Assembly (NCBI RefSeq): GCF_006345805.1
Contig: NC_043010.1
Span: 59,644,001 to 59,708,000, forward strand
Length of the DNA stretch: 64,000 bases
Source: Octopus sinensis
Taxonomy: Eukaryota
Reading direction: 5' to 3'
Shown one piece after another: positions 1 through 64,000 of the stretch (within the stretch, counting starts at the first letter, position 1; each line of letters begins with the position of its first letter). A program made the translations under genes and the position numbers. Below the pieces are notes generated by a model that ran no database searches, was not told where the DNA came from, and saw only the letters and a list, made by a program, of their open reading frames with translations.

Positions 1-826
1 TTCCTGAAATTCACCAACACTACTCTTGATCTACCTCTGCACCATTTCTTTTACTGTTAGCTTTTGTTTGTTTTATGTTTTATTCTGTCTATGGTGTGGA
101 TACTTTTAGCTTTCAGAACCGTTTTCTTTCTTGACTTATTGCTGCTTTTTGTTCCCTATTTTACCCTTTTCCAATGAGTCACAGTGGACCTGAGCGCTGT
201 GTACAATATGCCTCTTACTATCATCAATGTTTAACATGGATTGCAATGTCACAATATCTCCTGGTTCTACTTTTAACCTAAAGTATATGATTTACAACAG
301 AATTTCTTTCGTTTAGTGTGATGTTATACTTAATCCGTAAAAAGTATTGTTGATGTTATTTTTCACAACGTCTCTATAAGATAGATGTGAAGATCATTAT
401 CTGTTGGGTCTTACAACTTTGTATTTGCTCAAGGGAACTAACTCAAAATTTACCATTTCTAATAGGAAATGAAAGTATAGAATTCAGATGATTTAATACT
501 GTGTGACTCCTCCAAAAGCTGTCCAGTTTTTCTGGTTTTGTCTTCCATTATGTTTCTATCTTCAACACTTAGTTTGATTGTCTGTCATCTTTAGGGTTTA
601 TATTTATTCATGCATATCTTAACAATAAATAAACACCAAATATGAATGGTAAAAGATTTTCAGCACTTTTAATTGCTATGCAGTAGTCTTGTGTAAATAT
701 CTTTAATAGAACAAAATATGATTATTTGATTCAATGAAGTAATCATATTCTTCATTGGTAGAGAATAGTTTGACTTGATTCAATCCCTTTTGACTTTGAA
801 GTGGTAGAGAAACTCATAGTTTAGAC

Positions 827-3683
827 CAGGGGTCTCCAAAGTACGGCCCGCGGGCCGGATTCGGCCCGCCAAGGTTTTTAATCCGGCCCGCCGAGCTGTC
901 CTCCAAAATTATAAAACAAATGTCGAAAAACAAGCCTTGCCGAAATCATACAAAAACAAATATACTTTACACCCCTTTTAATACGTTTGACAAATATAGT
1001 ACAGCAAATAGACGCAAGACGACGCTAATTGATTTGCCATCAATTAATGTCTTTAAATTGCGCCGGCGAATTAAAAATTTATACACTAAACTTTAGTGTA
1101 AATATAGGTTCTTTTCCACTCCCCCCGTTTTAACTGACCCATCAGAACCACCATAAAATGAATTAACTTCGCTATGGAGCTACCTATCATTCATCTTAGA
1201 TAATAGGCGATTGTCAGTGAGATGGATGGTGCTGCTTACAATGAAGCAGAGATTCAATTTCTAGCTTTATTGATGTCGCAGAAAAGTCAACCTATTCCGT
1301 CAACTGTCGAGAGAGCAGATACGACAAGTATGACGTTAATAAAAGTCCCGTGCCTAGTATAATAAAAGAAGACAAATATCGATTTATCGATGTTACCTAC
1401 ATCTCACGAGCGATGAATAGAGAGGGTTGAGCCTGACGTTGTGTGGTGGTTTCTAATCCTGGTGCAGTCACCAATCAGCGTGGAGTAAAGTTCGATGCGC
1501 ATTCCGTCAGTCAGCACAGACTTGGCGTTTTCGTTGTGCACAAGTGTGAGTCATTTGTCGTCGTCGCTGCCGAAGTGAATGCACGTATCGAGTGACCTGT
1601 GAATATTGTTTTTACTTGTTTCGTCCTTTTACATATATCGTCGAGCAAAATCTGTCGACCCATAGTAAAAATGTTAGCTCAAGGAAGAAAACGAAAAATC
1701 GACTCTGAGTGTAGAGTTTTTAAGAAACAATGGAACATAGACTATTTTGTCATAGAGTCAAACAACAAGGCACTATGCGTTATATGCACCGACACAATTG
1801 CAGTACTTAAAGAGTACAACATTCGGAGACATTATGAAAAAAAGCATTCATCACAGTACTACCAATTCATTGGACAGCTACGTAAAGAGAAATTTGACAA
1901 ATTAAAGAAGAATTTATCATCAATGCAGTTTGTTTTCAAGAAGAAGGCTGTAGAAAAAGAGAGAGCAACAAGAGCAAGCTTCCATGTTGCTAACCTTTTG
2001 GCGAAGAAAGGTAAGCCATTTACAGATGGTGAACTTATTAAAAAGTGCTTGAATGAGGTAGCTAAGGAAATGTGTCCAGAAAACGTAGATTTATTTTCCG
2101 CAATTAGTCTTTCTGCGAACACTGTTGCTCGTAGGGTTGAACATATTGAAAGAAATATTAAATCACAGCTAAAAGACAAAGCCAGCAAGTTTGTATGCTT
2201 TTCTGTTGCACTTGATGAGTCAATTGATGTATCAGACACATCCCAATTGTTATTGTTCATCAGAGGAATAAATGCCAATTTTGAGATTACTGAGGAACTT
2301 GTATCTGTGCACAGCATGCATGGAACAACAACAGGCATAGATATTTTTAGAGAAGTGGAAAAGTCAGTGGCTGAGTATAATTTGGAATGGAAAAAACTAA
2401 AATGCATAACAACAGATGGTGGCAGAAATATGTGTGGAACCAAAAAGGGCTTAGTTGGGCAAATTAACAAAGTAATTGAGAATTCCGGTGGATTGAAACC
2501 TTTGGTATTGCATTGTATTCTTCATCAGCAAGCACTGTGTGGAAAGCATCTTGATTTATCATCTGTATTAGATCCTGTGATTTCCACTGTTAACTACATA
2601 AGATCTCATGGACTCAAACATTGCCAATTTCGTGATTTCTTGGAGGAAATGAATGCTGAGTTTCCAGACCTACCTTACTATACTTCAGTAAGATGGCTTA
2701 GCTATGGAAAAATTCTGGCTAGATTTTTTGAGCTTCGAACTGAAATTGAAATATTTTTAAATGAGAAAAACCATTCACAGGTGTTGCTCAAAGACAGTGA
2801 ATGGCTCTGGAAATTAGCATTTTCAGCCGATTTAACTATGCATCTCAATGATTTCAACCTACGGATACAAGGTGAAACTTCACTCATCTGTGATTTGTAC
2901 TCAAAGGTGAAAGCTTTTCGTAAGAAATTAATACTATTTGAAAGTCAGTTAACAAGAAGCTGCTTTACTCATTTTTCACGATGTGACAAATATAGACAGG
3001 AAGCTGCCACTCCATTTCCAAACTTGTTTGCTCAAGATGTCATTTTAGCTTTGAAACAACAGTTTGAAGAACGTTTTTCTGATCTTGATGCATGTTCTTC
3101 AAAACTAAGAATTTTTGAAAATCCATTTAACTCTGTTATTGGAGACTTACCTTCTGAGTTACAAATGGAAGTTATTGATTTGCAATCCAATGACATCCTG
3201 AAGGACAAATATAAAGAGGGAAATTTGATTGAATTCTACAAATGCCTTCCATCCGACCAATTTCTTCATTTAAGGAGGTTTGCCTGTGAATTCATTTCAG
3301 TTTTTGGCACCACATATTTGTGTGAGAAGACTTTTTCAAAGATGAAATACACAAAATCCTGCTACAGATCACAATTGTCTGATGAACATTTAAATGCATT
3401 GCTTGTTATTGGAACCACTCATTTTGAACCTCAGTTGGACAAAATTTTGTCAGAAATGAAACAATTTCATGTTTCCCCTATTGATCAAAGTTAAAAAAAA
3501 CATGTTAATTGTTACTGATATTATATACATTGTGATTATGTACTGAATAAATAACCTTTTTTAATTATTAATTCACTATTTATTTATATTATTTTGGTAA
3601 AATAAATAATTTAGAACCTTGGCCCCCGTAGCTTTAAAAATTCAGCAATGTGGCCCTCCGCTGGAAAACTTTGGAGACCCCTG
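827..3683 (+). mobile_element. Full-length hAT DNA transposon (Buster/SPIN/Charlie-like), 2857 bp
   Basis: 16-bp perfect TIRs CAGGGGTCTCCAAAGT (827-842) and ACTTTGGAGACCCCTG (3668-3683). Perfect 8-bp TSD GTTTAGAC at 819-826 and 3684-3691, with the central TA typical of Buster-type hATs. GC-rich GGCCCG subterminal motifs. One long ORF inside. Confidence 0.96.
1671..3494 (+). CDS. hAT transposase, SPIN/Buster (GTF2IRD2/EPM2AIP1-like) family, 607 aa from the ATG at 1671
   Basis: Uninterrupted ORF; the track starts it at a GTG at 1599. N-terminal RKRKIDSECR, BED-like CxxC..HxxxxH (CVIC..HYEKKH), catalytic D (ALDES), D (TTDG), CxxH (HCILH), RW motif (VRWLS), catalytic E (YLCEKTFS) and a C-terminal dimerisation-type region. 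AATAAA at 3546-3551. Confidence 0.93.
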   Translation: MLAQGRKRKIDSECRVFKKQWNIDYFVIESNNKALCVICTDTIAVLKEYNIRRHYEKKHSSQYYQFIGQLRKEKFDKLKKNLSSMQFVFKKKAVEKERATRASFHVANLLAKKGKPFTDGELIKKCLNEVAKEMCPENVDLFSAISLSANTVARRVEHIERNIKSQLKDKASKFVCFSVALDESIDVSDTSQLLLFIRGINANFEITEELVSVHSMHGTTTGIDIFREVEKSVAEYNLEWKKLKCITTDGGRNMCGTKKGLVGQINKVIENSGGLKPLVLHCILHQQALCGKHLDLSSVLDPVISTVNYIRSHGLKHCQFRDFLEEMNAEFPDLPYYTSVRWLSYGKILARFFELRTEIEIFLNEKNHSQVLLKDSEWLWKLAFSADLTMHLNDFNLRIQGETSLICDLYSKVKAFRKKLILFESQLTRSCFTHFSRCDKYRQEAATPFPNLFAQDVILALKQQFEERFSDLDACSSKLRIFENPFNSVIGDLPSELQMEVIDLQSNDILKDKYKEGNLIEFYKCLPSDQFLHLRRFACEFISVFGTTYLCEKTFSKMKYTKSCYRSQLSDEHLNALLVIGTTHFEPQLDKILSEMKQFHVSPIDQS

Positions 3684-4558
3684 GTTTAGACAGTTGGATG
3701 CTTTTAGTGTTTTATAGAGATATATTCTGTAAATTTATTTTGACACGTTTCAACATATTTTACTTTTATGTGTTAGTTCATAATATGTGACACTTTCAGT
3801 GATGATGTTCTACTGGACTTTACCATCATGACTAAATTCTATATCCAGAGCACACCTGTCGCTCCTGGATGACTTTTGTTTCCATAGTAACCTTGATCAT
3901 TGTAGTTGAGAGGGTAGTGTGTCCAAAAATCTCACCACCCACAGCCCACATCATAGGAAACTGGTTACTGCAATAAAGGTACAATATATAATACATGTAG
4001 GCTGCAGTTTGGTGGATCTTAGAGCTTTGGTACCACCACAGATTGAAAGATGTTTTGGTATGAAGTCTAATACTTAAAGATTTGTACAATAGCAATTTTC
4101 TGTACTTGGTGAGATTATTATGTAGTGGATCCAGTGCAAACTTTGAAATGTTCAGTACACGAAATACTCTTATTTCTGTCTCTTACATTTTGCAGTGAAC
4201 TGAACCATTGATTGGTTTGTGAGACCCTTAGTGAATTCATTTATCTAATTAGGTTAATGTTCATGAATGTTGGTAGTATACATGCCTATATGTTTATATG
4301 TAAATATATACATCCATAGATTTTCACCAGAAATACTATTTCTCTTTTCCACCTGTGATTCTCATTTCAGGCCTTAGACTATTATTTCCACCTGTAATTA
4401 GTATATCCTTAACAGATTCATGTAATCAATGTGTATTCATACAATCTGTGATTTCTAACAATAATTATGATTTCTAAGGCATCTACTCACTTTCAAAACA
4501 TTTTTCTATTTCAGATCAACAATTTAACATCAACAATTTAATACCATCAAAAGCAGAA

Positions 4559-7500
4559 ATGTTGTTACACCTGTGTGTTTTGCTGACTTTCTTCCACTGT
4601 TATTTAAGTGAAGATATCACATTCCATGTTAAGGAAGAGAATATTCCTCATACGTATGTAGGGGACATTGCTACTGACTTACAGAAATCAGACAGCTCCT
4701 TCTTAAAGAATAAGGATTTAATTACATTTAGTCAACTGCAACAAAAGGGAGAACAGTTGTTCAATGTGACTAAAACAGGTAAACTGTACACTGTTGAGAC
4801 ATTGGATGCTGAGTCTGTGTGTAGTTATGAGAAAGAATGTTTTGAAATCGTTAAAGTTGCTGTTCACAAATCCAAGACATTTATGAAGATCTTAAAGATT
4901 AAAGTCATAATAGAAGACATCAATGACCACCAACCTGAGTTTCCTGAGAAAGAAATTACTCTACATTTCAGAGAAGGAGATGGTAAAGGTATGAAGAAAA
5001 CCATTCCTAATGCCATTGACAAAGATAAAGGTTATCAAAACAGCTTAATTAATTATGAATTAAAAAATGATAGGGAACATTACTCACTATTAGTCTCCAA
5101 AAGAGCAGATGGAATATCTACGTTGGGAATTATTTTAGAAAAGAAATTAGACAGAGAAACGAAAGACAGTTACGATATTGAAGTCATTGCTAAAGATGGG
5201 GGAACTCCACCAAAACAATCTGTTTTAAATGTGAAAATATCTGTAGAAGACGAAAATGATAATCCACCACAATTTTCCCAAAGTATCTACAATGTCTCTA
5301 TTGAACATAAACATAAAAAGAATATTCCAGTAGTCACATTATCTGCCAGTGATTTAGACATTGGCAGGAATGGTAAAATATCTTTCTATTTCAGTCCGAA
5401 GACTGATATGCAAATGAAACAGTATTTTAATATTGATGAAAACTCTGGGAAAATATTCTTAATAAAATCTTTAGAGGTTGACAGCAAAAATTCTTTAAAA
5501 TTATATATTGAAGCTAAAGATAATGGGATTCCTCCTCTCAGTTCCATAGCAACGGTTATGGTAAATGTCATCAACCAACACAACAATCCTCCAAATATTG
5601 ATGTGAACTTTATTTCTACACAGAATCACAACACAGCCACCATTCTGGAAGACATCAAAGTTGGTAGTTTCATTGCTTATGTGATGGTCACTGACAATGA
5701 TGTTGGACACAATGGAGAGGTGAACTGTCATATCAAAGACGACACATTCAAACTACAGTCAATGGGATCGAAGGAATATAAAATAGTTCTAAAGAAAGCA
5801 GTAGACAGAGAGACACAGGAACATTATCACTTTACTGTGTCGTGTGAAGATAAAGGATTACCTGCTCTGAAAACTGATAAAGATCTGTCAATCCAAGTGT
5901 TGGATGTGAATGATGTAGAACCACACTTTACGAAAGACACATTCAAGTTCCTTACCTATGAGAATGACAAAGCTAATTTCCCTATTGGCTTTATCAATGC
6001 TACAGACCCAGATATTGGTAAGGGAGGTGAATTGTCTTATTCTCTGAGAAATAAACAGCAATATCGTCTGCCATTCCAGATTATCAACTCTGGCTTTATT
6101 TCAACAAACCAGTCTTTAGACAGAGAACACAGAGATTTCTATGAGTTTGAGGTTTTTGTGAAAGACAATGGAAGCCCATCTCTGAATAACACAGTGAATG
6201 TTGAAGTGGAAGTATTGGATAGAAATGATAATGCTCCATATTTTACATTTCCTAGTGTTGACCATTTCACTCTTAATGTCCACTATCATCCGCAAAGTAA
6301 GAACGACATCACAGTTCTGAAAGCATCTGATATAGACAGTCACATGAATGCTTTTCTCAGGTACGAAATCGTTTCAGGTAATGAGAGACAGTTATTCAAA
6401 CTGGACTCTTTCACTGGTGTGTTATCTTACTCTCGCACAGTTTACCAAAATGATGCCGGATCATATGAGCTTGAGTTTGTTGTGAAAGACAGTGGTACTC
6501 CAGTTCTGTCAGCAACAACTAGTGTGTCTTTGACACTGACTGTTAGTAACAAGACGTCACCAATGTTCACAGCTGTGCACCTACCAAGTGATAACACAAT
6601 AGATGCGACATTGTTGATTATCATTGTAGTAGCAGCTGTGATAGTATCTATAGCTATTGTGGTTTCTATAACCCTGTGTATTGTGAGATGTAACAATGTG
6701 AGAAATAGCTCATCTGAAAGAACAGCAGAAGAGAAACAGGCATACCAATGTCGCAATGAGATGAGACAGTTGATCTATCAAGGTAACAACAGTGTACCTG
6801 TGATGTCAGGTAATCGAGGAGAATTGTCAGACAGATATGGTCATTCGAGGAGCCATTACTATCCTGAAGACTGGAAGACATCGACAATGAACCGGACACT
6901 TCAGAAGTCTACAAAGGTAAGTTTTATTTCAATAAACATTCTCTTAGTAAATAATGTGTGTTTAAGAATAATTTAGCTTCAGTGTTTTATCCAGTGTTTT
7001 GTATTTGAAATTACGGTTCACTTGACCAATTTTACATTATTGTTTTGCTTCATCATGTCCAAAATATATCTTATGTATGGTTAAGAAAATGTGATATGGT
7101 GTTGAATACTTATTTATTTATTTTTATTACTGTGATTACTGCTGTCCATTTCTTGTAAGATATTTTATGTCAAATTTACAGTCTGGCATTTTTAATGTTT
7201 GTATATAGGGTTGCACCTGATTTTGTGGAAACTTCCTAGCTACAATTCAGATATCTTAGTAAGCTGTGCTTCTGGAGATTAAGGTTCCAAATGCAACATT
7301 ACTGTACACACACTGACTGTCTAAACTTGCACTTTCCATTCAGAAAGAAGTCTCTAAGAGAGTCTGTCGAATCAATTATAAAAATATTGTTAATAATTGT
7401 CTGTGACTTTAGCTAAGTTGTACTGTATATAATTCTTGTAGGAAATGAGAATGGCAGTACTGAAAGATTAAAAAATCTTTACAGATTTAAAAAATTTGAC

Positions 7501-9500
7501 TGATTAAATATATATAAAATATTGTCTGTCCTCGGTAGTATAGTGGTAAGTATCCCCGCCTGTCACGCGGGAGACCGGGGTTCGATTCCCCGCCGGGGAG
7601 GCCATTACTTTTTGTAGTGAAGGCGCATGGCTCAGTGGTTAGAGCGTCGAGCTTACGATCGTGAGGTTGTGAGCTCGAATCCCGGACCGGGCTGCGTGTT
7701 GTGTTCTTGAGCAAAACACTTTATTTCACGTTGCTCCAGTTCACTCAGCTGTAGAAATGAGTTGCGACGTCACTGGTGTCAAGCTGTATCGACCTTTGTC
7801 TTTCCCTTGGATAACACTGGTGGCGTGGAGAGGGGAGGCTGGTATGCATGGGCGACTGCTGGTCTTCCATAAACAACCTTGCCCGGACTTGTGTCTAGGA
7901 GGGTAACTTTCTAGGTGCAATCCCATGGTCATTCATGACCGAAGGGGGTCTTTACCCTTTATTGTCAGTATTACCTGATCATAAATATAGAAAAAAAATT
8001 TTAATACCACCAAAAACCAGTAAATTTTGTGTCGGTGGCACATAAAAAACACCATCCGAGCGTGGCCGTCTGCCAGCCTCGTCTGGCACCTGTGTCGGTG
8101 GCACATAAAATCACCCACTACACTCTCGGAGTGGTTGGCGTTAGGAAGGGCATCCAGCTGTAGAAACACTGCCAGATCTGACTGGCCTGGTGCAGCCTTC
8201 GGGCTTGCCAGACCCCAGTTGAACCGTCCAACCCATGCTAGCATGGAAAGCGGACGTTAAACGGTGATGATGATTTTAGTGTCAATCATGAATGTTATGT
8301 TTATAGTATGTGTTGTTACTATTATATTTTACAGCAGAAATACAGTCAACCCATTGAGGTGACATCTTACGGAGACAACAGACCATCCTCTAACTATCCC
8401 ACTGACACATTGACCAGTCGTAAGAGCAGTGGACAGTGCTGGAGTGAGCGGTCAAGCCGACAGTATGAAGAAATACCAGCAATGTCAGGTAAAACAATTT
8501 CATTCATTCATGTTTTGTTATTAATTTCATTAACATAATTTAATTTTCACTCTGTCTAATTTCAGCAACTCAGAAATAATCTCTCAAGGCTTCTTTCAGT
8601 ATTTCTCTATTCATTACTGTTATGATAGCTGTTATTTTATTGTCAGTATAAAAGAAATTTATTTTTACTTAGAGAGGTAGACAGTCTATTTATCAAAGAC
8701 GAACGCATAGAATAAATCAGCAATAATTTCTTGTGGTGTTGAGCAAAGATCGAATAAAGGGGTCTATGTGTACTCGTTTGACCTATTAGAAATATCAGCC
8801 ACATCACCCTCAATCACACTCCACCGTCTTGAATATGGGAAGGATTTGTTAGATACCTTCTTTGATAGATTGTACATGAAAAAAAATAAAAGGATTAGAC
8901 AGTCATGACTGGAATGTGTTTGATCATGTCTGCACACTTGCGGTTGATCTGGAGCTAACTTACATATTACCAAATAATGTTTTTTATAGAAGAAATACTC
9001 CTTGTATATTTAAATAATTTTCAAATGATAACTGTCTAATTTCCTACTTAGAACATTATCACATACCCTACTATTGCTGTGTTAGAGATGCACCAAAGAA
9101 TCCATTGAAATACAATGTTTAGAATCTACACTTAAACTATATTGGATTCTGCTGAATTTTCGCAACATAAAATATCATTGACTGAACTGACTTAATCCAA
9201 CATATAACCATTGCATATTTTTGAATACGATTCTTAAAGATTTTAGGGATGGTTAATTATTGAAAGTTTATATGTTAGACCTGTGAAGTTAGCAGGCAAG
9301 GCATTGATTACTAATATCAGTAAATAACTACTGGCTATGTGAATTATGTAATAAGTATATTTGATATGTGTGTTTCAGGAATCTATGGTGGTGCCCCACC
9401 CGATGTATCAAGCACTAGTGAGAGAGACCATTACCAAGACAGATATGTGAAACCTCCAGAGAGACAGTTACCTTCAACACCAGATGTTGTTGTCAGTTAA
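4559..9500 (+). CDS. Pcdh: Protocadherin G1: join(4559..6916, 8335..8488, 9379..9500), ~877 aa
   Basis: Signal peptide, six cadherin repeats (DxNDxxP, LDRE, AxDxG motifs), EC1 Cys-X5-Cys and TM LLIIIVVAAVIVSIAIVVSITLCIV. Acceptor TTTCAG before 4515; donor AAG|GTAAGT at 6916 (phase 0). Exon 3 TACAG|CAG..TCAG|GT (phase 1). Exon 4 TTTCAG|GA..TAA. The frame is continuous across both junctions. Confidence 0.92.
7529..7600 (+). tRNA. tRNA-Asp-GTC: tRNA-Asp (anticodon GTC) in intron 2 of G1
   Basis: 72 nt. Acceptor stem TCCTCGG/CCGGGGA with discriminator G, anticodon stem CCCGC/GCGGG with loop CT-GTC-AC, T-loop GGTTCGATTCC. T5 Pol III terminator at 7609-7613. Confidence 0.95.
7619..7959 (+). mobile_element. 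tRNA-derived SINE directly behind the tRNA-Asp
   Basis: A-box-like TGGCTCAGTGG and B-box-like GCTCGAATCC, followed by the central segment GTGTTCTTGAGCAAAACACTTT..CCAGTTCACTCAGCTG that also occurs in the SINE at ~57982. Confidence 0.75.
8027..8274 (+). mobile_element. SINE-like repeat with (GAT)n tail
   Basis: Ends CCAACCCATGCTAGCATGGAAAGCGGACGTTAAA..GATGATGAT; the same family occurs inverted at five or more other sites in the window. Confidence 0.7.
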
Positions 9501-10035
9501 GTGAGACTGAGAAAGGAACACAACAGAAATAATATCACCTTCAACATTCACACAACATTTAAAAACATCAGAAATATTTTAGTTTGGTTATGATATTGCC
9601 CACATATGACTGAATATCTTCAAATATGTCACAATATATTATATATAACTCTCTCTCTCTCTCTTTCTCCCTCTCTCTCTTTATATATATATATATATAT
9701 ATATCTTGGGGATATTTCCTCAGATGAAGAAAATCGAAATCTTTAGACATAAATGATTTCAATAAAATTGTGATAAAGAAATTAGGTAAAATTTGTCAAG
9801 TCGTACATTTATGGAGTTTAAAGTTATACATTGCCCTTGGAAAATACAATATAATATTTAGAATGTTTACTAATTTATATGAATATTTAATTTTTTATAG
9901 AAATTACACAGAAAATATTAATATTTCAGAATATATATTTCACATGGCTAAGAAATAAACATTTCCAAGTATATGCTCATATAAAAGATTTAGTTTAGAA
10001 TTAGGTCAGACACACACACACTAACTGTTATTGTC

Positions 10036-10536
10036 AATATTGTATTTACATTTTAAATTACACACACATTAACAACATCAGCCATATTTTGTTAATATAA
10101 CCTCTCTGTTCTAAGGATTTCTATGTCAGTCTCTCTCCACATCAGACATGTTGGTGTTATATAGACTTATCATGGCTGACTGTTAGTGGAGCTGATGGGA
10201 TGTCTTCTCCCTCTCTGTATATGTATATTTCTCTCCTTTTTCTTTGTGGAGGGGAAACACAACATCTAGTCTGAGTGAGGCTAGAGTAAGCATCACCCAT
10301 CCTCCTCTCTCCTCTTCTCTCTCATACACAAATATACACACACTCTCACTAAACACCACACATCCACAAAGGAAGACTGAGAGGGAACTGCTGGTTCCCA
10401 CTGACTCACCACCAACACTATTCCATCAACATGAAGCCATTGTCACACCATAGCAGCAGTGACACAGACAACCATTAACAACAGAACATTGGGACCAAGT
10501 CACAGTTTATACAACAAAGGATTTTACACAATGAAG
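10036..10536 (+). promoter_or_regulatory. Conserved promoter/5'-leader module of G2, ending in donor ATGAAG|GTAAG
   Basis: Block A (~160 bp, 10036-10196) and block B (~175 bp, ending at 10536) recur almost unchanged before every gene, separated by a variable CT/CA-rich spacer. Strong 5' splice site and no in-frame ATG with the downstream CDS. The promoter role is inferred from position. Confidence 0.7.
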
Positions 10537-12167
10537 GTAAGTTTATTGTTGAATATTACGTTAAATAATAATTTTGCTTATCACAAGATGGTAATATCAA
10601 AATTCAAAATATAATATTCAAATGGTGGCCATATTAGATTTTTGTTAGTTCTCATTTAATAGCTTTCAAAGATTTTCTTCAGAGAAACAGTTAATTTAAA
10701 GAATACATTTTTAAACTTGTATACTCATAATTTCCACAAACATAAGTCCTTCATCATTACATTTGCGTATTATTTTATATTATTTATTAGTTATTGACAT
10801 TGTGCATTCCCATTCAGTGACTCAACGAGATATTGTTTAGTCTCTGTAATTATAAATTATTGTACATAATGATCATTTAACTGTATTTGATACTATAAAA
10901 GATTTCTCTATTGAATTAACAATGTTACCGAATAGCAAGAAGATTATTAATAATTCTCTCTCCTTCACATATAAGTGTCTGTCTGTGTTTCAACTTGACT
11001 GCGTGTCCTTATTCCTGTCTATGTGTGTAGTGAGGAAACCATTTTCTCATAAAAATGTATCTTGTTAAATTTGTTTGATAGAATATTGTTTTTTTGGAAG
11101 GTTACTTAATAAGTATGTTCCATTTGAAGGGGAAAATAAGTATTTTTGTTAACATATTTATTTCTATGATTTAAAACATTTGAACCTATTAATATTGATT
11201 GTTTAATTACTTTAAATTAATTATCCACTCACTGGTAATTTAATTTCTTCATAAGTTATGTTCAAGCCACTCAACTGTTACTCTAAGTCTGTCATATATT
11301 GTTGTAGCCATATAACAATTAGAAAATTAAATGTTCTTTATATGTATAACAGAGTTTTCATTTAAAAATAAGGAATATAATTACTTGGTATGTCTTATTT
11401 ATTAATTATCTCAGACAAGTTTATTTATAAAAATATCTTTGTAATCGTTTCATTTTGCCTACATGCCATATTAATGGCCAAAGGTAAATCTCTTAATAAC
11501 ATATTGCTATCAAAGATGTCCTGTGAACACTAACAGCTAATTTGTATGTTGTCTAGACATGCAGTTGAATCAAGTAATGAAGTATTTCTTTGTAACTAAC
11601 TTTTTCCATATATACATATGTATATAGGTATGTACATACACACACACACTCACACACACACAATGGTAGAGAGATTATCAGTATTTAATGTGGACTGTAA
11701 CGTTACCGTATTTTCCATTTTTACCTTTAACTCAAAATGCAAAAGCCATAACAGAATTTCTCTTACACATTATCATGTAATTCTTTTTCATTACTAAAAG
11801 GTTGTTATTTTCTCTATCTTTCCAATATGATGGAAAATGTTAAAATTTCTAAAAAGCGTTAGTTTTATTACATTTCAAGGGAAGTAACTCAAAATTTGTC
11901 CCTTTCCAATCATGAAATTGTAGAACTGTTTTTTTATTCTGCAACTGACAGAAATCATGTCTCCCTTTTTCTGTTTTGTTTTCTCTGTCTCTATCTATCT
12001 TCTTATGTTTCCCTCTTCATCATTCAGTTCATTCCTCCACCATCTTCTGAGATCATATTTCATTATATATACCCAAGAATTCTCAGTATAAGTAAGTTAT
12101 GTACAGAGATGGAGTCAGCAAGCTGGGAATTGGCCATAACTAAAACACTGTATGAAGCATGTAAATA

Positions 12168-13050
12168 GGGTCCATCAGGGTTTAGTTCTCAATACCCTCT
12201 TGTTTGTTACACTTCTGCAAGTCACAACAGAGGATCTTAAGACCACCTTGCCATGCCAACTATTGTCTGTGTGTCAACAACATCTTTCTTGTAGCTGAAT
12301 CTGTTAAATGTTTTGGGAAGAAATGTTTTGCATGGAAGCAAAGCCTCGAAACATGAGGTTTGAACCTAAAGCTAGCGAATGCAAAAGTTTTAGTTAGCAA
12401 AGTAGAAGATGGGTCTGTACATAGAGGTGGCCATGCATGATATGCATAAAATGAGTTTGTAGGAATTTGATAGAGTAAGCTATGTTTTTGCAAGAGGTGC
12501 AGTAGGATCAGATGTGAGATGGCAGAGATGAAAGAGTTTGTATGTCGTGGATGCCCAGCTAAAATTTTGAGTAGGAACACCTGTATATAAGGAATTGATT
12601 TTAATGCAAAAAATTGATCTCCAGAAGTTATTGATGACTTTTGTTGTGAAGGTACCCTAATTAACTGTAGAAGCAAGTGTTCCAAAAGCATAACTACCAG
12701 AGTAAGAATTTGAGTGAAAAATGTTTCAGAAGTTATTACTTCTGTTGACAACAATGGGATTCTCTTGCCAAGTGAGAGACAAGTTGTTTGATGCAGATGT
12801 ATAAAGTGTTGCATAGTAACGAAGCACAGGCGTTGAATGTAGAGGATGTGTTAAAGAAGTTTTATGTGTTTCTTTGCTGTGTGTGTAATGTTAGTCTACA
12901 TGAATGACTGCACAGAGAAGCTGAGAGTAAAACTGGATATAAGAGGGATCAGGCTTGTGACGAAACAACTACTGATTTTGCTATGTGTTATGCATTGTAT
13001 TGTATTGTCATCGTAGACATGGTGTGTGACTGATCATTTCAAGTTGGAGA
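12168..13050 (+). mobile_element. Decayed RTE-type LINE reverse transcriptase fragment; copies at ~32435-33315 and truncated at ~52643-52858
   Basis: Frameshifted translation resembling GVHQG..VL..LLF, EV.D.FC..G.LI, TRVRI..K.F.ELL.LLT and KLRVKLDIRGI, typical of the RTE RT and C-terminal region. Confidence 0.7.
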
Positions 13051-13599
13051 AACGACTGCTAACTGTGTGTATGTATATGTATGCATTAAGTTATATGTAA
13101 CTTAGTGTTCCCTGTTGATCCATTATAGTTGGGCATGTAGATGCACTTGGAACACCTAGTGCAGGGCTCCAAAAGACCATAATGCTGAAATATAAACTTG
13201 CGATTATCCTTATTTCTCTTACATTTGCTGTGTAGCTCATAGCTTGTTATTCCTCTCAGCATAGCAGTTACTTAACTATACAAAAAGCTGACTGGGTTCT
13301 GAAAATCTATGTGCAGCTCTAAACCTAACAGTAGCCGTCATGTATTTGTGTACACAATTTCTTATATATACACACATATATATGCATACACACACACACA
13401 CACATGCACACTCATGCACATAGACTTCTACCTTCCCTAGTTTCTTATACAATCCATATCTCCAGTTATGTGTGCTCTCGTCATTTCTGGCATCATTATT
13501 GAAAATATGGAAGACCTTTTTGAGTTATCTGACCACTAAATAGTCTTTCAACTATTATTCATCCATCTTATATGACCACTATTCCTAGGATTAGAGTCC

Positions 13600-14990
13600 T
13601 CAGGCACCATCTATATAGGATCCTATCAGAAGCAAGTTTCTTTAGACCTTCTGGTCGGATTTTCAAGTGCGAGCAACTGAGACTGGTTATTATCGAATCA
13701 TGGTCTGTCCTTGTCACCTGCTGACTGGTTCACATCGAAGGATTCATCATGCAATTCTTTCTTGTGACATTCTAATCATGTCTGTAGCACCTGAGCTGTG
13801 ATCTCTTAATGCACAGAAATAGTGGCCTGACTTAACGAGACTCCCTGATCTCTGAGCTTGGCACCTTATGGAGTAATGTTACTTCGGAGACCCTTTGTAG
13901 GAATCTCATTTCAACCATTTCTATTCATGATCCATACACTTTCACTAATTACCCAACATTTATGACCATAGGTTTGGCTTTTTCCCCAACCTATCCTCTT
14001 CTGAGGATCAAATGCTGGAGCAGACACATTTCAATTCTAGCTTCCACTTCAGCTTTCTTCCACACATGCCATTCAGAACTTGGCTGGGGTTCTTCTCTTG
14101 GGAGGTGGAGAGAACACATTACTGATCTTCTAAATCTGGTCATGTGGTGGAGATGTGGGACGTCTAGAAGTGAAGACTAACCTCACAGAGGCTGACGTCA
14201 TAGAGGCAATTAAAGCTCTCAAATGTGGCATGGCTGCAGTAGAGGATGAAATTCAATCTGAGATGTTAAAAGCCTTAAATAGAGAAGTTATTCTCTGACT
14301 GACTTTCGTATGCTAAGTGGTTTGGATCCCTGGGAAGACACCAGAGCACTGGCAGTCTGGAGTGATAATCGTAATGTTTAAAAAGCTCTACTTATAGAGG
14401 AATTTCTATGTTGAGCATCTCTAATCAAGTCTCAACTAAGTATGTGGAAAAGTTATAGGGACAGTGTCAAGCCTACGTCAGCTGAGGAATGATGTGGGTT
14501 GCATCTTGGATGTAGCAGAACTGACAGATATTCACCGAATGGTAGGTCTTTGAAAAATCGTATGAGGTGCTTGCTTGCTTTGCATATAACAACTGCATGT
14601 CACAGGACATGCTGTGGAAGGTTTTTCAGGAGTTTCATATTCACGTGCAACTTTTATTTGCCATGAAGTTCCTAAGTGATTGCTCAGATATTTGTGTTTG
14701 GCTAAATGGTTCTGAGTTGAAATCTTTCAGCGTGCATGTTGGACTTCATCCGAGATATTTATTGTATGCTTTTCATAATTTTTATGAATTGGATTGATAA
14801 GCAAAGCCATTATGCAAGTAATATCACAGTTGGTGGATGTAGGATTGGTCGGCTGATATTTGCAGATGACATGGTGCTACTTAGCTCCACAGAAGGTGAT
14901 TTGCATCATGTACTAAATGTCGAGTGTTGTAAAGCAGGGATAAGAATTAGTGTATTGAAGACTGAGCTGTTGGTCCACAAGTGTAGACGT
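13600..14990. mobile_element. Second decayed RTE LINE with internal inversion (minus arm ~13600-14065, plus arm ~14070-14990); copy at ~33870-35215, deleted remnant at ~53930-54340
   Basis: The plus arm gives RWREH..DLLN, EAIKALKCG.AA.EDEIQ.EMLKAL, YRGISMLS, LFIIFMNWID and LIFADDMVLL. The minus arm gives TYGHKCWV, VEMRFLQRVSEVTLLHKV.SSEIRES and IKRSQLRCY. Confidence 0.72.
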
Positions 14991-15169
14991 TTAAGTATCA
15001 ACTATTATTTCCACATATAATTACTGAATTAATATATCCTTATAAATTAATGATTTCTAATAAATAATTACGATATCCAAATTAATACATCTTCTCACTT
15101 TGTAAATATTTTTCTATTTCAGATCAACATTTTAATACCAATGATTTAATACCATCAGAAACAGAGACG

Positions 15170-18100
15170 ATGTTGTGTCTGTATATTTTACTGACTTTCT
15201 TCCACTGTTCCCTAAGTGAAGATATCACATTCCATGTTAAAGAAGAGAATAATCCCTACACCTATGTAGGGGACATTGCTACTGATTTACAGAAATCAGA
15301 CAGCTCCTTCTTAAAGAATAAGGATTTAATTACATTTAGTCAACTCCAACAAAAGGGGGAACAGTTGTTCAATGTGACGAGAACAGGTAAACTGTACACT
15401 GTTGAGACATTGGATGCTGAGTCTGTGTGTAGTTATGAGAAAGAATGTTTTGGAATCGTTAAAGTTGCTGTTCACAAATCCAAGACATTTATGAAGATCT
15501 TAAAGATTAAAGTCATAATAGAAGACATCAATGACCACCAACCTGAATTTCCTAAGAATGAAATCACACTAAACTTTGGGGAAGGCGATGGTAAAGGTAT
15601 GAAGAAACCCATTCCTAATGCCATTGACAAAGATAAAGGTTATCAAAACAGCTTAATTAATTATGAATTAAATGGTGGAGGTAACTATTTTTCATTAAGT
15701 GTTTCCAAAGAAGCTGATGGTTTATCAACATTAGAAATAATTCTGGAAGATAAATTAGACAGAGAAAAGAAAGACAGTTACAATATTGAGGTCATTGCTA
15801 AAGATGGAGGAAACCCACCAAAACAATCTGTTTTAAATGTTAAAATATCTGTGGAAGATCAAAATGATAACAGACCACAGTTTTCTCAAAGTATCTACAA
15901 TGTTTCTATTGAACATAAACATAAAAAGAATATTCCAGTAGTCACATTATCTGCCAGTGATTTAGACATTGGCAGGAATGGTAAAATATCTTTCTATTTC
16001 AGTCAGAAAACTGATGAAAAAATAACAGAATACTTTCATTTAGATGAAAGTACTGGAAAGTTATTTCTTGAAAAGCCTATAAATTTTGGTAAGAAAGAAT
16101 CATTTAAATTATATGTGAAAGCCAAAGATAATGGAATTCCTCCTCTCAGTTCCATTGCAATAATTCAGATAAATGTTATCAACCAACACAACAATCCTCC
16201 AAATATTGATGTGAACTTTATTTCTACACAGAATCACAACACAGCCACCATTCTGGAAGACATCAAAGTTGGTAGTTTCATTGCTTATGTGATGGTCACT
16301 GACAATGATGTTGGACACAATGGAGAGGTGAACTGTCATATCAAAGACGACACATTCAAACTACAGTCAATGGGATCGAAGGAATATAAAATAGTTCTAA
16401 AGAAAGCAGTAGACAGAGAGACACAGGAACATTATCACTTTACTGTGTCGTGTGAAGATAAAGGATTACCTGCTCTGAAAACTGATAAAGATCTGTCAAT
16501 CCAAGTGTTGGATGTGAATGATGTAGAACCACACTTTACGAAAGACACATTCAAGTTCCTTACCTATGAGAATGACAAAGCTAATTTCCCTATTGGCTTT
16601 ATCAATGCTACAGACCCAGATATTGGTAAGGGAGGTGAATTGTCTTATTCTCTGAGAAATAAACAGCAATATCGTCTGCCATTCCAGATTATCAACTCTG
16701 GCTTTATTTCAACAAACCAGTCTTTAGACAGAGAACACAGAGATTTCTATGAGTTTGAGGTTTTTGTGAAAGACAATGGAAGCCCATCTCTGAATAACAC
16801 AGTGAATGTTGAAGTGGAAGTATTGGATAGAAATGATAATGCTCCATATTTTACATTTCCTAGTGTTGACCCTTTCACTCTTAATGTCCACTATCATCCG
16901 CAAAGTAAGAACGACATCACAGTTCTGAAAGCATCTGATATAGACAGTCACATGAATGCTTTTCTCAGGTATGAAATCGTTTCAGGTAACGAGAGACAGT
17001 TATTTAAACTGGATTCGTTCACTGGTGTGTTATCTTACTCTCGCACAGTTTACCAAAATGATGCCGGATCATATGAGCTTGAGTTTGTTGTGAAAGACAG
17101 TGGTACTCCAGTTCTGTCAGCAACAACTAGTGTGTCTTTGACACTGACTGTTAGTAACAAGACGTCACCAATGTTCACAGCTGTGCACCTACCAAGTGAT
17201 AACACAATAGATGCGACATTGTTGATTATCATTGTAGTAGCAGCTGTGATAGTATCTATAGCTATTGTGGTTTCTATAACCCTGTGTATTGTGAGATGTA
17301 ACAATGTGAGAAATAGCTCATCTGAAAGAACAGCAGAAGAGAAACAGGCATACCAATGTCGCAATGAGATGAGACAGTTGATCTATCAAGGTAACAACAG
17401 TGTACCTGTGATGTCAGGTAATCGAGGAGAGATGACAGACAGATATGGTCATTCAAGGAGCCATTACTATCCTGAAGACTGGAAGACATCGACAATGAGC
17501 AGATCTCTTCAGAAGTCTACAAAGGTAAGCTTTACTTCTATTGACTGTTTCTTAGTAGTTAGTGTTTAATTAAGAATTATATGACTGGAAGATATTAGTA
17601 GTGAGCAGATGTCTTCAAAAAGCCATAAATAAGGTATGTGTTAAGATTCTCTATTGATAATCTAATATTTTATTGAATAATGGTATTAAATGTTTGATAT
17701 AAATGTAACTTGTAAATGTTTAACTTTCTTCATATTGATTTTATGCCAATAACATATAATGATGATTGATATCAATATTTTATAAAGCATAGATTTTGTA
17801 AAATTTTCAAGATAATATGTTATATTAAAATTGCAATAAGACATAAAATAATTTGTTTTTTTAACAGCAGAAATACAGTCAACCGATTGAGGTGACATCT
17901 TATGGAGACAACAGACCATCTTCTCACTATCCCACTGACACATTGACCAGTCGTAAGAGCAGTGGACAGTGCTGGAGTGAGCGGTCAAGTAGACAGTATG
18001 AAGAAATACCAGCAATGTCAGGTAAAACACACTTGTCCATTCATATCATTATAATAATTCAATTCCCAGATGTGTAAGTTTTGTAACTCAGGGACATTGT

Positions 18101-19990
18101 TTCATTACTTCCCACAGTATTTCTCCGTTAATTACTTTATGTGAGATTAAGTGTTATCTTAGATACTTATTAGAGGGAATATTTGGCATTTGTGTGGCAT
18201 AAAATGACTCATCACTGAACTTGACATACACACATGGATGCCTTGTCATTTTTATCACTGAAAATTGTGTGTGTTTTGGTAGAGAAGCACCTGTTCATTT
18301 CACATATACCTTGAACATAATCTATGAATTATAGATGAAATCTACGTCAACCTAAGAATATTATGGTAGAAGACACTTGCAGAACGTATTATATAATGGT
18401 AGTGAATCTGAGACTTTCTGATTGCAAAATAAATGGTCTTAGAATTCAGTTATGCTTACACCTGATACAATATTTTACACACAAACACACACACATGTGT
18501 GTGAAAACTAACTAGCTAACTTTTGCTTTCTCATTCTAAAATATTTGGAGGAACTTATTTGACATCACTGACATCATTTTGCTATATTTCAACATACATC
18601 CAGTCACTGGGCTCCATGTGCATTATACTGTGGTGATGAACATTTCACTATGTGAAAAAATTACCAGGTCATTGCCTCCATTTATTTCAGAAACAATTGT
18701 CTACATACTAGGAAAACGTTTACATATTCTGAACTCTCTCTCTATATATTTCATGACACAGTATTATGAACTCTTCAGGATTGTATGTTTCTCATCATGA
18801 AATTTTGAAAATCCATTTAGGTTTATGAGTAGATTGGAACTTGTCCTTTATACAGGAAAGTGAATATAATGTATATCAATGGTTTCATCTGAGCACAAAG
18901 GGAAATGAGGAAAACCGGAAAGGACAATAAAAGTGAACCCTAAATATGTCATTTATAGAAAATAACATCTTTAAATATTGATAAAATAATAATATTTCTA
19001 AATCATCTTGTATCTTGGAAGGATCATTATGCCAATATCAAAGACATGCACTGGCTCTGTTTCACTTTTATTAGTCAACTTGTTAATCGTCAATCAGTTG
19101 TTTGATTAATCATTCAGCCATATCGAATCAATCAGCTAGGTTCTTCAGAATCCTTTTATTGCCATTTCCAATTCCATCAATGGTACGCTCTCTCAACTCC
19201 AAGTCTGTTTTCTAGTTTTCTGATTCTAGTTTCCTAGTTTCCTGATGTGAGAATGTGTGGGTGTGTGTGTGTGCGTGTGTGTGCGCGTGTGTGCATGCAT
19301 GGTGTAGATTCTGTAGATGTGTGACAGGGAACAACCAAATACAAAAATGAAATATTTTGAAATCTTTCATCCAATTTATTCATGTTATCATTAATAATGT
19401 GAATTTATTCATTTGTTAGTGTTTCTTACTTGATTTCTACCTATGTAACAATCTTTCTAGTAATGTGATGGGTTACCTTACAAAATAGCTATCTGATGTT
19501 CTACCTATAGGTGGTCTGTTATGTGATACAATGATTGAAGCACAACTGTGTTAAAGAATTCATTGAAAGATAACGAGGAAGTCTACACTTAAAGCCTATT
19601 GTATTTGTTTTTGGTTTTGCTGAAGTTTTACAACATCAATTATCATTAAACAAGCTGATGTATTTTAACCCACTCTAATCCAACAGATAATCAGTGGATT
19701 ATTAGTCAGATAAGGAATTTGGGGATGGTGAAACATAATTTCTTTGTTATTTTATATCTTAGTCTAGTAATTGTTGTGGAGAAGAGACTTTTTATTAATA
19801 TCAGTATATACCTGTTGTCTGTGTGGATTATGCTTTAAGTTTATTTGATGTATATATGTGTGTTTCAGGAATCTATGGTGGTGCCCCACCCGATGTATCA
19901 AGCACCAGTGAGAGAGACCATTACCAAGACAGATATGTGAAACCTCCAGAGAGACAGTTACCTTCAACACCAGATGTTGTTGCCAGTTAA
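15170..19990 (+). CDS. Pcdh: Protocadherin G2: join(15170..17524, 17868..18021, 19869..19990), ~876 aa
   Basis: Same architecture and splice phases as G1. Large exon starts at 15123; leader donor at 10536. Confidence 0.92.
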
Positions 19991-20447
19991 GTGAGACTGA
20001 GAAAGGAACACAACAGAAATAATATCACCTTCAACATTCACACAATATATATAAAAAAAACAAAACCAGAAATATATTAGTTAATAAATAATATTGCCTA
20101 TATATGATAAATAGCTTCTTAAATCTGTTTGAGACAATATGTTTTATTTAAATCCTCAGATTGTTTCTACAGATGCAAATACAAGTTACCATTGTTAGAT
20201 CTGCCCTATCAAATTCTTCAGTACTTATAGACTGGTAGATACTTGTCCTGCAGAAATACAATTTATATTTGAAACAGAAAATTGAATTATCTTAGAAAAT
20301 CAAAATAAATATTTAAATTATATTGTAAATATTAAGACTTAAGAAAGTATATTTTACTTAGTTTACATATTTATTTTATAATTTTACAAATATATCTGAA
20401 ATGGAATACATAAGAATTAGGTCACCCACACATTCCCAGTTGTTGTC

Positions 20448-20925
20448 AATATTGTATTTACATTTTACATTACACACACATTAACAACATCAGCCATATT
20501 TTGTTAATATAACCTCTCTGTTCTAAGGATTTCTATGTCAGTCTCTCTCCACATCAGACATGTTGGTGTTATATAGACTTATCATGGCTGACTGTTAGTG
20601 GAGCTGATAGTGTGTGTTCTCTCACTACTCTGTCTTTGTGTGTGAGAGGCAACATCTAGTCTGAGAGAGGCTGTAGTAAGCATCACCCATCCTACTCCTC
20701 CTCCTCCCTTTCACACACACTCACACACACACACACACTAAACACCACACATCCACAAAGGAAGACTGAGAGGGAACTGCTGGTTCCCACTGACTCACCA
20801 CCAACACTATTCCATCAACATGAAGCCATTGTCACACCATAGCAGCAGTGACACAGACAACCATTAACAACAGAACATTGGGACCAAGTCACAGTTTATA
20901 CAACAAAGGATTTTACACAATGAAG
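20448..20925 (+). promoter_or_regulatory. Conserved promoter/leader module of G3
   Basis: Same blocks A and B; donor after 20925. Confidence 0.7.
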
Positions 20926-21271
20926 GTAAGTTTGTTATTCCATATTATTTATTCAAATTATGTGAAGAACCAATATTGTAACATCAAAAGTCTAATATTT
21001 TATAATAGATATGTGTCAGTTCTCATTTATTGCATTTCTTTCCAACATGGCTTTTATATATTTAGTAGGAAACAGGAAGGGAGTGGAAAATATCTTCATT
21101 TCTAATTTTACATAACATTATTAAAATTAATTATTGTTATCTTTGACGTATATATAATATTTTTCTATTTTATTTTAACATTCACTCCACCAAACATTGT
21201 ATAGTCTTAGACAATACCAAATATTAAACAAGATTATCAATTAAATATATACAGAAATGTAGGTTTTATAC

Positions 21272-21482
<211 letters not shown>

Positions 21483-23061
21483 TCAATTGATTGTGAAATA
21501 TTATTTTCATGATTTTATCAGTTTAAAATGTGTGTGTGTGTGTGTCTCTTTGATTTCTAGTAATATTTAAATCAATCACATCCTGCTCAAGATTTTCTCT
21601 CATTAGTCTTCTTCCTGGCCAGCTTCTGTCAACTCTCCTACTCGTGCATGCATGGAAGATGGACGTTAAATGATGGTGATTTTTTTCATCAGTTATATTT
21701 ATTTAGCAAAGTGATATAGAATATGTAACCTCAAGGTTATATAAAGGATATTGATTTGCTGATGGTAACCTGCAAACTGGTGAAATACATGTTTAATTTG
21801 TATTCACTTAATCACTTTTTTAAAACCAAAATAAAGATAGGATGGTCATGGATGGAATACTTTTTGTCATTGGTCTGCTGGATACAAGCTTAGTTGGATA
21901 GAAACGACATTATCTTGGATAATTAAATGTTTCACATCAAATATTTCACTTCTATTTCAGAATATGTAATTAAAAATGAATTCATTAAGAGGTTATTTAT
22001 ACTTATTTTAATTTTAATTTTTTATTTTCAAAAGGAGGAAACAAATATCAATCTGTTAATTAGTTTCCTTTATTTAAAAATTAATTTTCTATTTAAACAG
22101 AAATTTAGTATTCAGTTGTTTCTGTTAAATTTAAAGTATTTTGCCAAATATAATCTCATTTTGATGAAACCCTGCCATAAAAACAATATTTATCTCTGTT
22201 TTGATATTATTTTAACGATTATTTTGTGTTTTAGAAGCCAGCTTCTTATTTAATAAACCAAGCAATGAATCATATTATTTTATTTCCTTCTGTTTAAACT
22301 AATATACAAAATATTGAAATTATTCGTTGCTTGGAGTTAGAGACTTTGATAAAATAATATATATTTCTTATGTGTGGGAGACATTGAAAAGAAATTAACA
22401 ATTTCAAATGTTAGTTTTAGAACTTAAATCTAAATATATTAACAAATTTTAATAGTTATGGTGTCATTACTACCTTAAAAGGATTATAAATACTCAAGAA
22501 ACTTTCGTTAATTTTCTTAGTTAACGCCTTTGCTATTATGTTATTATTTTTTTTTACATCATCTTTGCCAAAGTAAGTTACAATAGATACGCACAACGCA
22601 TCATTTATCGAAGGGAGATAATTCAAACTTTCCTATTTCCTTTTGTAGTAATTTCTCATTCTAGTATTTTTCATTGAAATCTTATATTAATTGGGTGATA
22701 CAGGCTATTTTACTTTGCCATATACCATGCAAATGATAAATGTTATAGTTTAATTAAATATCCTCTGGAAATGGATCGAAATCTAACTGATTGAATTGGC
22801 CCATCTTTATTTGTACCTCAAAACTAGACACATGAATATGTTTGATTCAGACTGTTGATCTAAAGAACCTTTAAAACCACAAAAGTTGCAGTACTCAAAT
22901 CCTTCTAATTACTAAACCAAATTGTATATATTTAACTTCTCACAACCACCTTGAATGGATGTGAAAAGACACAATAACATTAGACTATGTTACTCTGAAA
23001 TGGTCATAGAAATGTTAAAAACATTACCAACTCTCTTTTGTTTTTTAAGTCATAAATAACT

Positions 23062-23342
23062 ATCATCATCATCATCATCATCATCATTTAGCGTCCGTTC
23101 TCCATGCTAGCATGGGTTGGACGGTTCAACTGGGGTCTGTGAAGCTGGAAGGCTTCATCAGGCCCAGTCAGATCTGGCAGTGTTTCTATGGCTGGATGCC
23201 CTTCCTAACGGCAACCACTCTGTGAGTGTAGTGGGTGCTTTTTACGTGCCACTCGCACAGGTGCCAGACAGAGCTGGCAAACGGCCACGAACGGATGGTG
23301 CTTTTACGTGTCACCGGCACGGGGCCAGGTGAGGCTGGCAAC
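23062..23342 (-). mobile_element. (GAT)n-tailed SINE-like repeat; duplicate at 43292-43569
   Basis: (ATC)n then TTTAGCGTCCGTTCTCCATGCTAGCATGGGTTGG..GGATGCCCTTCCTAAC, the reverse complement of the 8027-8274 family. Confidence 0.7.
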
Positions 23343-24231
23343 TATGTTCCTATTAATTAGTCAAATAAATCTCGTCTCACTAGCGTATCATTTTCATATT
23401 AGCTTTTCTCTTGTTAAATCGCAACAAATGTGAGAAACTGAAAGAAGAGCAATGCAACTGCTGGTTCTCGTTGACTCACCACCAAAACTATTCTATTCAA
23501 CATGAAGCCATTGCTCCACCAAAGTGGCAGTGACGCAGGCAAAACCCTTTACCAGCCGAATATTGTGATTACTACATCAATCTAACCACTTACTCTCAGA
23601 CTAGAGGCCAAGTGTTGGGAAAGTGCTCCTGATGCACAGTGTACTGTGCCACTGGATTGGAAGGCAAAATTCCATGTGTAGAGTCTGGATGTAAACTTAA
23701 GATGATGAGTTTGTGTTAGTGGATTGATAACTGAAAGCATCAGCCAGGGATCCGATTAATGGAACATACCTGGTTCCATATTGTGGTCAGCATCAGGTGT
23801 TTCAGCAATCTACCTTTGGCAGGTATGAGGAAAGTCACTGGAAAATACCTTGTGGTATGACATTATGCATAAGTGTATGAATTCAACAAAAACTCTGGGT
23901 GGTGTCAGCTAGTATCCCTGGCCTAGCAAAAGCTTGGTAGGTGGGTTATGTATCCCTGGGGACATACATTTGGACAGCATTCAAGCAGTGTATGTAGCCA
24001 TGTTACTAAATATGTATATATCTATTCTGTTTGAGAATATAATAGGTTTGAAGAGTAGGTATGTAGAGTACATATGAGGCAGGCTGTAGGAAACTCTCCA
24101 AATCATGGTTAAGATCTAACTCCTTAGCAAAAATGGACTTGAGTGCTTGAGTAGAGCATAATTCAAAAGATAGTCTTCTTTCCTTGAGTTCCTTTGTATG
24201 CTTTGCACTTAGGTAGGTTGTGAGAGATAGC

Positions 24232-24265
<34 letters not shown>

Positions 24266-24434
24266 TTGTAAATATAGATTTATCCCCGAATTCATGTACA
24301 GTTGTATGTTTTTGTTATAGTCAATATCATATAAAGTAACAGATGCTTCAAGTTTTTTCGCTGATATTTTCTGATTCAAATATCTCATTATTTTCCTAAG
24401 TCATCTAAAGATACAGAAATAATTAAATTCTCAA

Positions 24435-24800
24435 AAGTTGCTGACCTTCAACAAAACACTGTGGAGTGCTACTCACATACATGGGATGGACCAATTCCTC
24501 CACACACAAATATTTTAGACAGCAATCAAAAGTAAGAAAGAAAAACAAAAAACTGCTCAGCTGACTAAGAAACAGCCACTGCTGATTTATAGCTATGTTC
24601 TTCTGTCTCTGATGACTCCTATGCTTCTGTTGCACCTTCTTCTCCTCTGAATGATCAAATTAACTACCTCTTCTACCCAAGACCACTTAGCACACCAATG
24701 TCTCCTTTTCTTAAACCTTCCATGATGCTCAGTTTAACACCACCATCTGGTTCTTCATTAATTTTCACTGTGTTCATTCTGTAGCAAGATTTTGGACAAA
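24435..24800 (+). mobile_element. Highly decayed non-LTR (CR1/L2-like) 3' fragment; copy at ~44640-44990
   Basis: Translation VECYSHTWDGPIPPHTNILDSNQK resembles the post-RT region of CR1-group LINEs. Weak evidence. Confidence 0.4.
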
Positions 24801-25126
24801 ACCTGTGACACACTAGATTTGTTTAGACATGTTTTCTTTTCCATTAGTCCACTGATCTAGAATTGCTTTCCCTGCAGTAACCTATAATGAATAATTGACT
24901 ATTTTTTTTATTGTGAATTGGTTATAAAAATCCAATCCATTTCATATATAAAATTGTATTGGCTTTTGTATTTTTTAAGGGTTTCTTATAATATAAAAAG
25001 GTAATTTCATGAGAAAAGACAAGGCTTACTTTACCAGACTTTATTAACAGATTAAATTTTTTCTGTTTCAGATTGATATTTGAAGTCATCTCTCCACTGG
25101 ATATTATATTAATACCAAGACCAGAC

Positions 25127-28100
25127 ATGTTGTTGTATCTGTGTGTTTTGCTGACTTTCTTCCACTGTTATGCAAGTGAAGATATCACATACCATGTTAA
25201 AGAAGAGAATATTCCTCATACCTATGTAGGGGACATTGCTACTGACTTACAGAAATCAGACAGCTCCTTCTTAAAGAATAAGGATTTAATTACATTTAGT
25301 CAACTGCAACAAAAGGGAGAACAGTTGTTCAATGTGACGAGAACAGGTAAACTGTACACTGTTGAGACATTGGATGCTGAGTCTGTGTGTAGTTATGAGA
25401 AAGAATGTTTTGAAATCGTTAAAGTTGCTGTTCACAAATCCAAGACATTTATGAAGATCTTAAAGATTAAAGTCATAATAGAAGACATCAATGACCACCA
25501 ACCTGAATTTCCTGAGAAAGAAATTACTATACTTTTCAGAGAAGGTGATGGTAAAGGTATGAAGAAGGCTATACCTAATGCTGTTGATAAAGATGTTGGA
25601 TATCAAAACAGATTAATTAGATATAAATTAGAAGATGGTTTTGATCATTTTTCTTTATCTCAATCAAAGTTAGCTGATGAAATATCGACATTAGGAATAA
25701 TTTTAGAAGAGAAATTAGACAGAGAACAGAAGGACAGTTACAATATTGAGGTCATTGCTAAAGATGGGGGAACTCCACCAAAAGAATCTATTTTAAAGGT
25801 TAAAATATCTGTGGAAGATGAAAATGATAATGCACCACAATTTTCCCAAAGTATCTACAATGTCTCTATTGAACATAAACATAAAAAGAATATTCCAGTA
25901 GTCACATTATCTGCCAGTGATTTAGATATTGGCAGGAATGGTAAAATATCTTTCTATTTAAGTCAGAAAACTGATGTGAAGATGAGAAAATATTTTCACT
26001 TGAATGAAAATACAGGAGTGTTATATTTAGCTAAATCAATAGAGTTTGGAAAAGAAGAGAATTTTAAATTATATGTGGAAGCCAGGGATAATGGTATTTC
26101 CCCTCTCAGTTCTCTGGCAATCATTCAAATAAATGTCATCAATGAACACAACAATCCTCCAAATATTGATGTGAACTTTATTTCTACACAGAATCACAAC
26201 ACAGCTACCATTCTGGAAGACATCAAAGTTGGTAGTTTCATTGCTTATGTGATGGTCACTGACAATGATGTTGGACACAATGGAGAGGTGAACTGTCATA
26301 TCAAAGATGACACATTCAAACTACAGTCAATGGGATCGAAGGAATATAAAATAGTTCTAAAGAAAGCAGTAGACAGAGAGACACAGGAACATTATCACTT
26401 TACTGTGTCGTGTGAAGATAAAGGATTACCTGCTCTGAAAACTGATAAAGATCTGTCAATCCAAGTGTTGGATGTGAATGATGTAGAACCACACTTTACG
26501 AAAGACACATTCAAGTTCCTTACCTATGAGAATGACAAAGCTAATTTCCCTATTGGCTTTATCAATGCTACAGACCCAGATATTGGTAAGGGAGGTGAAT
26601 TGTCTTATTCTCTGAGAAATAAACAGCAATATCGTCTGCCATTCCAGATTATCAACTCTGGCTTTATTTCAACAAACCAGTCTTTAGACAGAGAACACAG
26701 AGATTTCTATGAGTTTGAGGTTTTTGTGAAAGACAATGGAAGCCCATCTCTGAATAACACAGTGAATGTTGAAGTGGAAGTATTGGATAGAAATGATAAT
26801 GCTCCATATTTTACATTTCCTAGTGTTGACCATTTCACTCTTAATGTCCACTATCATCCGCAAAGTAAGAACGACATCACAGTTCTGAAAGCATCTGATA
26901 TAGACAGTCACATGAATGCTTTTCTCAGGTACGAAATCGTTTCAGGTAATGAGAGACAGTTATTCAAACTGGACTCTTTCACTGGTGTGTTATCTTACTC
27001 TCGCACAGTTTACCAAAATGATGCCGGCTCATATGAGCTTGAGTTTGTTGTGAAAGACAGTGGTACTCCAGTTCTGTCAGCAACAACTAGTGTGTCTTTG
27101 ACACTGACTGTTAGTAACAAGACGTCACCAATGTTCACAGCTGTGCACCTACCAAGTGATAACACAATAGATGCGACATTGTTGATTATCATTGTAGTAG
27201 CAGCTGTGATTGTATCTATAGCTATTGTGGTTTCTATAACCCTGTGTATTGTGAGATGTAACAATGTGAGAAATAGCTCATCTGAAAGAACAGCAGAAGA
27301 GAAACAGGCATACCAATGTCGCAATGAGATGAGACAGTTGATCTATCAAGGTAACAACAGTGTACCTGTGATGTCAGGTAATCGAGGAGAGATGTCAGAC
27401 AGATATGGTCATTCGAGGAGCCATTACTATCCTGAAGATTGGAAGACATCGACAATGAGCAGATCTCTTCAAAAGTCCACAAAGGTAAGCCTTACTTCAG
27501 TTTACAAATTGTTAGTAAATAATGTGTAATTTGACAATTATTTTCGTGATTAGTTTCACAGAAAGGTAAGCTTTCCTTTAATTAATGATCTGTTAGTAAA
27601 TAATGTGTAATTAACTCTGATTTAGCTCAGTGTTTTATACTTGACAATTATTCAGTGTTTTATATTTGACATTACGGTTCACTTGTCCAATTATATATTA
27701 TCGTTTTGCTTCATAATGTCCAAAATATATCTTATGTATGGTTAAGAAAATACCATTCCTGATATGGTGTTGAATACTTATTTATTTAATTTTTTTTACT
27801 GTGATTACTGTTGTCCATTTGTTGTAAGATATTTTATAGCAAATGAAAATCTGAGAAGACATTTACCTGGAAATAAGACATCTTTTTATGCATTACAGTC
27901 TGGCATTCTTAATATTTGTCAATAGGATTACATCTGATTTTGTGGAAACTTCCTACTTACAATAATTCAGATATCTTTGTAGATATCTAAGAGAGACTGT
28001 GGAATCAGTTATTGTTAACAATTGTTTCTGACTTTAGCTAACTTATACTGTACATAATTCTTGTAGGAAATGAGGAAACATAATGAGGTAAAAAGTGATG

Positions 28101-29716
28101 TTTTATTGTTTTGTCAGTGGATGAATGGCAGTACTTATGCATTTTCCCAGTGAAGGATTAACAAATCTTAACAACAGATTTAAAAAATTTGACAGATTGA
28201 ATACTTTAATAGCACCAAAAACCTGTTGTTATTACATATTTCACTGTCAAGCATAAATGTTATCTGTACAATGTCTTGTTACTATTGCATTTTACAGCAG
28301 AAATACAGTCAACCCATTGAGGTGACATCTTATGGAGACAACAGACCATCTTCTCACTATCCCACTGACACATTGACCAGTCGTAAGAGCAGTGGACAGT
28401 GCTGGAGTGAGCGGTCAAGCAGACAGTATGAAGAAATACCAGCAATGTCAGGTAAAACAATTTAATTCATTCATGTTTTGTTATTAATTTCATTAACATA
28501 ATTTAATTTTCACTATGTCTAATTTCAGCAACTCAGAAATAATCTTCTTTCAATATTTCTTTATCCATTACTGTTATGATTGCTGTTACCTTATTTTTCT
28601 ATTCTGGATGTAGTATTTCATAATGTCTACTTCATTAAAAGTATGCATCATATTGAGACGTATTGCAATGCAGATTATCTAGAAATCATCTCTGGGATAG
28701 AAAATGCCTCAGGGACTTTTGTGTTGTGATCTACAGCACAATTCAGACATTTGTCATTGGACATAGGTTTGTCAGTATAATAGAATTTGTTTTTATGTAA
28801 GAAGGTGAACATTCTAGTCTGTACATATTTAGATAATTTTCAAAATCTTTTATCATGAATATTTCAACTATTATTAAAAACATAAATCCTCTTATTTATG
28901 TGTTTAACATTTATGGATTGCATCTTTACAGTAACGTGATGGGTTTCATCATCATCATATCATCATCATTTAATGTCCGTTTTCCATGCTGGCATGGGTT
29001 GGATGACTTGACAGGAACTAGTAAAGCCAGGGCCTGTACCAGATTCCAGTCTGTTTTGGTTTGGGTGCTATGGCTTGATGCCCTTCTTAATGCCAACCAC
29101 TCTACAGAGTGTACTGGATGCTTTTTATATGGCACTTGCGTGGCAACTTGATTTTAGGACTTCAGTTCTGTTGTGGTGGGCAGGTCTTCGCAAGTACAGC
29201 AATGCACCACATATGTTGGTCCTTAAATGGGAACTGTCTAATTTCCTACTTAGAACATTATCACATACCCTACTATTGCTTTGTTAGAGATGCACCAAAG
29301 AATCCATTGAAATACAATGTTTAGAATCTACACTTAAACTATATTGGATTCGGCTGAATTTTGGCAACATAAAATATCATTGACTGAACTGACTTAATCC
29401 AACATATAACCATTGTATATTTTTGAATACGATTCCTAAAGATTTTAGGGATGGTTGAAGGTATCTTTAATTATTGTTAGTTTATATGTTAGACCTGTGA
29501 AGTTAGCAGGCAAGGCATTGATTACTAATATCAGTAAATAACTATTGGCTATATGAACTATGTAATAAGTATATTATATATGTGTGTGTTTCAGGAATCT
29601 ATGGTGGTGCCCCACCTGATGTATCAAGCACCAGTGAGAGAGACCATTACCAAGACAGATATGTGAAACCTCCAGAGAGACAGTTACCTTCAACACCAGA
29701 TGTTGTTGTCAGTTAA
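25127..29716 (+). CDS. Pcdh: Protocadherin G3: join(25127..27484, 28298..28451, 29595..29716), ~877 aa
   Basis: Same architecture. Large exon starts at 25072, so the TTG start at 25073 in the track is not the initiator; leader donor at 20925. Confidence 0.92.
28947..29140 (-). mobile_element. (GAT)n-tailed SINE-like repeat; duplicate at ~49158-49355
   Basis: Same family. Present in intron 3 of G3 and G5 but not G1. Confidence 0.65.
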
Positions 29717-30251
29717 GTGAGACTGAGAAAGGAACACAACAGAAATAATATCACCTTCAACATTCACACAACATTTAAAAGCAACAGAAATATTTTAGTT
29801 TGGTTATGATATTGCCCACATAGGACTGAATATCATCATATTTGTCACAATGTATTATATATGACACTCTCTCCCCCCCTCTCTCTCTGTATATACATAC
29901 ATATATGTATATATATCTTGGGGATATTTCCTCAGATGAAGAGAATCAAAACCTTTAGACATAAATGATTTCAATCAAATTGTGATAAAGAAATTAGGTA
30001 AAAATTAGTCAAGTCATATATTTTAGGTACTTAAAATTATACATTCCATTTGGAAAATACAATATAATATTTAGAATGTTTACTAATTTATGATATGAAT
30101 ATTTAATTTTTTATATAAATTATGCAGAAAATGTTAATATATGAGAATATATATTTCACATGGCTAAGAAATAAACATTTCGTTGTTTATGCTCATATAA
30201 AAGATTTAGTTTAGAATTAGGTCAGACACACACACACTAACTGTTATTGTC

Positions 30252-30764
30252 AATATTGTATTTACATTTTAAATTACACACACATTAACAACATCAGCCA
30301 TATTTTGTTAATATAACCTCTCTGTTCTAAGGATTTCTATGTCAGTCTCTCTCCACATCAGACATGTTGGTGTTATATAGACTTATCATGGCTGACTGTT
30401 AGTGGAGCTGATGGGATGTCTTCTCTCTCTGTATATGTATATTTCTCTCCTTTTTCTTTGTGGAGGGGAAACACAACATCTAGTCTGAGTGAGGCTGGAG
30501 TAAGCATCACCCATCCTCCTCTCTCCCTTTCTCTCTCATACACAATTATTCAACCACACTCACACACACACACATTATACACCACACATCCACAAAGGAA
30601 GACTGAGAGGGAACTGCTGGTTCCCACTGACTCACCACCAACACTATTCCATCAACATGAAGCCATTGTCACACCATAGCAGCAGTGACACAGACAACCA
30701 TTAACAACAGAACATTGGGACCAAGTCACAGTTTATACAACAAAGGATTTTATACACAATGAAG
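30252..30764 (+). promoter_or_regulatory. Conserved promoter/leader module of G4
   Basis: Same blocks A and B; donor after 30764. Confidence 0.7.
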
Positions 30765-33700
30765 GTAAGTTTATTGTTCAATATTATTTATCCATTTATG
30801 TGAAAGAATAATTTTGCTTATCACAAGAATATAATATCAAAATTCAAAATATAATATTCAAATGGTGGCCATATTAAATTTTTGTTAGTTCTCATTTAAT
30901 GGCTTTCAAAGATTTTCTTCAGAGAAACAGTTAATTTAAAAATACATTTTTAAACTTGTATACTCATAATATTCACAAACATAAGTCCTTCATCATTACA
31001 TTTGCATATTATTTTATATTATTTATTAGTTATTGACATTGTGCATTCCCATTCAGTGACTCAACGAGATATTGTTTAGTCTCTGTAATTATAAATTATT
31101 ATACATAATGATCATTTAACTACATTTAATACTATAAAAGATTTCTCTATTGAATTAACAATGTTACCAAATAGCAAGAAAATTATTAATAATTCTCTCT
31201 CCTTCACATATAAGTGTCTGTCTGTGTTTCAACTTGACTGTGTGTCCTTATTCCTGTCTATGTTTGTAGTGAGGAGACCATTTTCTCATAAAAACGTATC
31301 TTGTTAAATTCATTTGATAGAATATTGTTTTTTTGGAAGGTTACTTAATAAGTATGTTCTATCTTGGAGGGGAAAATAAGTATTTTTGTTAACATATTTA
31401 TTTCTATGATTTAAAACATTTGAACCTATTAATATTGATTGTTTATTGCAGCAGTTATAATTCCTTTAAATTAATTATCCACTCACTGGTAATTTATTTT
31501 CTTCGTAAGGTATATTCATGTCACTCAACTGTTACTCTAAGTCTGTCATATATTGTTGTAGCCATATAACAATTAGAAAATTAAATGTTCTTTATATGTA
31601 TAACAGAGTTTTCATTTAAAAATAAGGAATATAATTACTTGGTATGTCTTATTTATTAATTATCTCACACAAGTTTATTTACAAAAATTTCTCTGTGTAA
31701 TTGTTTCATTTTTCCTACATCATATCTTGTCATATCAATGGCCAGAGGTAAATCTCTTAATAACATATTGCCATCAAAGATGTCCTGTGAACACTAACAG
31801 CTAATTTGTATGTTGTCTAGACATGCAGTTGAATCAAGTAATGAAGTATTTCTTTGTAATTAACTTTTCCATATATACATATGTATATAGGTATGTACAT
31901 ACACACTCACACACACACTCACACACACAATGGTAGAGAGATTATCAGTATTTAATGTGGACTGTAACATTACAGTATATTCCATTTTTAACTTTAATTC
32001 AAAATGCAAAAGCCATAACAGAATTTCTCTTACACATTATCATGTAATTCTTTTTCATTACTAAAAGGTTGTTATTTTCTCTATCTTTCCAATATGATGG
32101 AAAATGTTAAAATTTCTAAAAAGCGTTAGTTTTATTACATTTCAAGGGAAGTAACTCAAAATTTGTCCCTTTCCAATCATGAAATTGTAGAACTGTTTTT
32201 TTATTCTGCAACTGACAGAAATCATGTCTCCCTTTTTCTGTTTTGTTTTCTCTGTCTCTATCTATCTTCTTATGTTTCCCTCTTCATCATTCAGTTCATT
32301 CCTCCACCATCTTCTGAGATCATATTTCATTATATATACCCAAGAATTCTCAGTATAAGTAAGTTATGTACAGAGATGGAGTCAGCAAGCTGGGAATTGG
32401 CCATAACTAAAACACTGTATGAAGCATGTAAATAGGGTCCATCAGGGTTTAGTTCTCAATACCCTCTTGTTTGTTACACTTCTGCAAGTCACAACAGAGG
32501 ATCTTAAGACCACCTTGCCATGCCAACTATTGTCTGTGTGTCAACAACATCTTTCTTGTAGCTGAATCTGTTAAATGTTTTGGGAAGAAATGTTTTGCAT
32601 GGAAGCAAAGCCTCGAAACATGAGGTTTGAACCTAAAGCTAGCGAATGCAAAAGTTTTAGTTAGCAAAGTAGAAGATGGGTCTGTACATAGAGGTGGCCA
32701 TGCATGATATGCATAAATTGAGTTTGTAGGAAGTTGATAGAGTAAGCTATGTTTTTGCAAGAGGTGCAGTAGGATCAGATGTGAGATGGCAGAGATGAAA
32801 GAGTTTGTATGTCGTGGATGCCCAGCTAAAATTTTGAGTAGGAACACCTGTATATAAGGAATTGATTTTAATGCAAAAAATTGATCTCCAGAAGTTATTG
32901 ATGACTTTTGTTGTGAAGGTACCCTAATTAACTGTAGAAGCAAGTGTTCCAAAAGCATAACTACCAGAGTAAGAATTTGAGTGAAAAATGTTTCAGAAGT
33001 TATTACTTCTGTTGACAACAATGGGATTCTCTTGCCAAGTGAGAGACAAGTTGTTTGATGCAGATGTATAAAGTGTTGCATAGTAACGAAGCACAGGCGT
33101 TGAATGTAGAGGATGTGTTAAAGAAGTTTTATGTGTTTCTTTGCTGTGTGTGTAATGTTAGTCTACATGAATGACTGCACAGAGAAGCTGAGAGTAAAAC
33201 TGGATATAAGAGGGATCAGGCTTGTGACGAAACAACTACTGATTTTGCTATGTGTTATGCATTGTATTGTATTGTCATCGTAGACATGGTGTGTGACTGA
33301 TCATTTCAAGTTGGAGAAACGACTGCTAACTGTGTGTATGTATATGTATGCATTAAGTTATATGTAACTTAGTGTTCCCTGTTGATCCATTATAGTTGGG
33401 CATGTAGATGCACTTGGAACACCTAGTGCAGGGCTCCAAAAGACCATAATGCTGAAATATAAACTTGCGATTATCCTTATTTCTCTTACATTTGCTGTGT
33501 AGCTCATAGCTTGTTATTCCTCTCAGCATAGCAGTTACTTAACTATACAAAAAGCAGACTGGGTTCTGAAAATCTATGTGCAGCTCTAAACCTAACAGTA
33601 GCCGTCATGTATTTGTGTACACAATTTCTTATATATACACACATATATATGCATACACACACACACACACATGCACACTCATGCACATAGACTTCTACCT

Positions 33701-35392
33701 TCCCTAGTTTCTTATACAATCCATATCTCCAGTTATGTGTGCTCTCGTCATTTCTGGCATCATTATTGAAAATATGGAAGACCTTTTTGAGTTATCTGAC
33801 CACTAAATAGTCTTTCAACTATTATTCATCCATCTTATATGACCACTATTCCTAGGATTAGAGTCCTCAGGCACCATCTATATAGGATCCTATCAGAAGC
33901 AAGTTTCTTTAGACCTTCTGGTCGGATTTTCAAGTGCGAGCAACTGAGACTGGTTATTATCGAATCATGGTCTGTCCTTGTCACCTGCTGACTGGTTCAC
34001 ATCGAAGGATTCATCATGCAATTCTTTCTTGTGACATTCTAATCATGTCTGTAGCACCTGAGCTGTGATCTCTTAATGCACAGAAATAGTGGCCTGACTT
34101 AACGAGACTCCCTGATCTCTGAGCTTGGCACCTTGTGGAGTAATGTTACTTCGGAGACCCTTTGTAGGAATCTCATTTCAACCATTTCTATTCATGATCC
34201 ATACACTTTCACTAATTACCCAACATTTATGACCATAGGTTTGGTTTTTTCACCAACCTATCCTCTTCTGAGGATCGAATGCTGGAGCAGACACATTTCA
34301 ATTCTAGCTTCCACTTCAGCTTTCTTCCACACATGCCATTCAGAACTTGGCTGGGGTTCTTCTCTTGGGAGGTAGAGAGAACACTTTACTGATCTTCTAA
34401 ATCTGGTCATGTGGTGGAGATGTGGGACGTCTAGAGATGAAGACAAACCTCACAGAGGCTGACGTCATAGAGGCAATTAAAGCTCTCAAATGTGGCAAGG
34501 CTGCAGTAGAGGATGAAATTCAATCTGAGATGTTAAAAGCCTTAAATAGAGAAGTTATTCTCTGATTGACTTTCGTATGCTAAGTGGTTTGGATCCCTGG
34601 GAAGACACCAAAGCAGTGGTAGTCTGGAGTGATAATCGTAATGTTTAAAAAGCTCTACTTATAGAGGAATTTCTATGTTGAGCATCTCTAATCAAGTCTC
34701 AACTAAGTATGTGGAAAAGAGTTATAGGGAGAGTGTTAAGCCTAAGTCAGCTGAGGAATGATGTGGGTTGCATCTTGGATGTAGCAGAACTGACAGATAT
34801 TCACTGAATGGTAGGTCTTTGAAAAATCGTATGAGGTGCTTGCTTGCTTTGCATATAACAACTGCATGTCACAGGACATGCTCTCATGAAGTTCCTTTGT
34901 GATTCCTCAGATATTTGTGTTTGGTTAAATGGTTCTGAGTTGGAACCTTTCAGTGTGCATGTTGGACTTCATCCGAGATATTTATTGTATGCTTTTCATA
35001 ATTTTTATGAATTGGATTGATAAGCAAAGCCATTATGCAAGTAATATCACTGTTGGTGGGTGTAGGATTGGTCGGCAGATATTTGCAGATGACATGATAA
35101 TACTTAGCTCCACAGAAGGTGATTTGCATCATGCACTAAATGTCGAGTGTTGCAAAGCAGGGATAAGAATTAGTGTATTGAAGACTGAGCTGTTGGTCCA
35201 CAAGTGTAGACGTTTAAGTATCAACTATTATTTCCACATATAATTACTGAATTAATATATCCTTATAAATTAATGATTTCTAATAAATAATTATGATATC
35301 CAAATTAATACATCTTCTCACTTTTAAAATATTTTTCTATTTCAGATCAACATTTTAATGCCAACAATTTAATAACATCAGAAGCAGAGACG

Positions 35393-38300
35393 ATGTTGTG
35401 TCTGTATATTTTACTGACTTTCTTCCACTGTTCCCTAAGTGAAGATATCACATATCATGTTGAAGAAGAGAATAATCCCTATACCTATGTAGGGGACATT
35501 GCTACTGACTTACAGAAATCAGACGACTCCTTCTTAAAGAATAAGGATTTAATTACATTTAGTCAACTGCAACAAAAGGGAGAACAGTTGTTCAATGTGA
35601 CGAGAACAGGTAAACTGTACACTGTTGAGACATTGGATGCTGAGTCTGTGTGTAGTTATGAGAAAGAATGTTTTGAAATCGTTAAAGTTGCAGTTCACAA
35701 ATCCAAGACATTTATGAAGATCTTAAAAATTAAGGTCATAATAGAAGACATCAATGACCACCAACCTGAGTTTCCTAAGAATGAAATCACACTAATCTTT
35801 GGGGAAGGAGACAGAGATGGAATGAAGAAAACCATTCCTAATGCCATCGACAAAGATAAAGGTTATCAAAACAGCTTAATTAATTATGAATTAAATGGTG
35901 GAGGTAACTATTTTTCATTATTTGTTTCTAAACAAGCTGATGGAATTTCCACTTTAGGAATCATTTTAGAAGATAAATTAGACAGAGAAAAGAAGGACAA
36001 TTACAATATTGAGGTCATTGCTAAAGATGGAGGAACTCCACCAAAACAATCTGTTTTAAATGTTAAAATATCTGTAGAAGATGAAAATGATAATGCACCA
36101 CAATTTTCTCAAAGTATCTACAATGTCTCTATTGAACATAAACATAAAAAGAATATTCCAGTAGTCACATTATCTGCCAGTGATTTAGACATTGGCAGGA
36201 ATGGTAAAATATCTTTCTATTTCAGTCAAAAAACTGATGAAAAAATAAAAGAATACTTTCATTTAGATGAAAGTACTGGGAAGTTATTTCTTGAAAAACC
36301 TATAAATTTTGGTAAGAAAGAATCATTTAAATTATATGTGAAAGCTAAAGATAATGGAATTCCTCCTCTAAGTTCCATTGCAATAATTCAGATAAATGTT
36401 ATCAACCAACTCAACAATCCTCCAAATATTGATGTGAATTTTATTTCTACACAGAATCACAACACAGCCACCATTCTGGAAGACATCAAAGTTGGTAGTT
36501 TCATTGCTTATGTGATGGTCACTGACAATGATATTGGACACAATGGACAGGTGAACTGTCATATCAAAGATGACACATTCAAACTACAGTCAATGGGATC
36601 GAAGGAATATAAAATAGTTCTAAAGAAAGCAGTAGACAGAGAGACACAGGAACATTATCACTTTACTGTGTCGTGTGAAGATAAAGGATTACCTGCTCTG
36701 AAAACTGATAAAGATCTGTCAATCCAAGTGTTGGATGTGAATGATGTAGAACCACACTTTACGAAAGACACATTCAAGTTCCTTACCTATGAGAATGACA
36801 AAGCTAATTTCCCTATTGGCTTTATCAATGCTACAGACCCAGATATTGGTAAGGGAGGTGAATTGTCTTATTCTCTGAGAAATAAACAGCAATATCGTCT
36901 GCCATTCCAGATTATCAACTCTGGCTTTATTTCAACAAACCAGTCTTTAGACAGAGAACACAGAGATTTCTATGAGTTTGAGGTTTTTGTGAAAGACAAT
37001 GGAAGCCCATCTCTGAATAACACAGTGAATGTTGAAGTGGAAGTATTGGATAGAAATGATAATGCTCCATATTTTACATTTCCTAGTGTTGACCCTTTCA
37101 CTCTTAATGTCCACTATCATCCGCAAAGTAAGAACGACATCACAGTTCTGAAAGCATCTGATATAGACAGTCACATGAATGCTTTTCTCAGGTACGAAAT
37201 CGTTTCAGGTAACGAGAGACAGTTATTTAAACTGGATTCGTTCACTGGTGTGTTATCTTACTCTCGTACAGTTTACCAAAATGATGCCGGATCATATGAG
37301 CTTGAGTTTGTTGTGAAAGACAGTGGTACTCCAGTTCTGTCGGCAACAACTAGTGTGTCTTTGACACTGACTGTTAGTAACAAGACGTCACCAATGTTCA
37401 CAGCTGTGCACCTACCAAGTGATAACACAATAGATGCGACATTGTTGATTATCATTGTAGTAGCAGCTGTGATAGTATCTATAGCTATTGTGGTTTCTAT
37501 AACCCTGTGTATTGTGAGATGTAACAATGTGAGAAATAGCTCATCTGAAAGAACTGCAGAAGAGAAACAGGCATACCAATGTCGCAATGAGATGAGACAG
37601 TTGATCTATCAAGGTAACAACAGTGTACCTGTGATGTCAGGTAATCGAGGAGAGATGTCAGATAGATATGGTCATTCAAGGAGCCATTACTATCCTGAAG
37701 ACTGGAAGACATCGACAATGAGCAGATCTCTTCAGAAGTCTACAAAGGTAAGCTTTACTTCTATTGACTGTTTCTTAGTACTTAGTGTTTAATTAAGAGT
37801 TATATGACTGGAAGATATTTGTAGTGAGCAGATGTCTTCAAAAAGCCATAAATAAGGTATGTGTTAAGATTCTCTATTGATAATCTAATATTTTACTGAA
37901 TAATGGGTATTAAACGTGTGATATAAACGTAACTTGTAAATGTTTAACTTTCTCCATATTGATTTTATGCCAATAACATATAATGATGATTGATATCAAT
38001 ATTTTATAAAGCATAGATTTTGTAAAATTTTCAAGGTAATATGTTATATTAAAATTGCAATAAGACATAAAACAATTTGTTTTTTTAACAGCAGAAATAC
38101 AGTCAACCGATTGAGGTGACATCTTATGGAGACAACAGACCATCTTCTCACTATCCCACTGACACATTGACCAGTCGTAAGAGCAGTGGACAGTGCTGGA
38201 GTGAGCGGTCAAGTAGACAGTATGAAGAAATACCTGCAATGTCAGGTAAAAAAAACTTATCCATTCATATCATTATAATAATTCAATTCCCAGATGTGTA

Positions 38301-40213
38301 ATTTTTGTAACTCAGGGACATTGTTTCATTACTTCCAACAGTATTTCTCCATTAATTACTTTATGTGAGATTAAGTGTTATCTTAGATACTTATTAGAGG
38401 GAATATCTGGCATTTGTGTGGCATAAAAATGACTCATCACTGAACTTGACATACACACATGGATGCCTTGTCATTTTTATCACTGAAAATTGTGTGTGTT
38501 TTGGTAGAGAAGCACCTGTTCATTTCACATGTACTTTGAACATAATCTATGAATTATAGATGAAACCCACGTCAACCTAAGAATATTATGGTAGAAGACA
38601 CTTGCAGAACGTATTATATAATGGTAGTGAATCTGAGACTTTCTGATTGCAAAATAAATGGTCTTAGAATTCAGTTATGCTTGCACCTGATACAATATTT
38701 TACACACAAACACACATGTGTGTGTGAAAACTAACTAGCTAACTTTTGCTTTCTCATTCTAAAATATTTAGAGGAACTTATTTGACATCACTGACATCAT
38801 TTTGCTATATTTCAACATACATTCTGTCACTGGACTGCATGTGCATTATACTGTGGTGATGAACATTTCACTATGTGAAAAAATTACCAGGTCATTGCCT
38901 CCATTTATTTCAGAAACAATTGTCTACATACTAGGGAAACGTTTACATATTCTGCACTCTCTCTCTCTATACATTTCATAACACAGTATTATGAACTCTT
39001 CAGGATTGTATGGTTCTCATCATGAAATTTTGAAAATCCATGTAGGTTTATGAATAGAATGGAACTTGTCCTTTATACAGGAAAGTGAATATAATGTGTA
39101 CCAATGGTTTCATCTGAGCACAAAGGGAAATGAGGACTACCTGAAAGGATAAGAAAAGTGAACCCTAAATATGTCATTTATAGAAAATAACATCTTTAAA
39201 TATTGATAAAATAATAATATTTCTAAATCATCTTGTATCTTGGAAGGATCATTATGCCAATATCAAAGACATGCACTGGCTCTGTTTCACTTTTATTAGT
39301 CAACTTGTTAATCGTCAATTAACTTCTCAGTTGTTTGATTAATCATTCAGCCATATCTAATCAATCAGCTAGGTTCTTCAGAATCCTTTTATTGCCATTT
39401 CCAATTCCATCAATGGTACGCTCTCTCAGCTCCAAGTCTGTTTCCTAGTTTTCTGATTCTAGTTTCCTAGTTTCCTGATGTGAGAATGTGTGTGTGTGTG
39501 CGCACGCGCGCGCATGCATGCATGGTGTAGATTCTGTAGATGTGTGACAGGGAACAACCAAATACAAAAATGAAATATTTTGAAATCTTTCATCCAATTT
39601 ATTCATGTTATCATTAATAATGTGAATTTATTCATTTGTTAGTGTTTCTTACTTGATTTCTACCTATGTAACAATCTTTCTAGTAATTTGATGGGTTTCC
39701 TTACAAAATAGCTATCTGATGTTCTACCTATAGGTGGTCTGTTATGTGATACAATGATTGAAGCACAACTGTGTTAAAGAATTCATTGAAAGATAACGAG
39801 GAAGTCTACACTTAAAGCCTATTGTATTTGTTTTTGGTTTTGCTGAAGTTTTACAACATCAATTATCATTAAGCATCCTGGCATATCTTAACCCACTCTA
39901 ATCCAACAGATAATCATTGGATTATTAGTCAGATAAGGAATTTGGGGATGGTGAAACATAATTTCTTTGTTATTTTATATCTTAGTCTAGTAATTGTTGT
40001 GGACAAGAGACTTTTTATTAAAATCAGTATATATCTGTTGTCTGTGTGGATTATGCTTTAAGTTTATTTGATGTATATATGTGTGTTTCAGGAATCTATG
40101 GTGGTGCCCCACCTGATGTATCAAGCACCATTGAAAGAGACCATTACCAAGACAGATATGTGAAACCTCCAGAGAGACAGTTACCTTCAACACCAGATGT
40201 TGTTGTCAGTTAA
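35393..40213 (+). CDS. Pcdh: Protocadherin G4: join(35393..37747, 38092..38245, 40092..40213), ~876 aa
   Basis: Same architecture; closest to G2. Large exon starts at 35346; leader donor at 30764. Confidence 0.92.
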
Positions 40214-40660
40214 GTGAGACTGAGAAAGGAACACAACAGAAATAATATCACCTTCAACATTCACACAACATTTAAAACAACAGAAATATATTAGTTAGTA
40301 AATAATATTGCCTATATATGATAAATAGCTTCTTAAATCTGTTTAAGACAATATGTTTTATTTAAATCCTCAGATTGTTTCTACAGATGCAATACAAGTC
40401 AACATTGTTAGATCTGCCCTATCAAATTCTTCAGTACTTATAGACTGGTAGATACTTGTCCTGCAGAAATACAATTTATATTTGAAACAGGAAATTGAAT
40501 TATCTTAGAAAATAAAAATAAATATTTAAATTATATTGTAAATATTAAGACTTAAGAAAGTATATTTTACTTAGTTTACATATTTATTTTATAATTTTAC
40601 AAATATATCTGAAATGGAATACATAAGAATTAGGTCACCCACACATTCCCAGTTGTTGTC

Positions 40661-41149
40661 AATATTGTATTTACATTTTACATTACACACACATTAACAA
40701 CATCAGCCATATTTTGTTAATATAACCTCTCTGTTCTAAGGATTTCTATGTCAGTCTCTCTCCACATCAGACATGTTGGTGTTATATAGACTTATCATGG
40801 CTGACTGTTAGTGGAGCTGATAGTGTGTGTTCTCTCACTACTCTGTCTTTGTGTGTGAGAGGCAACATCAAGTCTGAGAGAGGCTGTAGTAAGCATCACC
40901 CATCCTACTCCTCCTCCTCCTCCCTTTCACACACACTCACACACACACACACACACTCACTAAACACCACACATCCACAAAGGAAGACTGAGAGGGAACT
41001 GCTGGTTCCCACTGACTCACCACCAACACTATTCCATCAACATGAAGCCATTGTCACACCATAGCAGCAGTGACACAGACAACCATTAACAACAGAACAT
41101 TGGGACCAAGTCACACTTTATACAACAAAGGATTTTACACAAAATGAAG
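40661..41149 (+). promoter_or_regulatory. Conserved promoter/leader module of G5
   Basis: Same blocks A and B; donor after 41149. Confidence 0.7.
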
Positions 41150-41491
41150 GTAAGTTTGTTATTCCATATTATTTGTTTCATCATGTGAAGAACCAATATT
41201 GTAACATCAAAAGTCTAATATTTTATAATAGATATGTGTCAGTTCTCATTTATTGCATTTCTTTCCAACATGGCTTTTATATATTTAGTAGGAAACAGGA
41301 AGGGAGTGGAAAATATGTTCATTTCTAATTTTACATAACATTATTAAAATTAATTACTGTTATCTTTGACGTATATCTAAAATTTTTCTATTCTATTTTA
41401 ACATTCACTCCACCGAACATTGTATAGTCTTAGACAATACCAAATATTAAACAAGATTATCAATTAAATATATACAGAAATGTAGGTTTTA

Positions 41492-41568
<77 letters not shown>

Positions 41569-41621
41569 TACAATTGCAGCACACGATCTCAGATCAAATC
41601 ACTTGCTATGCGAGTACACCT

Positions 41622-41686
<65 letters not shown>

Positions 41687-44600
41687 TATATATAATATCA
41701 ATTGATTGTGAAATATTATTTTCATGATTTTATCAGTTTAAAATGTGTGTGTGTGTGTGTGTCTCTTTGATTTCTAATAATATTTAAATCAATCACATCC
41801 TGCTCAAGATTTTCTCTCATTAGTCTTCTTCCTGGCCAGCTTCTGTCAACTCTCCTCCCCATGCATGCATGGAAGATGGACGTTAAATGATGATGATTTT
41901 TTTCATCAGTTATATTTATTTAGCAAAGTGATATAGAATATGTAACATCAAGGTTATATAAAGGATATTGATTTGCTGATGGTAACCTGCAAACTGGTGA
42001 AATACATGTTTAATTTGTATTCACTTAATCACTTTTTTAAAACCAAAATAAAGATAGGATGGTCATGGATGGAATACTTTTTGTCATTGGTCTGCTGGAT
42101 ACAAGCTTAGTTGGATAGAAACGACATTATCTTGGATAATTAAATGTATTACTAACATCAAATATTTCACTTCTATTTCAGAATATGTAATTAAAAATGA
42201 ATTCATTAAGAGGTTATTTATACTTATTTTAATTTTAATTTTTTTATTTTCAAAAGGTGGAAACAAATATCAATCTGTTAATTAGTTTACTTTATTTAAA
42301 AATTAATTTTCTATTTAAACAAAAATTTAATATTCAGTTGTTTCTGCTAAATTTAAAGTATTTTGCCAAATATAATCTCATTTTGATGAAACCCTTCCAT
42401 AAAAACAATATTTATCTCTGTTTTGATATTATTTTAACAATTATTTTGTGTTTTAGAAGCCAGCTTCTTATTTAATAAACCAAGCAATGAATCATATTAT
42501 TTTATTTCCTTCTGTTGAAGCTAATATACAAAATATGGAAATTATTCGTTGCTTGGAGTTAGAGATTTTGATAAAATAATATATATTTCTTATGTGTGGG
42601 AGACATTGAAAAGAAACTTATGTTAACAATTTCAAATGTTAGTTTTAGAGCTTAAATCTAAATATATTAACAAATTTTAATAGTTATGGTGTCATTACTA
42701 CCTTAAAAGGATTATAAATACTCAAGAAACTTTCGTTAATTTTCTTAGTTAACGCCTTTGCTATTATGTTATTATTATTTTTTTTACATCATCTTTGCCA
42801 AAGTAAGTTACAATAGATACGCACAACGCATCATTTATCGAAGGGAGATAATTCAAACTTTCCTATTTCCTTTTGTAGTAATTTCTCATTCTAGTATTTT
42901 TCATTGAAATCTTATATTAATTGGGTGATACAGGCTATTTTACTTTGCCATATACCATGCAAATGATAAATGTTATAGTTTAATTAAATATCCTCTGGAA
43001 ATGGATCGAAATCTGACTGATTGAATTGGCCCATCTTTATTTGTACCTCAAAACTAGACACATGAATATGTTTGATTCAGACTGTTGATCTAAAGAACCT
43101 TTAAAACCACAAAAGTTGCAGTACTCAAATCCTTCTAATTACTAAACCAAATTGTATATATTTAACTTCTCACAACCACCTTGAATGGATGTGAAAAGAC
43201 ACAATAACATTAGACTATGTTACTCTGAAATGGTCATAGAAATGTTAAAAACATTACCAACTCTCTTTTGTTTTTTAAGTCATAAATAACTATCATCATC
43301 ATCATCATCATCATTTAGCGTCCGTTCTCCATGCTAGCATGGGTTGGACGGTTCAACTGGGGTCTGTGAAGCTGGAAGGCTTCATCAGGCCCAGTCAGAT
43401 CTGGCAGTGTTTCTATGGCTGGATGCCCTTCCTAACGGCAACCACTCTGTGAGTGTAGTGGGTGCTTTTTACGTGCCACTCGCACAGGTGCCAGACAGAG
43501 CTGGCAAACGGCCACGAACGGATGGTGCTTTTACGTGTCACCGGCACGGGGCCAGGTGAGGCTGGCAACTATGTTCCTATGAATTAGTCAAATAAATCTC
43601 ATCTCACTAGCGTATCATTTTCATATTGGCTTTTCTCTTGTTAAATCGCAACATATGTGAGAAACTGAAAGAAGAGCAATGCAACTGCTGGTTCTCGTTG
43701 ACTCACCACCAAAACTATTCTATTCAACATGAAGCCATTGCTCCACCAAAGTGGCAGTGACGCAGGCAAAACCCTTTACCAGCCGAATATTGTGATTACT
43801 ACATCAATCTAACCACTTACTCTCAGACTAGAGGCCAAGTGTTGCAAAAGTGCTCCTGATGCACAGTGTACTGTGCCACTGGATTGGAAGGCAAAATTCC
43901 ATGTGTAGAGTCTGGATGTAAACTTAAGATGATGAGTTTGTGTTAGTGGATTGATAACTGAAAGCATCAGCCAGGGATCCGATTAATGGAACATACCTGG
44001 TTCCATATTGTGGTCAGCATCAGGTATTTCAGCAATCTACCTTTGGCAGGTATGAGAAAAGTCACTGGAAAATACCTTGTGGTATGACATTATGCATAAG
44101 TGTATGAATTCAACAAAAACTCTGGGTGGTGTCAGCTAGTATCCCTGGCCAAGCAAAAGCTTGGTAGGTGGGTTATGTATCCCTGGGGATATACATTAGG
44201 TGAGCATTCAAGCAGTGTATGTAACCATGTTACTAAATATGTATATATCTATTCTGTTTGAGAATATAATAGGTTTCAAGAGTAGGTATTTTGAGTACAT
44301 ATGAGGCAGACTGTAGGAAACTCTCCAAATCATGGTTAAAAACTAACTCCTTAGCAAAAATGGACTTGAGTGCTTGAGTAGAGCAGAATTCAAAAGATAA
44401 TCTTCTTTCCTTTGTATGCTTTGCACTTATGTAGGTTGTGAGAGATAGCATGAGAGAGAGAGAGAGAGTGATTGTAAATATAGATTTATCCCCGAATTCA
44501 TGTACAGTTGTATGTTTTTGTTATAGTCAATATCATATAAAGTAACAGATGCTTCAAGTTTTTTCGCTGATATTTTCTGATTCAAGTATCTCATTATTTT

Positions 44601-45324
44601 CCTAAGTCATCTAAAGATACAGAAATAATTAAATTCTCAACAGTTGCTGACCTTCAACTAAACACGGAAGAGTGCTACTCACATACATGGGATGGAGCAA
44701 TTCCTCCTCACACAAATATTTTTGACAGCAATCAAAAGTAAGAAAGAAAAAACAAAAGATTGCTCAGCTGACTAAGAAACAGCCACTGCTGATTTATAGC
44801 TATGCTCTTCTGTCTCTGATGACTCCTATGCTTCTGTTGCACCTTCTTCTCCTCTGAATGATCAAGTTAACTACCCAAAACCACTTAATACACCAATGTC
44901 TCCTTTTCTTAAACCTTCCATGATGCTCAGTTTAACACCACCATCTGGTTCTTCATTAATTTTCACTGTGTTCATTCTGTAGCAAGATTTTGGACAAAAC
45001 CTGTGACACACTAGATTTGTTTAGACATGTTTTCTTTTCCATTAGTCCACTGATCTAGAATTGCTTTCCCTGCAGTAACCTATAATGAATAATTGACTAT
45101 TTTTTTTATTGTGAATTGGTCATAAAAATCCAATCCATTTCATATATAAAATTGTATTGGCTTTTGTATTTTTTAAGGGTTTCTTATAATATAAAAAGGT
45201 AATTTCATGAGAAAAGACAAGGCTTACTTTACCAGACTTTATTAACAGATTAAATTTTTTCTGTTTCAGATTGATATTTGAAGTCATCTCTCCACTGGAT
45301 ATTATATTAATGCCAAAACCAGAC

Positions 45325-48300
45325 ATGTTGTTGTGTCTGTGTGTTTTGCTGACTTTCTTCCACTGTTATGCAAGTGAAGATATCACATACCATGTTAAAG
45401 AAGAGAATATTCCTCATACCTATGTAGGGGACATTGCTACTGACTTACAGAAATCAGACAGCTCCTTCTTAAAGAATAAGGATTTAATTACATTTAGTCA
45501 ACTGCAACAAAAGGGAGAACAGTTGTTCAATGTGACGAGAACAGGTAAACTGTACACTGTTGAGACATTGGATGCTGAGTCTGTGTGTAGTTATGAGAAA
45601 GAATGTTTTGAAATCGTTAAAGTTGCTGTTCACAAATCCAAGACATTTATGAAGATCTTAAAGATTAAAGTCATAATAGAAGACATCAATGACCACCAAC
45701 CTGAGTTTCTTAAGAAAGAAATCACAGTAATTTTTGGAGAGGGAGATCGAGATGGTATGAAGAAGGCTATACCTAACGCAGTTGATAAGGATGTTGGATA
45801 TCAGAACAGTTTAATTAGATATAAATTAAAAGATGGTTTTGGTCATTTTTCTTTATCTCAATCAAAATTAGCTGATGAAATATCAACATTAGGAATAATT
45901 TTAGAAGAGAAATTAGACAGAGAACAGAAAGACAGTTACAATATTGAGGTCATTGCTAAAGATGGAGGAACTCCACCAAAAGAATCTATTTTAAAGGTTA
46001 AAATATCTGTAAAAGATGAAAACGATAATGCACCACAATTTTCCCAAAGTATCTATAATGTTTCTATAGAACATAAACACAAAAAGAATATTCCAGTAGT
46101 CACATTATCTGCCAGTGATTTAGATACTGGCAGGAATGGTAAAATATCATATTATTTTGCTCAGAAAACTGATGTGAAGATGAGAAAATATTTTCACCTG
46201 AATGAAAATACAGGAGTGTTATATTTAGCTAAATCAATAGAATTTGGAAAAGAAGAGAATTTTAAATTATATGTGGAAGCCAGGGATAATGGTATTTCCC
46301 CTCTCAGTTCCCTGGCAATCATTCAGATAAATGTTATCAATGAACACAACAATCCCCCAAATATTGATGTGAACTTTATTTCTACACAGAATCACAACAC
46401 AGCTACCATTCTGGAAGACATCAAAGTTGGTAGTTTCATTGCTTATGTGATGGTCACTGACAACGATGTTGGACACAATGGAGAGGTGAACTGTCATATC
46501 AAAGACGACACATTCAAACTACAGTCAATGGGATCGAAGGAATATAAAATAGTTCTAAAGAAAGCAGTAGACAGAGAGACACAGGAACATTATCACTTTA
46601 CTGTGTCGTGTGAAGATAAAGGATTACCTGCTCTGAAAACTGATAAAGATCTGTCAATCCAAGTGTTGGATGTGAATGATGTAGAACCACACTTTACGAA
46701 AGACACATTCAAGTTCCTTACCTATGAGAATGACAAAGCTAATTTCCCTATTGGCTTTATCAATGCTACAGACCCAGATATTGGTAAGGGAGGTGAATTG
46801 TCTTATTCTCTGAGAAATAAACAGCAATATCGTCTGCCATTCCAGATTATCAACTCTGGCTTTATTTCAACAAACCAGTCTTTAGACAGAGAACACAGAG
46901 ATTTCTATGAGTTTGAGGTTTTTGTGAAAGACAATGGAAGCCCATCTCTGAATAACACAGTGAATGTTGAAGTGGAAGTATTGGATAGAAATGATAATGC
47001 TCCATATTTTACATTTCCTAGTGTTGACCCTTTCACTCTTAATGTCCACTATCATCCGCAAAGTAAGAACGACATCACAGTTCTGAAAGCATCTGATATA
47101 GACAGTCACATGAATGCTTTTCTCAGGTACGAAATCGTTTCAGGTAACGAGAGACAGTTATTTAAACTGGATTCGTTCACTGGTGTGTTATCTTACTCTC
47201 GCACAGTTTACCAAAATGATGCCGGATCATATGAGCTTGAGTTTGTTGTGAAAGACAGTGGTACTCCAGTTCTGTCGGCAACAACTAGTGTGTCTTTGAC
47301 ACTGACTGTTAGTAACAAGACGTCACCAATGTTCACAGCTGTGCACCTACCAAGTGATAACACAATAGATGCGACATTGTTGATTATCATTGTAGTAGCA
47401 GCTGTGATAGTATCTATAGCTATTGTGGTTTCTATAACCCTGTGTATTGTGAGATGTAACAATGTGAGAAATAGTTCATCTGAAAGAACAGCAGAAGAGA
47501 AACAGGCATACCAATGTCGCAATGAGATGAGACAGTTGATCTATCAAGGTAACAACAGTGTACCTGTGATGTCAGGTAATCAAGGAGAGATGTCAGACAG
47601 ATATGGTCATTCGAGGAGCCATTACTATCCTGAAGACTGGAAGACATCGACAATGAGCAGATCTCTTCAAAAGTCCACAAAGGTAAGCCTTACTTCAGTT
47701 TACAATTGTTAGTAAATAATGTGTAATTTGACAATTTTTTTCGTGATTAGTTTCACAGAAAGGTAAGCTTTCCTTTAATTAATGATCTGTTAGTAAATAA
47801 TGTGTAATTAACTCTGATTTAGCTCAGTGTTTTATACTTGACAATTATTCAGTGTTTTATATTTGACATTACGGTTCACTTGACCAATTATATATTATTG
47901 TTTTGCTTCATAATGTCCAAAATATATCTTATGTATGGTTAAGAAAATACCATTCCTGATATGGTGTTGAATACTTATTTATTTAATTTTTTTTACTGTG
48001 ATTACTGTTGTCCATTTGTTGTAAGATATTTTATAGCAACTGAAAGTCTGAGAAGACATTTACCAGGATAATAAGACACCTTTTTATGCATTACAGTCTG
48101 GCATCTTTAATATTTGTCAATAGGGTTACATCTGATTCTGTGGAAACTTCCAAGTTACAATTCAGATATCTTTGTAGATATCTAAGAGAGACTGTGGAAT
48201 CAGTTATTGTTAACAATTGTTTCTGACTTTAGCTAACTTATACTGTACATAATTCTTGATGGTAATGAGGAAACATAATGAGCGAAATTGTAAAAGTTTT

Positions 48301-49930
48301 ATTGTTTTGTCAGTGGAGAAATGGCAGTACTTATGCATTTTCCTACTGAAAGATTAAAAAATCTTAACAACAGATTTAGAACATTTGACTGATTGAATAC
48401 TTTAATAGCACCAAAAGCCTGTTATTATTACATATTTCACTGTCAGTCATAAATGTTATCTGTACAACATGTCTTGTTACTATTGCATTTTACAGCAGAA
48501 ATACAGTCAACCAATAGAGGTGACATCTTATGGAGACAACAGACCATCCTCTAACTATCCCACTGACACACTGACCAGTCGTAAGAGCAGTGGACAGTGC
48601 TGGAGTGAGCGGTCAAGCAGACAGTATGAAGAAATACCAGCAATGTCAGGTAAAACAATTTCATTCATTCATGTTTTGTTATTAATTTCATTAACATAAT
48701 TTAATTTTCACTCTGTCTAATTTCAGCAACTCAGAAATAATCTCTCATTGCTTCTTTTAATATTTCTTTATTCATTACTGTTATGATTGCTGTTACCTTA
48801 TTTTTCTATTCTGGATGTAGTGTTTCATAATGTCTACTTCATTAAAAGTATGCATCATATTGAGACGTATTGCAATGCAGATTATCTAGAAATCATCTCT
48901 GGGATAGAAAATGCCTCAGGGACTTTTGTGTTGTGATCTACAGCACAATTCAGACATTTGTCATTGGACATAGGTTTGTCAGTATAATAGAATTTGTTTT
49001 TATGTAAGAAGGTGAACATTCTAGTCTGTACATATTTAGATAATTTTCAAAATCTTTTATCTATCATGAATATTTCAACTATTATTAAAAACATAAATCC
49101 TCTTATTTATGTGTTTAACATTTATGGATTGCATCTTTACAATAATGTGATGGGTTTCATCATCATCATATCATCATCATCATCATTTAATGTCCGTTTT
49201 CCATGCTAGCATGGGTTGGATGACTTGACAGGAACTAGTAAAGCCAGGGCCTGCACCAGATTCCAGTCTGTTTTGGTTTGGGTGCTATGGTTTGATGCCC
49301 TTCTTAATGCCAACCACCCTACAGAGTGTACTGGATGCTTTTTATATGGCACTTACGTGGAAACTTGATTTTAGGATTTCAGTTCTGTTGTGGTGGGCAG
49401 GTTTTCGCAAGTACAGCAGTGCACCACATATGTTGGTCTTCAAATGATAACTGTCTAATTTCCTACTTAGAACATTATCACATACCCTACTATTGCTGTG
49501 TTAGAGATGCACAAAGAATCCATTGAAATACAATGTTTAGAATCTACACTTAAACTATATTGGATTCTGCTGAATTTTCACAACATAAAATATCATTGAC
49601 TGAACTGACTTAATCCAACATATAACCATTGTATATTTTTGAATACGATTCCTAAAGATTTTAGGGATTGTTAAAGGTATCTTTAATTATTGTTAGTTTA
49701 TATATTAGACCTGTGAAGTTAGCAGGCAAGGCATTGATTACTAATATCAATAAATAACTACTGGCTATATGAACTATGTAATAAGTATATTTGATATGTG
49801 TGTTTCAGGAATCTATGGTGGTGCCCCACCCGATGTATCAAGCACCAGTGAGAGAGACCATTACCAAGACAGATATGTGAAACCTCCAGAGAGACAGTTA
49901 CCTTCAACACCAGATGTTGTTGTCAGTTAA
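45325..49930 (+). CDS. Pcdh: Protocadherin G5: join(45325..47682, 48496..48649, 49809..49930), ~877 aa
   Basis: Same architecture; closest to G3. Large exon starts at 45270; an extra in-frame ATG lies at 45310; leader donor at 41149. Confidence 0.92.
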
Positions 49931-50106
49931 GTGAGACTGAGAAAGGAACACAACAGAAATAATATCACCTTCAACATTCACACAACATTTAAAAGCAACA
50001 GAAATATTTTAGTTTGGTTATGATATTGCCCACATATGACTGAATATCATCATATTTGTCACAATGTATTATATATGACACTCTCCCCCCCCACCTCTCT
50101 CTGTAT

Positions 50107-50146
<40 letters not shown>

Positions 50147-50483
50147 CTTGGGGATATTTCCTCAGATGAAGAGAATCAAAACCTTTAGACATAAATGATT
50201 TCAATCAAATTGTGATAAAGAAATTAGGTAAAAATTAGTCAAGTCATATATTTTAGGTACTTAAAATTATACATTCCATTTGGAAAATACAATATAATAT
50301 TTAAAATGTTTACTAATTTATGATATGAATATTTAATTTTTTATATAAATTATGCAGAAAATGTTAATATATGAGAAAATATATTTCACATGGCTAAGAA
50401 ATAAACATTTCGTTGTTTATGCTCATATAAAAGATTTAGTTTAGAATTAGGTCAGACACACACACACACTAACTGTTATTGTC

Positions 50484-50996
50484 AATATTGTATTTACATT
50501 TTAAATTACACACACATTAACAACATCAGCCATATTTTGTTAATATAACCTCTCTGTTCTAAGGATTTCTATGTCAGTCTCTCTCCACATCAGACATGTT
50601 GGTGTTATATAGACTTATCATGGCTGACTGTTAGTGGAGCTGATGGGATGTCTTCTCTCTCTGTATATGTATATTTCTCTCCTTTTTCTTTGTGGAGAGG
50701 AAACACAACATCTAGTCTGAGTGAGGCTGGAGTAAGCATCACCCATCCTCCTCTCTCCCTTTCTCTCTCATACACAAATATTCAACCACACTCACACACA
50801 CATACATTAAACATCACACATCCACAAAGGAAGACTGAGAGGGAACTGCTGGTTCCCACTGACTCACCACCAACACTATTCCATCAACATGAAGCCATTG
50901 TCACACCATAGCAGCAGTGACACAGACAACCATTAACAACAGAACATTGGGACCAAGTCACAGTTTATACAACAAAGGATTTTACACACAATGAAG
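50484..50996 (+). promoter_or_regulatory. Conserved promoter/leader module of G6
   Basis: Same blocks A and B; donor after 50996. Confidence 0.7.
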
Positions 50997-52904
50997 GTAA
51001 GTTTATTGTTCAATATTATTTATCCATTTATGTGAAATAATAATTTTGCTTCTCACAAGAATATAATATCAAAATTCAAAATATAATATTCTAATGGTGG
51101 CCATATTAAATCTGTGTTAGTTCTCATTTAATGGCTTTCAAAGATTTTCTTCAGAGAAATAGTTAATTTAAAAATACATTTTTAAACTTGTATACTCATA
51201 ATTTTCACAAACATAAGTCCTTCATCATTACATTTGCATATTATTATATATTATTCATTAGTTATTGACATTGTGCATTCCCATTCAGTGACTCAACGAG
51301 ATATTGTTTAGTCTCTGTAATTATAAATTATTATACATAATGATCATTTAACTGCATTTAATACTATAAAAGATTTCTCTATTGAATTAACAATGTTACC
51401 AAATAACAAGAAAATTATTAATAATTCTCTCTCCTTCACATATAAGTGTCTGTCTGTGTTTCAACTTGACTGTGTGTCCTTATTCCTGTCTATGTTTGTA
51501 GTAAGGAGACCATTTTCTCATAAAAATGTATCTTGTTAAATTCATTTGATAGAATGTTGTTTTTTGGAAGATTACTTAATAAGTATGTTCCATTTGAAGG
51601 GGAAAATAAGTATTTTTGTTAACATTTATTTCTATGATTTAAAACATTTGAACCTATTAATATTGATTGTTTATTGCAGCAGTTATAATTCCTTTAAATT
51701 AATTATCCACTCACTGGTAATTTAATTTCTTCATAAGGTATATTCATGTCACTCAACTGTTACTCTAAGTCTGTCATATATTGTTGTAACCATATAACAA
51801 TTAGAAAATTAAATGTTTTTATATGTATAACAGAGTTTTCATTTAAAAATAAGGAATATAATTACTTGGTATGTCTTATTTATTAATTATCTCACACAAG
51901 TTTATTTATAAAAATATCTTTGTAATCGTTTCATTTTGCCTACATGCCATATTAATGGCCAGAGGTAAATCTCTTAATAACATATTGCTATCAAAGATGT
52001 CCTGTGAACACTAACAGCTAATTTGTATGTTGTCTAGACATGCAGTTGAATCAAGTAATGAAGTATTTCTTTGTAATTAACTTTTTCCATATATACATAT
52101 GTATATAGGTATGTACATACACACACGCACACACAATGGTAGAGAGATTATCAGTATCTAATGTGGACTGTAACGTTACCGTATTTTCCATTTTTACCTT
52201 TAACCCAAAATGCAAAAGCCATAACAGAATTTCTCTTATACATTATCATGTAATTCTTTTTCTATACTAAAAGATTGATATTTTCTCTATCTTTCCAACA
52301 TGATGGAAAACGTTAAAATTTTGACAAAGTGGTAGTTTTATTACATTTCAAGGGAAGTAACTCAAAATTTGTCCCTTTCCAATCATGAAATTGTAGAAAC
52401 GTCTTTTTATTCTACAACTGACAGAAATCATGTCTCCCTTTTTCTGTTTTGTTTTCTCTGTCATTATCTATCTTCTGATGTTTCTCTCTTCATCATTCAG
52501 TTCATTCCTCCACCATCTTCTGAGGCCATATTTCATTATATATACCCAAGAACTCTCAGTATAAGTAAGTTATGTACAGAGATGGAGTCAGCAAGGTGGG
52601 AATTGGCCATAACTAGAACACTGTATGAAGCATACAAGTAAAGTCCCTCAGGGCTTAGTTCTCAATACCCTTCTGTTTGTTACACTTCTGCAAGTCACTA
52701 CAGAGGATCTTAAGACCACCTTCCCATGCCAACTATTGTCTGTATGTCAACAACATCTTTCTTGTAGCTGAATCTGTTAAATGTTTAGGGAAGAAATTTT
52801 TTGCATGGAAGCTAAGCCTCGAATCATGAGGTTTGAACCTAAAGCTAGCGAATGCAAACTATGGAATGTGAATTACACCATAAAGTCCACACTTATGTGT
52901 TTAT

Positions 52905-52958
<54 letters not shown>

Positions 52959-53193
52959 ATATACATTCCACATATTTTATGTGTGTATATATGTGTGTGT
53001 GTTTGTATGTACATTTATGATTTTTTGCACCCAACCTTCGAGAAAGACTGGATTATGACAATCCATCTGGAGCTCTAACCATATCAGTAGCAGTCATCTA
53101 TTTGTACACACAATTTCTTATATATATATAAAAAAACTGACCTTTAGTTTTTCATACAAGTGTTGAAACGTGTATTGTATGATACAAATTAAT

Positions 53194-53686
53194 TGATAAT
53201 TTATTTGGAATGCTGAAACGCTGTTAGAACACCAGAAATATTGGATGAATTACCCTTACAAAGCAGAAAAATTTGTCAACAACCAGCAATAGAACTCAAA
53301 TCCACATCCCTCACTGACTCCAGCTGAGTGCTTTACCATTAAGCTAAACTGCCTGCTGGCAAATTTATCTACAAATTCAGATGTGATAAAGCTAAATGCA
53401 CAATTATCTGTATATAAATAGAAACAAACATTTTTTTTTATATAAGCATCGAAATATGTTAGTTTGTCTATATCTATATACACGTAGTGGTGTATTTCGC
53501 TTTATAGCATCTACATTTGTCAGTGGGCAGTTTAGCTTAATGGTAAAGAATTCAGCTGCAGTCTTTGAGGGCTATGGGTTTGAGTCCCATGGCTGGTTGT
53601 TGACAGGTTTTTCTCCTTTGTAAAGATAATTAACCCAATATTTCTGTTGTTCTAATGGTGTTCCTGTGTTTGAAAATAAATTATCA
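53194..53686. repeat. Long imperfect inverted repeat (foldback/MITE-like) in intron 1 of G6
   Basis: Matched arms, e.g. TTAGAACACCAGAAATATTGG vs CCAATATTTCTGTTGTTCTAA, TGTCAACAACCAGC vs GCTGGTTGTTGACA, and CTTTACCATTAAGCTAAACTGCC vs GGCAGTTTAGCTTAATGGTAAAG. Spacer of only ~15-20 nt. Confidence 0.8.
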
Positions 53687-54482
53687 TCTTATACATATAC
53701 ACACACATACTCATGAACATAGACTTCTACCTTCCCTAGTTTCTTATACAATCCACACCTCCAGACATGTTTGCTCTCATAATTTCTGGTATCATTATTG
53801 AAAATATGGAAGATCTTTTTAAGTTATCTGACCACTAAATAGTCTTTCAACTATCATTCATCCATCCATCTTCCATGACCACTATTCCTAGAAGGGTCAT
53901 TGGGTTAGAGTCCTCATTCCCCTCCTCTATAGGGTCCTATCAGAATCAAGTCTCTTTAGACCTTCTGGTTAGATCCCCAAGTGTGACTAACTGTGACTAT
54001 GGATATTATCCATTCACCTAGTTCTTGGTCTTTTCCTGTCTCCTGACGTTTGATGCAGCTTCAAAAATCCATTGTGCAATTCTTTCTTGTGACATTCTAA
54101 TCGCGTTGAATTTGAGCAGGGCCATGTATTGTTACCTTGCCTTTTCACACAATGCCATTGTGGAAGTGGTATCATGATCAGTCAGTGTAAGATTTGGTAC
54201 TACTTAGTTCCACAAAAGGTGATCTCCAGTACGCACTGAATGAGTTTACTGCAAAGCACAGGTAAGAATTAGTGTTGCAAAGACAGACATTAGTCCTCTC
54301 CAGAATGTCTTCTCACTGCACACTGCATGTTGCTAAGACAAAGTATCAAATGTTATTTCTACTTAAATAATGATTTTTAATAATAATTTTGATTTCTAAA
54401 ATAATATATCCTACTTTCAAAATATTTTTCTATTTCAGATCAACAATTTAACATCAAGAATTTAATACCACCAAAAGCAGAG

Positions 54483-57400
54483 ATGTTGTTACACCTGTGT
54501 GTTTTACTGACTTTCTTCCACTGTTTTTCAAGTGAAGATATCACATACCATGTTAAAGAAGAGAATAATCCCTATACATATGTAGGGGACATTGCTACTG
54601 ACTTACAGAAATCAGACAGCTCCTTCTTAAAGAATAAGGATTTAATTACATTTAGTCAACTGCAACAAAAGGGAGAACAATTGTTCAATGTGACGAGAAC
54701 AGGTAAACTGTACACTGTTGAGACATTGGATGCTGAGTCTGTGTGTAGTTATGAGAAAGAATGTTTTGAAATCGTTAAAGTTGCTGTTCACAAATCCAAG
54801 ACATTTATGAAGATCTTAAAGATTAAAGTCATAATAGAAGACATCAATGACCACCAACCTGAGTTTCCTCAGAAAGAAATCACACTGATCTTTGGTGAAG
54901 GTGATGGTAGAGGTATGAAGAAACCCATACCTAATGCTATAGACAAAGATAAAGGTTATCAGAACAGCTTAATCAATTATGAATTAAATGGTGGAGGTAA
55001 CTATTTTTCATTAAGTGTTTCCAGAGAAGCTGATGGCTTATCAACATTAGGAATCATTTTAGAAGAAAAATTAAACAGAGAAAAGAAGGACAATTATGAT
55101 ATTGAGGTCATTGCTAAAGATGGAGGAACTCCACCAAAACAATCTGTTTTAAATGTTAAAATATCTGTGGAAGATCAAAATGATAATCCACCACAATTTT
55201 CTCAGAGTATCTACAATGTCTCTATTGAACATAAACATAAAAAGAATATTCCAGTCGTCACATTATCTGCCAGTGATTTAGATATTGGCAGGAATGGTAA
55301 AATATCATATTATTTTAGTCGAAAAACTGATGATAAACTGAAAGAATACTTCCATCTAGATGAAAATTCTGGGAAATTATTCTTAGAAAAACCTTTAAAT
55401 CTGGATATAAAAGAGTCATTTAAATTGTATGTAAAAGCTAAAGATAATGGTATGCCTCCTCTCAGCTCCATAGCAACGGTTATAGTAAATATCATCAACC
55501 AACACAATAATCCTCCAAATATTGATGTGAACTTTATTTCTACACAGAATCACAACACAGCTACCATTCTGGAAGACATCAAAGTTGGTAGTTTCATTGC
55601 TTATGTGATGGTCACTGACAACGATGTTGGACACAATGGAGAGGTGAACTGTCATATCAAAGACGACACATTCAAACTACAGTCAATGGGATCGAAGGAA
55701 TATAAAATAGTTCTAAAGAAAGCAGTAGACAGAGAGACACAGGAACATTATCACTTTACTGTGTCGTGTGAAGATAAAGGATTACCTGCTCTGAAAACTG
55801 ATAAAGATCTGTCAATCCAAGTGTTGGATGTGAATGATGTAGAACCACACTTTACGAAAGACACATTCAAGTTCCTTACCTATGAGAATGACAAAGCTAA
55901 TTTCCCTATTGGCTTTATCAATGCTACAGACCCAGATATTGGTAAGGGAGGTGAATTGTCTTATTCTCTGAGAAATAAACAGCAATATCGTCTGCCATTC
56001 CAGATTATCAACTCTGGCTTTATTTCAACAAACCAGTCTTTAGACAGAGAACACAGAGATTTCTATGAGTTTGAGGTTTTTGTGAAAGACAATGGAAGCC
56101 CATCTCTGAATAACACAGTGAATGTTGAAGTGGAAGTATTGGATAGAAATGATAATGCTCCATATTTTACATTTCCTAGTGTTGACCCTTTCACTCTTAA
56201 TGTCCACTATCATCCGCAAAGTAAGAACGACATCACAGTTCTGAAAGCATCTGATATAGACAGTCACATGAATGCTTTTCTCAGGTATGAAATTGTTTCA
56301 GGTAACGAGAGACAGTTATTTAAACTGGATTCGTTCACTGGTGTGTTATCTTACTCTCGCACAGTTTACCAAAATGATGCCGGATCATATGAGCTTGAGT
56401 TTGTTGTGAAAGACAGTGGTACTCCAGTTCTGTCGGCAACAACTAGTGTGTCTTTGACACTGACTGTTAGTAACAAGACGTCACCAATGTTCACAGCTGT
56501 GCACCTACCAAGTGATAACACAATAGATGCGACATTGTTGATTATCATTGTAGTAGCAGCTGTGATAGTATCTATAGCTATTGTGGTTTCTATAACCCTG
56601 TGTATTGTGAGATGTAACAATGTGAGAAATAGCTCATCTGAAAGAACAGCAGAAGAGAAACAGGCATACCAATGTCGCAATGAGATGAGGCAATTGATCT
56701 ATCAAGGTAACAACAGTGTACCTGTGATGTCAGGTAATCGAGGAGAGATGTCAGACAGATATGGTCATTCGAGGAGCCATTACTATCCTGAAGACTGGAA
56801 GACATCGACAATGAGCAGAAGTCTTCAAAAGTCCACAAAGGTAAGCTTTATTTCAATGAATAAACTATTAAATTATGTTCAACTGAGAATGTTTTAGCTG
56901 AATATTTTATATTTTACAATTACTTGTAAGTTATTTGATGGCAAATGATAATCTGAGAAGATTCTACCAGGAACATCTAACATGAAGTCTTGCAATGCCA
57001 TCAGGCATTTCTACCATTTGTCAGATTCCAGACAAAATTGTGGAAACCCTTTCTTAGCAAGAATTCTGATTGTTCTGTGAGCTGTACTCTTTAAGACAAA
57101 CTGCCAAATTCTTTATTTCTTTTCTACCCATCATTGCAGTCTAAAAATATGCATGTTTGTGTGTGTGTGTACAAACACACGGAGTCCCAACTTGCATTAT
57201 CCTTCCACAAAAGTCTCTAAAATGCCATGAATACTTTCCTTGTTTAGAGTCCGCTGTAAGAGCATTATTAGCAATTGTTTCTGACTTTAGCTCTGTTGTA
57301 CTGTATAAATCTAGTAGGATACAAGGGAAAGATCATCAGGCAAAAGTGTTGTTTTTATTGCTGTGTCAGTGGAAGAATTGCAGTCCTCATGATCCTCTAT

Positions 57401-60400
57401 CAGTTTTGTAACTTGTGGTAAGATAAGTGGAAGTATAAAACCAAATAAATTTAATTACAAGAAGTATGGGTAGACTTAATGGTGAGAGTTGATGAGAGAA
57501 AGAGAGTTGAAATGATATATTTCAATTTTTATTGTCAGTATTTACAATGTGGCATTCATCTCGTTTTCTTTTCCTTTGTATCCAGATGTGATTGACAGCT
57601 TTTGAATTTCTTTTAATGTTTTATTGAATTACTTTTTAATTAGAAGTGACATCTCATGGCTGCTTGTTTTATCTAGGAACATTATCAGTTATATTTGAAA
57701 TGAACAAACGTGTACGTGTGTCTTAAATTTACTAATTGAAGTCATATAATCTTTTCTACTCTAGGCACAAGGCCTGAAATTTTTGGGGAGGGGGCCAATT
57801 TATCGACTCCATTACACAATTGGTACTTAATTTATTGACCCTGGAAGGATGAAAGGCAAAGTTGACTTCAGTGGAATTTGAACTCAGAATTTAAAGACAG
57901 ACAAAGTACCGCTAAGCATTTTGCCCAGCGAGCCAATGTTTCTGCCAGCTCACTGCCTTAAGTGATATTATAATATGTAAATGAAGGCAAGTGGCTTAGT
58001 GCTTATAGTATTTGGCTCACAGTTGTAAGGTCATGAGTTCAATTCCCAGTGACACATTGTGTCCTTGAGCAAAATACTTTAGTTCACCTTGTTCCAGTCC
58101 ACTCAGCTGGCAAAAATGTATAGTACCTGTATTTCAAAGAGCCAGCCTTGTTACATTCTGTGTCATGATGAAGCTCCCTGAGAACTGCATTAAGGGTACA
58201 CATGTCTGTGGTGTGCTCAGCCACTTGCATATTAACTTCACAAGCTGGTTGTTTCCTTGATCAGATCAAGAGGAATCCTTGTCATCATAACCAGTGGAGT
58301 GCCATTTAGTTATAATACAAAAGCAGTTAATTTTTACCAGTCATGAGTGAACGTGTAAAACCACATCAAAATTGGTAATCCCATCAAACAGGAAGCAATT
58401 TATTCAATATTAGATATAGCACTGTCAGCCATAAATGATATCTTTACATTATATCTTGTTACTATTATATTTTACAGCAGAAATACAGTCAACCCATTGA
58501 GGTGACATCTTATGGAGACAACAGACCATCTTCTCACTATCCCACTGACACATTGACCAGTCGTAAGAGTAGTGGACAGTGCTGGAGTGAGCGGTCAAGT
58601 AGACAGTATGAAGAAATACCAGCAATGTCAGGTACAACACTCTCGGCCATTTGCATTTGTTATTAATTTTATTAATTTCATTATTATAATTGTTTAATTT
58701 TCAGAATATCTAATTTCCATCATTCAGATATTATCATTATTTCTAGAATTATATCTATATTAATTACTTCTATGATAAATTAGCTGTTTCCACACATATT
58801 TCTGTGCTATTGCAGTGGTAGGTATATTTATTAATCATGTTTGGGATGGAATGACTCGAGTTTATAAATGCATTATTCACTCAGGCATCTTGTTTTGGGT
58901 TTGATGGTGAATGTTCTGTTTTGATAAACTTTCTCATTGAAACATAGTGGAAGTGAAAATTTATATTTAGACAGACTCAGTCTATGTGACAAGTCTACAT
59001 TCACTGATAAACACAGCAGTATTTTGTTACTTGTAGGAAAATTATTCTACCTGTTATCAAACCGATGTTTGAAATGTGATTCATAATTATTAAAAATGTA
59101 TTTTACTGAATGTGTGTGCCCCATGTTGCAACTCTCAGAATTTTGGGTTGTGAAAATCATAATTTCATGTATTGTGTTCGTCACAAAAGGCAAACATTTT
59201 GTATTTTGAAGTTTTGCTGTTGGATATTGTGAAGCTTCAGTAGCATCAATCATGTAAAATTAGTCATACACTGGGTGATCAGCATTTCCTATGAACAGAG
59301 CAGATGTAGCAGTACTTATAGGTTTTGGCATAGAATTTTGAAAAATCTAATTTCTTTATTTTTATTTTTGAAACTGTTTTGATTTTTATATTTTGAAATC
59401 AAATTTAGATTTTCTATAAAAGAATAAAATAGAAGAAAAAACACCAACTTTTTCTTTCATCAGAAACTGATGAAAATTAAAGGGTAATAAACTCTTTAAT
59501 ATAGTTTGTTTCCCTGCCAGCATGGAAAATGGATGCTAAATGATGATGATGATGTTGGCATTTGAAAGCAAGTTGCTTCACTTTCTAAGAATTCAAAATG
59601 TTTCAGTTTCAATTTATTCAGGATGAAGATGCAATTACGAATGCAGACAAAATACATTTATATTCTTCAGATGCAAATAATATGTGTGTGTGTGTGTATA
59701 TATATCATCATCATTTAATGTCCGTTGTCCATGCTGGCACGGGTTGGACAGTTTGACTGGGTTGGCACGCTGCTAGGTTGCACCTGACTCCAGTCTGACA
59801 TGGCATAGTTTTCAAAGGCTGAATGCCCTTCCTAATGCCAATCACTCTGAGAGTGTAATGGGTATTTTTATATGCCACTGGCATGGGTGCCATTTGCGTG
59901 ACATGGATGCTTTTGTGTACCACTGGCACGGGTGCCATTTGCATGACTCTGGGGTGTGTTTACATGCCATCAGCACGGGTGCCAATTTGTGCATGACACC
60001 GGTATCTGTCATGACTTCAATTTTGCTCAGCCTGATGAGTCTTCTTCTGAAGCACAATATAATGCCAAAGGTCTTGGTCATTGCCTCCACTCGAGGCCCA
60101 ACACTCGAAAGGAATGCAGCCACTTTGCCTCCAACACTCCAATGATATTATCATCATCATCATCACTTGACATCTTTTGTCCATGCTGGCATGTGTTTGA
60201 CCACCATCAATCTGTGATACTTTTTCTTCACAAAATAATGAAAATATGTCTCTAGGAAATAAATTTATCAAAGAACAAAATTATTTGATAATTGTAGAGT
60301 GCTATCCAAATACGATACAGCATCCAATGTGATGAAAACATTTGAATCAATGTAGAATTGTATAAGAAAAAGAGAAATAAACCAGATGTTGGTACTTGTT

Positions 60401-60918
60401 ACACACAGTTAATTTCTTATTTAATTGAGATTCTGTTTTTTTTTTTTTTTTGCATTTTTCTTAATAAGGGTTTGGACTGTTATTTAAAAATGTTCTGTTT
60501 AACATTGGTATTAGAGAAATAAGTAACAGGAAAATACTACATTGTTTTGTTTTTTCTTCATCAAAATGTTATTACTTTCAGTCCTGGAAAACATTTCTAT
60601 TTTGTTCCAAGTAAAATATTTTAGCATTTTGATCCCTTTTGAAGTGTAACATGAACATGTATTCTGACAAGCAGACTAACATTATACAATATTATTAAAA
60701 ATCTGAATGTATGCATTGTATTCATGCAATAATCTGATGGATCTCTTTACTGTCTATATGAACTATGTAGTAAGTTTATTTGAATATGTGTTTCAGGAAT
60801 CTATGGTGGTGCCCCACCCGATGTATCAAGCACCAGTGAGAGAGACCATTACCAAGACAGATATGTGAAACCTCCAGAGAGACAGTTACCTTCAACACCA
60901 GATGTTGTTGCCAGTTAA
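54483..60918 (+). CDS. Pcdh: Protocadherin G6: join(54483..56840, 58478..58631, 60797..60918), ~877 aa
   Basis: Same architecture. Large exon starts at 54439; leader donor at 50996. Introns 2 and 3 are largely unrelated to those of G1-G5. Confidence 0.92.
57755..57960 (-). mobile_element. SINE, minus orientation
   Basis: Contains GGTACTTAATTTATTGACCC..GGATGAAAGGCAAAGTTGAC..GGAATTTGAACTCAG; the reverse complement gives a B-box-like GAGTTCAAATTCC. Confidence 0.6.
57982..58300 (+). mobile_element. tRNA-derived SINE
   Basis: A-box-like TGGCTTAGTG and B-box-like GAGTTCAATTCC, then GTGTCCTTGAGCAAAATACTTT..CCAGTCCACTCAGCTG as in the 7619 SINE. Confidence 0.65.
59705..60200 (-). mobile_element. (GAT)n-tailed SINE-like repeat with internal GGCAC(A/G)GGTGCCA short repeats
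   Basis: Same family tail plus 3-4 imperfect ~30-bp internal repeats; a second tail remnant lies at ~60148. Confidence 0.6.
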
Positions 60919-61351
60919 GTGAGGCTGAGAAAGGAACACAACACAAATAATATCACCTTCAACATTCACACATTTGAAACAACACAAATATATCAGTTAA
61001 TAATACTCCCTTCATATGACTGTATTTTAGATTATGTCAGAAGGTTTCTACATATGTTGAACCATTAACAACCGTTTTAGATGTAAACAAGTGACCTATA
61101 ATACTGTTTTGATAAGTAAACCCATATTAAGGTATTGTAAGGAATTATAAATGAATGTTACTGTTTGTAAAGGACAATTAAGAATGGAAAATTTTAAATA
61201 TAAATATATAATAAATAAATTATATTATAAATATTAATATTTCAGATTATATATTTTGTAGTTGACATTTCTCCTTTAAGTTTTCAAGTGATATCCCAAG
61301 TATAAGATTTAGTTTAGAATTAGGTCAAACACACACTAACTATTATTATTG

Positions 61352-61823
61352 ATATTGTATTTACATTTTAAATTACACACACATTAACAACATCAGCCAT
61401 ATTTTGTTAATATAACCTCTCTGTTCTAAGGATTTCTATGTCAGTCTCTCTCCACATCAGACATGTTGGTGTTATATAGACTTATCATGGCTGACTGTTA
61501 GTGGAGCTGATTGTGTGTCTTCTCTCTTTCTTTTTTGCCTGATGTGAGGGGAAATATAACATTTAGTCTGAGTGAAGTTGGAGTAAGCATCACTCATCCT
61601 TCTCTCTCTCCCTCTCTTTCACACACACACACACTAAACATCACCCATCCACAAAGGAAGACTGAGAGGGAACTGCTGGTTCCCACTGACTCACCACCAA
61701 CACTATTCCATCAACATGAAGCCATTGTCACACCATAGCAGCAGTGACACAGACAACCATTAACAACAGAACATTGGGACCAAGTCACAGTTTATACAAC
61801 AAAGGATTTTACACACAATGAAG
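61352..61823 (+). promoter_or_regulatory. Conserved promoter/leader module of a seventh gene whose coding exon presumably lies beyond the window
   Basis: Same blocks A and B; donor after 61823. No cadherin exon follows within the window. Confidence 0.65.
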
Positions 61824-63234
61824 GTAAGTTTGTTATTCTATATTATTTATTTAAATTATGTGAAATAATAATTTTATGCATCACCAGATTGTAACATCAA
61901 AATGTGATATTTTAATACAGTAAAATATATTTAATGGTGGCCATATTTCATCAGTTTTAGTTTTCATTTAATGGCTTCTTTTCCAACATTGTTGTCAAGG
62001 ATTTTGTTGGAAATTATAATTTGTAGGAAAACTAAGATTGCTCAGAAACAATTGTTTAAATGCAATATATTCTCCAAACAATTCTGTCAGATCTTCACAA
62101 ATTCTTTGTAGTTCCTTTATTCCTTTCTACTTTCTAAATTCCTCTTCCTTTTTATTATTATTCTTCTGAAACATTTTTTGTAGCAGAATGTTTACCATTA
62201 TAGAGAAATGATGATGACATGTAACAGTAGAGGGAAATATCTCTGAAGAGTAATCCTGTATACTGTGGTACATATTTTATTTGTGTGTGTAGGTGTACCT
62301 CTCTGTATGTCTTTGTGTAAGATTTTGTTATATTTTATTGCATTTGTATTTTTTGGTAATTTTTTTCTTGTTTTCTTCTCATAAATTATATTATACTTTC
62401 TCTTCTCTTGTTCTCGTATGTGTAACTACGGCTAAACTAGTCATGTTCTAACTGATAAAACTATAAATTCCTCTGTTTAGACTGAATTAATTGTTTGCAT
62501 ATTTGATCTGCTCTTATTTTCTCAAATATATTTTACATAATATTAACACATGTAAATCTCTTGTAACATTCTTCCCAATTGAGGAATTGTACATCGTTTA
62601 ATCATACTGGTGGATAAATGATTTTAAATGTTTTAATTAATTTGCATAGTGAAAGTATCCAAATATGGAAGCCAGTTGAAGATGTAAATTTTCTTTGATT
62701 AAATATGTTATGTTAATTAGTGGATTAAAATTAAGACAGATTCTAATTAAATGATATTTGATGTCATATCTTTTTACAAGAGCTTGCTGATATTATGACC
62801 TGTTTTATCAGTGGTTGCAAGTCAGTGCAAAAATCAGCATTTAGGTTTCTTCACTTTCTAGAAATAGCAGCCGAATCTCACTCAAGTTATAGCCTACAGT
62901 TTTACAAATGAAAGGAGACATTACACTGTGTGTCCAAGATATTAGTCTGAAGCAAAGGATAGGATGGTCACTGCTGGAGTGTCTTCTCTATCAAAACCAG
63001 CCTGATACTGAACAGCAACATATTTTATCATGAGAATATTGATATACAGATTAGGGAGGATATAAAAGAATTCATATTAAAAAAAAATGTTAATTTCTAT
63101 TCCTGTTTCCATAGAACTGTCCTAAAACCTCTTCCTATGTTATTAACGTTTTCCCCCGTCTTGATGGTACATTCTATTATGATCTTATCTCTAACGTAGC
63201 TCTGATGTCTATGATTTATTAAAGCCTCTTGCTT

Positions 63235-63570
63235 TTTCATCAGGATGCTTGCTTTGCAACCATGTGGTTTTGGCTTCGATCCCACTGTGCATCATTTTGG
63301 GAAAGAGCTTCTAATATAGCCCTGGACTTGCTCTTGTGAATGAATTTGGTGGATAGAAATGTGGAAGCTTGTTGTGTGTGTGTGTGTCCCACCTCTTGAC
63401 AACCAATGATTGTTTATATCCTAATAACTTTACAGTTTGACAAAAGAGACTGATAGATTAAGTACCAAACACCAAAAAATTTATATTGGGGCCGATTTGT
63501 TTGTCTTAACCTTTCAAGGCTATACCCCAGCATGGCCGCAGTCCACTTATTGAAACACTTCAAAACAAAG
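63235..63570 (+). mobile_element. Decayed tRNA-derived SINE
   Basis: B-box-like GGCTTCGATCCC, internal (GT)n and 3' region ..GCATGGCCGCAGTC. Confidence 0.5.
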
Positions 63571-64000
63571 TGATAAAAATGGTCAGACATTTGTAGGTAT
63601 CATTTAATCATAACATAAAATTATAACAATAATTTCTGACTTCATCCTCTTAGATTCACCTATTTATGTCTCCCTAAGCAAGTTACTTAAGAAAAATTAT
63701 AGTTTTTTAAAAACCATAGTTATATATATATATATTGAAGCCTAGTAAAAGAAAAATATTTTCTAACGTCGCATGAATCTTATCCAAGGGAGCTAACTAT
63801 AGAAATTACAATGCACTGTTTCCTGTCAGATTTTACAGCATGGTTTTCCATGGAAACCACATTTCTTGTTATTTTGCCCTGAGCACATGAATTCTCGTAT
63901 TTTTCTCGAATCCTCTTACCTATATTCATGTCAGATTAAAAAGAAAATATGGTATGATGATTTCTTTATGCAGTTTTTGGAAAGTATTTTCAAAATAAAG

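Follow-up and report, generated by a model that had tools for sequence, protein, structure and literature searches.

A tandem protocadherin array in Octopus sinensis whose genes evolve in concert outside a diverse EC2/EC3 tract

How do neighbouring genes come to be nearly identical along most of one large exon and widely different in a single part of it? This question is raised by the window analysed here, a 64,000-nucleotide stretch of Octopus sinensis DNA in which six intact protocadherin genes (G1-G6) lie in tandem, all on the + strand and with three coding exons each. The initial annotation had read the locus as a protocadherin array, and the Pfam search agrees, since each gene carries one Cadherin_2 and five Cadherin repeats (PF08266 Cadherin_2, E = 1.8e-8; PF00028 Cadherin, five stretches, E = 8e-72). 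The open reading frames, of 799-818 aa and spaced 9.2-10.6 kb apart, hold the ectodomain and the membrane span on one large exon; the small exons were located by tblastn, and GT/AG junctions and intact spliced products were checked for G1-G6. Every gene has both small 3' exons of its own, so that the window holds 12 copies, all flanked by proper splice sites. The genes are:

4559..9500, + strand, G1 gene, coding part; exons 4559-6916 (signal peptide, EC1-EC6, membrane span and proximal tail), 8335-8488 and 9379-9500 (stop); product 877 aa
15170..19990, + strand, G2 gene; exons 15170-17524, 17868-18021 and 19869-19990; product 876 aa
25127..29716, + strand, G3 gene; exons 25127-27484, 28298-28451 and 29595-29716; product 877 aa
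35393..40213, + strand, G4 gene; exons 35393-37747, 38092-38245 and 40092-40213; product 876 aa
45325..49930, + strand, G5 gene; exons 45325-47682, 48496-48649 and 49809-49930; product 877 aa
54483..60918, + strand, G6 gene; exons 54483-56840, 58478-58631 and 60797-60918, position 60918 being the stop codon of the third coding exon; product 877 aa

Calcium-binding linker motifs (DxNDxxPxF, DRE and DxD) were sought between the repeats; in a 99-sequence alignment D104 N106 D107 P110 F112 and D215 N217 D218 P221 F223 are invariant, and so are the linker residues N326 P329 and D433 N435 D436 P439. The membrane span, read by eye, is the hydrophobic stretch ATLLIIIVVAAVIVSIAIVVSITLCIV that follows EC6 within the 2.36-kb exon. 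From SEDIT to STKVS the six genes align over 772 codons free of indels, as had been claimed for the ectodomain, and the sole indel among them affects a single residue of the signal peptide. No further protocadherin fragments were found in the window; an ORF at 12260-12814 (-) gave no Pfam match and is probably spurious. When a promoter element was sought in the last 240 nt before 16 ATGs, a splice acceptor was the only conserved element; it precedes each ATG by 50-75 nt, which indicates that the promoter is not immediately at the large exon.

The amino-acid differences among G1-G6 are strongly clustered, with 82 of the 97 variable sites falling in one 640-bp tract that makes up 213 of the 772 codons (Fisher p = 1e-36). 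Numbered from the S of SEDIT, the tract comprises codons 112-324, that is, EC2 and EC3 up to the EC3/EC4 linker, and the variable windows first quoted for the six genes lie within 3 nt of it. The earlier hand counts for G1 versus G3 proved exact on recount (EC1 2/112, EC2 25/108, distal EC3 31/66, with 0/39 in proximal EC3), no amino acid differs between the EC3/EC4 linker and the end of the membrane span, and over all six genes EC4-EC6 contains exactly three variable amino-acid sites, again as first stated. The large exon is accordingly divided into the following tracts:

4943..5581, + strand, G1 non-homogenised EC2-EC3 tract, mean pS 0.37-0.45 vs 0.03 in EC4-6
15551..16189, + strand, G2 non-homogenised EC2-EC3 tract
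25511..26149, + strand, G3 non-homogenised EC2-EC3 tract
35774..36412, + strand, G4 non-homogenised EC2-EC3 tract, with a patch at codons ~123-127 common to the adjoining G5
45709..46347, + strand, G5 non-homogenised EC2-EC3 tract
54867..55505, + strand, G6 non-homogenised EC2-EC3 tract; distal EC3 is G2/G4-like on its 5' side and G1-like on its 3' side
5582..6916, + strand, G1 homogenised tract, which runs from EC4 through EC6 and the membrane span into the proximal cytoplasmic part and stops with the exon
16190..17524, + strand, G2 homogenised EC4-to-exon-end tract
26150..27484, + strand, G3 homogenised EC4-to-exon-end tract
36413..37747, + strand, G4 homogenised EC4-to-exon-end tract
46348..47682, + strand, G5 homogenised EC4-to-exon-end tract
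55506..56840, + strand, G6 homogenised EC4-to-exon-end tract

Silent sites follow the same boundaries. Between G1 and G3, 44 of 127 synonymous sites differ in the tract vs 16 of 354 outside it (p = 3e-16). Silent divergence was calculated by domain with the Nei-Gojobori method, and the possibility raised at the outset, that it might be as high in EC4-6 as in EC2-3, is clearly not so: among G1-G6 it reaches 0.5-0.7 in the tract vs 0.03 in EC4-EC6 (0.014-0.053 for the tract from EC4 to the exon end); intermediate values of 0.08-0.10 apply to EC1, the membrane/cytoplasmic part and both small 3' exons. Mean values for the six genes are:

EC1, pS 0.084, pN 0.013
EC2, pS 0.369, pN 0.115
proximal EC3, pS 0.200, pN 0
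distal EC3, pS 0.445, pN 0.153
EC4-6, pS 0.032, pN 0.0015
membrane span and cytoplasmic part, pS 0.079, pN 0.0085

The term hypervariable, applied initially to EC2/EC3, is misleading in so far as it implies fast evolution: dN/dS is 0.15-0.43 in the tract and below 1 in every domain, and the tract is old diversity under purifying selection. Between gene types, introns and upstream DNA either fail to align or reach 64-84% identity, and most of the intergenic DNA does not align, whereas exon 2 is 95.5-99.4% and exon 3 96.7-100% identical, the identity dropping off within 10-15 nt at every splice junction. These comparisons show that EC2 and most of EC3 are as old as the introns and the intergenic DNA. 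For identity that follows exons so closely, RNA-templated (cDNA) conversion is not favoured, because all six genes retain both introns, and conversion limited to short homology islands, together with selection, is the simpler account. GC-biased conversion was also considered; GC3 is 0.20-0.26 in the tract vs 0.35-0.37 elsewhere, but the contrast is lost at four-fold sites (0.33 vs 0.28, p = 0.44), and the GC excess was dropped as a sign of it.

Could the constant parts merely be young? Their identity would be explained if the genes had multiplied recently by tandem duplication (birth and death) and positive selection had then driven EC2/EC3 apart quickly, and the window does hold a two-gene duplication of ~22 kb with ~2.5% divergence:

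10000..32652, + strand, duplication copy A (3' flank of G1, G2, G3), left edge fuzzy
30239..52858, + strand, duplication copy B (3' flank of G3, G4, G5)

The two copies are 96.3-97.7% identical by megablast, against a background mismatch of ~2.5%, and diverge most in the EC2 windows. In addition, whole-gene distances date an octopod protocadherin burst to 8-14 Ma (PMC9795677). However, within a single exon the silent divergence of EC2/EC3 is 10-20 times that of EC4-6, dN/dS is below 1, different gene types cannot be aligned in their introns or upstream DNA, and EC2/EC3 lineages are common to Argonauta, as described below. A burst of this kind is thus already contradicted and we hold it to be highly improbable; the duplication shows that occasional unequal crossing-over adds to concerted evolution.

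The comparison between genera was made at the DNA level with 13 Octopus genes and only three Argonauta (A. hians) genes. In this set EC4-6 has 43 genus-fixed differences and a single shared polymorphism, whereas EC2 has 0 fixed and 82 shared and distal EC3 0 fixed and 61 shared; exon 2 and exon 3 show 3/1 and 6/0 fixed/shared differences. Neighbour-joining trees agree, the Argonauta genes being monophyletic with 100% bootstrap for EC1, EC4-6 and the membrane/cytoplasmic part and with 0% for EC2 and distal EC3. Two distal-EC3 clades span the genera, one uniting G1, Ovul2 of O. vulgaris and Ahia1 of Argonauta (81% bootstrap), the other G3, G5 and Argonauta Ahia2 (91%). Trees conflict between neighbouring segments of the same gene, and PHI gives p = 0.0005 over the exon. 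These results show that the EC2/EC3 lineages are older than the Octopus-Argonauta split and, together with the 43 fixed differences in EC4-6, they identify the mechanism as concerted evolution by gene conversion with EC2/EC3 left diverse, which bears out what had been proposed for the locus.

Without conversion, extreme purifying selection acting on silent sites as well, for example through RNA editing or RNA structure, would have to have frozen EC4-EC6, the membrane span and the tail. EC4-6 dS is 0.03-0.04 within a genus and only 0.21 between genera, compared with 0.70 for EC1 and above 1 for EC2/EC3, where Nei-Gojobori/JC distances are saturated; the low EC4-6 value suggests, plausibly, that silent sites there are under some additional constraint. 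Constraint cannot, however, yield 43 states that are common to the paralogs of one genus and differ from those of the other, nor can it give 100% genus monophyly in EC4-6 beside cross-genus clades in EC3. As the sole cause, silent-site purifying selection is contradicted, and we judge it very unlikely, but it may contribute.

The same pattern appears in O. sinensis, O. vulgaris and Argonauta hians genomes that were assembled independently, as well as among annotated O. bimaculoides proteins, and the constant region of the window genes is indistinguishable from that of either O. vulgaris or O. sinensis. That near-identical repeats were collapsed or cross-polished during assembly, creating a false identity of EC4-EC6, is scarcely credible in view of this recurrence with a separate constant version in each genus; 1.3-kb identical stretches every ~10 kb are a known difficulty for assemblers, but the window contains no N, and EC4-6 has distinct silent variants, with 37 polymorphic nucleotides from codon 330 on. 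At the protein level, at least 22 Argonauta paralogs have one constant version of EC4-6, which differs from the single Octopus version. The homogenised array claimed initially is part of a unit far larger than the window, which takes in at least 22 proteins in Argonauta and at least 6 in O. sinensis, and EC1 too is variable in this wider group. A second Argonauta group of 10 proteins has mean identities of 0.85 in EC1, 0.68 in EC2-3 and 0.99 in EC4-6, and in both genera as well as in this second group the edges of the variable tract lie on the EC1/EC2 and EC3/EC4 linkers.

Conversion also operates inside the tract. PHI is significant in EC2 (p = 0.002) and in distal EC3 (p = 0.001), and the nearest paralog changes every 16-24 codons along EC2. 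Between the recent duplicates G2 and G4, 24 of the 32 EC2 differences have both states in other paralogs, as do 20 of 28 between G3 and G5, which marks them as imported variants; only 8 EC2 differences are private to recent duplicates (2.5%), which is the background divergence of the duplication. These data show that short conversion patches reach the variable tract and reshuffle existing variants, chiefly in EC2. The earlier proposal that conversion spares EC2/EC3 thus holds in so far as diversity is kept, but simple sparing does not, since short patches are exchanged (PHI p <= 0.002). Paralogs are less diverged at silent sites (0.5-0.8) than genes of one type compared across the two genera (0.8-1.4). 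In distal EC3, genes of the same type across genera give Nd 17.5 and Sd 28.5, and different types within one genome Nd 40.5-44.3 and Sd 19.5-20.7 (Fisher p = 0.006 and 0.004 for the type vs ortholog contrast). This persistence of amino-acid types across genera, despite partly homogenised silent sites, points to selection keeping isoforms different in distal EC3. The contrast is not significant in EC2, and for the G3 type it is marginal only (p 0.05-0.08).

An AlphaFold model with a pLDDT of 85 has protocadherin EC1-4 structures as its best PDB matches (TM 0.70-0.75), and the best 46 Foldseek matches are all protocadherins (TM 0.59-0.75), the closest solved relatives being delta-2 and clustered protocadherins alike. 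On this model, no enrichment of variable positions in loops was found (40/100 loop vs 37/101 strand residues), nor any of polar or charged residues, the hydrophobic/polar mix being that of invariant sites. Mapping onto the vertebrate trans interface covered the elements named in published text: positions 125, 253 and 206, the EC2 beta4-beta5 loop and the EC3 Phe-X10-Phe loop. Positions 125 and 253 are specificity positions in vertebrates (PMC5106212, PMC5001838). The octopus residue aligned with position 253, in the EC3 Phe-X10-Phe loop, is P, Q or R among G1-G6, and the one aligned with position 125 is constant; the placement of variable residues on this interface, as judged by alignment, is at most suggestive.

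Some of these observations would also fit a passive process, in which conversion acts on any sequence that is still similar enough, while EC2/EC3 diverged early under relaxed constraint and the mismatches then blocked heteroduplex formation; neither selection for diversity nor a recognition code would be involved. The spread of variable sites over strands and loops with an ordinary hydrophobic/polar mix, a dN/dS of 0.15-0.43 and the non-significant EC2 contrast would be expected from it, and introns, which are not selected, likewise escape homogenisation. Yet conversion does enter the tract while the amino-acid types of distal EC3 persist, the silent divergence of paralogs lies below that of same-type genes across genera, the tract edges fall on the same two linkers in both genera and in the second group, and the same domain pair is spared in vertebrates (PMC4978886). 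We therefore regard passive sparing as rather unlikely. The preferred reading, which we hold with good confidence, is a six-gene array that is a mosaic of ages, with concerted evolution outside EC2/EC3 and, inside, patch conversion together with retention of EC3 types.

Repeated gene conversion among paralogs keeps EC1 alike and, beyond EC3, also EC4-EC6, the membrane span and the cytoplasmic part, together with both 3' exons. By homology, a mechanism can be proposed in which: (i) the proteins would pair in trans as antiparallel EC1-EC4 dimers, with EC2/EC3 setting which isoform binds which; (ii) the constant EC4-EC6, membrane span and tail may serve a common cis assembly and signalling; and (iii) the 3' exons of each gene, kept alike by conversion, may act as the shared constant exons do in vertebrate clusters. 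It is conceivable, and we propose it tentatively by analogy, that the full vertebrate logic evolved independently here, with conversion that homogenises the scaffold outside EC2/EC3 and shuffles short patches into new combinations inside it, and EC3 types selected for a homophilic specificity used in neuronal self/non-self or partner recognition.

The pattern marks EC2/EC3, and above all distal EC3, as likely to be the specificity-bearing part of cephalopod protocadherins; 20 type-specific positions were identified, and concrete isoform pairs are available for domain swaps. The array also shows that separate small exons, evolving in concert across unalignable introns, can keep a region constant where no exons are shared. 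Since whole-gene distances are dominated by homogenised segments and the EC2/EC3 lineages predate the Octopus-Argonauta split, the dating of a burst to 8-14 Ma (PMC9795677) is at risk. Many paralogs hardly differ over the final ~1.6 kb of their coding sequence and the initial ~55 nt of the 3'UTR, so that short-read or 3'-biased single-cell data (e.g. PMC9712504) may not separate the genes. Telling paralogs apart requires reads over EC2/EC3.

The clustered protocadherins of vertebrates are known to show this pattern, domain-selective gene conversion having reportedly been described there by Noonan et al. in 2004, and the octopus array is an independent origin of the same conversion pattern and an evolutionary replicate of it. 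Like the octopus genes, the alpha, beta and gamma clusters are made of tandem same-strand units in which one large exon encodes six EC repeats together with the membrane span; dS peaks in EC2/EC3 and reaches its minimum in the membrane-proximal repeats, and the cytoplasmic end is constant. Mouse alpha isoforms have mean identities of 96/69/59/85/98/84% from EC1 to EC6 (PMC4978886), the same profile as in the six octopus genes and the likeness that the initial annotation had suggested, and the cephalopod and vertebrate expansions are independent (PMC9068888, PMC4978886). They differ in that the vertebrate clusters share constant exons, whereas each octopus gene owns two concertedly evolving 3' exons and has a splice acceptor before its large exon; cephalopod protocadherins are full-gene duplicates without shared exons (PMC9068888). 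The delta-2 protocadherins (Pcdh8, 10, 17, 18, 19), also with six EC repeats, are the closest solved relatives by sequence and fold (6vg1, E = 4.6e-90, TM 0.73; also 6vfr, 6vft and 6vfw) and are reported to form antiparallel EC1-4 trans dimers (PMC7082078, PMC5115871). Unlike the octopus genes, they are single genes with no array, isoform series or concerted evolution.

The expansion of protocadherins in cephalopods was reportedly noted by Albertin and colleagues in 2015. Published accounts (PMC9068888, PMC6339937, PMC9795677) concern the same gene family and arrays, and two of them propose 'gene conversion' or 'homogenization' in one sentence each (PMC6339937, PMC9068888); no per-domain dS, EC2/EC3-vs-EC4-6 contrast or cross-genus test was found in the three. 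We found no domain-level report for cephalopods, a remark in Albertin et al. 2015 or Wang & Ragsdale 2017 being possible. Insect Dscam1 and the shortened Dscam arrays of chelicerates likewise set variable recognition domains on a constant scaffold, a design that is reported to yield many homophilic specificities (PMC6339937; bioRxiv 10.1101/2019.12.15.877159). Dscam belongs, however, to the immunoglobulin superfamily and varies by alternative splicing or promoters in one gene, whereas the octopus has separate genes homogenised by conversion. In the recognition exons of the MHC, short-tract patchwork conversion reshuffles standing variants while other exons stay alike, and lineages cross species; that diversity is allelic and maintained by pathogens, in another protein family and another biology, whereas in the octopus it lies between paralogs.

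The window holds six + strand open reading frames (ORFs) of about 800 codons, G1 to G6, spaced 9.2-10.6 kb apart, and no further protocadherin fragments were found in it. All six encode a protocadherin-type first cadherin repeat (EC1; PF08266) followed by five more repeats (EC2-EC6), a hydrophobic membrane-spanning segment and a short run of basic residues, and in all of them the large exon ends in ...ACAAAG with GTAAG directly after the junction. The spliced products are intact, at 876-877 amino acids, and involve the following elements:

Own copy in each gene, + strand: second coding exon, 154 nt, with a CAGCAG tandem acceptor
Own copy in each gene, + strand: third coding exon, 122 nt, ending in the stop codon
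For example 4490-4505 (G1) and 15100-15115 (G2), + strand: upstream splice acceptor, also found in the compared loci of O. sinensis (L001), Argonauta hians (L002) and O. vulgaris (L003)

The tandem CAG-CAG acceptors of exon 2 (8332-8340, 17865-17873, 28295-28303, 38089-38097, 48493-48501 and 58475-58483) account for the annotated X1/X2 isoform pairs, which are one glutamine apart (...STKQKYSQ vs ...STKKYSQ). The upstream element, a polypyrimidine-CAG splice acceptor (TTTCTnTTTCAG), is strictly conserved ~50-75 nt 5' of the ATG in all 16 genes compared from the two genera; the large exon must thus be preceded by one or more 5' leader exons, which, like the promoters, should be located further upstream. 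The top database matches are 'protocadherin beta-15-like' proteins of O. sinensis (96%) and also of O. vulgaris and O. bimaculoides, and more than 20 Argonauta hians proteins are among the matches, at 76-89%.

The six genes align from SEDIT to STKVS over 772 codons with zero indels. The initial annotation had described a constant scaffold carrying a variable EC2/EC3, and this observation is real. Its amino-acid counts for G1 against G3 were exact (EC1 2/112, EC2 25/108, proximal EC3 0/39, distal EC3 31/66, then zero differences on through the membrane span), as was its statement that EC4-EC6 has exactly three variable amino-acid sites across the six genes; the end position it gave, 60918, falls on the G6 stop codon. 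Codons 112-324, numbered from the S of SEDIT and covering EC2 and EC3 up to the EC3/EC4 linker, contain 82 of the 97 variable amino-acid sites (p = 1e-36), and synonymous differences are equally concentrated there (p = 3e-16).

Silent divergence was compared by domain as the mean of Nei-Gojobori counts (pS) for the six window genes. Mean pS reaches 0.37 in EC2 and 0.45 in distal EC3, and is 0.20 in proximal EC3 with zero amino-acid changes, while the homogenised part gives 0.084 in EC1, 0.079 in the TM/cytoplasmic region and 0.032 in EC4-EC6. Within the variable tract dN/dS is 0.15-0.43, and its divergence is therefore old and under purifying selection; the term 'hypervariable' is misleading for EC2/EC3 in so far as it implies fast evolution by positive selection. 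Between different gene types, upstream DNA and introns are unalignable or 64-84% identical across fractions of their length, and identity among genes reaches 95.5-100% in exons 2 and 3. The non-coding backbone thus sides with the variable tract, against the constant parts. Identity across the six genes is lost within 10-15 nt at all four splice junctions and continues for ~55 nt into the 3'UTR.

These genes were then set against three from O. sinensis, four intact ones from O. vulgaris and three from Argonauta hians (family Argonautidae); none of the four fetched comparison loci contains the window. The constant region of the window is indistinguishable from the O. sinensis and O. vulgaris versions. 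In EC4-EC6, dS is 0.033 among the window genes and 0.041 among those of Argonauta, and rises to 0.21 (range 0.19-0.235) across genera; the corresponding EC2 values are 0.52, 1.68 and about 1.1. Between 13 Octopus and 3 Argonauta genes, EC2 has 0 fixed nucleotide differences and 82 shared polymorphisms, and distal EC3 0 and 61; small exons 2 and 3, with 3 and 6 fixed and 1 and 0 shared, behave as EC4-EC6. In neighbour-joining (NJ) trees of single domains (300 bootstraps), Argonauta monophyly has 0% support in EC2 and distal EC3 and 100% in EC1 and the TM/cytoplasmic region, and distal EC3 forms clades that cross genera: G1 with Ovul2 (O. vulgaris) and Ahia1 (Argonauta), 81%, and G3 and G5 with Ahia2 (Argonauta), 91%. 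One constant EC4-to-tail protein version is common to at least 22 Argonauta paralogs; all Octopus members carry another, even genes with strongly different EC1.

Recent duplication as the sole cause of the uniform parts is excluded by this genus-specific constant version, by the cross-genus EC3 clades and by the fixed and shared counts. Pure constraint as the sole cause is excluded by the same constant version and counts together with the domain-wise trees, and assembly error as the sole cause by the comparison with a second genus. Concerted evolution of the array, as initially proposed, is confirmed by the genus-fixed sites of EC4-EC6 (43, against 1 shared) and by the 100% monophyly of Argonauta there; the evolutionary part of that interpretation, as refined here, is well supported. 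The silent rate in the homogenised core is unexpectedly low: against the Argonauta locus, silent divergence is only 0.21 in EC4-EC6 (e.g. 5582-6590), 0.70 in EC1 and >1 in same-type EC2/EC3.

Part of the array has been duplicated, with G2 and G3 in one copy and G4 and G5 in the other:

~10000-32652 against 30239-52858: two-gene tandem duplication, 96.3-97.7% identical, background mismatch ~2.5%

When the copies are compared in 250-nt windows, divergence peaks in the EC2 segments (9.6% and 8.4%), where dS is 0.30. At protein level, G2 and G4 are separated by 12 residues in EC2 and 2 in distal EC3, and G3 and G5 by 11 and 4. There are 32 EC2 differences for G2/G4 and 28 for G3/G5, and in 24/32 and 20/28 of them both states are found in other paralogs. 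Each pair has 8 private differences, that is 2.5%, which equals the duplication background, and therefore the excess came from other paralogs after duplication. PHI is significant within EC2 (p = 0.002) and within distal EC3 (p = 0.001); along EC2 the closest paralog switches every 16-24 codons, and distal EC3 is mostly a single block. The proposal that conversion spares EC2/EC3 thus stands insofar as the tract stays diverse, but conversion does enter it, as seen from PHI and the imported EC2 variants.

Outside the coding tract, an intergenic 2 kb (11900-13950 vs 32167-34217) is 99.8% identical between copies whose surroundings are ~2.5% different, which suggests a very recent conversion event; the 184-codon ORF that it contains (12260-12814, - strand) gave no Pfam hit. 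(TA)n microsatellites occupy the same site in both copies (21267-21483 and 41490-41698), with ~50+31 vs ~100 repeats. The second intron and 3' flank of G1 are 91-96% identical to G3/G5 (7000-11000 vs 27500-31500 and 47700-51700), a likeness that does not extend to its upstream DNA, first intron or EC2/EC3. G1 thus appears chimeric, through either an old unequal crossover or conversion over a long stretch.

The amino-acid versions, or types, of distal EC3 were compared across genomes. The same type in two genera gives dN 0.11-0.15 and dS 0.8-1.4, and different types in one genome dN 0.23-0.31 and dS 0.6-0.8. Replacement/silent counts are 40.5/19.5 and 44.3/20.7 between types against 17.5/28.5 within type (p = 0.006 and 0.004). 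The contrast is marginal for the G3 type (p = 0.05-0.08) and not significant in EC2. Twenty positions, numbered from the S of SEDIT, are type-specific: 132, 137, 151, 163, 166, 169, 206, 269, 275, 276, 283, 284, 296, 297, 304, 309, 314, 316, 317 and 319. From these contrasts, silent sites in distal EC3 are partly homogenised per genome, yet the amino-acid types persist. With small numbers and saturated distances, this is supporting evidence, not proof, that selection may keep the types apart. The types match the vertebrate protocadherin pattern, in which specificity determinants are conserved among orthologs and diversified among paralogs (PMC5001838, PMC5106212).

Among solved structures, Xenopus Pcdh8.1, the delta-2 protocadherins and the clustered gamma/alpha/beta protocadherins are the closest relatives. 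In an AlphaFold model of EC1-4 (pLDDT 85), variable sites overall show no enrichment in loops or polar residues. [quoted passage not shown] The residue aligned to vertebrate position 253 varies in the octopus genes (P/Q/R), and that aligned to 125 is constant (PMC5106212).

Directly 5' of G1 lies a further ORF:

1599-3494, + strand: intact hAT-type transposase-like ORF, 631 codons, first Met at codon 25

It contains Spin-doc/C2H2 zinc finger, DUF4371 and hAT C-terminal dimerisation domains; none of the four related loci compared contains a match to it. A conserved block is found ~0.3-0.5 kb 3' of each stop codon (e.g. 9980-10660, 20315-21029 and 61198-61977). It is 80-85% identical across the Octopus units, rising to >92% against the G3 and G5 units, and 70-75% identical in Argonauta; the flanking DNA is less conserved, and the block may belong to a distal part of the 3'UTR or have a regulatory role. 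In O. vulgaris, the closest paralog to G3/G5 (L003 12647-15141) has a frameshift at the EC3/EC4 junction that leaves two overlapping reading frames, and its annotated product omits the frameshifted part; this gene is a pseudogene unless the frameshift is an assembly error.

In a second Argonauta group, made up of 10 proteins, mean identity is 0.85 in EC1, 0.68 in EC2-3 and 0.99 in EC4-6, against 0.54-0.58, 0.52-0.55 and 0.62-0.67 for pairs outside such groups. For cephalopod protocadherins there are general remarks on gene conversion (PMC6339937, PMC9068888), and whole-gene distances have been interpreted as a recent burst in octopods (PMC9795677); a literature search, outside Albertin 2015 and Wang & Ragsdale 2017, found no domain-resolved analysis. 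According to single-cell data, a cell expresses ~19-21 protocadherins, of which some are specific to a cell type (PMC9712504). That the array serves as a neuronal identity code would be a reasonable reading. Gene conversion that spares EC2/EC3 is established in vertebrates (PMC4978886, citing Noonan 2004), and the octopus array is a convergent variant of this known kind of system, although the vertebrate clustered protocadherins have shared constant exons and the octopus array is without them.

What the first reader, a model, noticed from the sequence alone, without database searches (positions are those of the whole stretch)
8461..9482. The spliced cytoplasmic tail carries paired Src-family SH2 (QYEEIP) and SH3 (RQLPSTP) ligands in all six genes
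Seen: joining exons 3 and 4 gives ...SGQCWSERSSRQYEEIPAMSGIYGGAPPDVSSTSERDHYQDRYVKPPERQLPSTPDVV(V/A)S*. In G1, QYEEIP is at 8461-8478 and RQLPSTP at 9462-9482, and both are invariant in G1-G6. Established: pYEEI is the optimal Src-family SH2 ligand (the polyoma middle T peptide reads QYEEIP), RxLPxxP is the class I SH3 consensus, and vertebrate Pcdh-alpha/CNR proteins were first found through Fyn binding. Inference: a shared Src/Fyn-recruiting signalling tail, possibly a second convergence with vertebrate clustered Pcdhs. The ORF track misses exon 4 in this frame.
Basis: partly seen in the sequence, partly recalled or inferred. Interest (0 to 1): 0.72.

Follow-up and report, generated by a model that had tools for sequence, protein, structure and literature searches.

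The report
Conserved YEEIP motif in octopus protocadherin tails
Six tandem octopus protocadherin genes end in a spliced, disordered tail whose YEEIP motif is the best-conserved piece of the cytoplasmic domain across octopod protocadherins and fits an ideal Src-type docking site, giving a testable handle on how these neuronal adhesion proteins signal.

Summary
QYEEIP and RQLPSTP each occur six times, at the stated coordinates. Both lie in two small exons with canonical GT-AG borders. The spliced G1 protein (877 aa) is identical to RefSeq XP_029645420.2 of Octopus sinensis, so the splicing is already annotated.

Invariance among G1-G6 says little about the motifs. The six genes are 97-99% identical from EC4 to the stop, and 88 of 91 tail residues are invariant.

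The informative evidence comes from other paralogues. Among the 120 best octopod protocadherin hits, 73 carry YEEIP in 35 different flanking contexts. In an unbiased alignment of 39 non-redundant tails, Y-E-E-I-P is the most conserved contiguous block of the cytoplasmic domain. Synonymous codon changes put the constraint on the protein.

RQLPSTP is confined to this subfamily. Other subfamilies carry KPLPAVP or RRLPPVP elsewhere, and 21 of 31 YEE[ILV]-bearing tail clusters have no such site. The pairing is therefore not general.

SH2/SH3 binding is untested. A YxxØ sorting signal is a serious rival. One brain cDNA of a paralogue differs from its genome model only at the motif tyrosine (Y>C), which makes it an RNA-editing candidate.

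Verdict: a real, conserved linear motif with an unproven function.

The parts
4559..6916 (+). G1 large exon: signal peptide, six cadherin repeats, transmembrane helix and membrane-proximal cytoplasmic part. Donor AAG|GTAAGT after 6916.
   Evidence: ORF and translation. Six Pfam Cadherin stretches. Donor and frame. Identical to RefSeq XP_029645420.2.
8335..8488 (+). It encodes QKYSQPIEVTS...SGQCWSERSSRQYEEIPAMS(G). The acceptor is a NAGNAG (acag|CAG|AAA) and the donor is CAG|GTAAAA.
   Evidence: 97.1% identical among the six copies against 65-69% for the introns.
8461..8478 (+). QYEEIP in G1. The Tyr codon TAT is at 8464-8466. The core YEEIP is the family-wide conserved motif, read here as a candidate phosphotyrosine/SH2 docking site or YxxØ signal.
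   Evidence: Codon variation in paralogues.
9379..9500 (+). It encodes (G)IYGGAPPDVSSTSERDHYQDRYVKPPERQLPSTPDVVVS*.
   Evidence: 98.3% identical among the six copies.
9462..9482 (+). RQLPSTP in G1. It matches the class I SH3 pattern [RK]xLPxxP and also contains a PxTP proline-directed kinase site.
   Evidence: Resembles the FAK site ERALPSIPK.
17868..18021 (+). G2 exon A (QYEEIP at 17994-18011). G2 large exon is 15170-17524.
19869..19990 (+). G2 exon B (RQLPSTP at 19952-19972); the protein ends in VVAS.
28298..28451 (+). G3 exon A (QYEEIP at 28424-28441). G3 large exon is 25127-27484.
29595..29716 (+). G3 exon B (RQLPSTP at 29678-29698).
38092..38245 (+). G4 exon A (QYEEIP at 38218-38235; the Pro codon is CCT here). 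G4 large exon is 35393-37747.
40092..40213 (+). G4 exon B (RQLPSTP at 40175-40195).
48496..48649 (+). G5 exon A (QYEEIP at 48622-48639). G5 large exon is 45325-47682.
49809..49930 (+). G5 exon B (RQLPSTP at 49892-49912).
58478..58631 (+). G6 exon A (QYEEIP at 58604-58621). G6 large exon is 54483-56840.
60797..60918 (+). G6 exon B (RQLPSTP at 60880-60900); the protein ends in VVAS.

Best explanation
Exons A and B encode the last 91 residues of a roughly 170-residue cytoplasmic tail, probably disordered, in six tandem protocadherin genes of Octopus sinensis.

Shown: the pentapeptide Y-E-E-I-P, placed 3-6 codons before the end of exon A, is the most conserved contiguous element of octopod protocadherin cytoplasmic domains, and the constraint acts on the protein.

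Inferred: the tyrosine is phosphorylated. pY-E-E-I then docks a group-I SH2 domain, most likely that of a Src-family kinase; Fer/Fes or Tec-type kinases are the alternative readers.

Inferred for this subfamily: the downstream ERQLPSTP binds the SH3 domain of the same kinase. The tail would then engage SH3 and SH2 together and open and activate the kinase at sites of homophilic adhesion, as the FAK linker does with pY397 plus RALPSIP.

Inferred: when unphosphorylated, the same YEEI can act as a YxxØ adaptor signal, so phosphorylation may switch the receptor between signalling and internalisation. Skipping of exon A, and possibly A-to-I editing of the Tyr codon, would produce isoforms without the site.
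For: - Real exons and real protein: GT-AG borders, matching phase, exact identity with RefSeq XP_029645420.2. Exons are 97-98% identical against 65-69% for introns, and 12 synonymous against 3 non-synonymous variable codons.
- Deep conservation of the motif only: 86 of 120 octopod Pcdhs have Y[DE][DE][ILVM] and 73 have YEEIP, in 35 different flanking contexts. The motif is in 31 of 50 non-redundant tail clusters, against 0.64 expected from shuffles (maximum 5).
- In an unbiased alignment of 39 tails, the five columns carry 3.05-3.48 bits each, the only such run in the whole tail; flanking columns carry 1-2 bits.
- The constraint is on amino acids. Codons vary: TAT/TAC, GAA/GAG/GAT, ATA/TTA, CCA/CCT.
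- The residue is almost always Tyr (32 of 39; Phe in one tail), as expected for a phospho-acceptor or YxxØ and not for an LIR.
- E-E-I after Tyr is the Src-family SH2 optimum, and the MidT-derived Fyn SH2 ligand contains Q-pY-E-E-I-P.
- [RK]xLPxxP is present in 15 of 50 clusters against 0.23 expected, at three different positions: RRLPPVP, RQLPSTP and KPLPA[VLI]P. An unnamed cephalopod Pcdh ends in RPLPPLP.
- ERQLPSTPD resembles the proven Src SH3 site of FAK, ERALPSIPK, which works together with pY397.
- The tail lies after the TM helix and is modelled without secondary structure, with pLDDT mostly below 50.
- Molluscan neurons use Src kinases (Aplysia Src2).
- Vertebrate Pcdh-alpha binds Fyn (Kohmura 1998, as cited).
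Against: - There is no phosphorylation or binding data of any kind.
- YEEI also satisfies YxxØ, with acidic X residues and Ile that favour lysosomal adaptors. Vertebrate clustered Pcdhs are heavily trafficked to endolysosomes.
- The strongly conserved Pro at +4 is not explained by what is known of Src-family SH2 selectivity.
- The -1 position is variable and lacks the Ile/Val preferred by Src-family kinases as substrates (my knowledge).
- The SH3-type site is absent from 21 of 31 YEE[ILV]-bearing tail clusters and is lost in two close relatives.
- Its position before the last Pro is Thr rather than a hydrophobic residue.
- LPSTP is equally a PxTP MAP-kinase/CDK5-type site.
- The tail clusters are related by descent, so the shuffle statistics overstate independence.
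- The AF2 model used a single sequence, so it is weak evidence of disorder.
Confidence: 0.42

Rival explanations
1. YEEIP is mainly a tyrosine-based sorting signal (YxxØ). It would be read in the unphosphorylated state by the mu subunits of AP-2, AP-1 or AP-3 and would drive endocytosis and endolysosomal delivery of the protocadherin, without SH2 signalling.
For: Y-x-x-I/L/V is met in 31 of 50 tail clusters, and Tyr is nearly invariant. The motif lies in a cytosolic tail that appears unstructured. Vertebrate clustered Pcdhs are prominently trafficked to endolysosomes through cytoplasmic motifs. Acidic X residues with Ile at +3 favour AP-3 and lysosomal signals (my knowledge: Ohno 1998; Bonifacino and Traub 2003).
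Against: Canonical YxxØ recognition leaves the two X positions and +4 almost free. Here E, E and P are as conserved as Tyr itself. No Met or Phe is seen at +3, although both serve well as Ø. The two readings are not exclusive; CTLA-4 YVKM is a precedent (my knowledge).
Confidence: 0.25
2. The tyrosine is phosphorylated, but the reader and writer is not a Src-family kinase. Candidates are Fer/Fes (optimal substrate and SH2 motif both close to Y-E-E-I), a Tec or Syk/Shark-type kinase, or an adaptor. The two conserved YxxP motifs (KYSQP, RYVKP) would recruit Abl, Crk or Nck-type SH2 proteins.
For: The pY-E-x-I/V class is shared by several SH2 domains (my knowledge: Songyang 1993-1995). Additional conserved tyrosine motifs of YxxP type sit at the start of exon A and in exon B. 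The -1 residue is not the Ile/Val that Src-family kinases prefer as substrates.
Against: The exact hexapeptide of the best-studied Src-family ligand is present. It is accompanied in this subfamily by a Src/FAK-like class I SH3 site.
Confidence: 0.15
3. RQLPSTP is not an SH3 ligand. It would be a proline-directed Ser/Thr phosphorylation site (PxTP; MAPK or CDK5 type), or a WW/Pin1 site, inside a conserved C-terminal block (YQDRYVKPPERQLPSTPDV).
For: An [ST]-P dipeptide is kept in almost all variants (LPSTP, LPTTP, LPATP, LPITP, LPSPP), including RQLSLTP, where the LP of the SH3 core is lost. The whole block is conserved in the subfamily, not only the PxxP.
Against: Class I patterns of the type [RK]xLPxΦP recur in other subfamilies without an S/T-P: KPLPAVP, KPLPALP, RRLPPVP, RPLPPLP. 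They are enriched 65-fold over shuffles.
Confidence: 0.3
4. The conservation reflects RNA-level constraint, not a protein motif. GAAGAA would be a purine-rich splicing enhancer next to the donor of a small cassette exon, or part of a double-stranded structure needed for editing.
For: The motif always lies 3-6 codons from the exon A donor. Exon A is skipped in some RefSeq isoforms. TATGAAGAAATACC is identical in three paralogue lineages.
Against: More distant paralogues change the codons but keep the residues: TAT GAT GAG ATA CCT, TAT GAG GAA TTA CCA, TAC GAA GAA ATA CCA. An enhancer does not explain invariant Tyr, Ile and Pro.
Confidence: 0.04
5. YEEI is an LC3/GABARAP-interacting region ([WFY]xx[LIV] with acidic residues) that links the protocadherin to autophagic or endolysosomal membranes.
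For: The core pattern fits. Gamma-Pcdhs colocalise with LC3 in a manner that depends on the intracellular domain.
Against: LIRs tolerate Trp and Phe, but here the position is Tyr in 32 of 39 tails, with Phe in one tail (P0131, HFDDLP) and no Trp. Acidic residues upstream of the aromatic, typical of LIRs, are not conserved.
Confidence: 0.05

Closest known systems
Bipartite Src-docking site of focal adhesion kinase (pY397-A-E-I plus the linker SH3 site ERALPSIPK)
   Same: A pY-x-E-I type SH2 site and a class I R-x-L-P-S-x-P SH3 site sit a few tens of residues apart in a flexible segment of an adhesion-linked protein. ERQLPSTPD shares E, R, L, P, S and P with ERALPSIPK.
   Different: The order is reversed: in FAK the SH3 site is N-terminal of the tyrosine, here it is 34 residues C-terminal. 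FAK autophosphorylates its tyrosine, whereas a protocadherin has no kinase domain. Binding is proven for FAK and untested here.
Hamster polyomavirus middle-T-derived pYEEI phosphopeptide, the reference high-affinity ligand of Src-family SH2 domains
   Same: The hexapeptide Q-Y-E-E-I-P is identical.
   Different: That is a viral oncoprotein site used as a biochemical reagent. Identity over six residues shows a fit to the pocket, not that the octopus tyrosine is phosphorylated or bound.
Vertebrate clustered protocadherin-alpha (CNR) and Fyn
   Same: Tandem arrays of neuronal protocadherins with diversified N-terminal EC domains and a conserved cytoplasmic end that (there) binds a Src-family kinase (Kohmura 1998, as cited).
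   Different: Vertebrate genes share one set of constant exons; here every gene has private copies of exons A and B. No vertebrate CM motifs were found in octopus Pcdhs and no Pfam cytoplasmic family matches the tail. To my knowledge the vertebrate alpha constant region has no YEEI.
Drosophila Dscam1 cytoplasmic tail and the SH2/SH3 adaptor Dock/Nck (my knowledge: Schmucker 1998)
   Same: A diversified neuronal self-recognition receptor whose tail combines PxxP and tyrosine motifs for an SH3/SH2 protein.
   Different: Not examined here.
Dual-use tyrosine motifs such as CTLA-4 YVKM (AP-2 when unphosphorylated, SH2 proteins when phosphorylated; my knowledge)
   Same: One YxxØ sequence can serve both sorting and SH2 docking, with phosphorylation as the switch. 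This is the combined model proposed here.
   Different: Different sequence class and different readers. Nothing has been shown for the octopus motif.

Membership tests
Src-family SH2 ligand (pY-[E/D/T]-[E/N/D]-[I/V/L/M]) | Tyr followed by acidic residues at +1 and +2 and an aliphatic residue at +3 | tested here: met
   Y-E-E-I in all six genes. E 33/39, E 32/39 and I/L 35/39 in non-redundant tails.
Src-family SH2 ligand (pY-[E/D/T]-[E/N/D]-[I/V/L/M]) | Cytosolic and accessible (disordered) location | tested here: inconclusive
   About 120 residues after the TM helix. The AF2 single-sequence model has no secondary structure and pLDDT mostly below 50 in the tail. Single-sequence models are weak evidence.
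Src-family SH2 ligand (pY-[E/D/T]-[E/N/D]-[I/V/L/M]) | The tyrosine is phosphorylated in vivo | not testable with these tools
   Needs phosphoproteomics of octopus nervous tissue.
Src-family SH2 ligand (pY-[E/D/T]-[E/N/D]-[I/V/L/M]) | Direct phospho-dependent binding to an SH2 domain | not testable with these tools
   Needs ITC, FP or pull-down with octopus Src-family SH2 domains.
Class I SH3 ligand ([RK]xxPxxP; Src type RxLPxΦP) | Basic residue, then x-L-P-x-Φ-P | tested here: inconclusive
   R-Q-L-P-S-T-P fits [RK]xLPxxP, but the Φ position is Thr. Other subfamilies have better fits: KPLPAVP, RRLPPVP, RPLPPLP.
Class I SH3 ligand ([RK]xxPxxP; Src type RxLPxΦP) | Conservation beyond close paralogues | tested here: inconclusive
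   Kept in the G subfamily of Octopus and Argonauta (RQLPSTP, RQLPTTP, RQLPATP, KQLPITP, RKLPSPP), lost in P0059 and P0063. Absent from 21 of 31 YEE[ILV]-bearing tail clusters.
Class I SH3 ligand ([RK]xxPxxP; Src type RxLPxΦP) | Binding to an SH3 domain | not testable with these tools
   Needs biochemical assays.
YxxØ tyrosine-based sorting signal | Y-x-x-bulky hydrophobic in a cytosolic tail | tested here: met
   Y-E-E-I/L/V.
YxxØ tyrosine-based sorting signal | X positions and +4 largely free | tested here: not met
   E, E and P(+4) carry 3.1-3.5 bits each, as much as the Tyr. This suggests a more demanding or an additional reader.
Vertebrate-type clustered protocadherin locus | Many variable exons spliced to one shared set of constant exons | tested here: not met
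   Six copies of exon A and six of exon B, one pair after each large exon.
ITIM / ITAM | [SIVL]xYxx[ILV], or two YxxL/I motifs 6-12 residues apart | tested here: not met
   The -2 residue is R, K, G and others. The next Tyr, 10 residues on, reads YGGA.
Delta-protocadherin CM1/CM2/CM3 or Pfam cadherin cytoplasmic families | Sequence match to the described motifs or profiles | tested here: not met
   No Pfam family hits the 168-aa tail at E up to 10. Styfhals 2019 found no vertebrate CM motifs in octopus Pcdhs. The tail has no Phe, so it has no RVxF or WIRS motif.

The most novel reading that the evidence does not exclude
YEEIP is the signalling hub of octopod protocadherins and is a regulated switch. 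Phosphorylation would toggle the receptor between Src-type kinase recruitment and adaptor-mediated internalisation. Neurons would tune the fraction of competent molecules by skipping exon A and by A-to-I editing of the Tyr codon (Y>C, as seen in the single difference between an O. vulgaris brain cDNA and its genome model). If true, three independently evolved neuronal self-recognition systems would couple to SH2/SH3 proteins: vertebrate clustered Pcdhs with Fyn, insect Dscam1 with Dock, and octopod Pcdhs with Src.
Probability: 0.12. Interest if true: 0.8.

Novelty: new member of a known kind. Interest (0 to 1): 0.6.

Why it matters
How the expanded octopus protocadherins (more than 160 genes) signal inside the cell is an open question. 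Published surveys found no vertebrate-type cytoplasmic motifs and list only extracellular, transmembrane and PP1-type motifs. No held paper mentions YEEI together with protocadherin.

A single pentapeptide that is the best-conserved part of the tail, and that matches the optimum of a well-understood reader domain, turns that question into a short list of experiments. It also bears on whether octopus and vertebrate protocadherin expansions converged only in gene number and adhesion code, or also in downstream signalling.

The possible removal of the tyrosine by RNA editing or exon skipping would link the motif to the two best-known sources of cephalopod transcript diversity.

Tried and rejected
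- Pfam scan of the tail found nothing.
- A profile HMM of the tail against 1.84 billion representatives gave 8 hits. Six are octopod Pcdh tails or fragments. Two (P0006, P0007) are low-complexity repeat proteins and were discarded. The tail is therefore not detectable outside octopods by sequence. This cannot exclude a short motif in squids.
- Word-index searches with the tail alone returned only 3-5 proteins. The full-length search was needed.
- ITIM, ITAM, PP1 (RVxF) and WIRS readings were rejected on sequence.
- The splicing-enhancer-only explanation was rejected after finding synonymous variation in distant paralogues.
- Albertin 2015, Wang and Ragsdale 2017 and Liscovitch-Brauer 2017 are not held. 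Prior description of the motif there cannot be fully excluded, and the editing-site tables could not be checked.
- The species behind the Logan runs (SRR11869384-94, SRR25158139, ERR129213xx) could not be identified. Conservation in decapodiforms and Nautilus is therefore untested.
- The look-up of P0092 found no contig.
- I first took the window for O. bimaculoides. An exact look-up shows it is O. sinensis.
- The suspected homology of the start of exon A with the vertebrate VCD motif rests on memory plus a verbal description. It was not tested.
Full report
**Observation.** A six-frame search of the window finds QYEEIP six times and RQLPSTP six times. There are no extra copies. The window holds six tandem protocadherin genes. 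Each has a large exon of about 2.36 kb that encodes a signal peptide, six cadherin repeats, a transmembrane helix and the start of the cytoplasmic domain.

**Gene structure.**
- In G1 the large exon ends at 6916 (AAG|GTAAGT).
- Exon A is 8335-8488 (ttacag|CAG ... TCAG|GTAAAA).
- Exon B is 9379-9500 (tttcag|GAATC ... TAA).
- All six genes assemble into 876/877-residue proteins with GT-AG introns.
- An exact-sequence look-up shows that the spliced G1 protein is RefSeq XP_029645420.2 of Octopus sinensis. The gene span on chromosome CM016872.1 equals 4559-9500 of the window.
- The same junctions appear in RefSeq or GenBank models of O. vulgaris, O. bimaculoides and Argonauta hians.

The splicing is therefore correct and already annotated. 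Exon B sits in a 53-aa ORF, which is why an ORF list with a 60-aa threshold misses it.

**What the invariance among G1-G6 is worth.** Among the six copies:

| Segment | Identity |
|---|---|
| Exon A | 97.1% |
| Exon B | 98.3% |
| 3' half of the large exon | 98.9% |
| 5' half of the large exon (EC1-3) | 88% |
| Introns | 65-69%, with large indels |

In the 91 tail codons, 15 vary, 12 of them synonymously. This shows that the two small exons are real and under purifying selection, or are being homogenised. It also means that 88 of 91 residues are invariant, so invariance of the two motifs within this array is not evidence for the motifs themselves.

**The informative comparison.** A full-length search returned 120 octopod protocadherin cluster representatives, at 96% down to 51% identity.
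- 86 of them carry Y[DE][DE][ILVM] in their C-terminal part and 73 carry exactly YEEIP. There are 35 different flanking contexts, for example RQ-, KH-, GL-, EQ-, GY-, SP-, DQ- and KP- before the motif.
- After clustering the tails into 50 groups, the motif is present in 31. Composition-preserving shuffles give a mean of 0.64 and a maximum of 5. With Pro at +4 the count is 24 against 0.04 expected.
- In a MAFFT alignment of the 39 non-redundant tails of at least 135 residues, made without reference to the motif, the five consecutive columns Y-E-E-I-P carry 3.05-3.48 bits each. No other run of columns in the cytoplasmic domain comes close, and the neighbouring columns carry 1-2 bits.
- The motif always lies 3-6 codons before the donor of exon A.
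- In distant paralogues the codons differ while the residues stay: TAT GAT GAG ATA CCT, TAT GAG GAA TTA CCA, TAC GAA GAA ATA CCA. The constraint therefore acts on the protein and not merely on a GAAGAA splicing enhancer.

**The proline motif.**
- RQLPSTP is found only in the subfamily to which the window genes belong, in Octopus and Argonauta. Variants are RQLPTTP, RQLPATP, KQLPITP and RKLPSPP. Two relatives have lost it (RQLSLTP, KQLSLTQ).
- It is part of a conserved block, YQDRYVKPPERQLPSTPDV, that follows a variable linker.
- Other subfamilies carry patterns of the same class elsewhere. KPLPA[VLI]P lies at the end of long tails, directly after a conserved Y-x-K-P, and is probably homologous to RYVKP...LPSTP. 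RRLPPVP or RKLPPVP lies at the very end of the large exon. One unnamed cephalopod protein ends in RPLPPLP.
- [RK]xLPxxP occurs in 15 of 50 tail clusters, against 0.23 expected.
- 21 of the 31 clusters with YEE[ILV] have no such site.

Class I SH3-type sites are thus a recurrent feature of these tails, but the specific pairing seen here is a subfamily trait.

**Context.**
- No Pfam family matches the tail.
- A profile of the tail finds only octopod sequences among 1.84 billion representatives.
- A single-sequence AlphaFold model gives a confident TM and juxtamembrane helix and an unstructured, low-confidence tail. This is weak evidence, but it is consistent with a disordered region that carries linear motifs.
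- RefSeq isoforms of two paralogue groups skip exon A and so lack YEEIP.
- The exon A acceptor is a NAGNAG, which gives isoforms with or without one Gln.
- The O. vulgaris protocadherin QBA31128, assembled from nervous-system RNA-seq, differs from the genome-derived model of the same gene at one residue of 852. That residue is Y843C, the tyrosine of its YEELP. A single-base Y-to-C change is always A-to-G, the signature of A-to-I editing, and editing is reported to be enriched in cephalopod protocadherins. This is one observation and could be a polymorphism or an error. Its position is nonetheless striking.

**Mechanism.**
- Shown: a conserved pentapeptide, constrained at the protein level and almost always containing Tyr, sits at a fixed place in a cytosolic tail that appears disordered.
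- Inferred: its reader. The sequence after Tyr is the optimum for Src-family SH2 domains, and the standard MidT-derived Fyn SH2 ligand contains the same hexapeptide.
- In this subfamily, ERQLPSTPD lies 34 residues downstream. It resembles ERALPSIPK, the Src SH3 site of FAK, which cooperates with pY397 to bind and activate Src.
- Molluscan neurons use Src kinases, and vertebrate Pcdh-alpha binds Fyn.
- I therefore favour a phosphotyrosine docking site for a Src-type kinase, reinforced in this subfamily by an SH3 site, at a confidence of about 0.4.

**Main rival.** The main rival is a YxxØ sorting signal. YEEI fits it, acidic X residues and Ile suit lysosomal adaptors, and vertebrate clustered protocadherins are strongly endolysosomal. 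Against a pure sorting role, E, E and P(+4) are as conserved as the Tyr. The two roles can coexist, with phosphorylation as the switch.

**Other readings.** These are other SH2 readers (Fer/Fes, Tec), an LIR (disfavoured, because Trp never and Phe only once replace Tyr), and RNA-level constraint (disfavoured). For RQLPSTP, a PxTP kinase site is a real alternative, because an S/T-P is kept even where the LP core is lost.

**Comparison and membership.**
- The sequence criteria for a Src-family SH2 ligand and for YxxØ are met. Those for a class I SH3 ligand are met loosely, because Thr occupies the hydrophobic position.
- Phosphorylation and binding, which are the defining functional features, could not be tested.
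- The locus does not have the vertebrate architecture of shared constant exons. Each gene has its own exons A and B.
- ITIM, ITAM, RVxF, WIRS and delta-Pcdh CM motifs are absent.

**Novelty.**
- Published octopus surveys report no vertebrate-like cytoplasmic motifs. Their motif lists stop at EC, TM and PP1-type patterns, and their alignments cover EC domains only.
- No held paper contains both YEEI and protocadherin.
- The primary genome papers are not held, so prior mention cannot be fully excluded.
- I rate this as a new member of a known kind: a conserved tyrosine/proline linear-motif pair in an adhesion receptor tail. Its interest lies in making octopus protocadherin signalling directly testable.

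**Limits.**
- The tail clusters are related by descent, so the shuffle controls overstate independence.
- Gene models that lack exon A may be incomplete rather than truly motif-free.

Noticed in passing
window 8333-8337 (and the same place in G2-G6): The exon A acceptor is a NAGNAG (acag|CAG|AAA). RefSeq isoforms of 877 and 876 aa differ by exactly this Gln: KSTKQKYSQP against KSTKKYSQP.
   Followed up: partly
protein P0005 (QBA31128, O. vulgaris) against P0015; not in the window: A brain-transcriptome cDNA of a paralogue differs from its genome model at one residue of 852. The change is Y843C, the tyrosine of YEELP, which implies A-to-G and makes it an RNA-editing candidate.
   Followed up: partly
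paralogue proteins P0201-P0203, P0207, P0209 and P0210 (O. sinensis, O. vulgaris, O. bimaculoides): RefSeq isoforms skip exon A and join the large exon to a different last exon. They lose the whole KYSQP...YEEIP module.
   Followed up: partly
window 8338-8352 (KYSQP) and 9441-9455 (RYVKP): There are two further conserved tyrosine motifs of YxxP type. One is at the start of exon A. The other is in exon B, as Y-x-K-P in many subfamilies, directly before LPxxP in the long-tail subfamily.
   Followed up: partly
window about 10340-10520, with the same relative place after each gene (20730-20878, 30556-30715, 40950-41100, 50813-50947, 61618-61774): A block of about 150 nt lies about 850 nt downstream of each stop codon, after CT/CA microsatellites. 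It is 100% identical in all six units and 88-91% identical downstream of a divergent exon B in a paralogue contig (L005). Weaker copies lie at 23456-23568 and 43683-43795. There is no Rfam match. It could be a 3'UTR element or a repeat.
   Followed up: partly
window 4559-60918 as a whole: The array is built from a two-gene unit: 9501-15169 matches 29717-35392 at 95.4%. Within the large exons the EC1-3 half is 88% identical and the EC4-to-cytoplasm half is 98.9% identical. This suggests homogenisation of the 3' half, diversification of the 5' half, or both.
   Followed up: partly
window 1599-3494 (+): A 631-aa ORF upstream of G1 has a hAT-family dimerisation domain, DUF4371 and a Spin-doc zinc finger. 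It is a domesticated or resident hAT transposase, and is also called as a gene in the public annotation.
   Followed up: partly
window 7529-7600 (+): A tRNA-Asp(GTC) gene or tRNA-derived element lies inside intron 1 of G1 only. This is part of why that intron is 1418 nt, against 343-813 nt in G2-G5.
   Followed up: no
protein P0188 (Logan assembly, species unknown): A cephalopod protocadherin lacks YEEIP and has ...GWSEGEVPDFDYYSPV... at that place. It ends in TRPLPPLPI, the textbook optimal class I Src SH3 core.
   Followed up: no
window 8335-8430 (start of exon A): QKYSQPIEVTS...SRKSS resembles the vertebrate clustered-Pcdh VCD trafficking motif as it is described in words: conserved Q, Y and S, then a conserved V, then basic/Ser/Thr residues. 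The resemblance is recalled from memory and was not tested against real vertebrate sequences.
   Followed up: no
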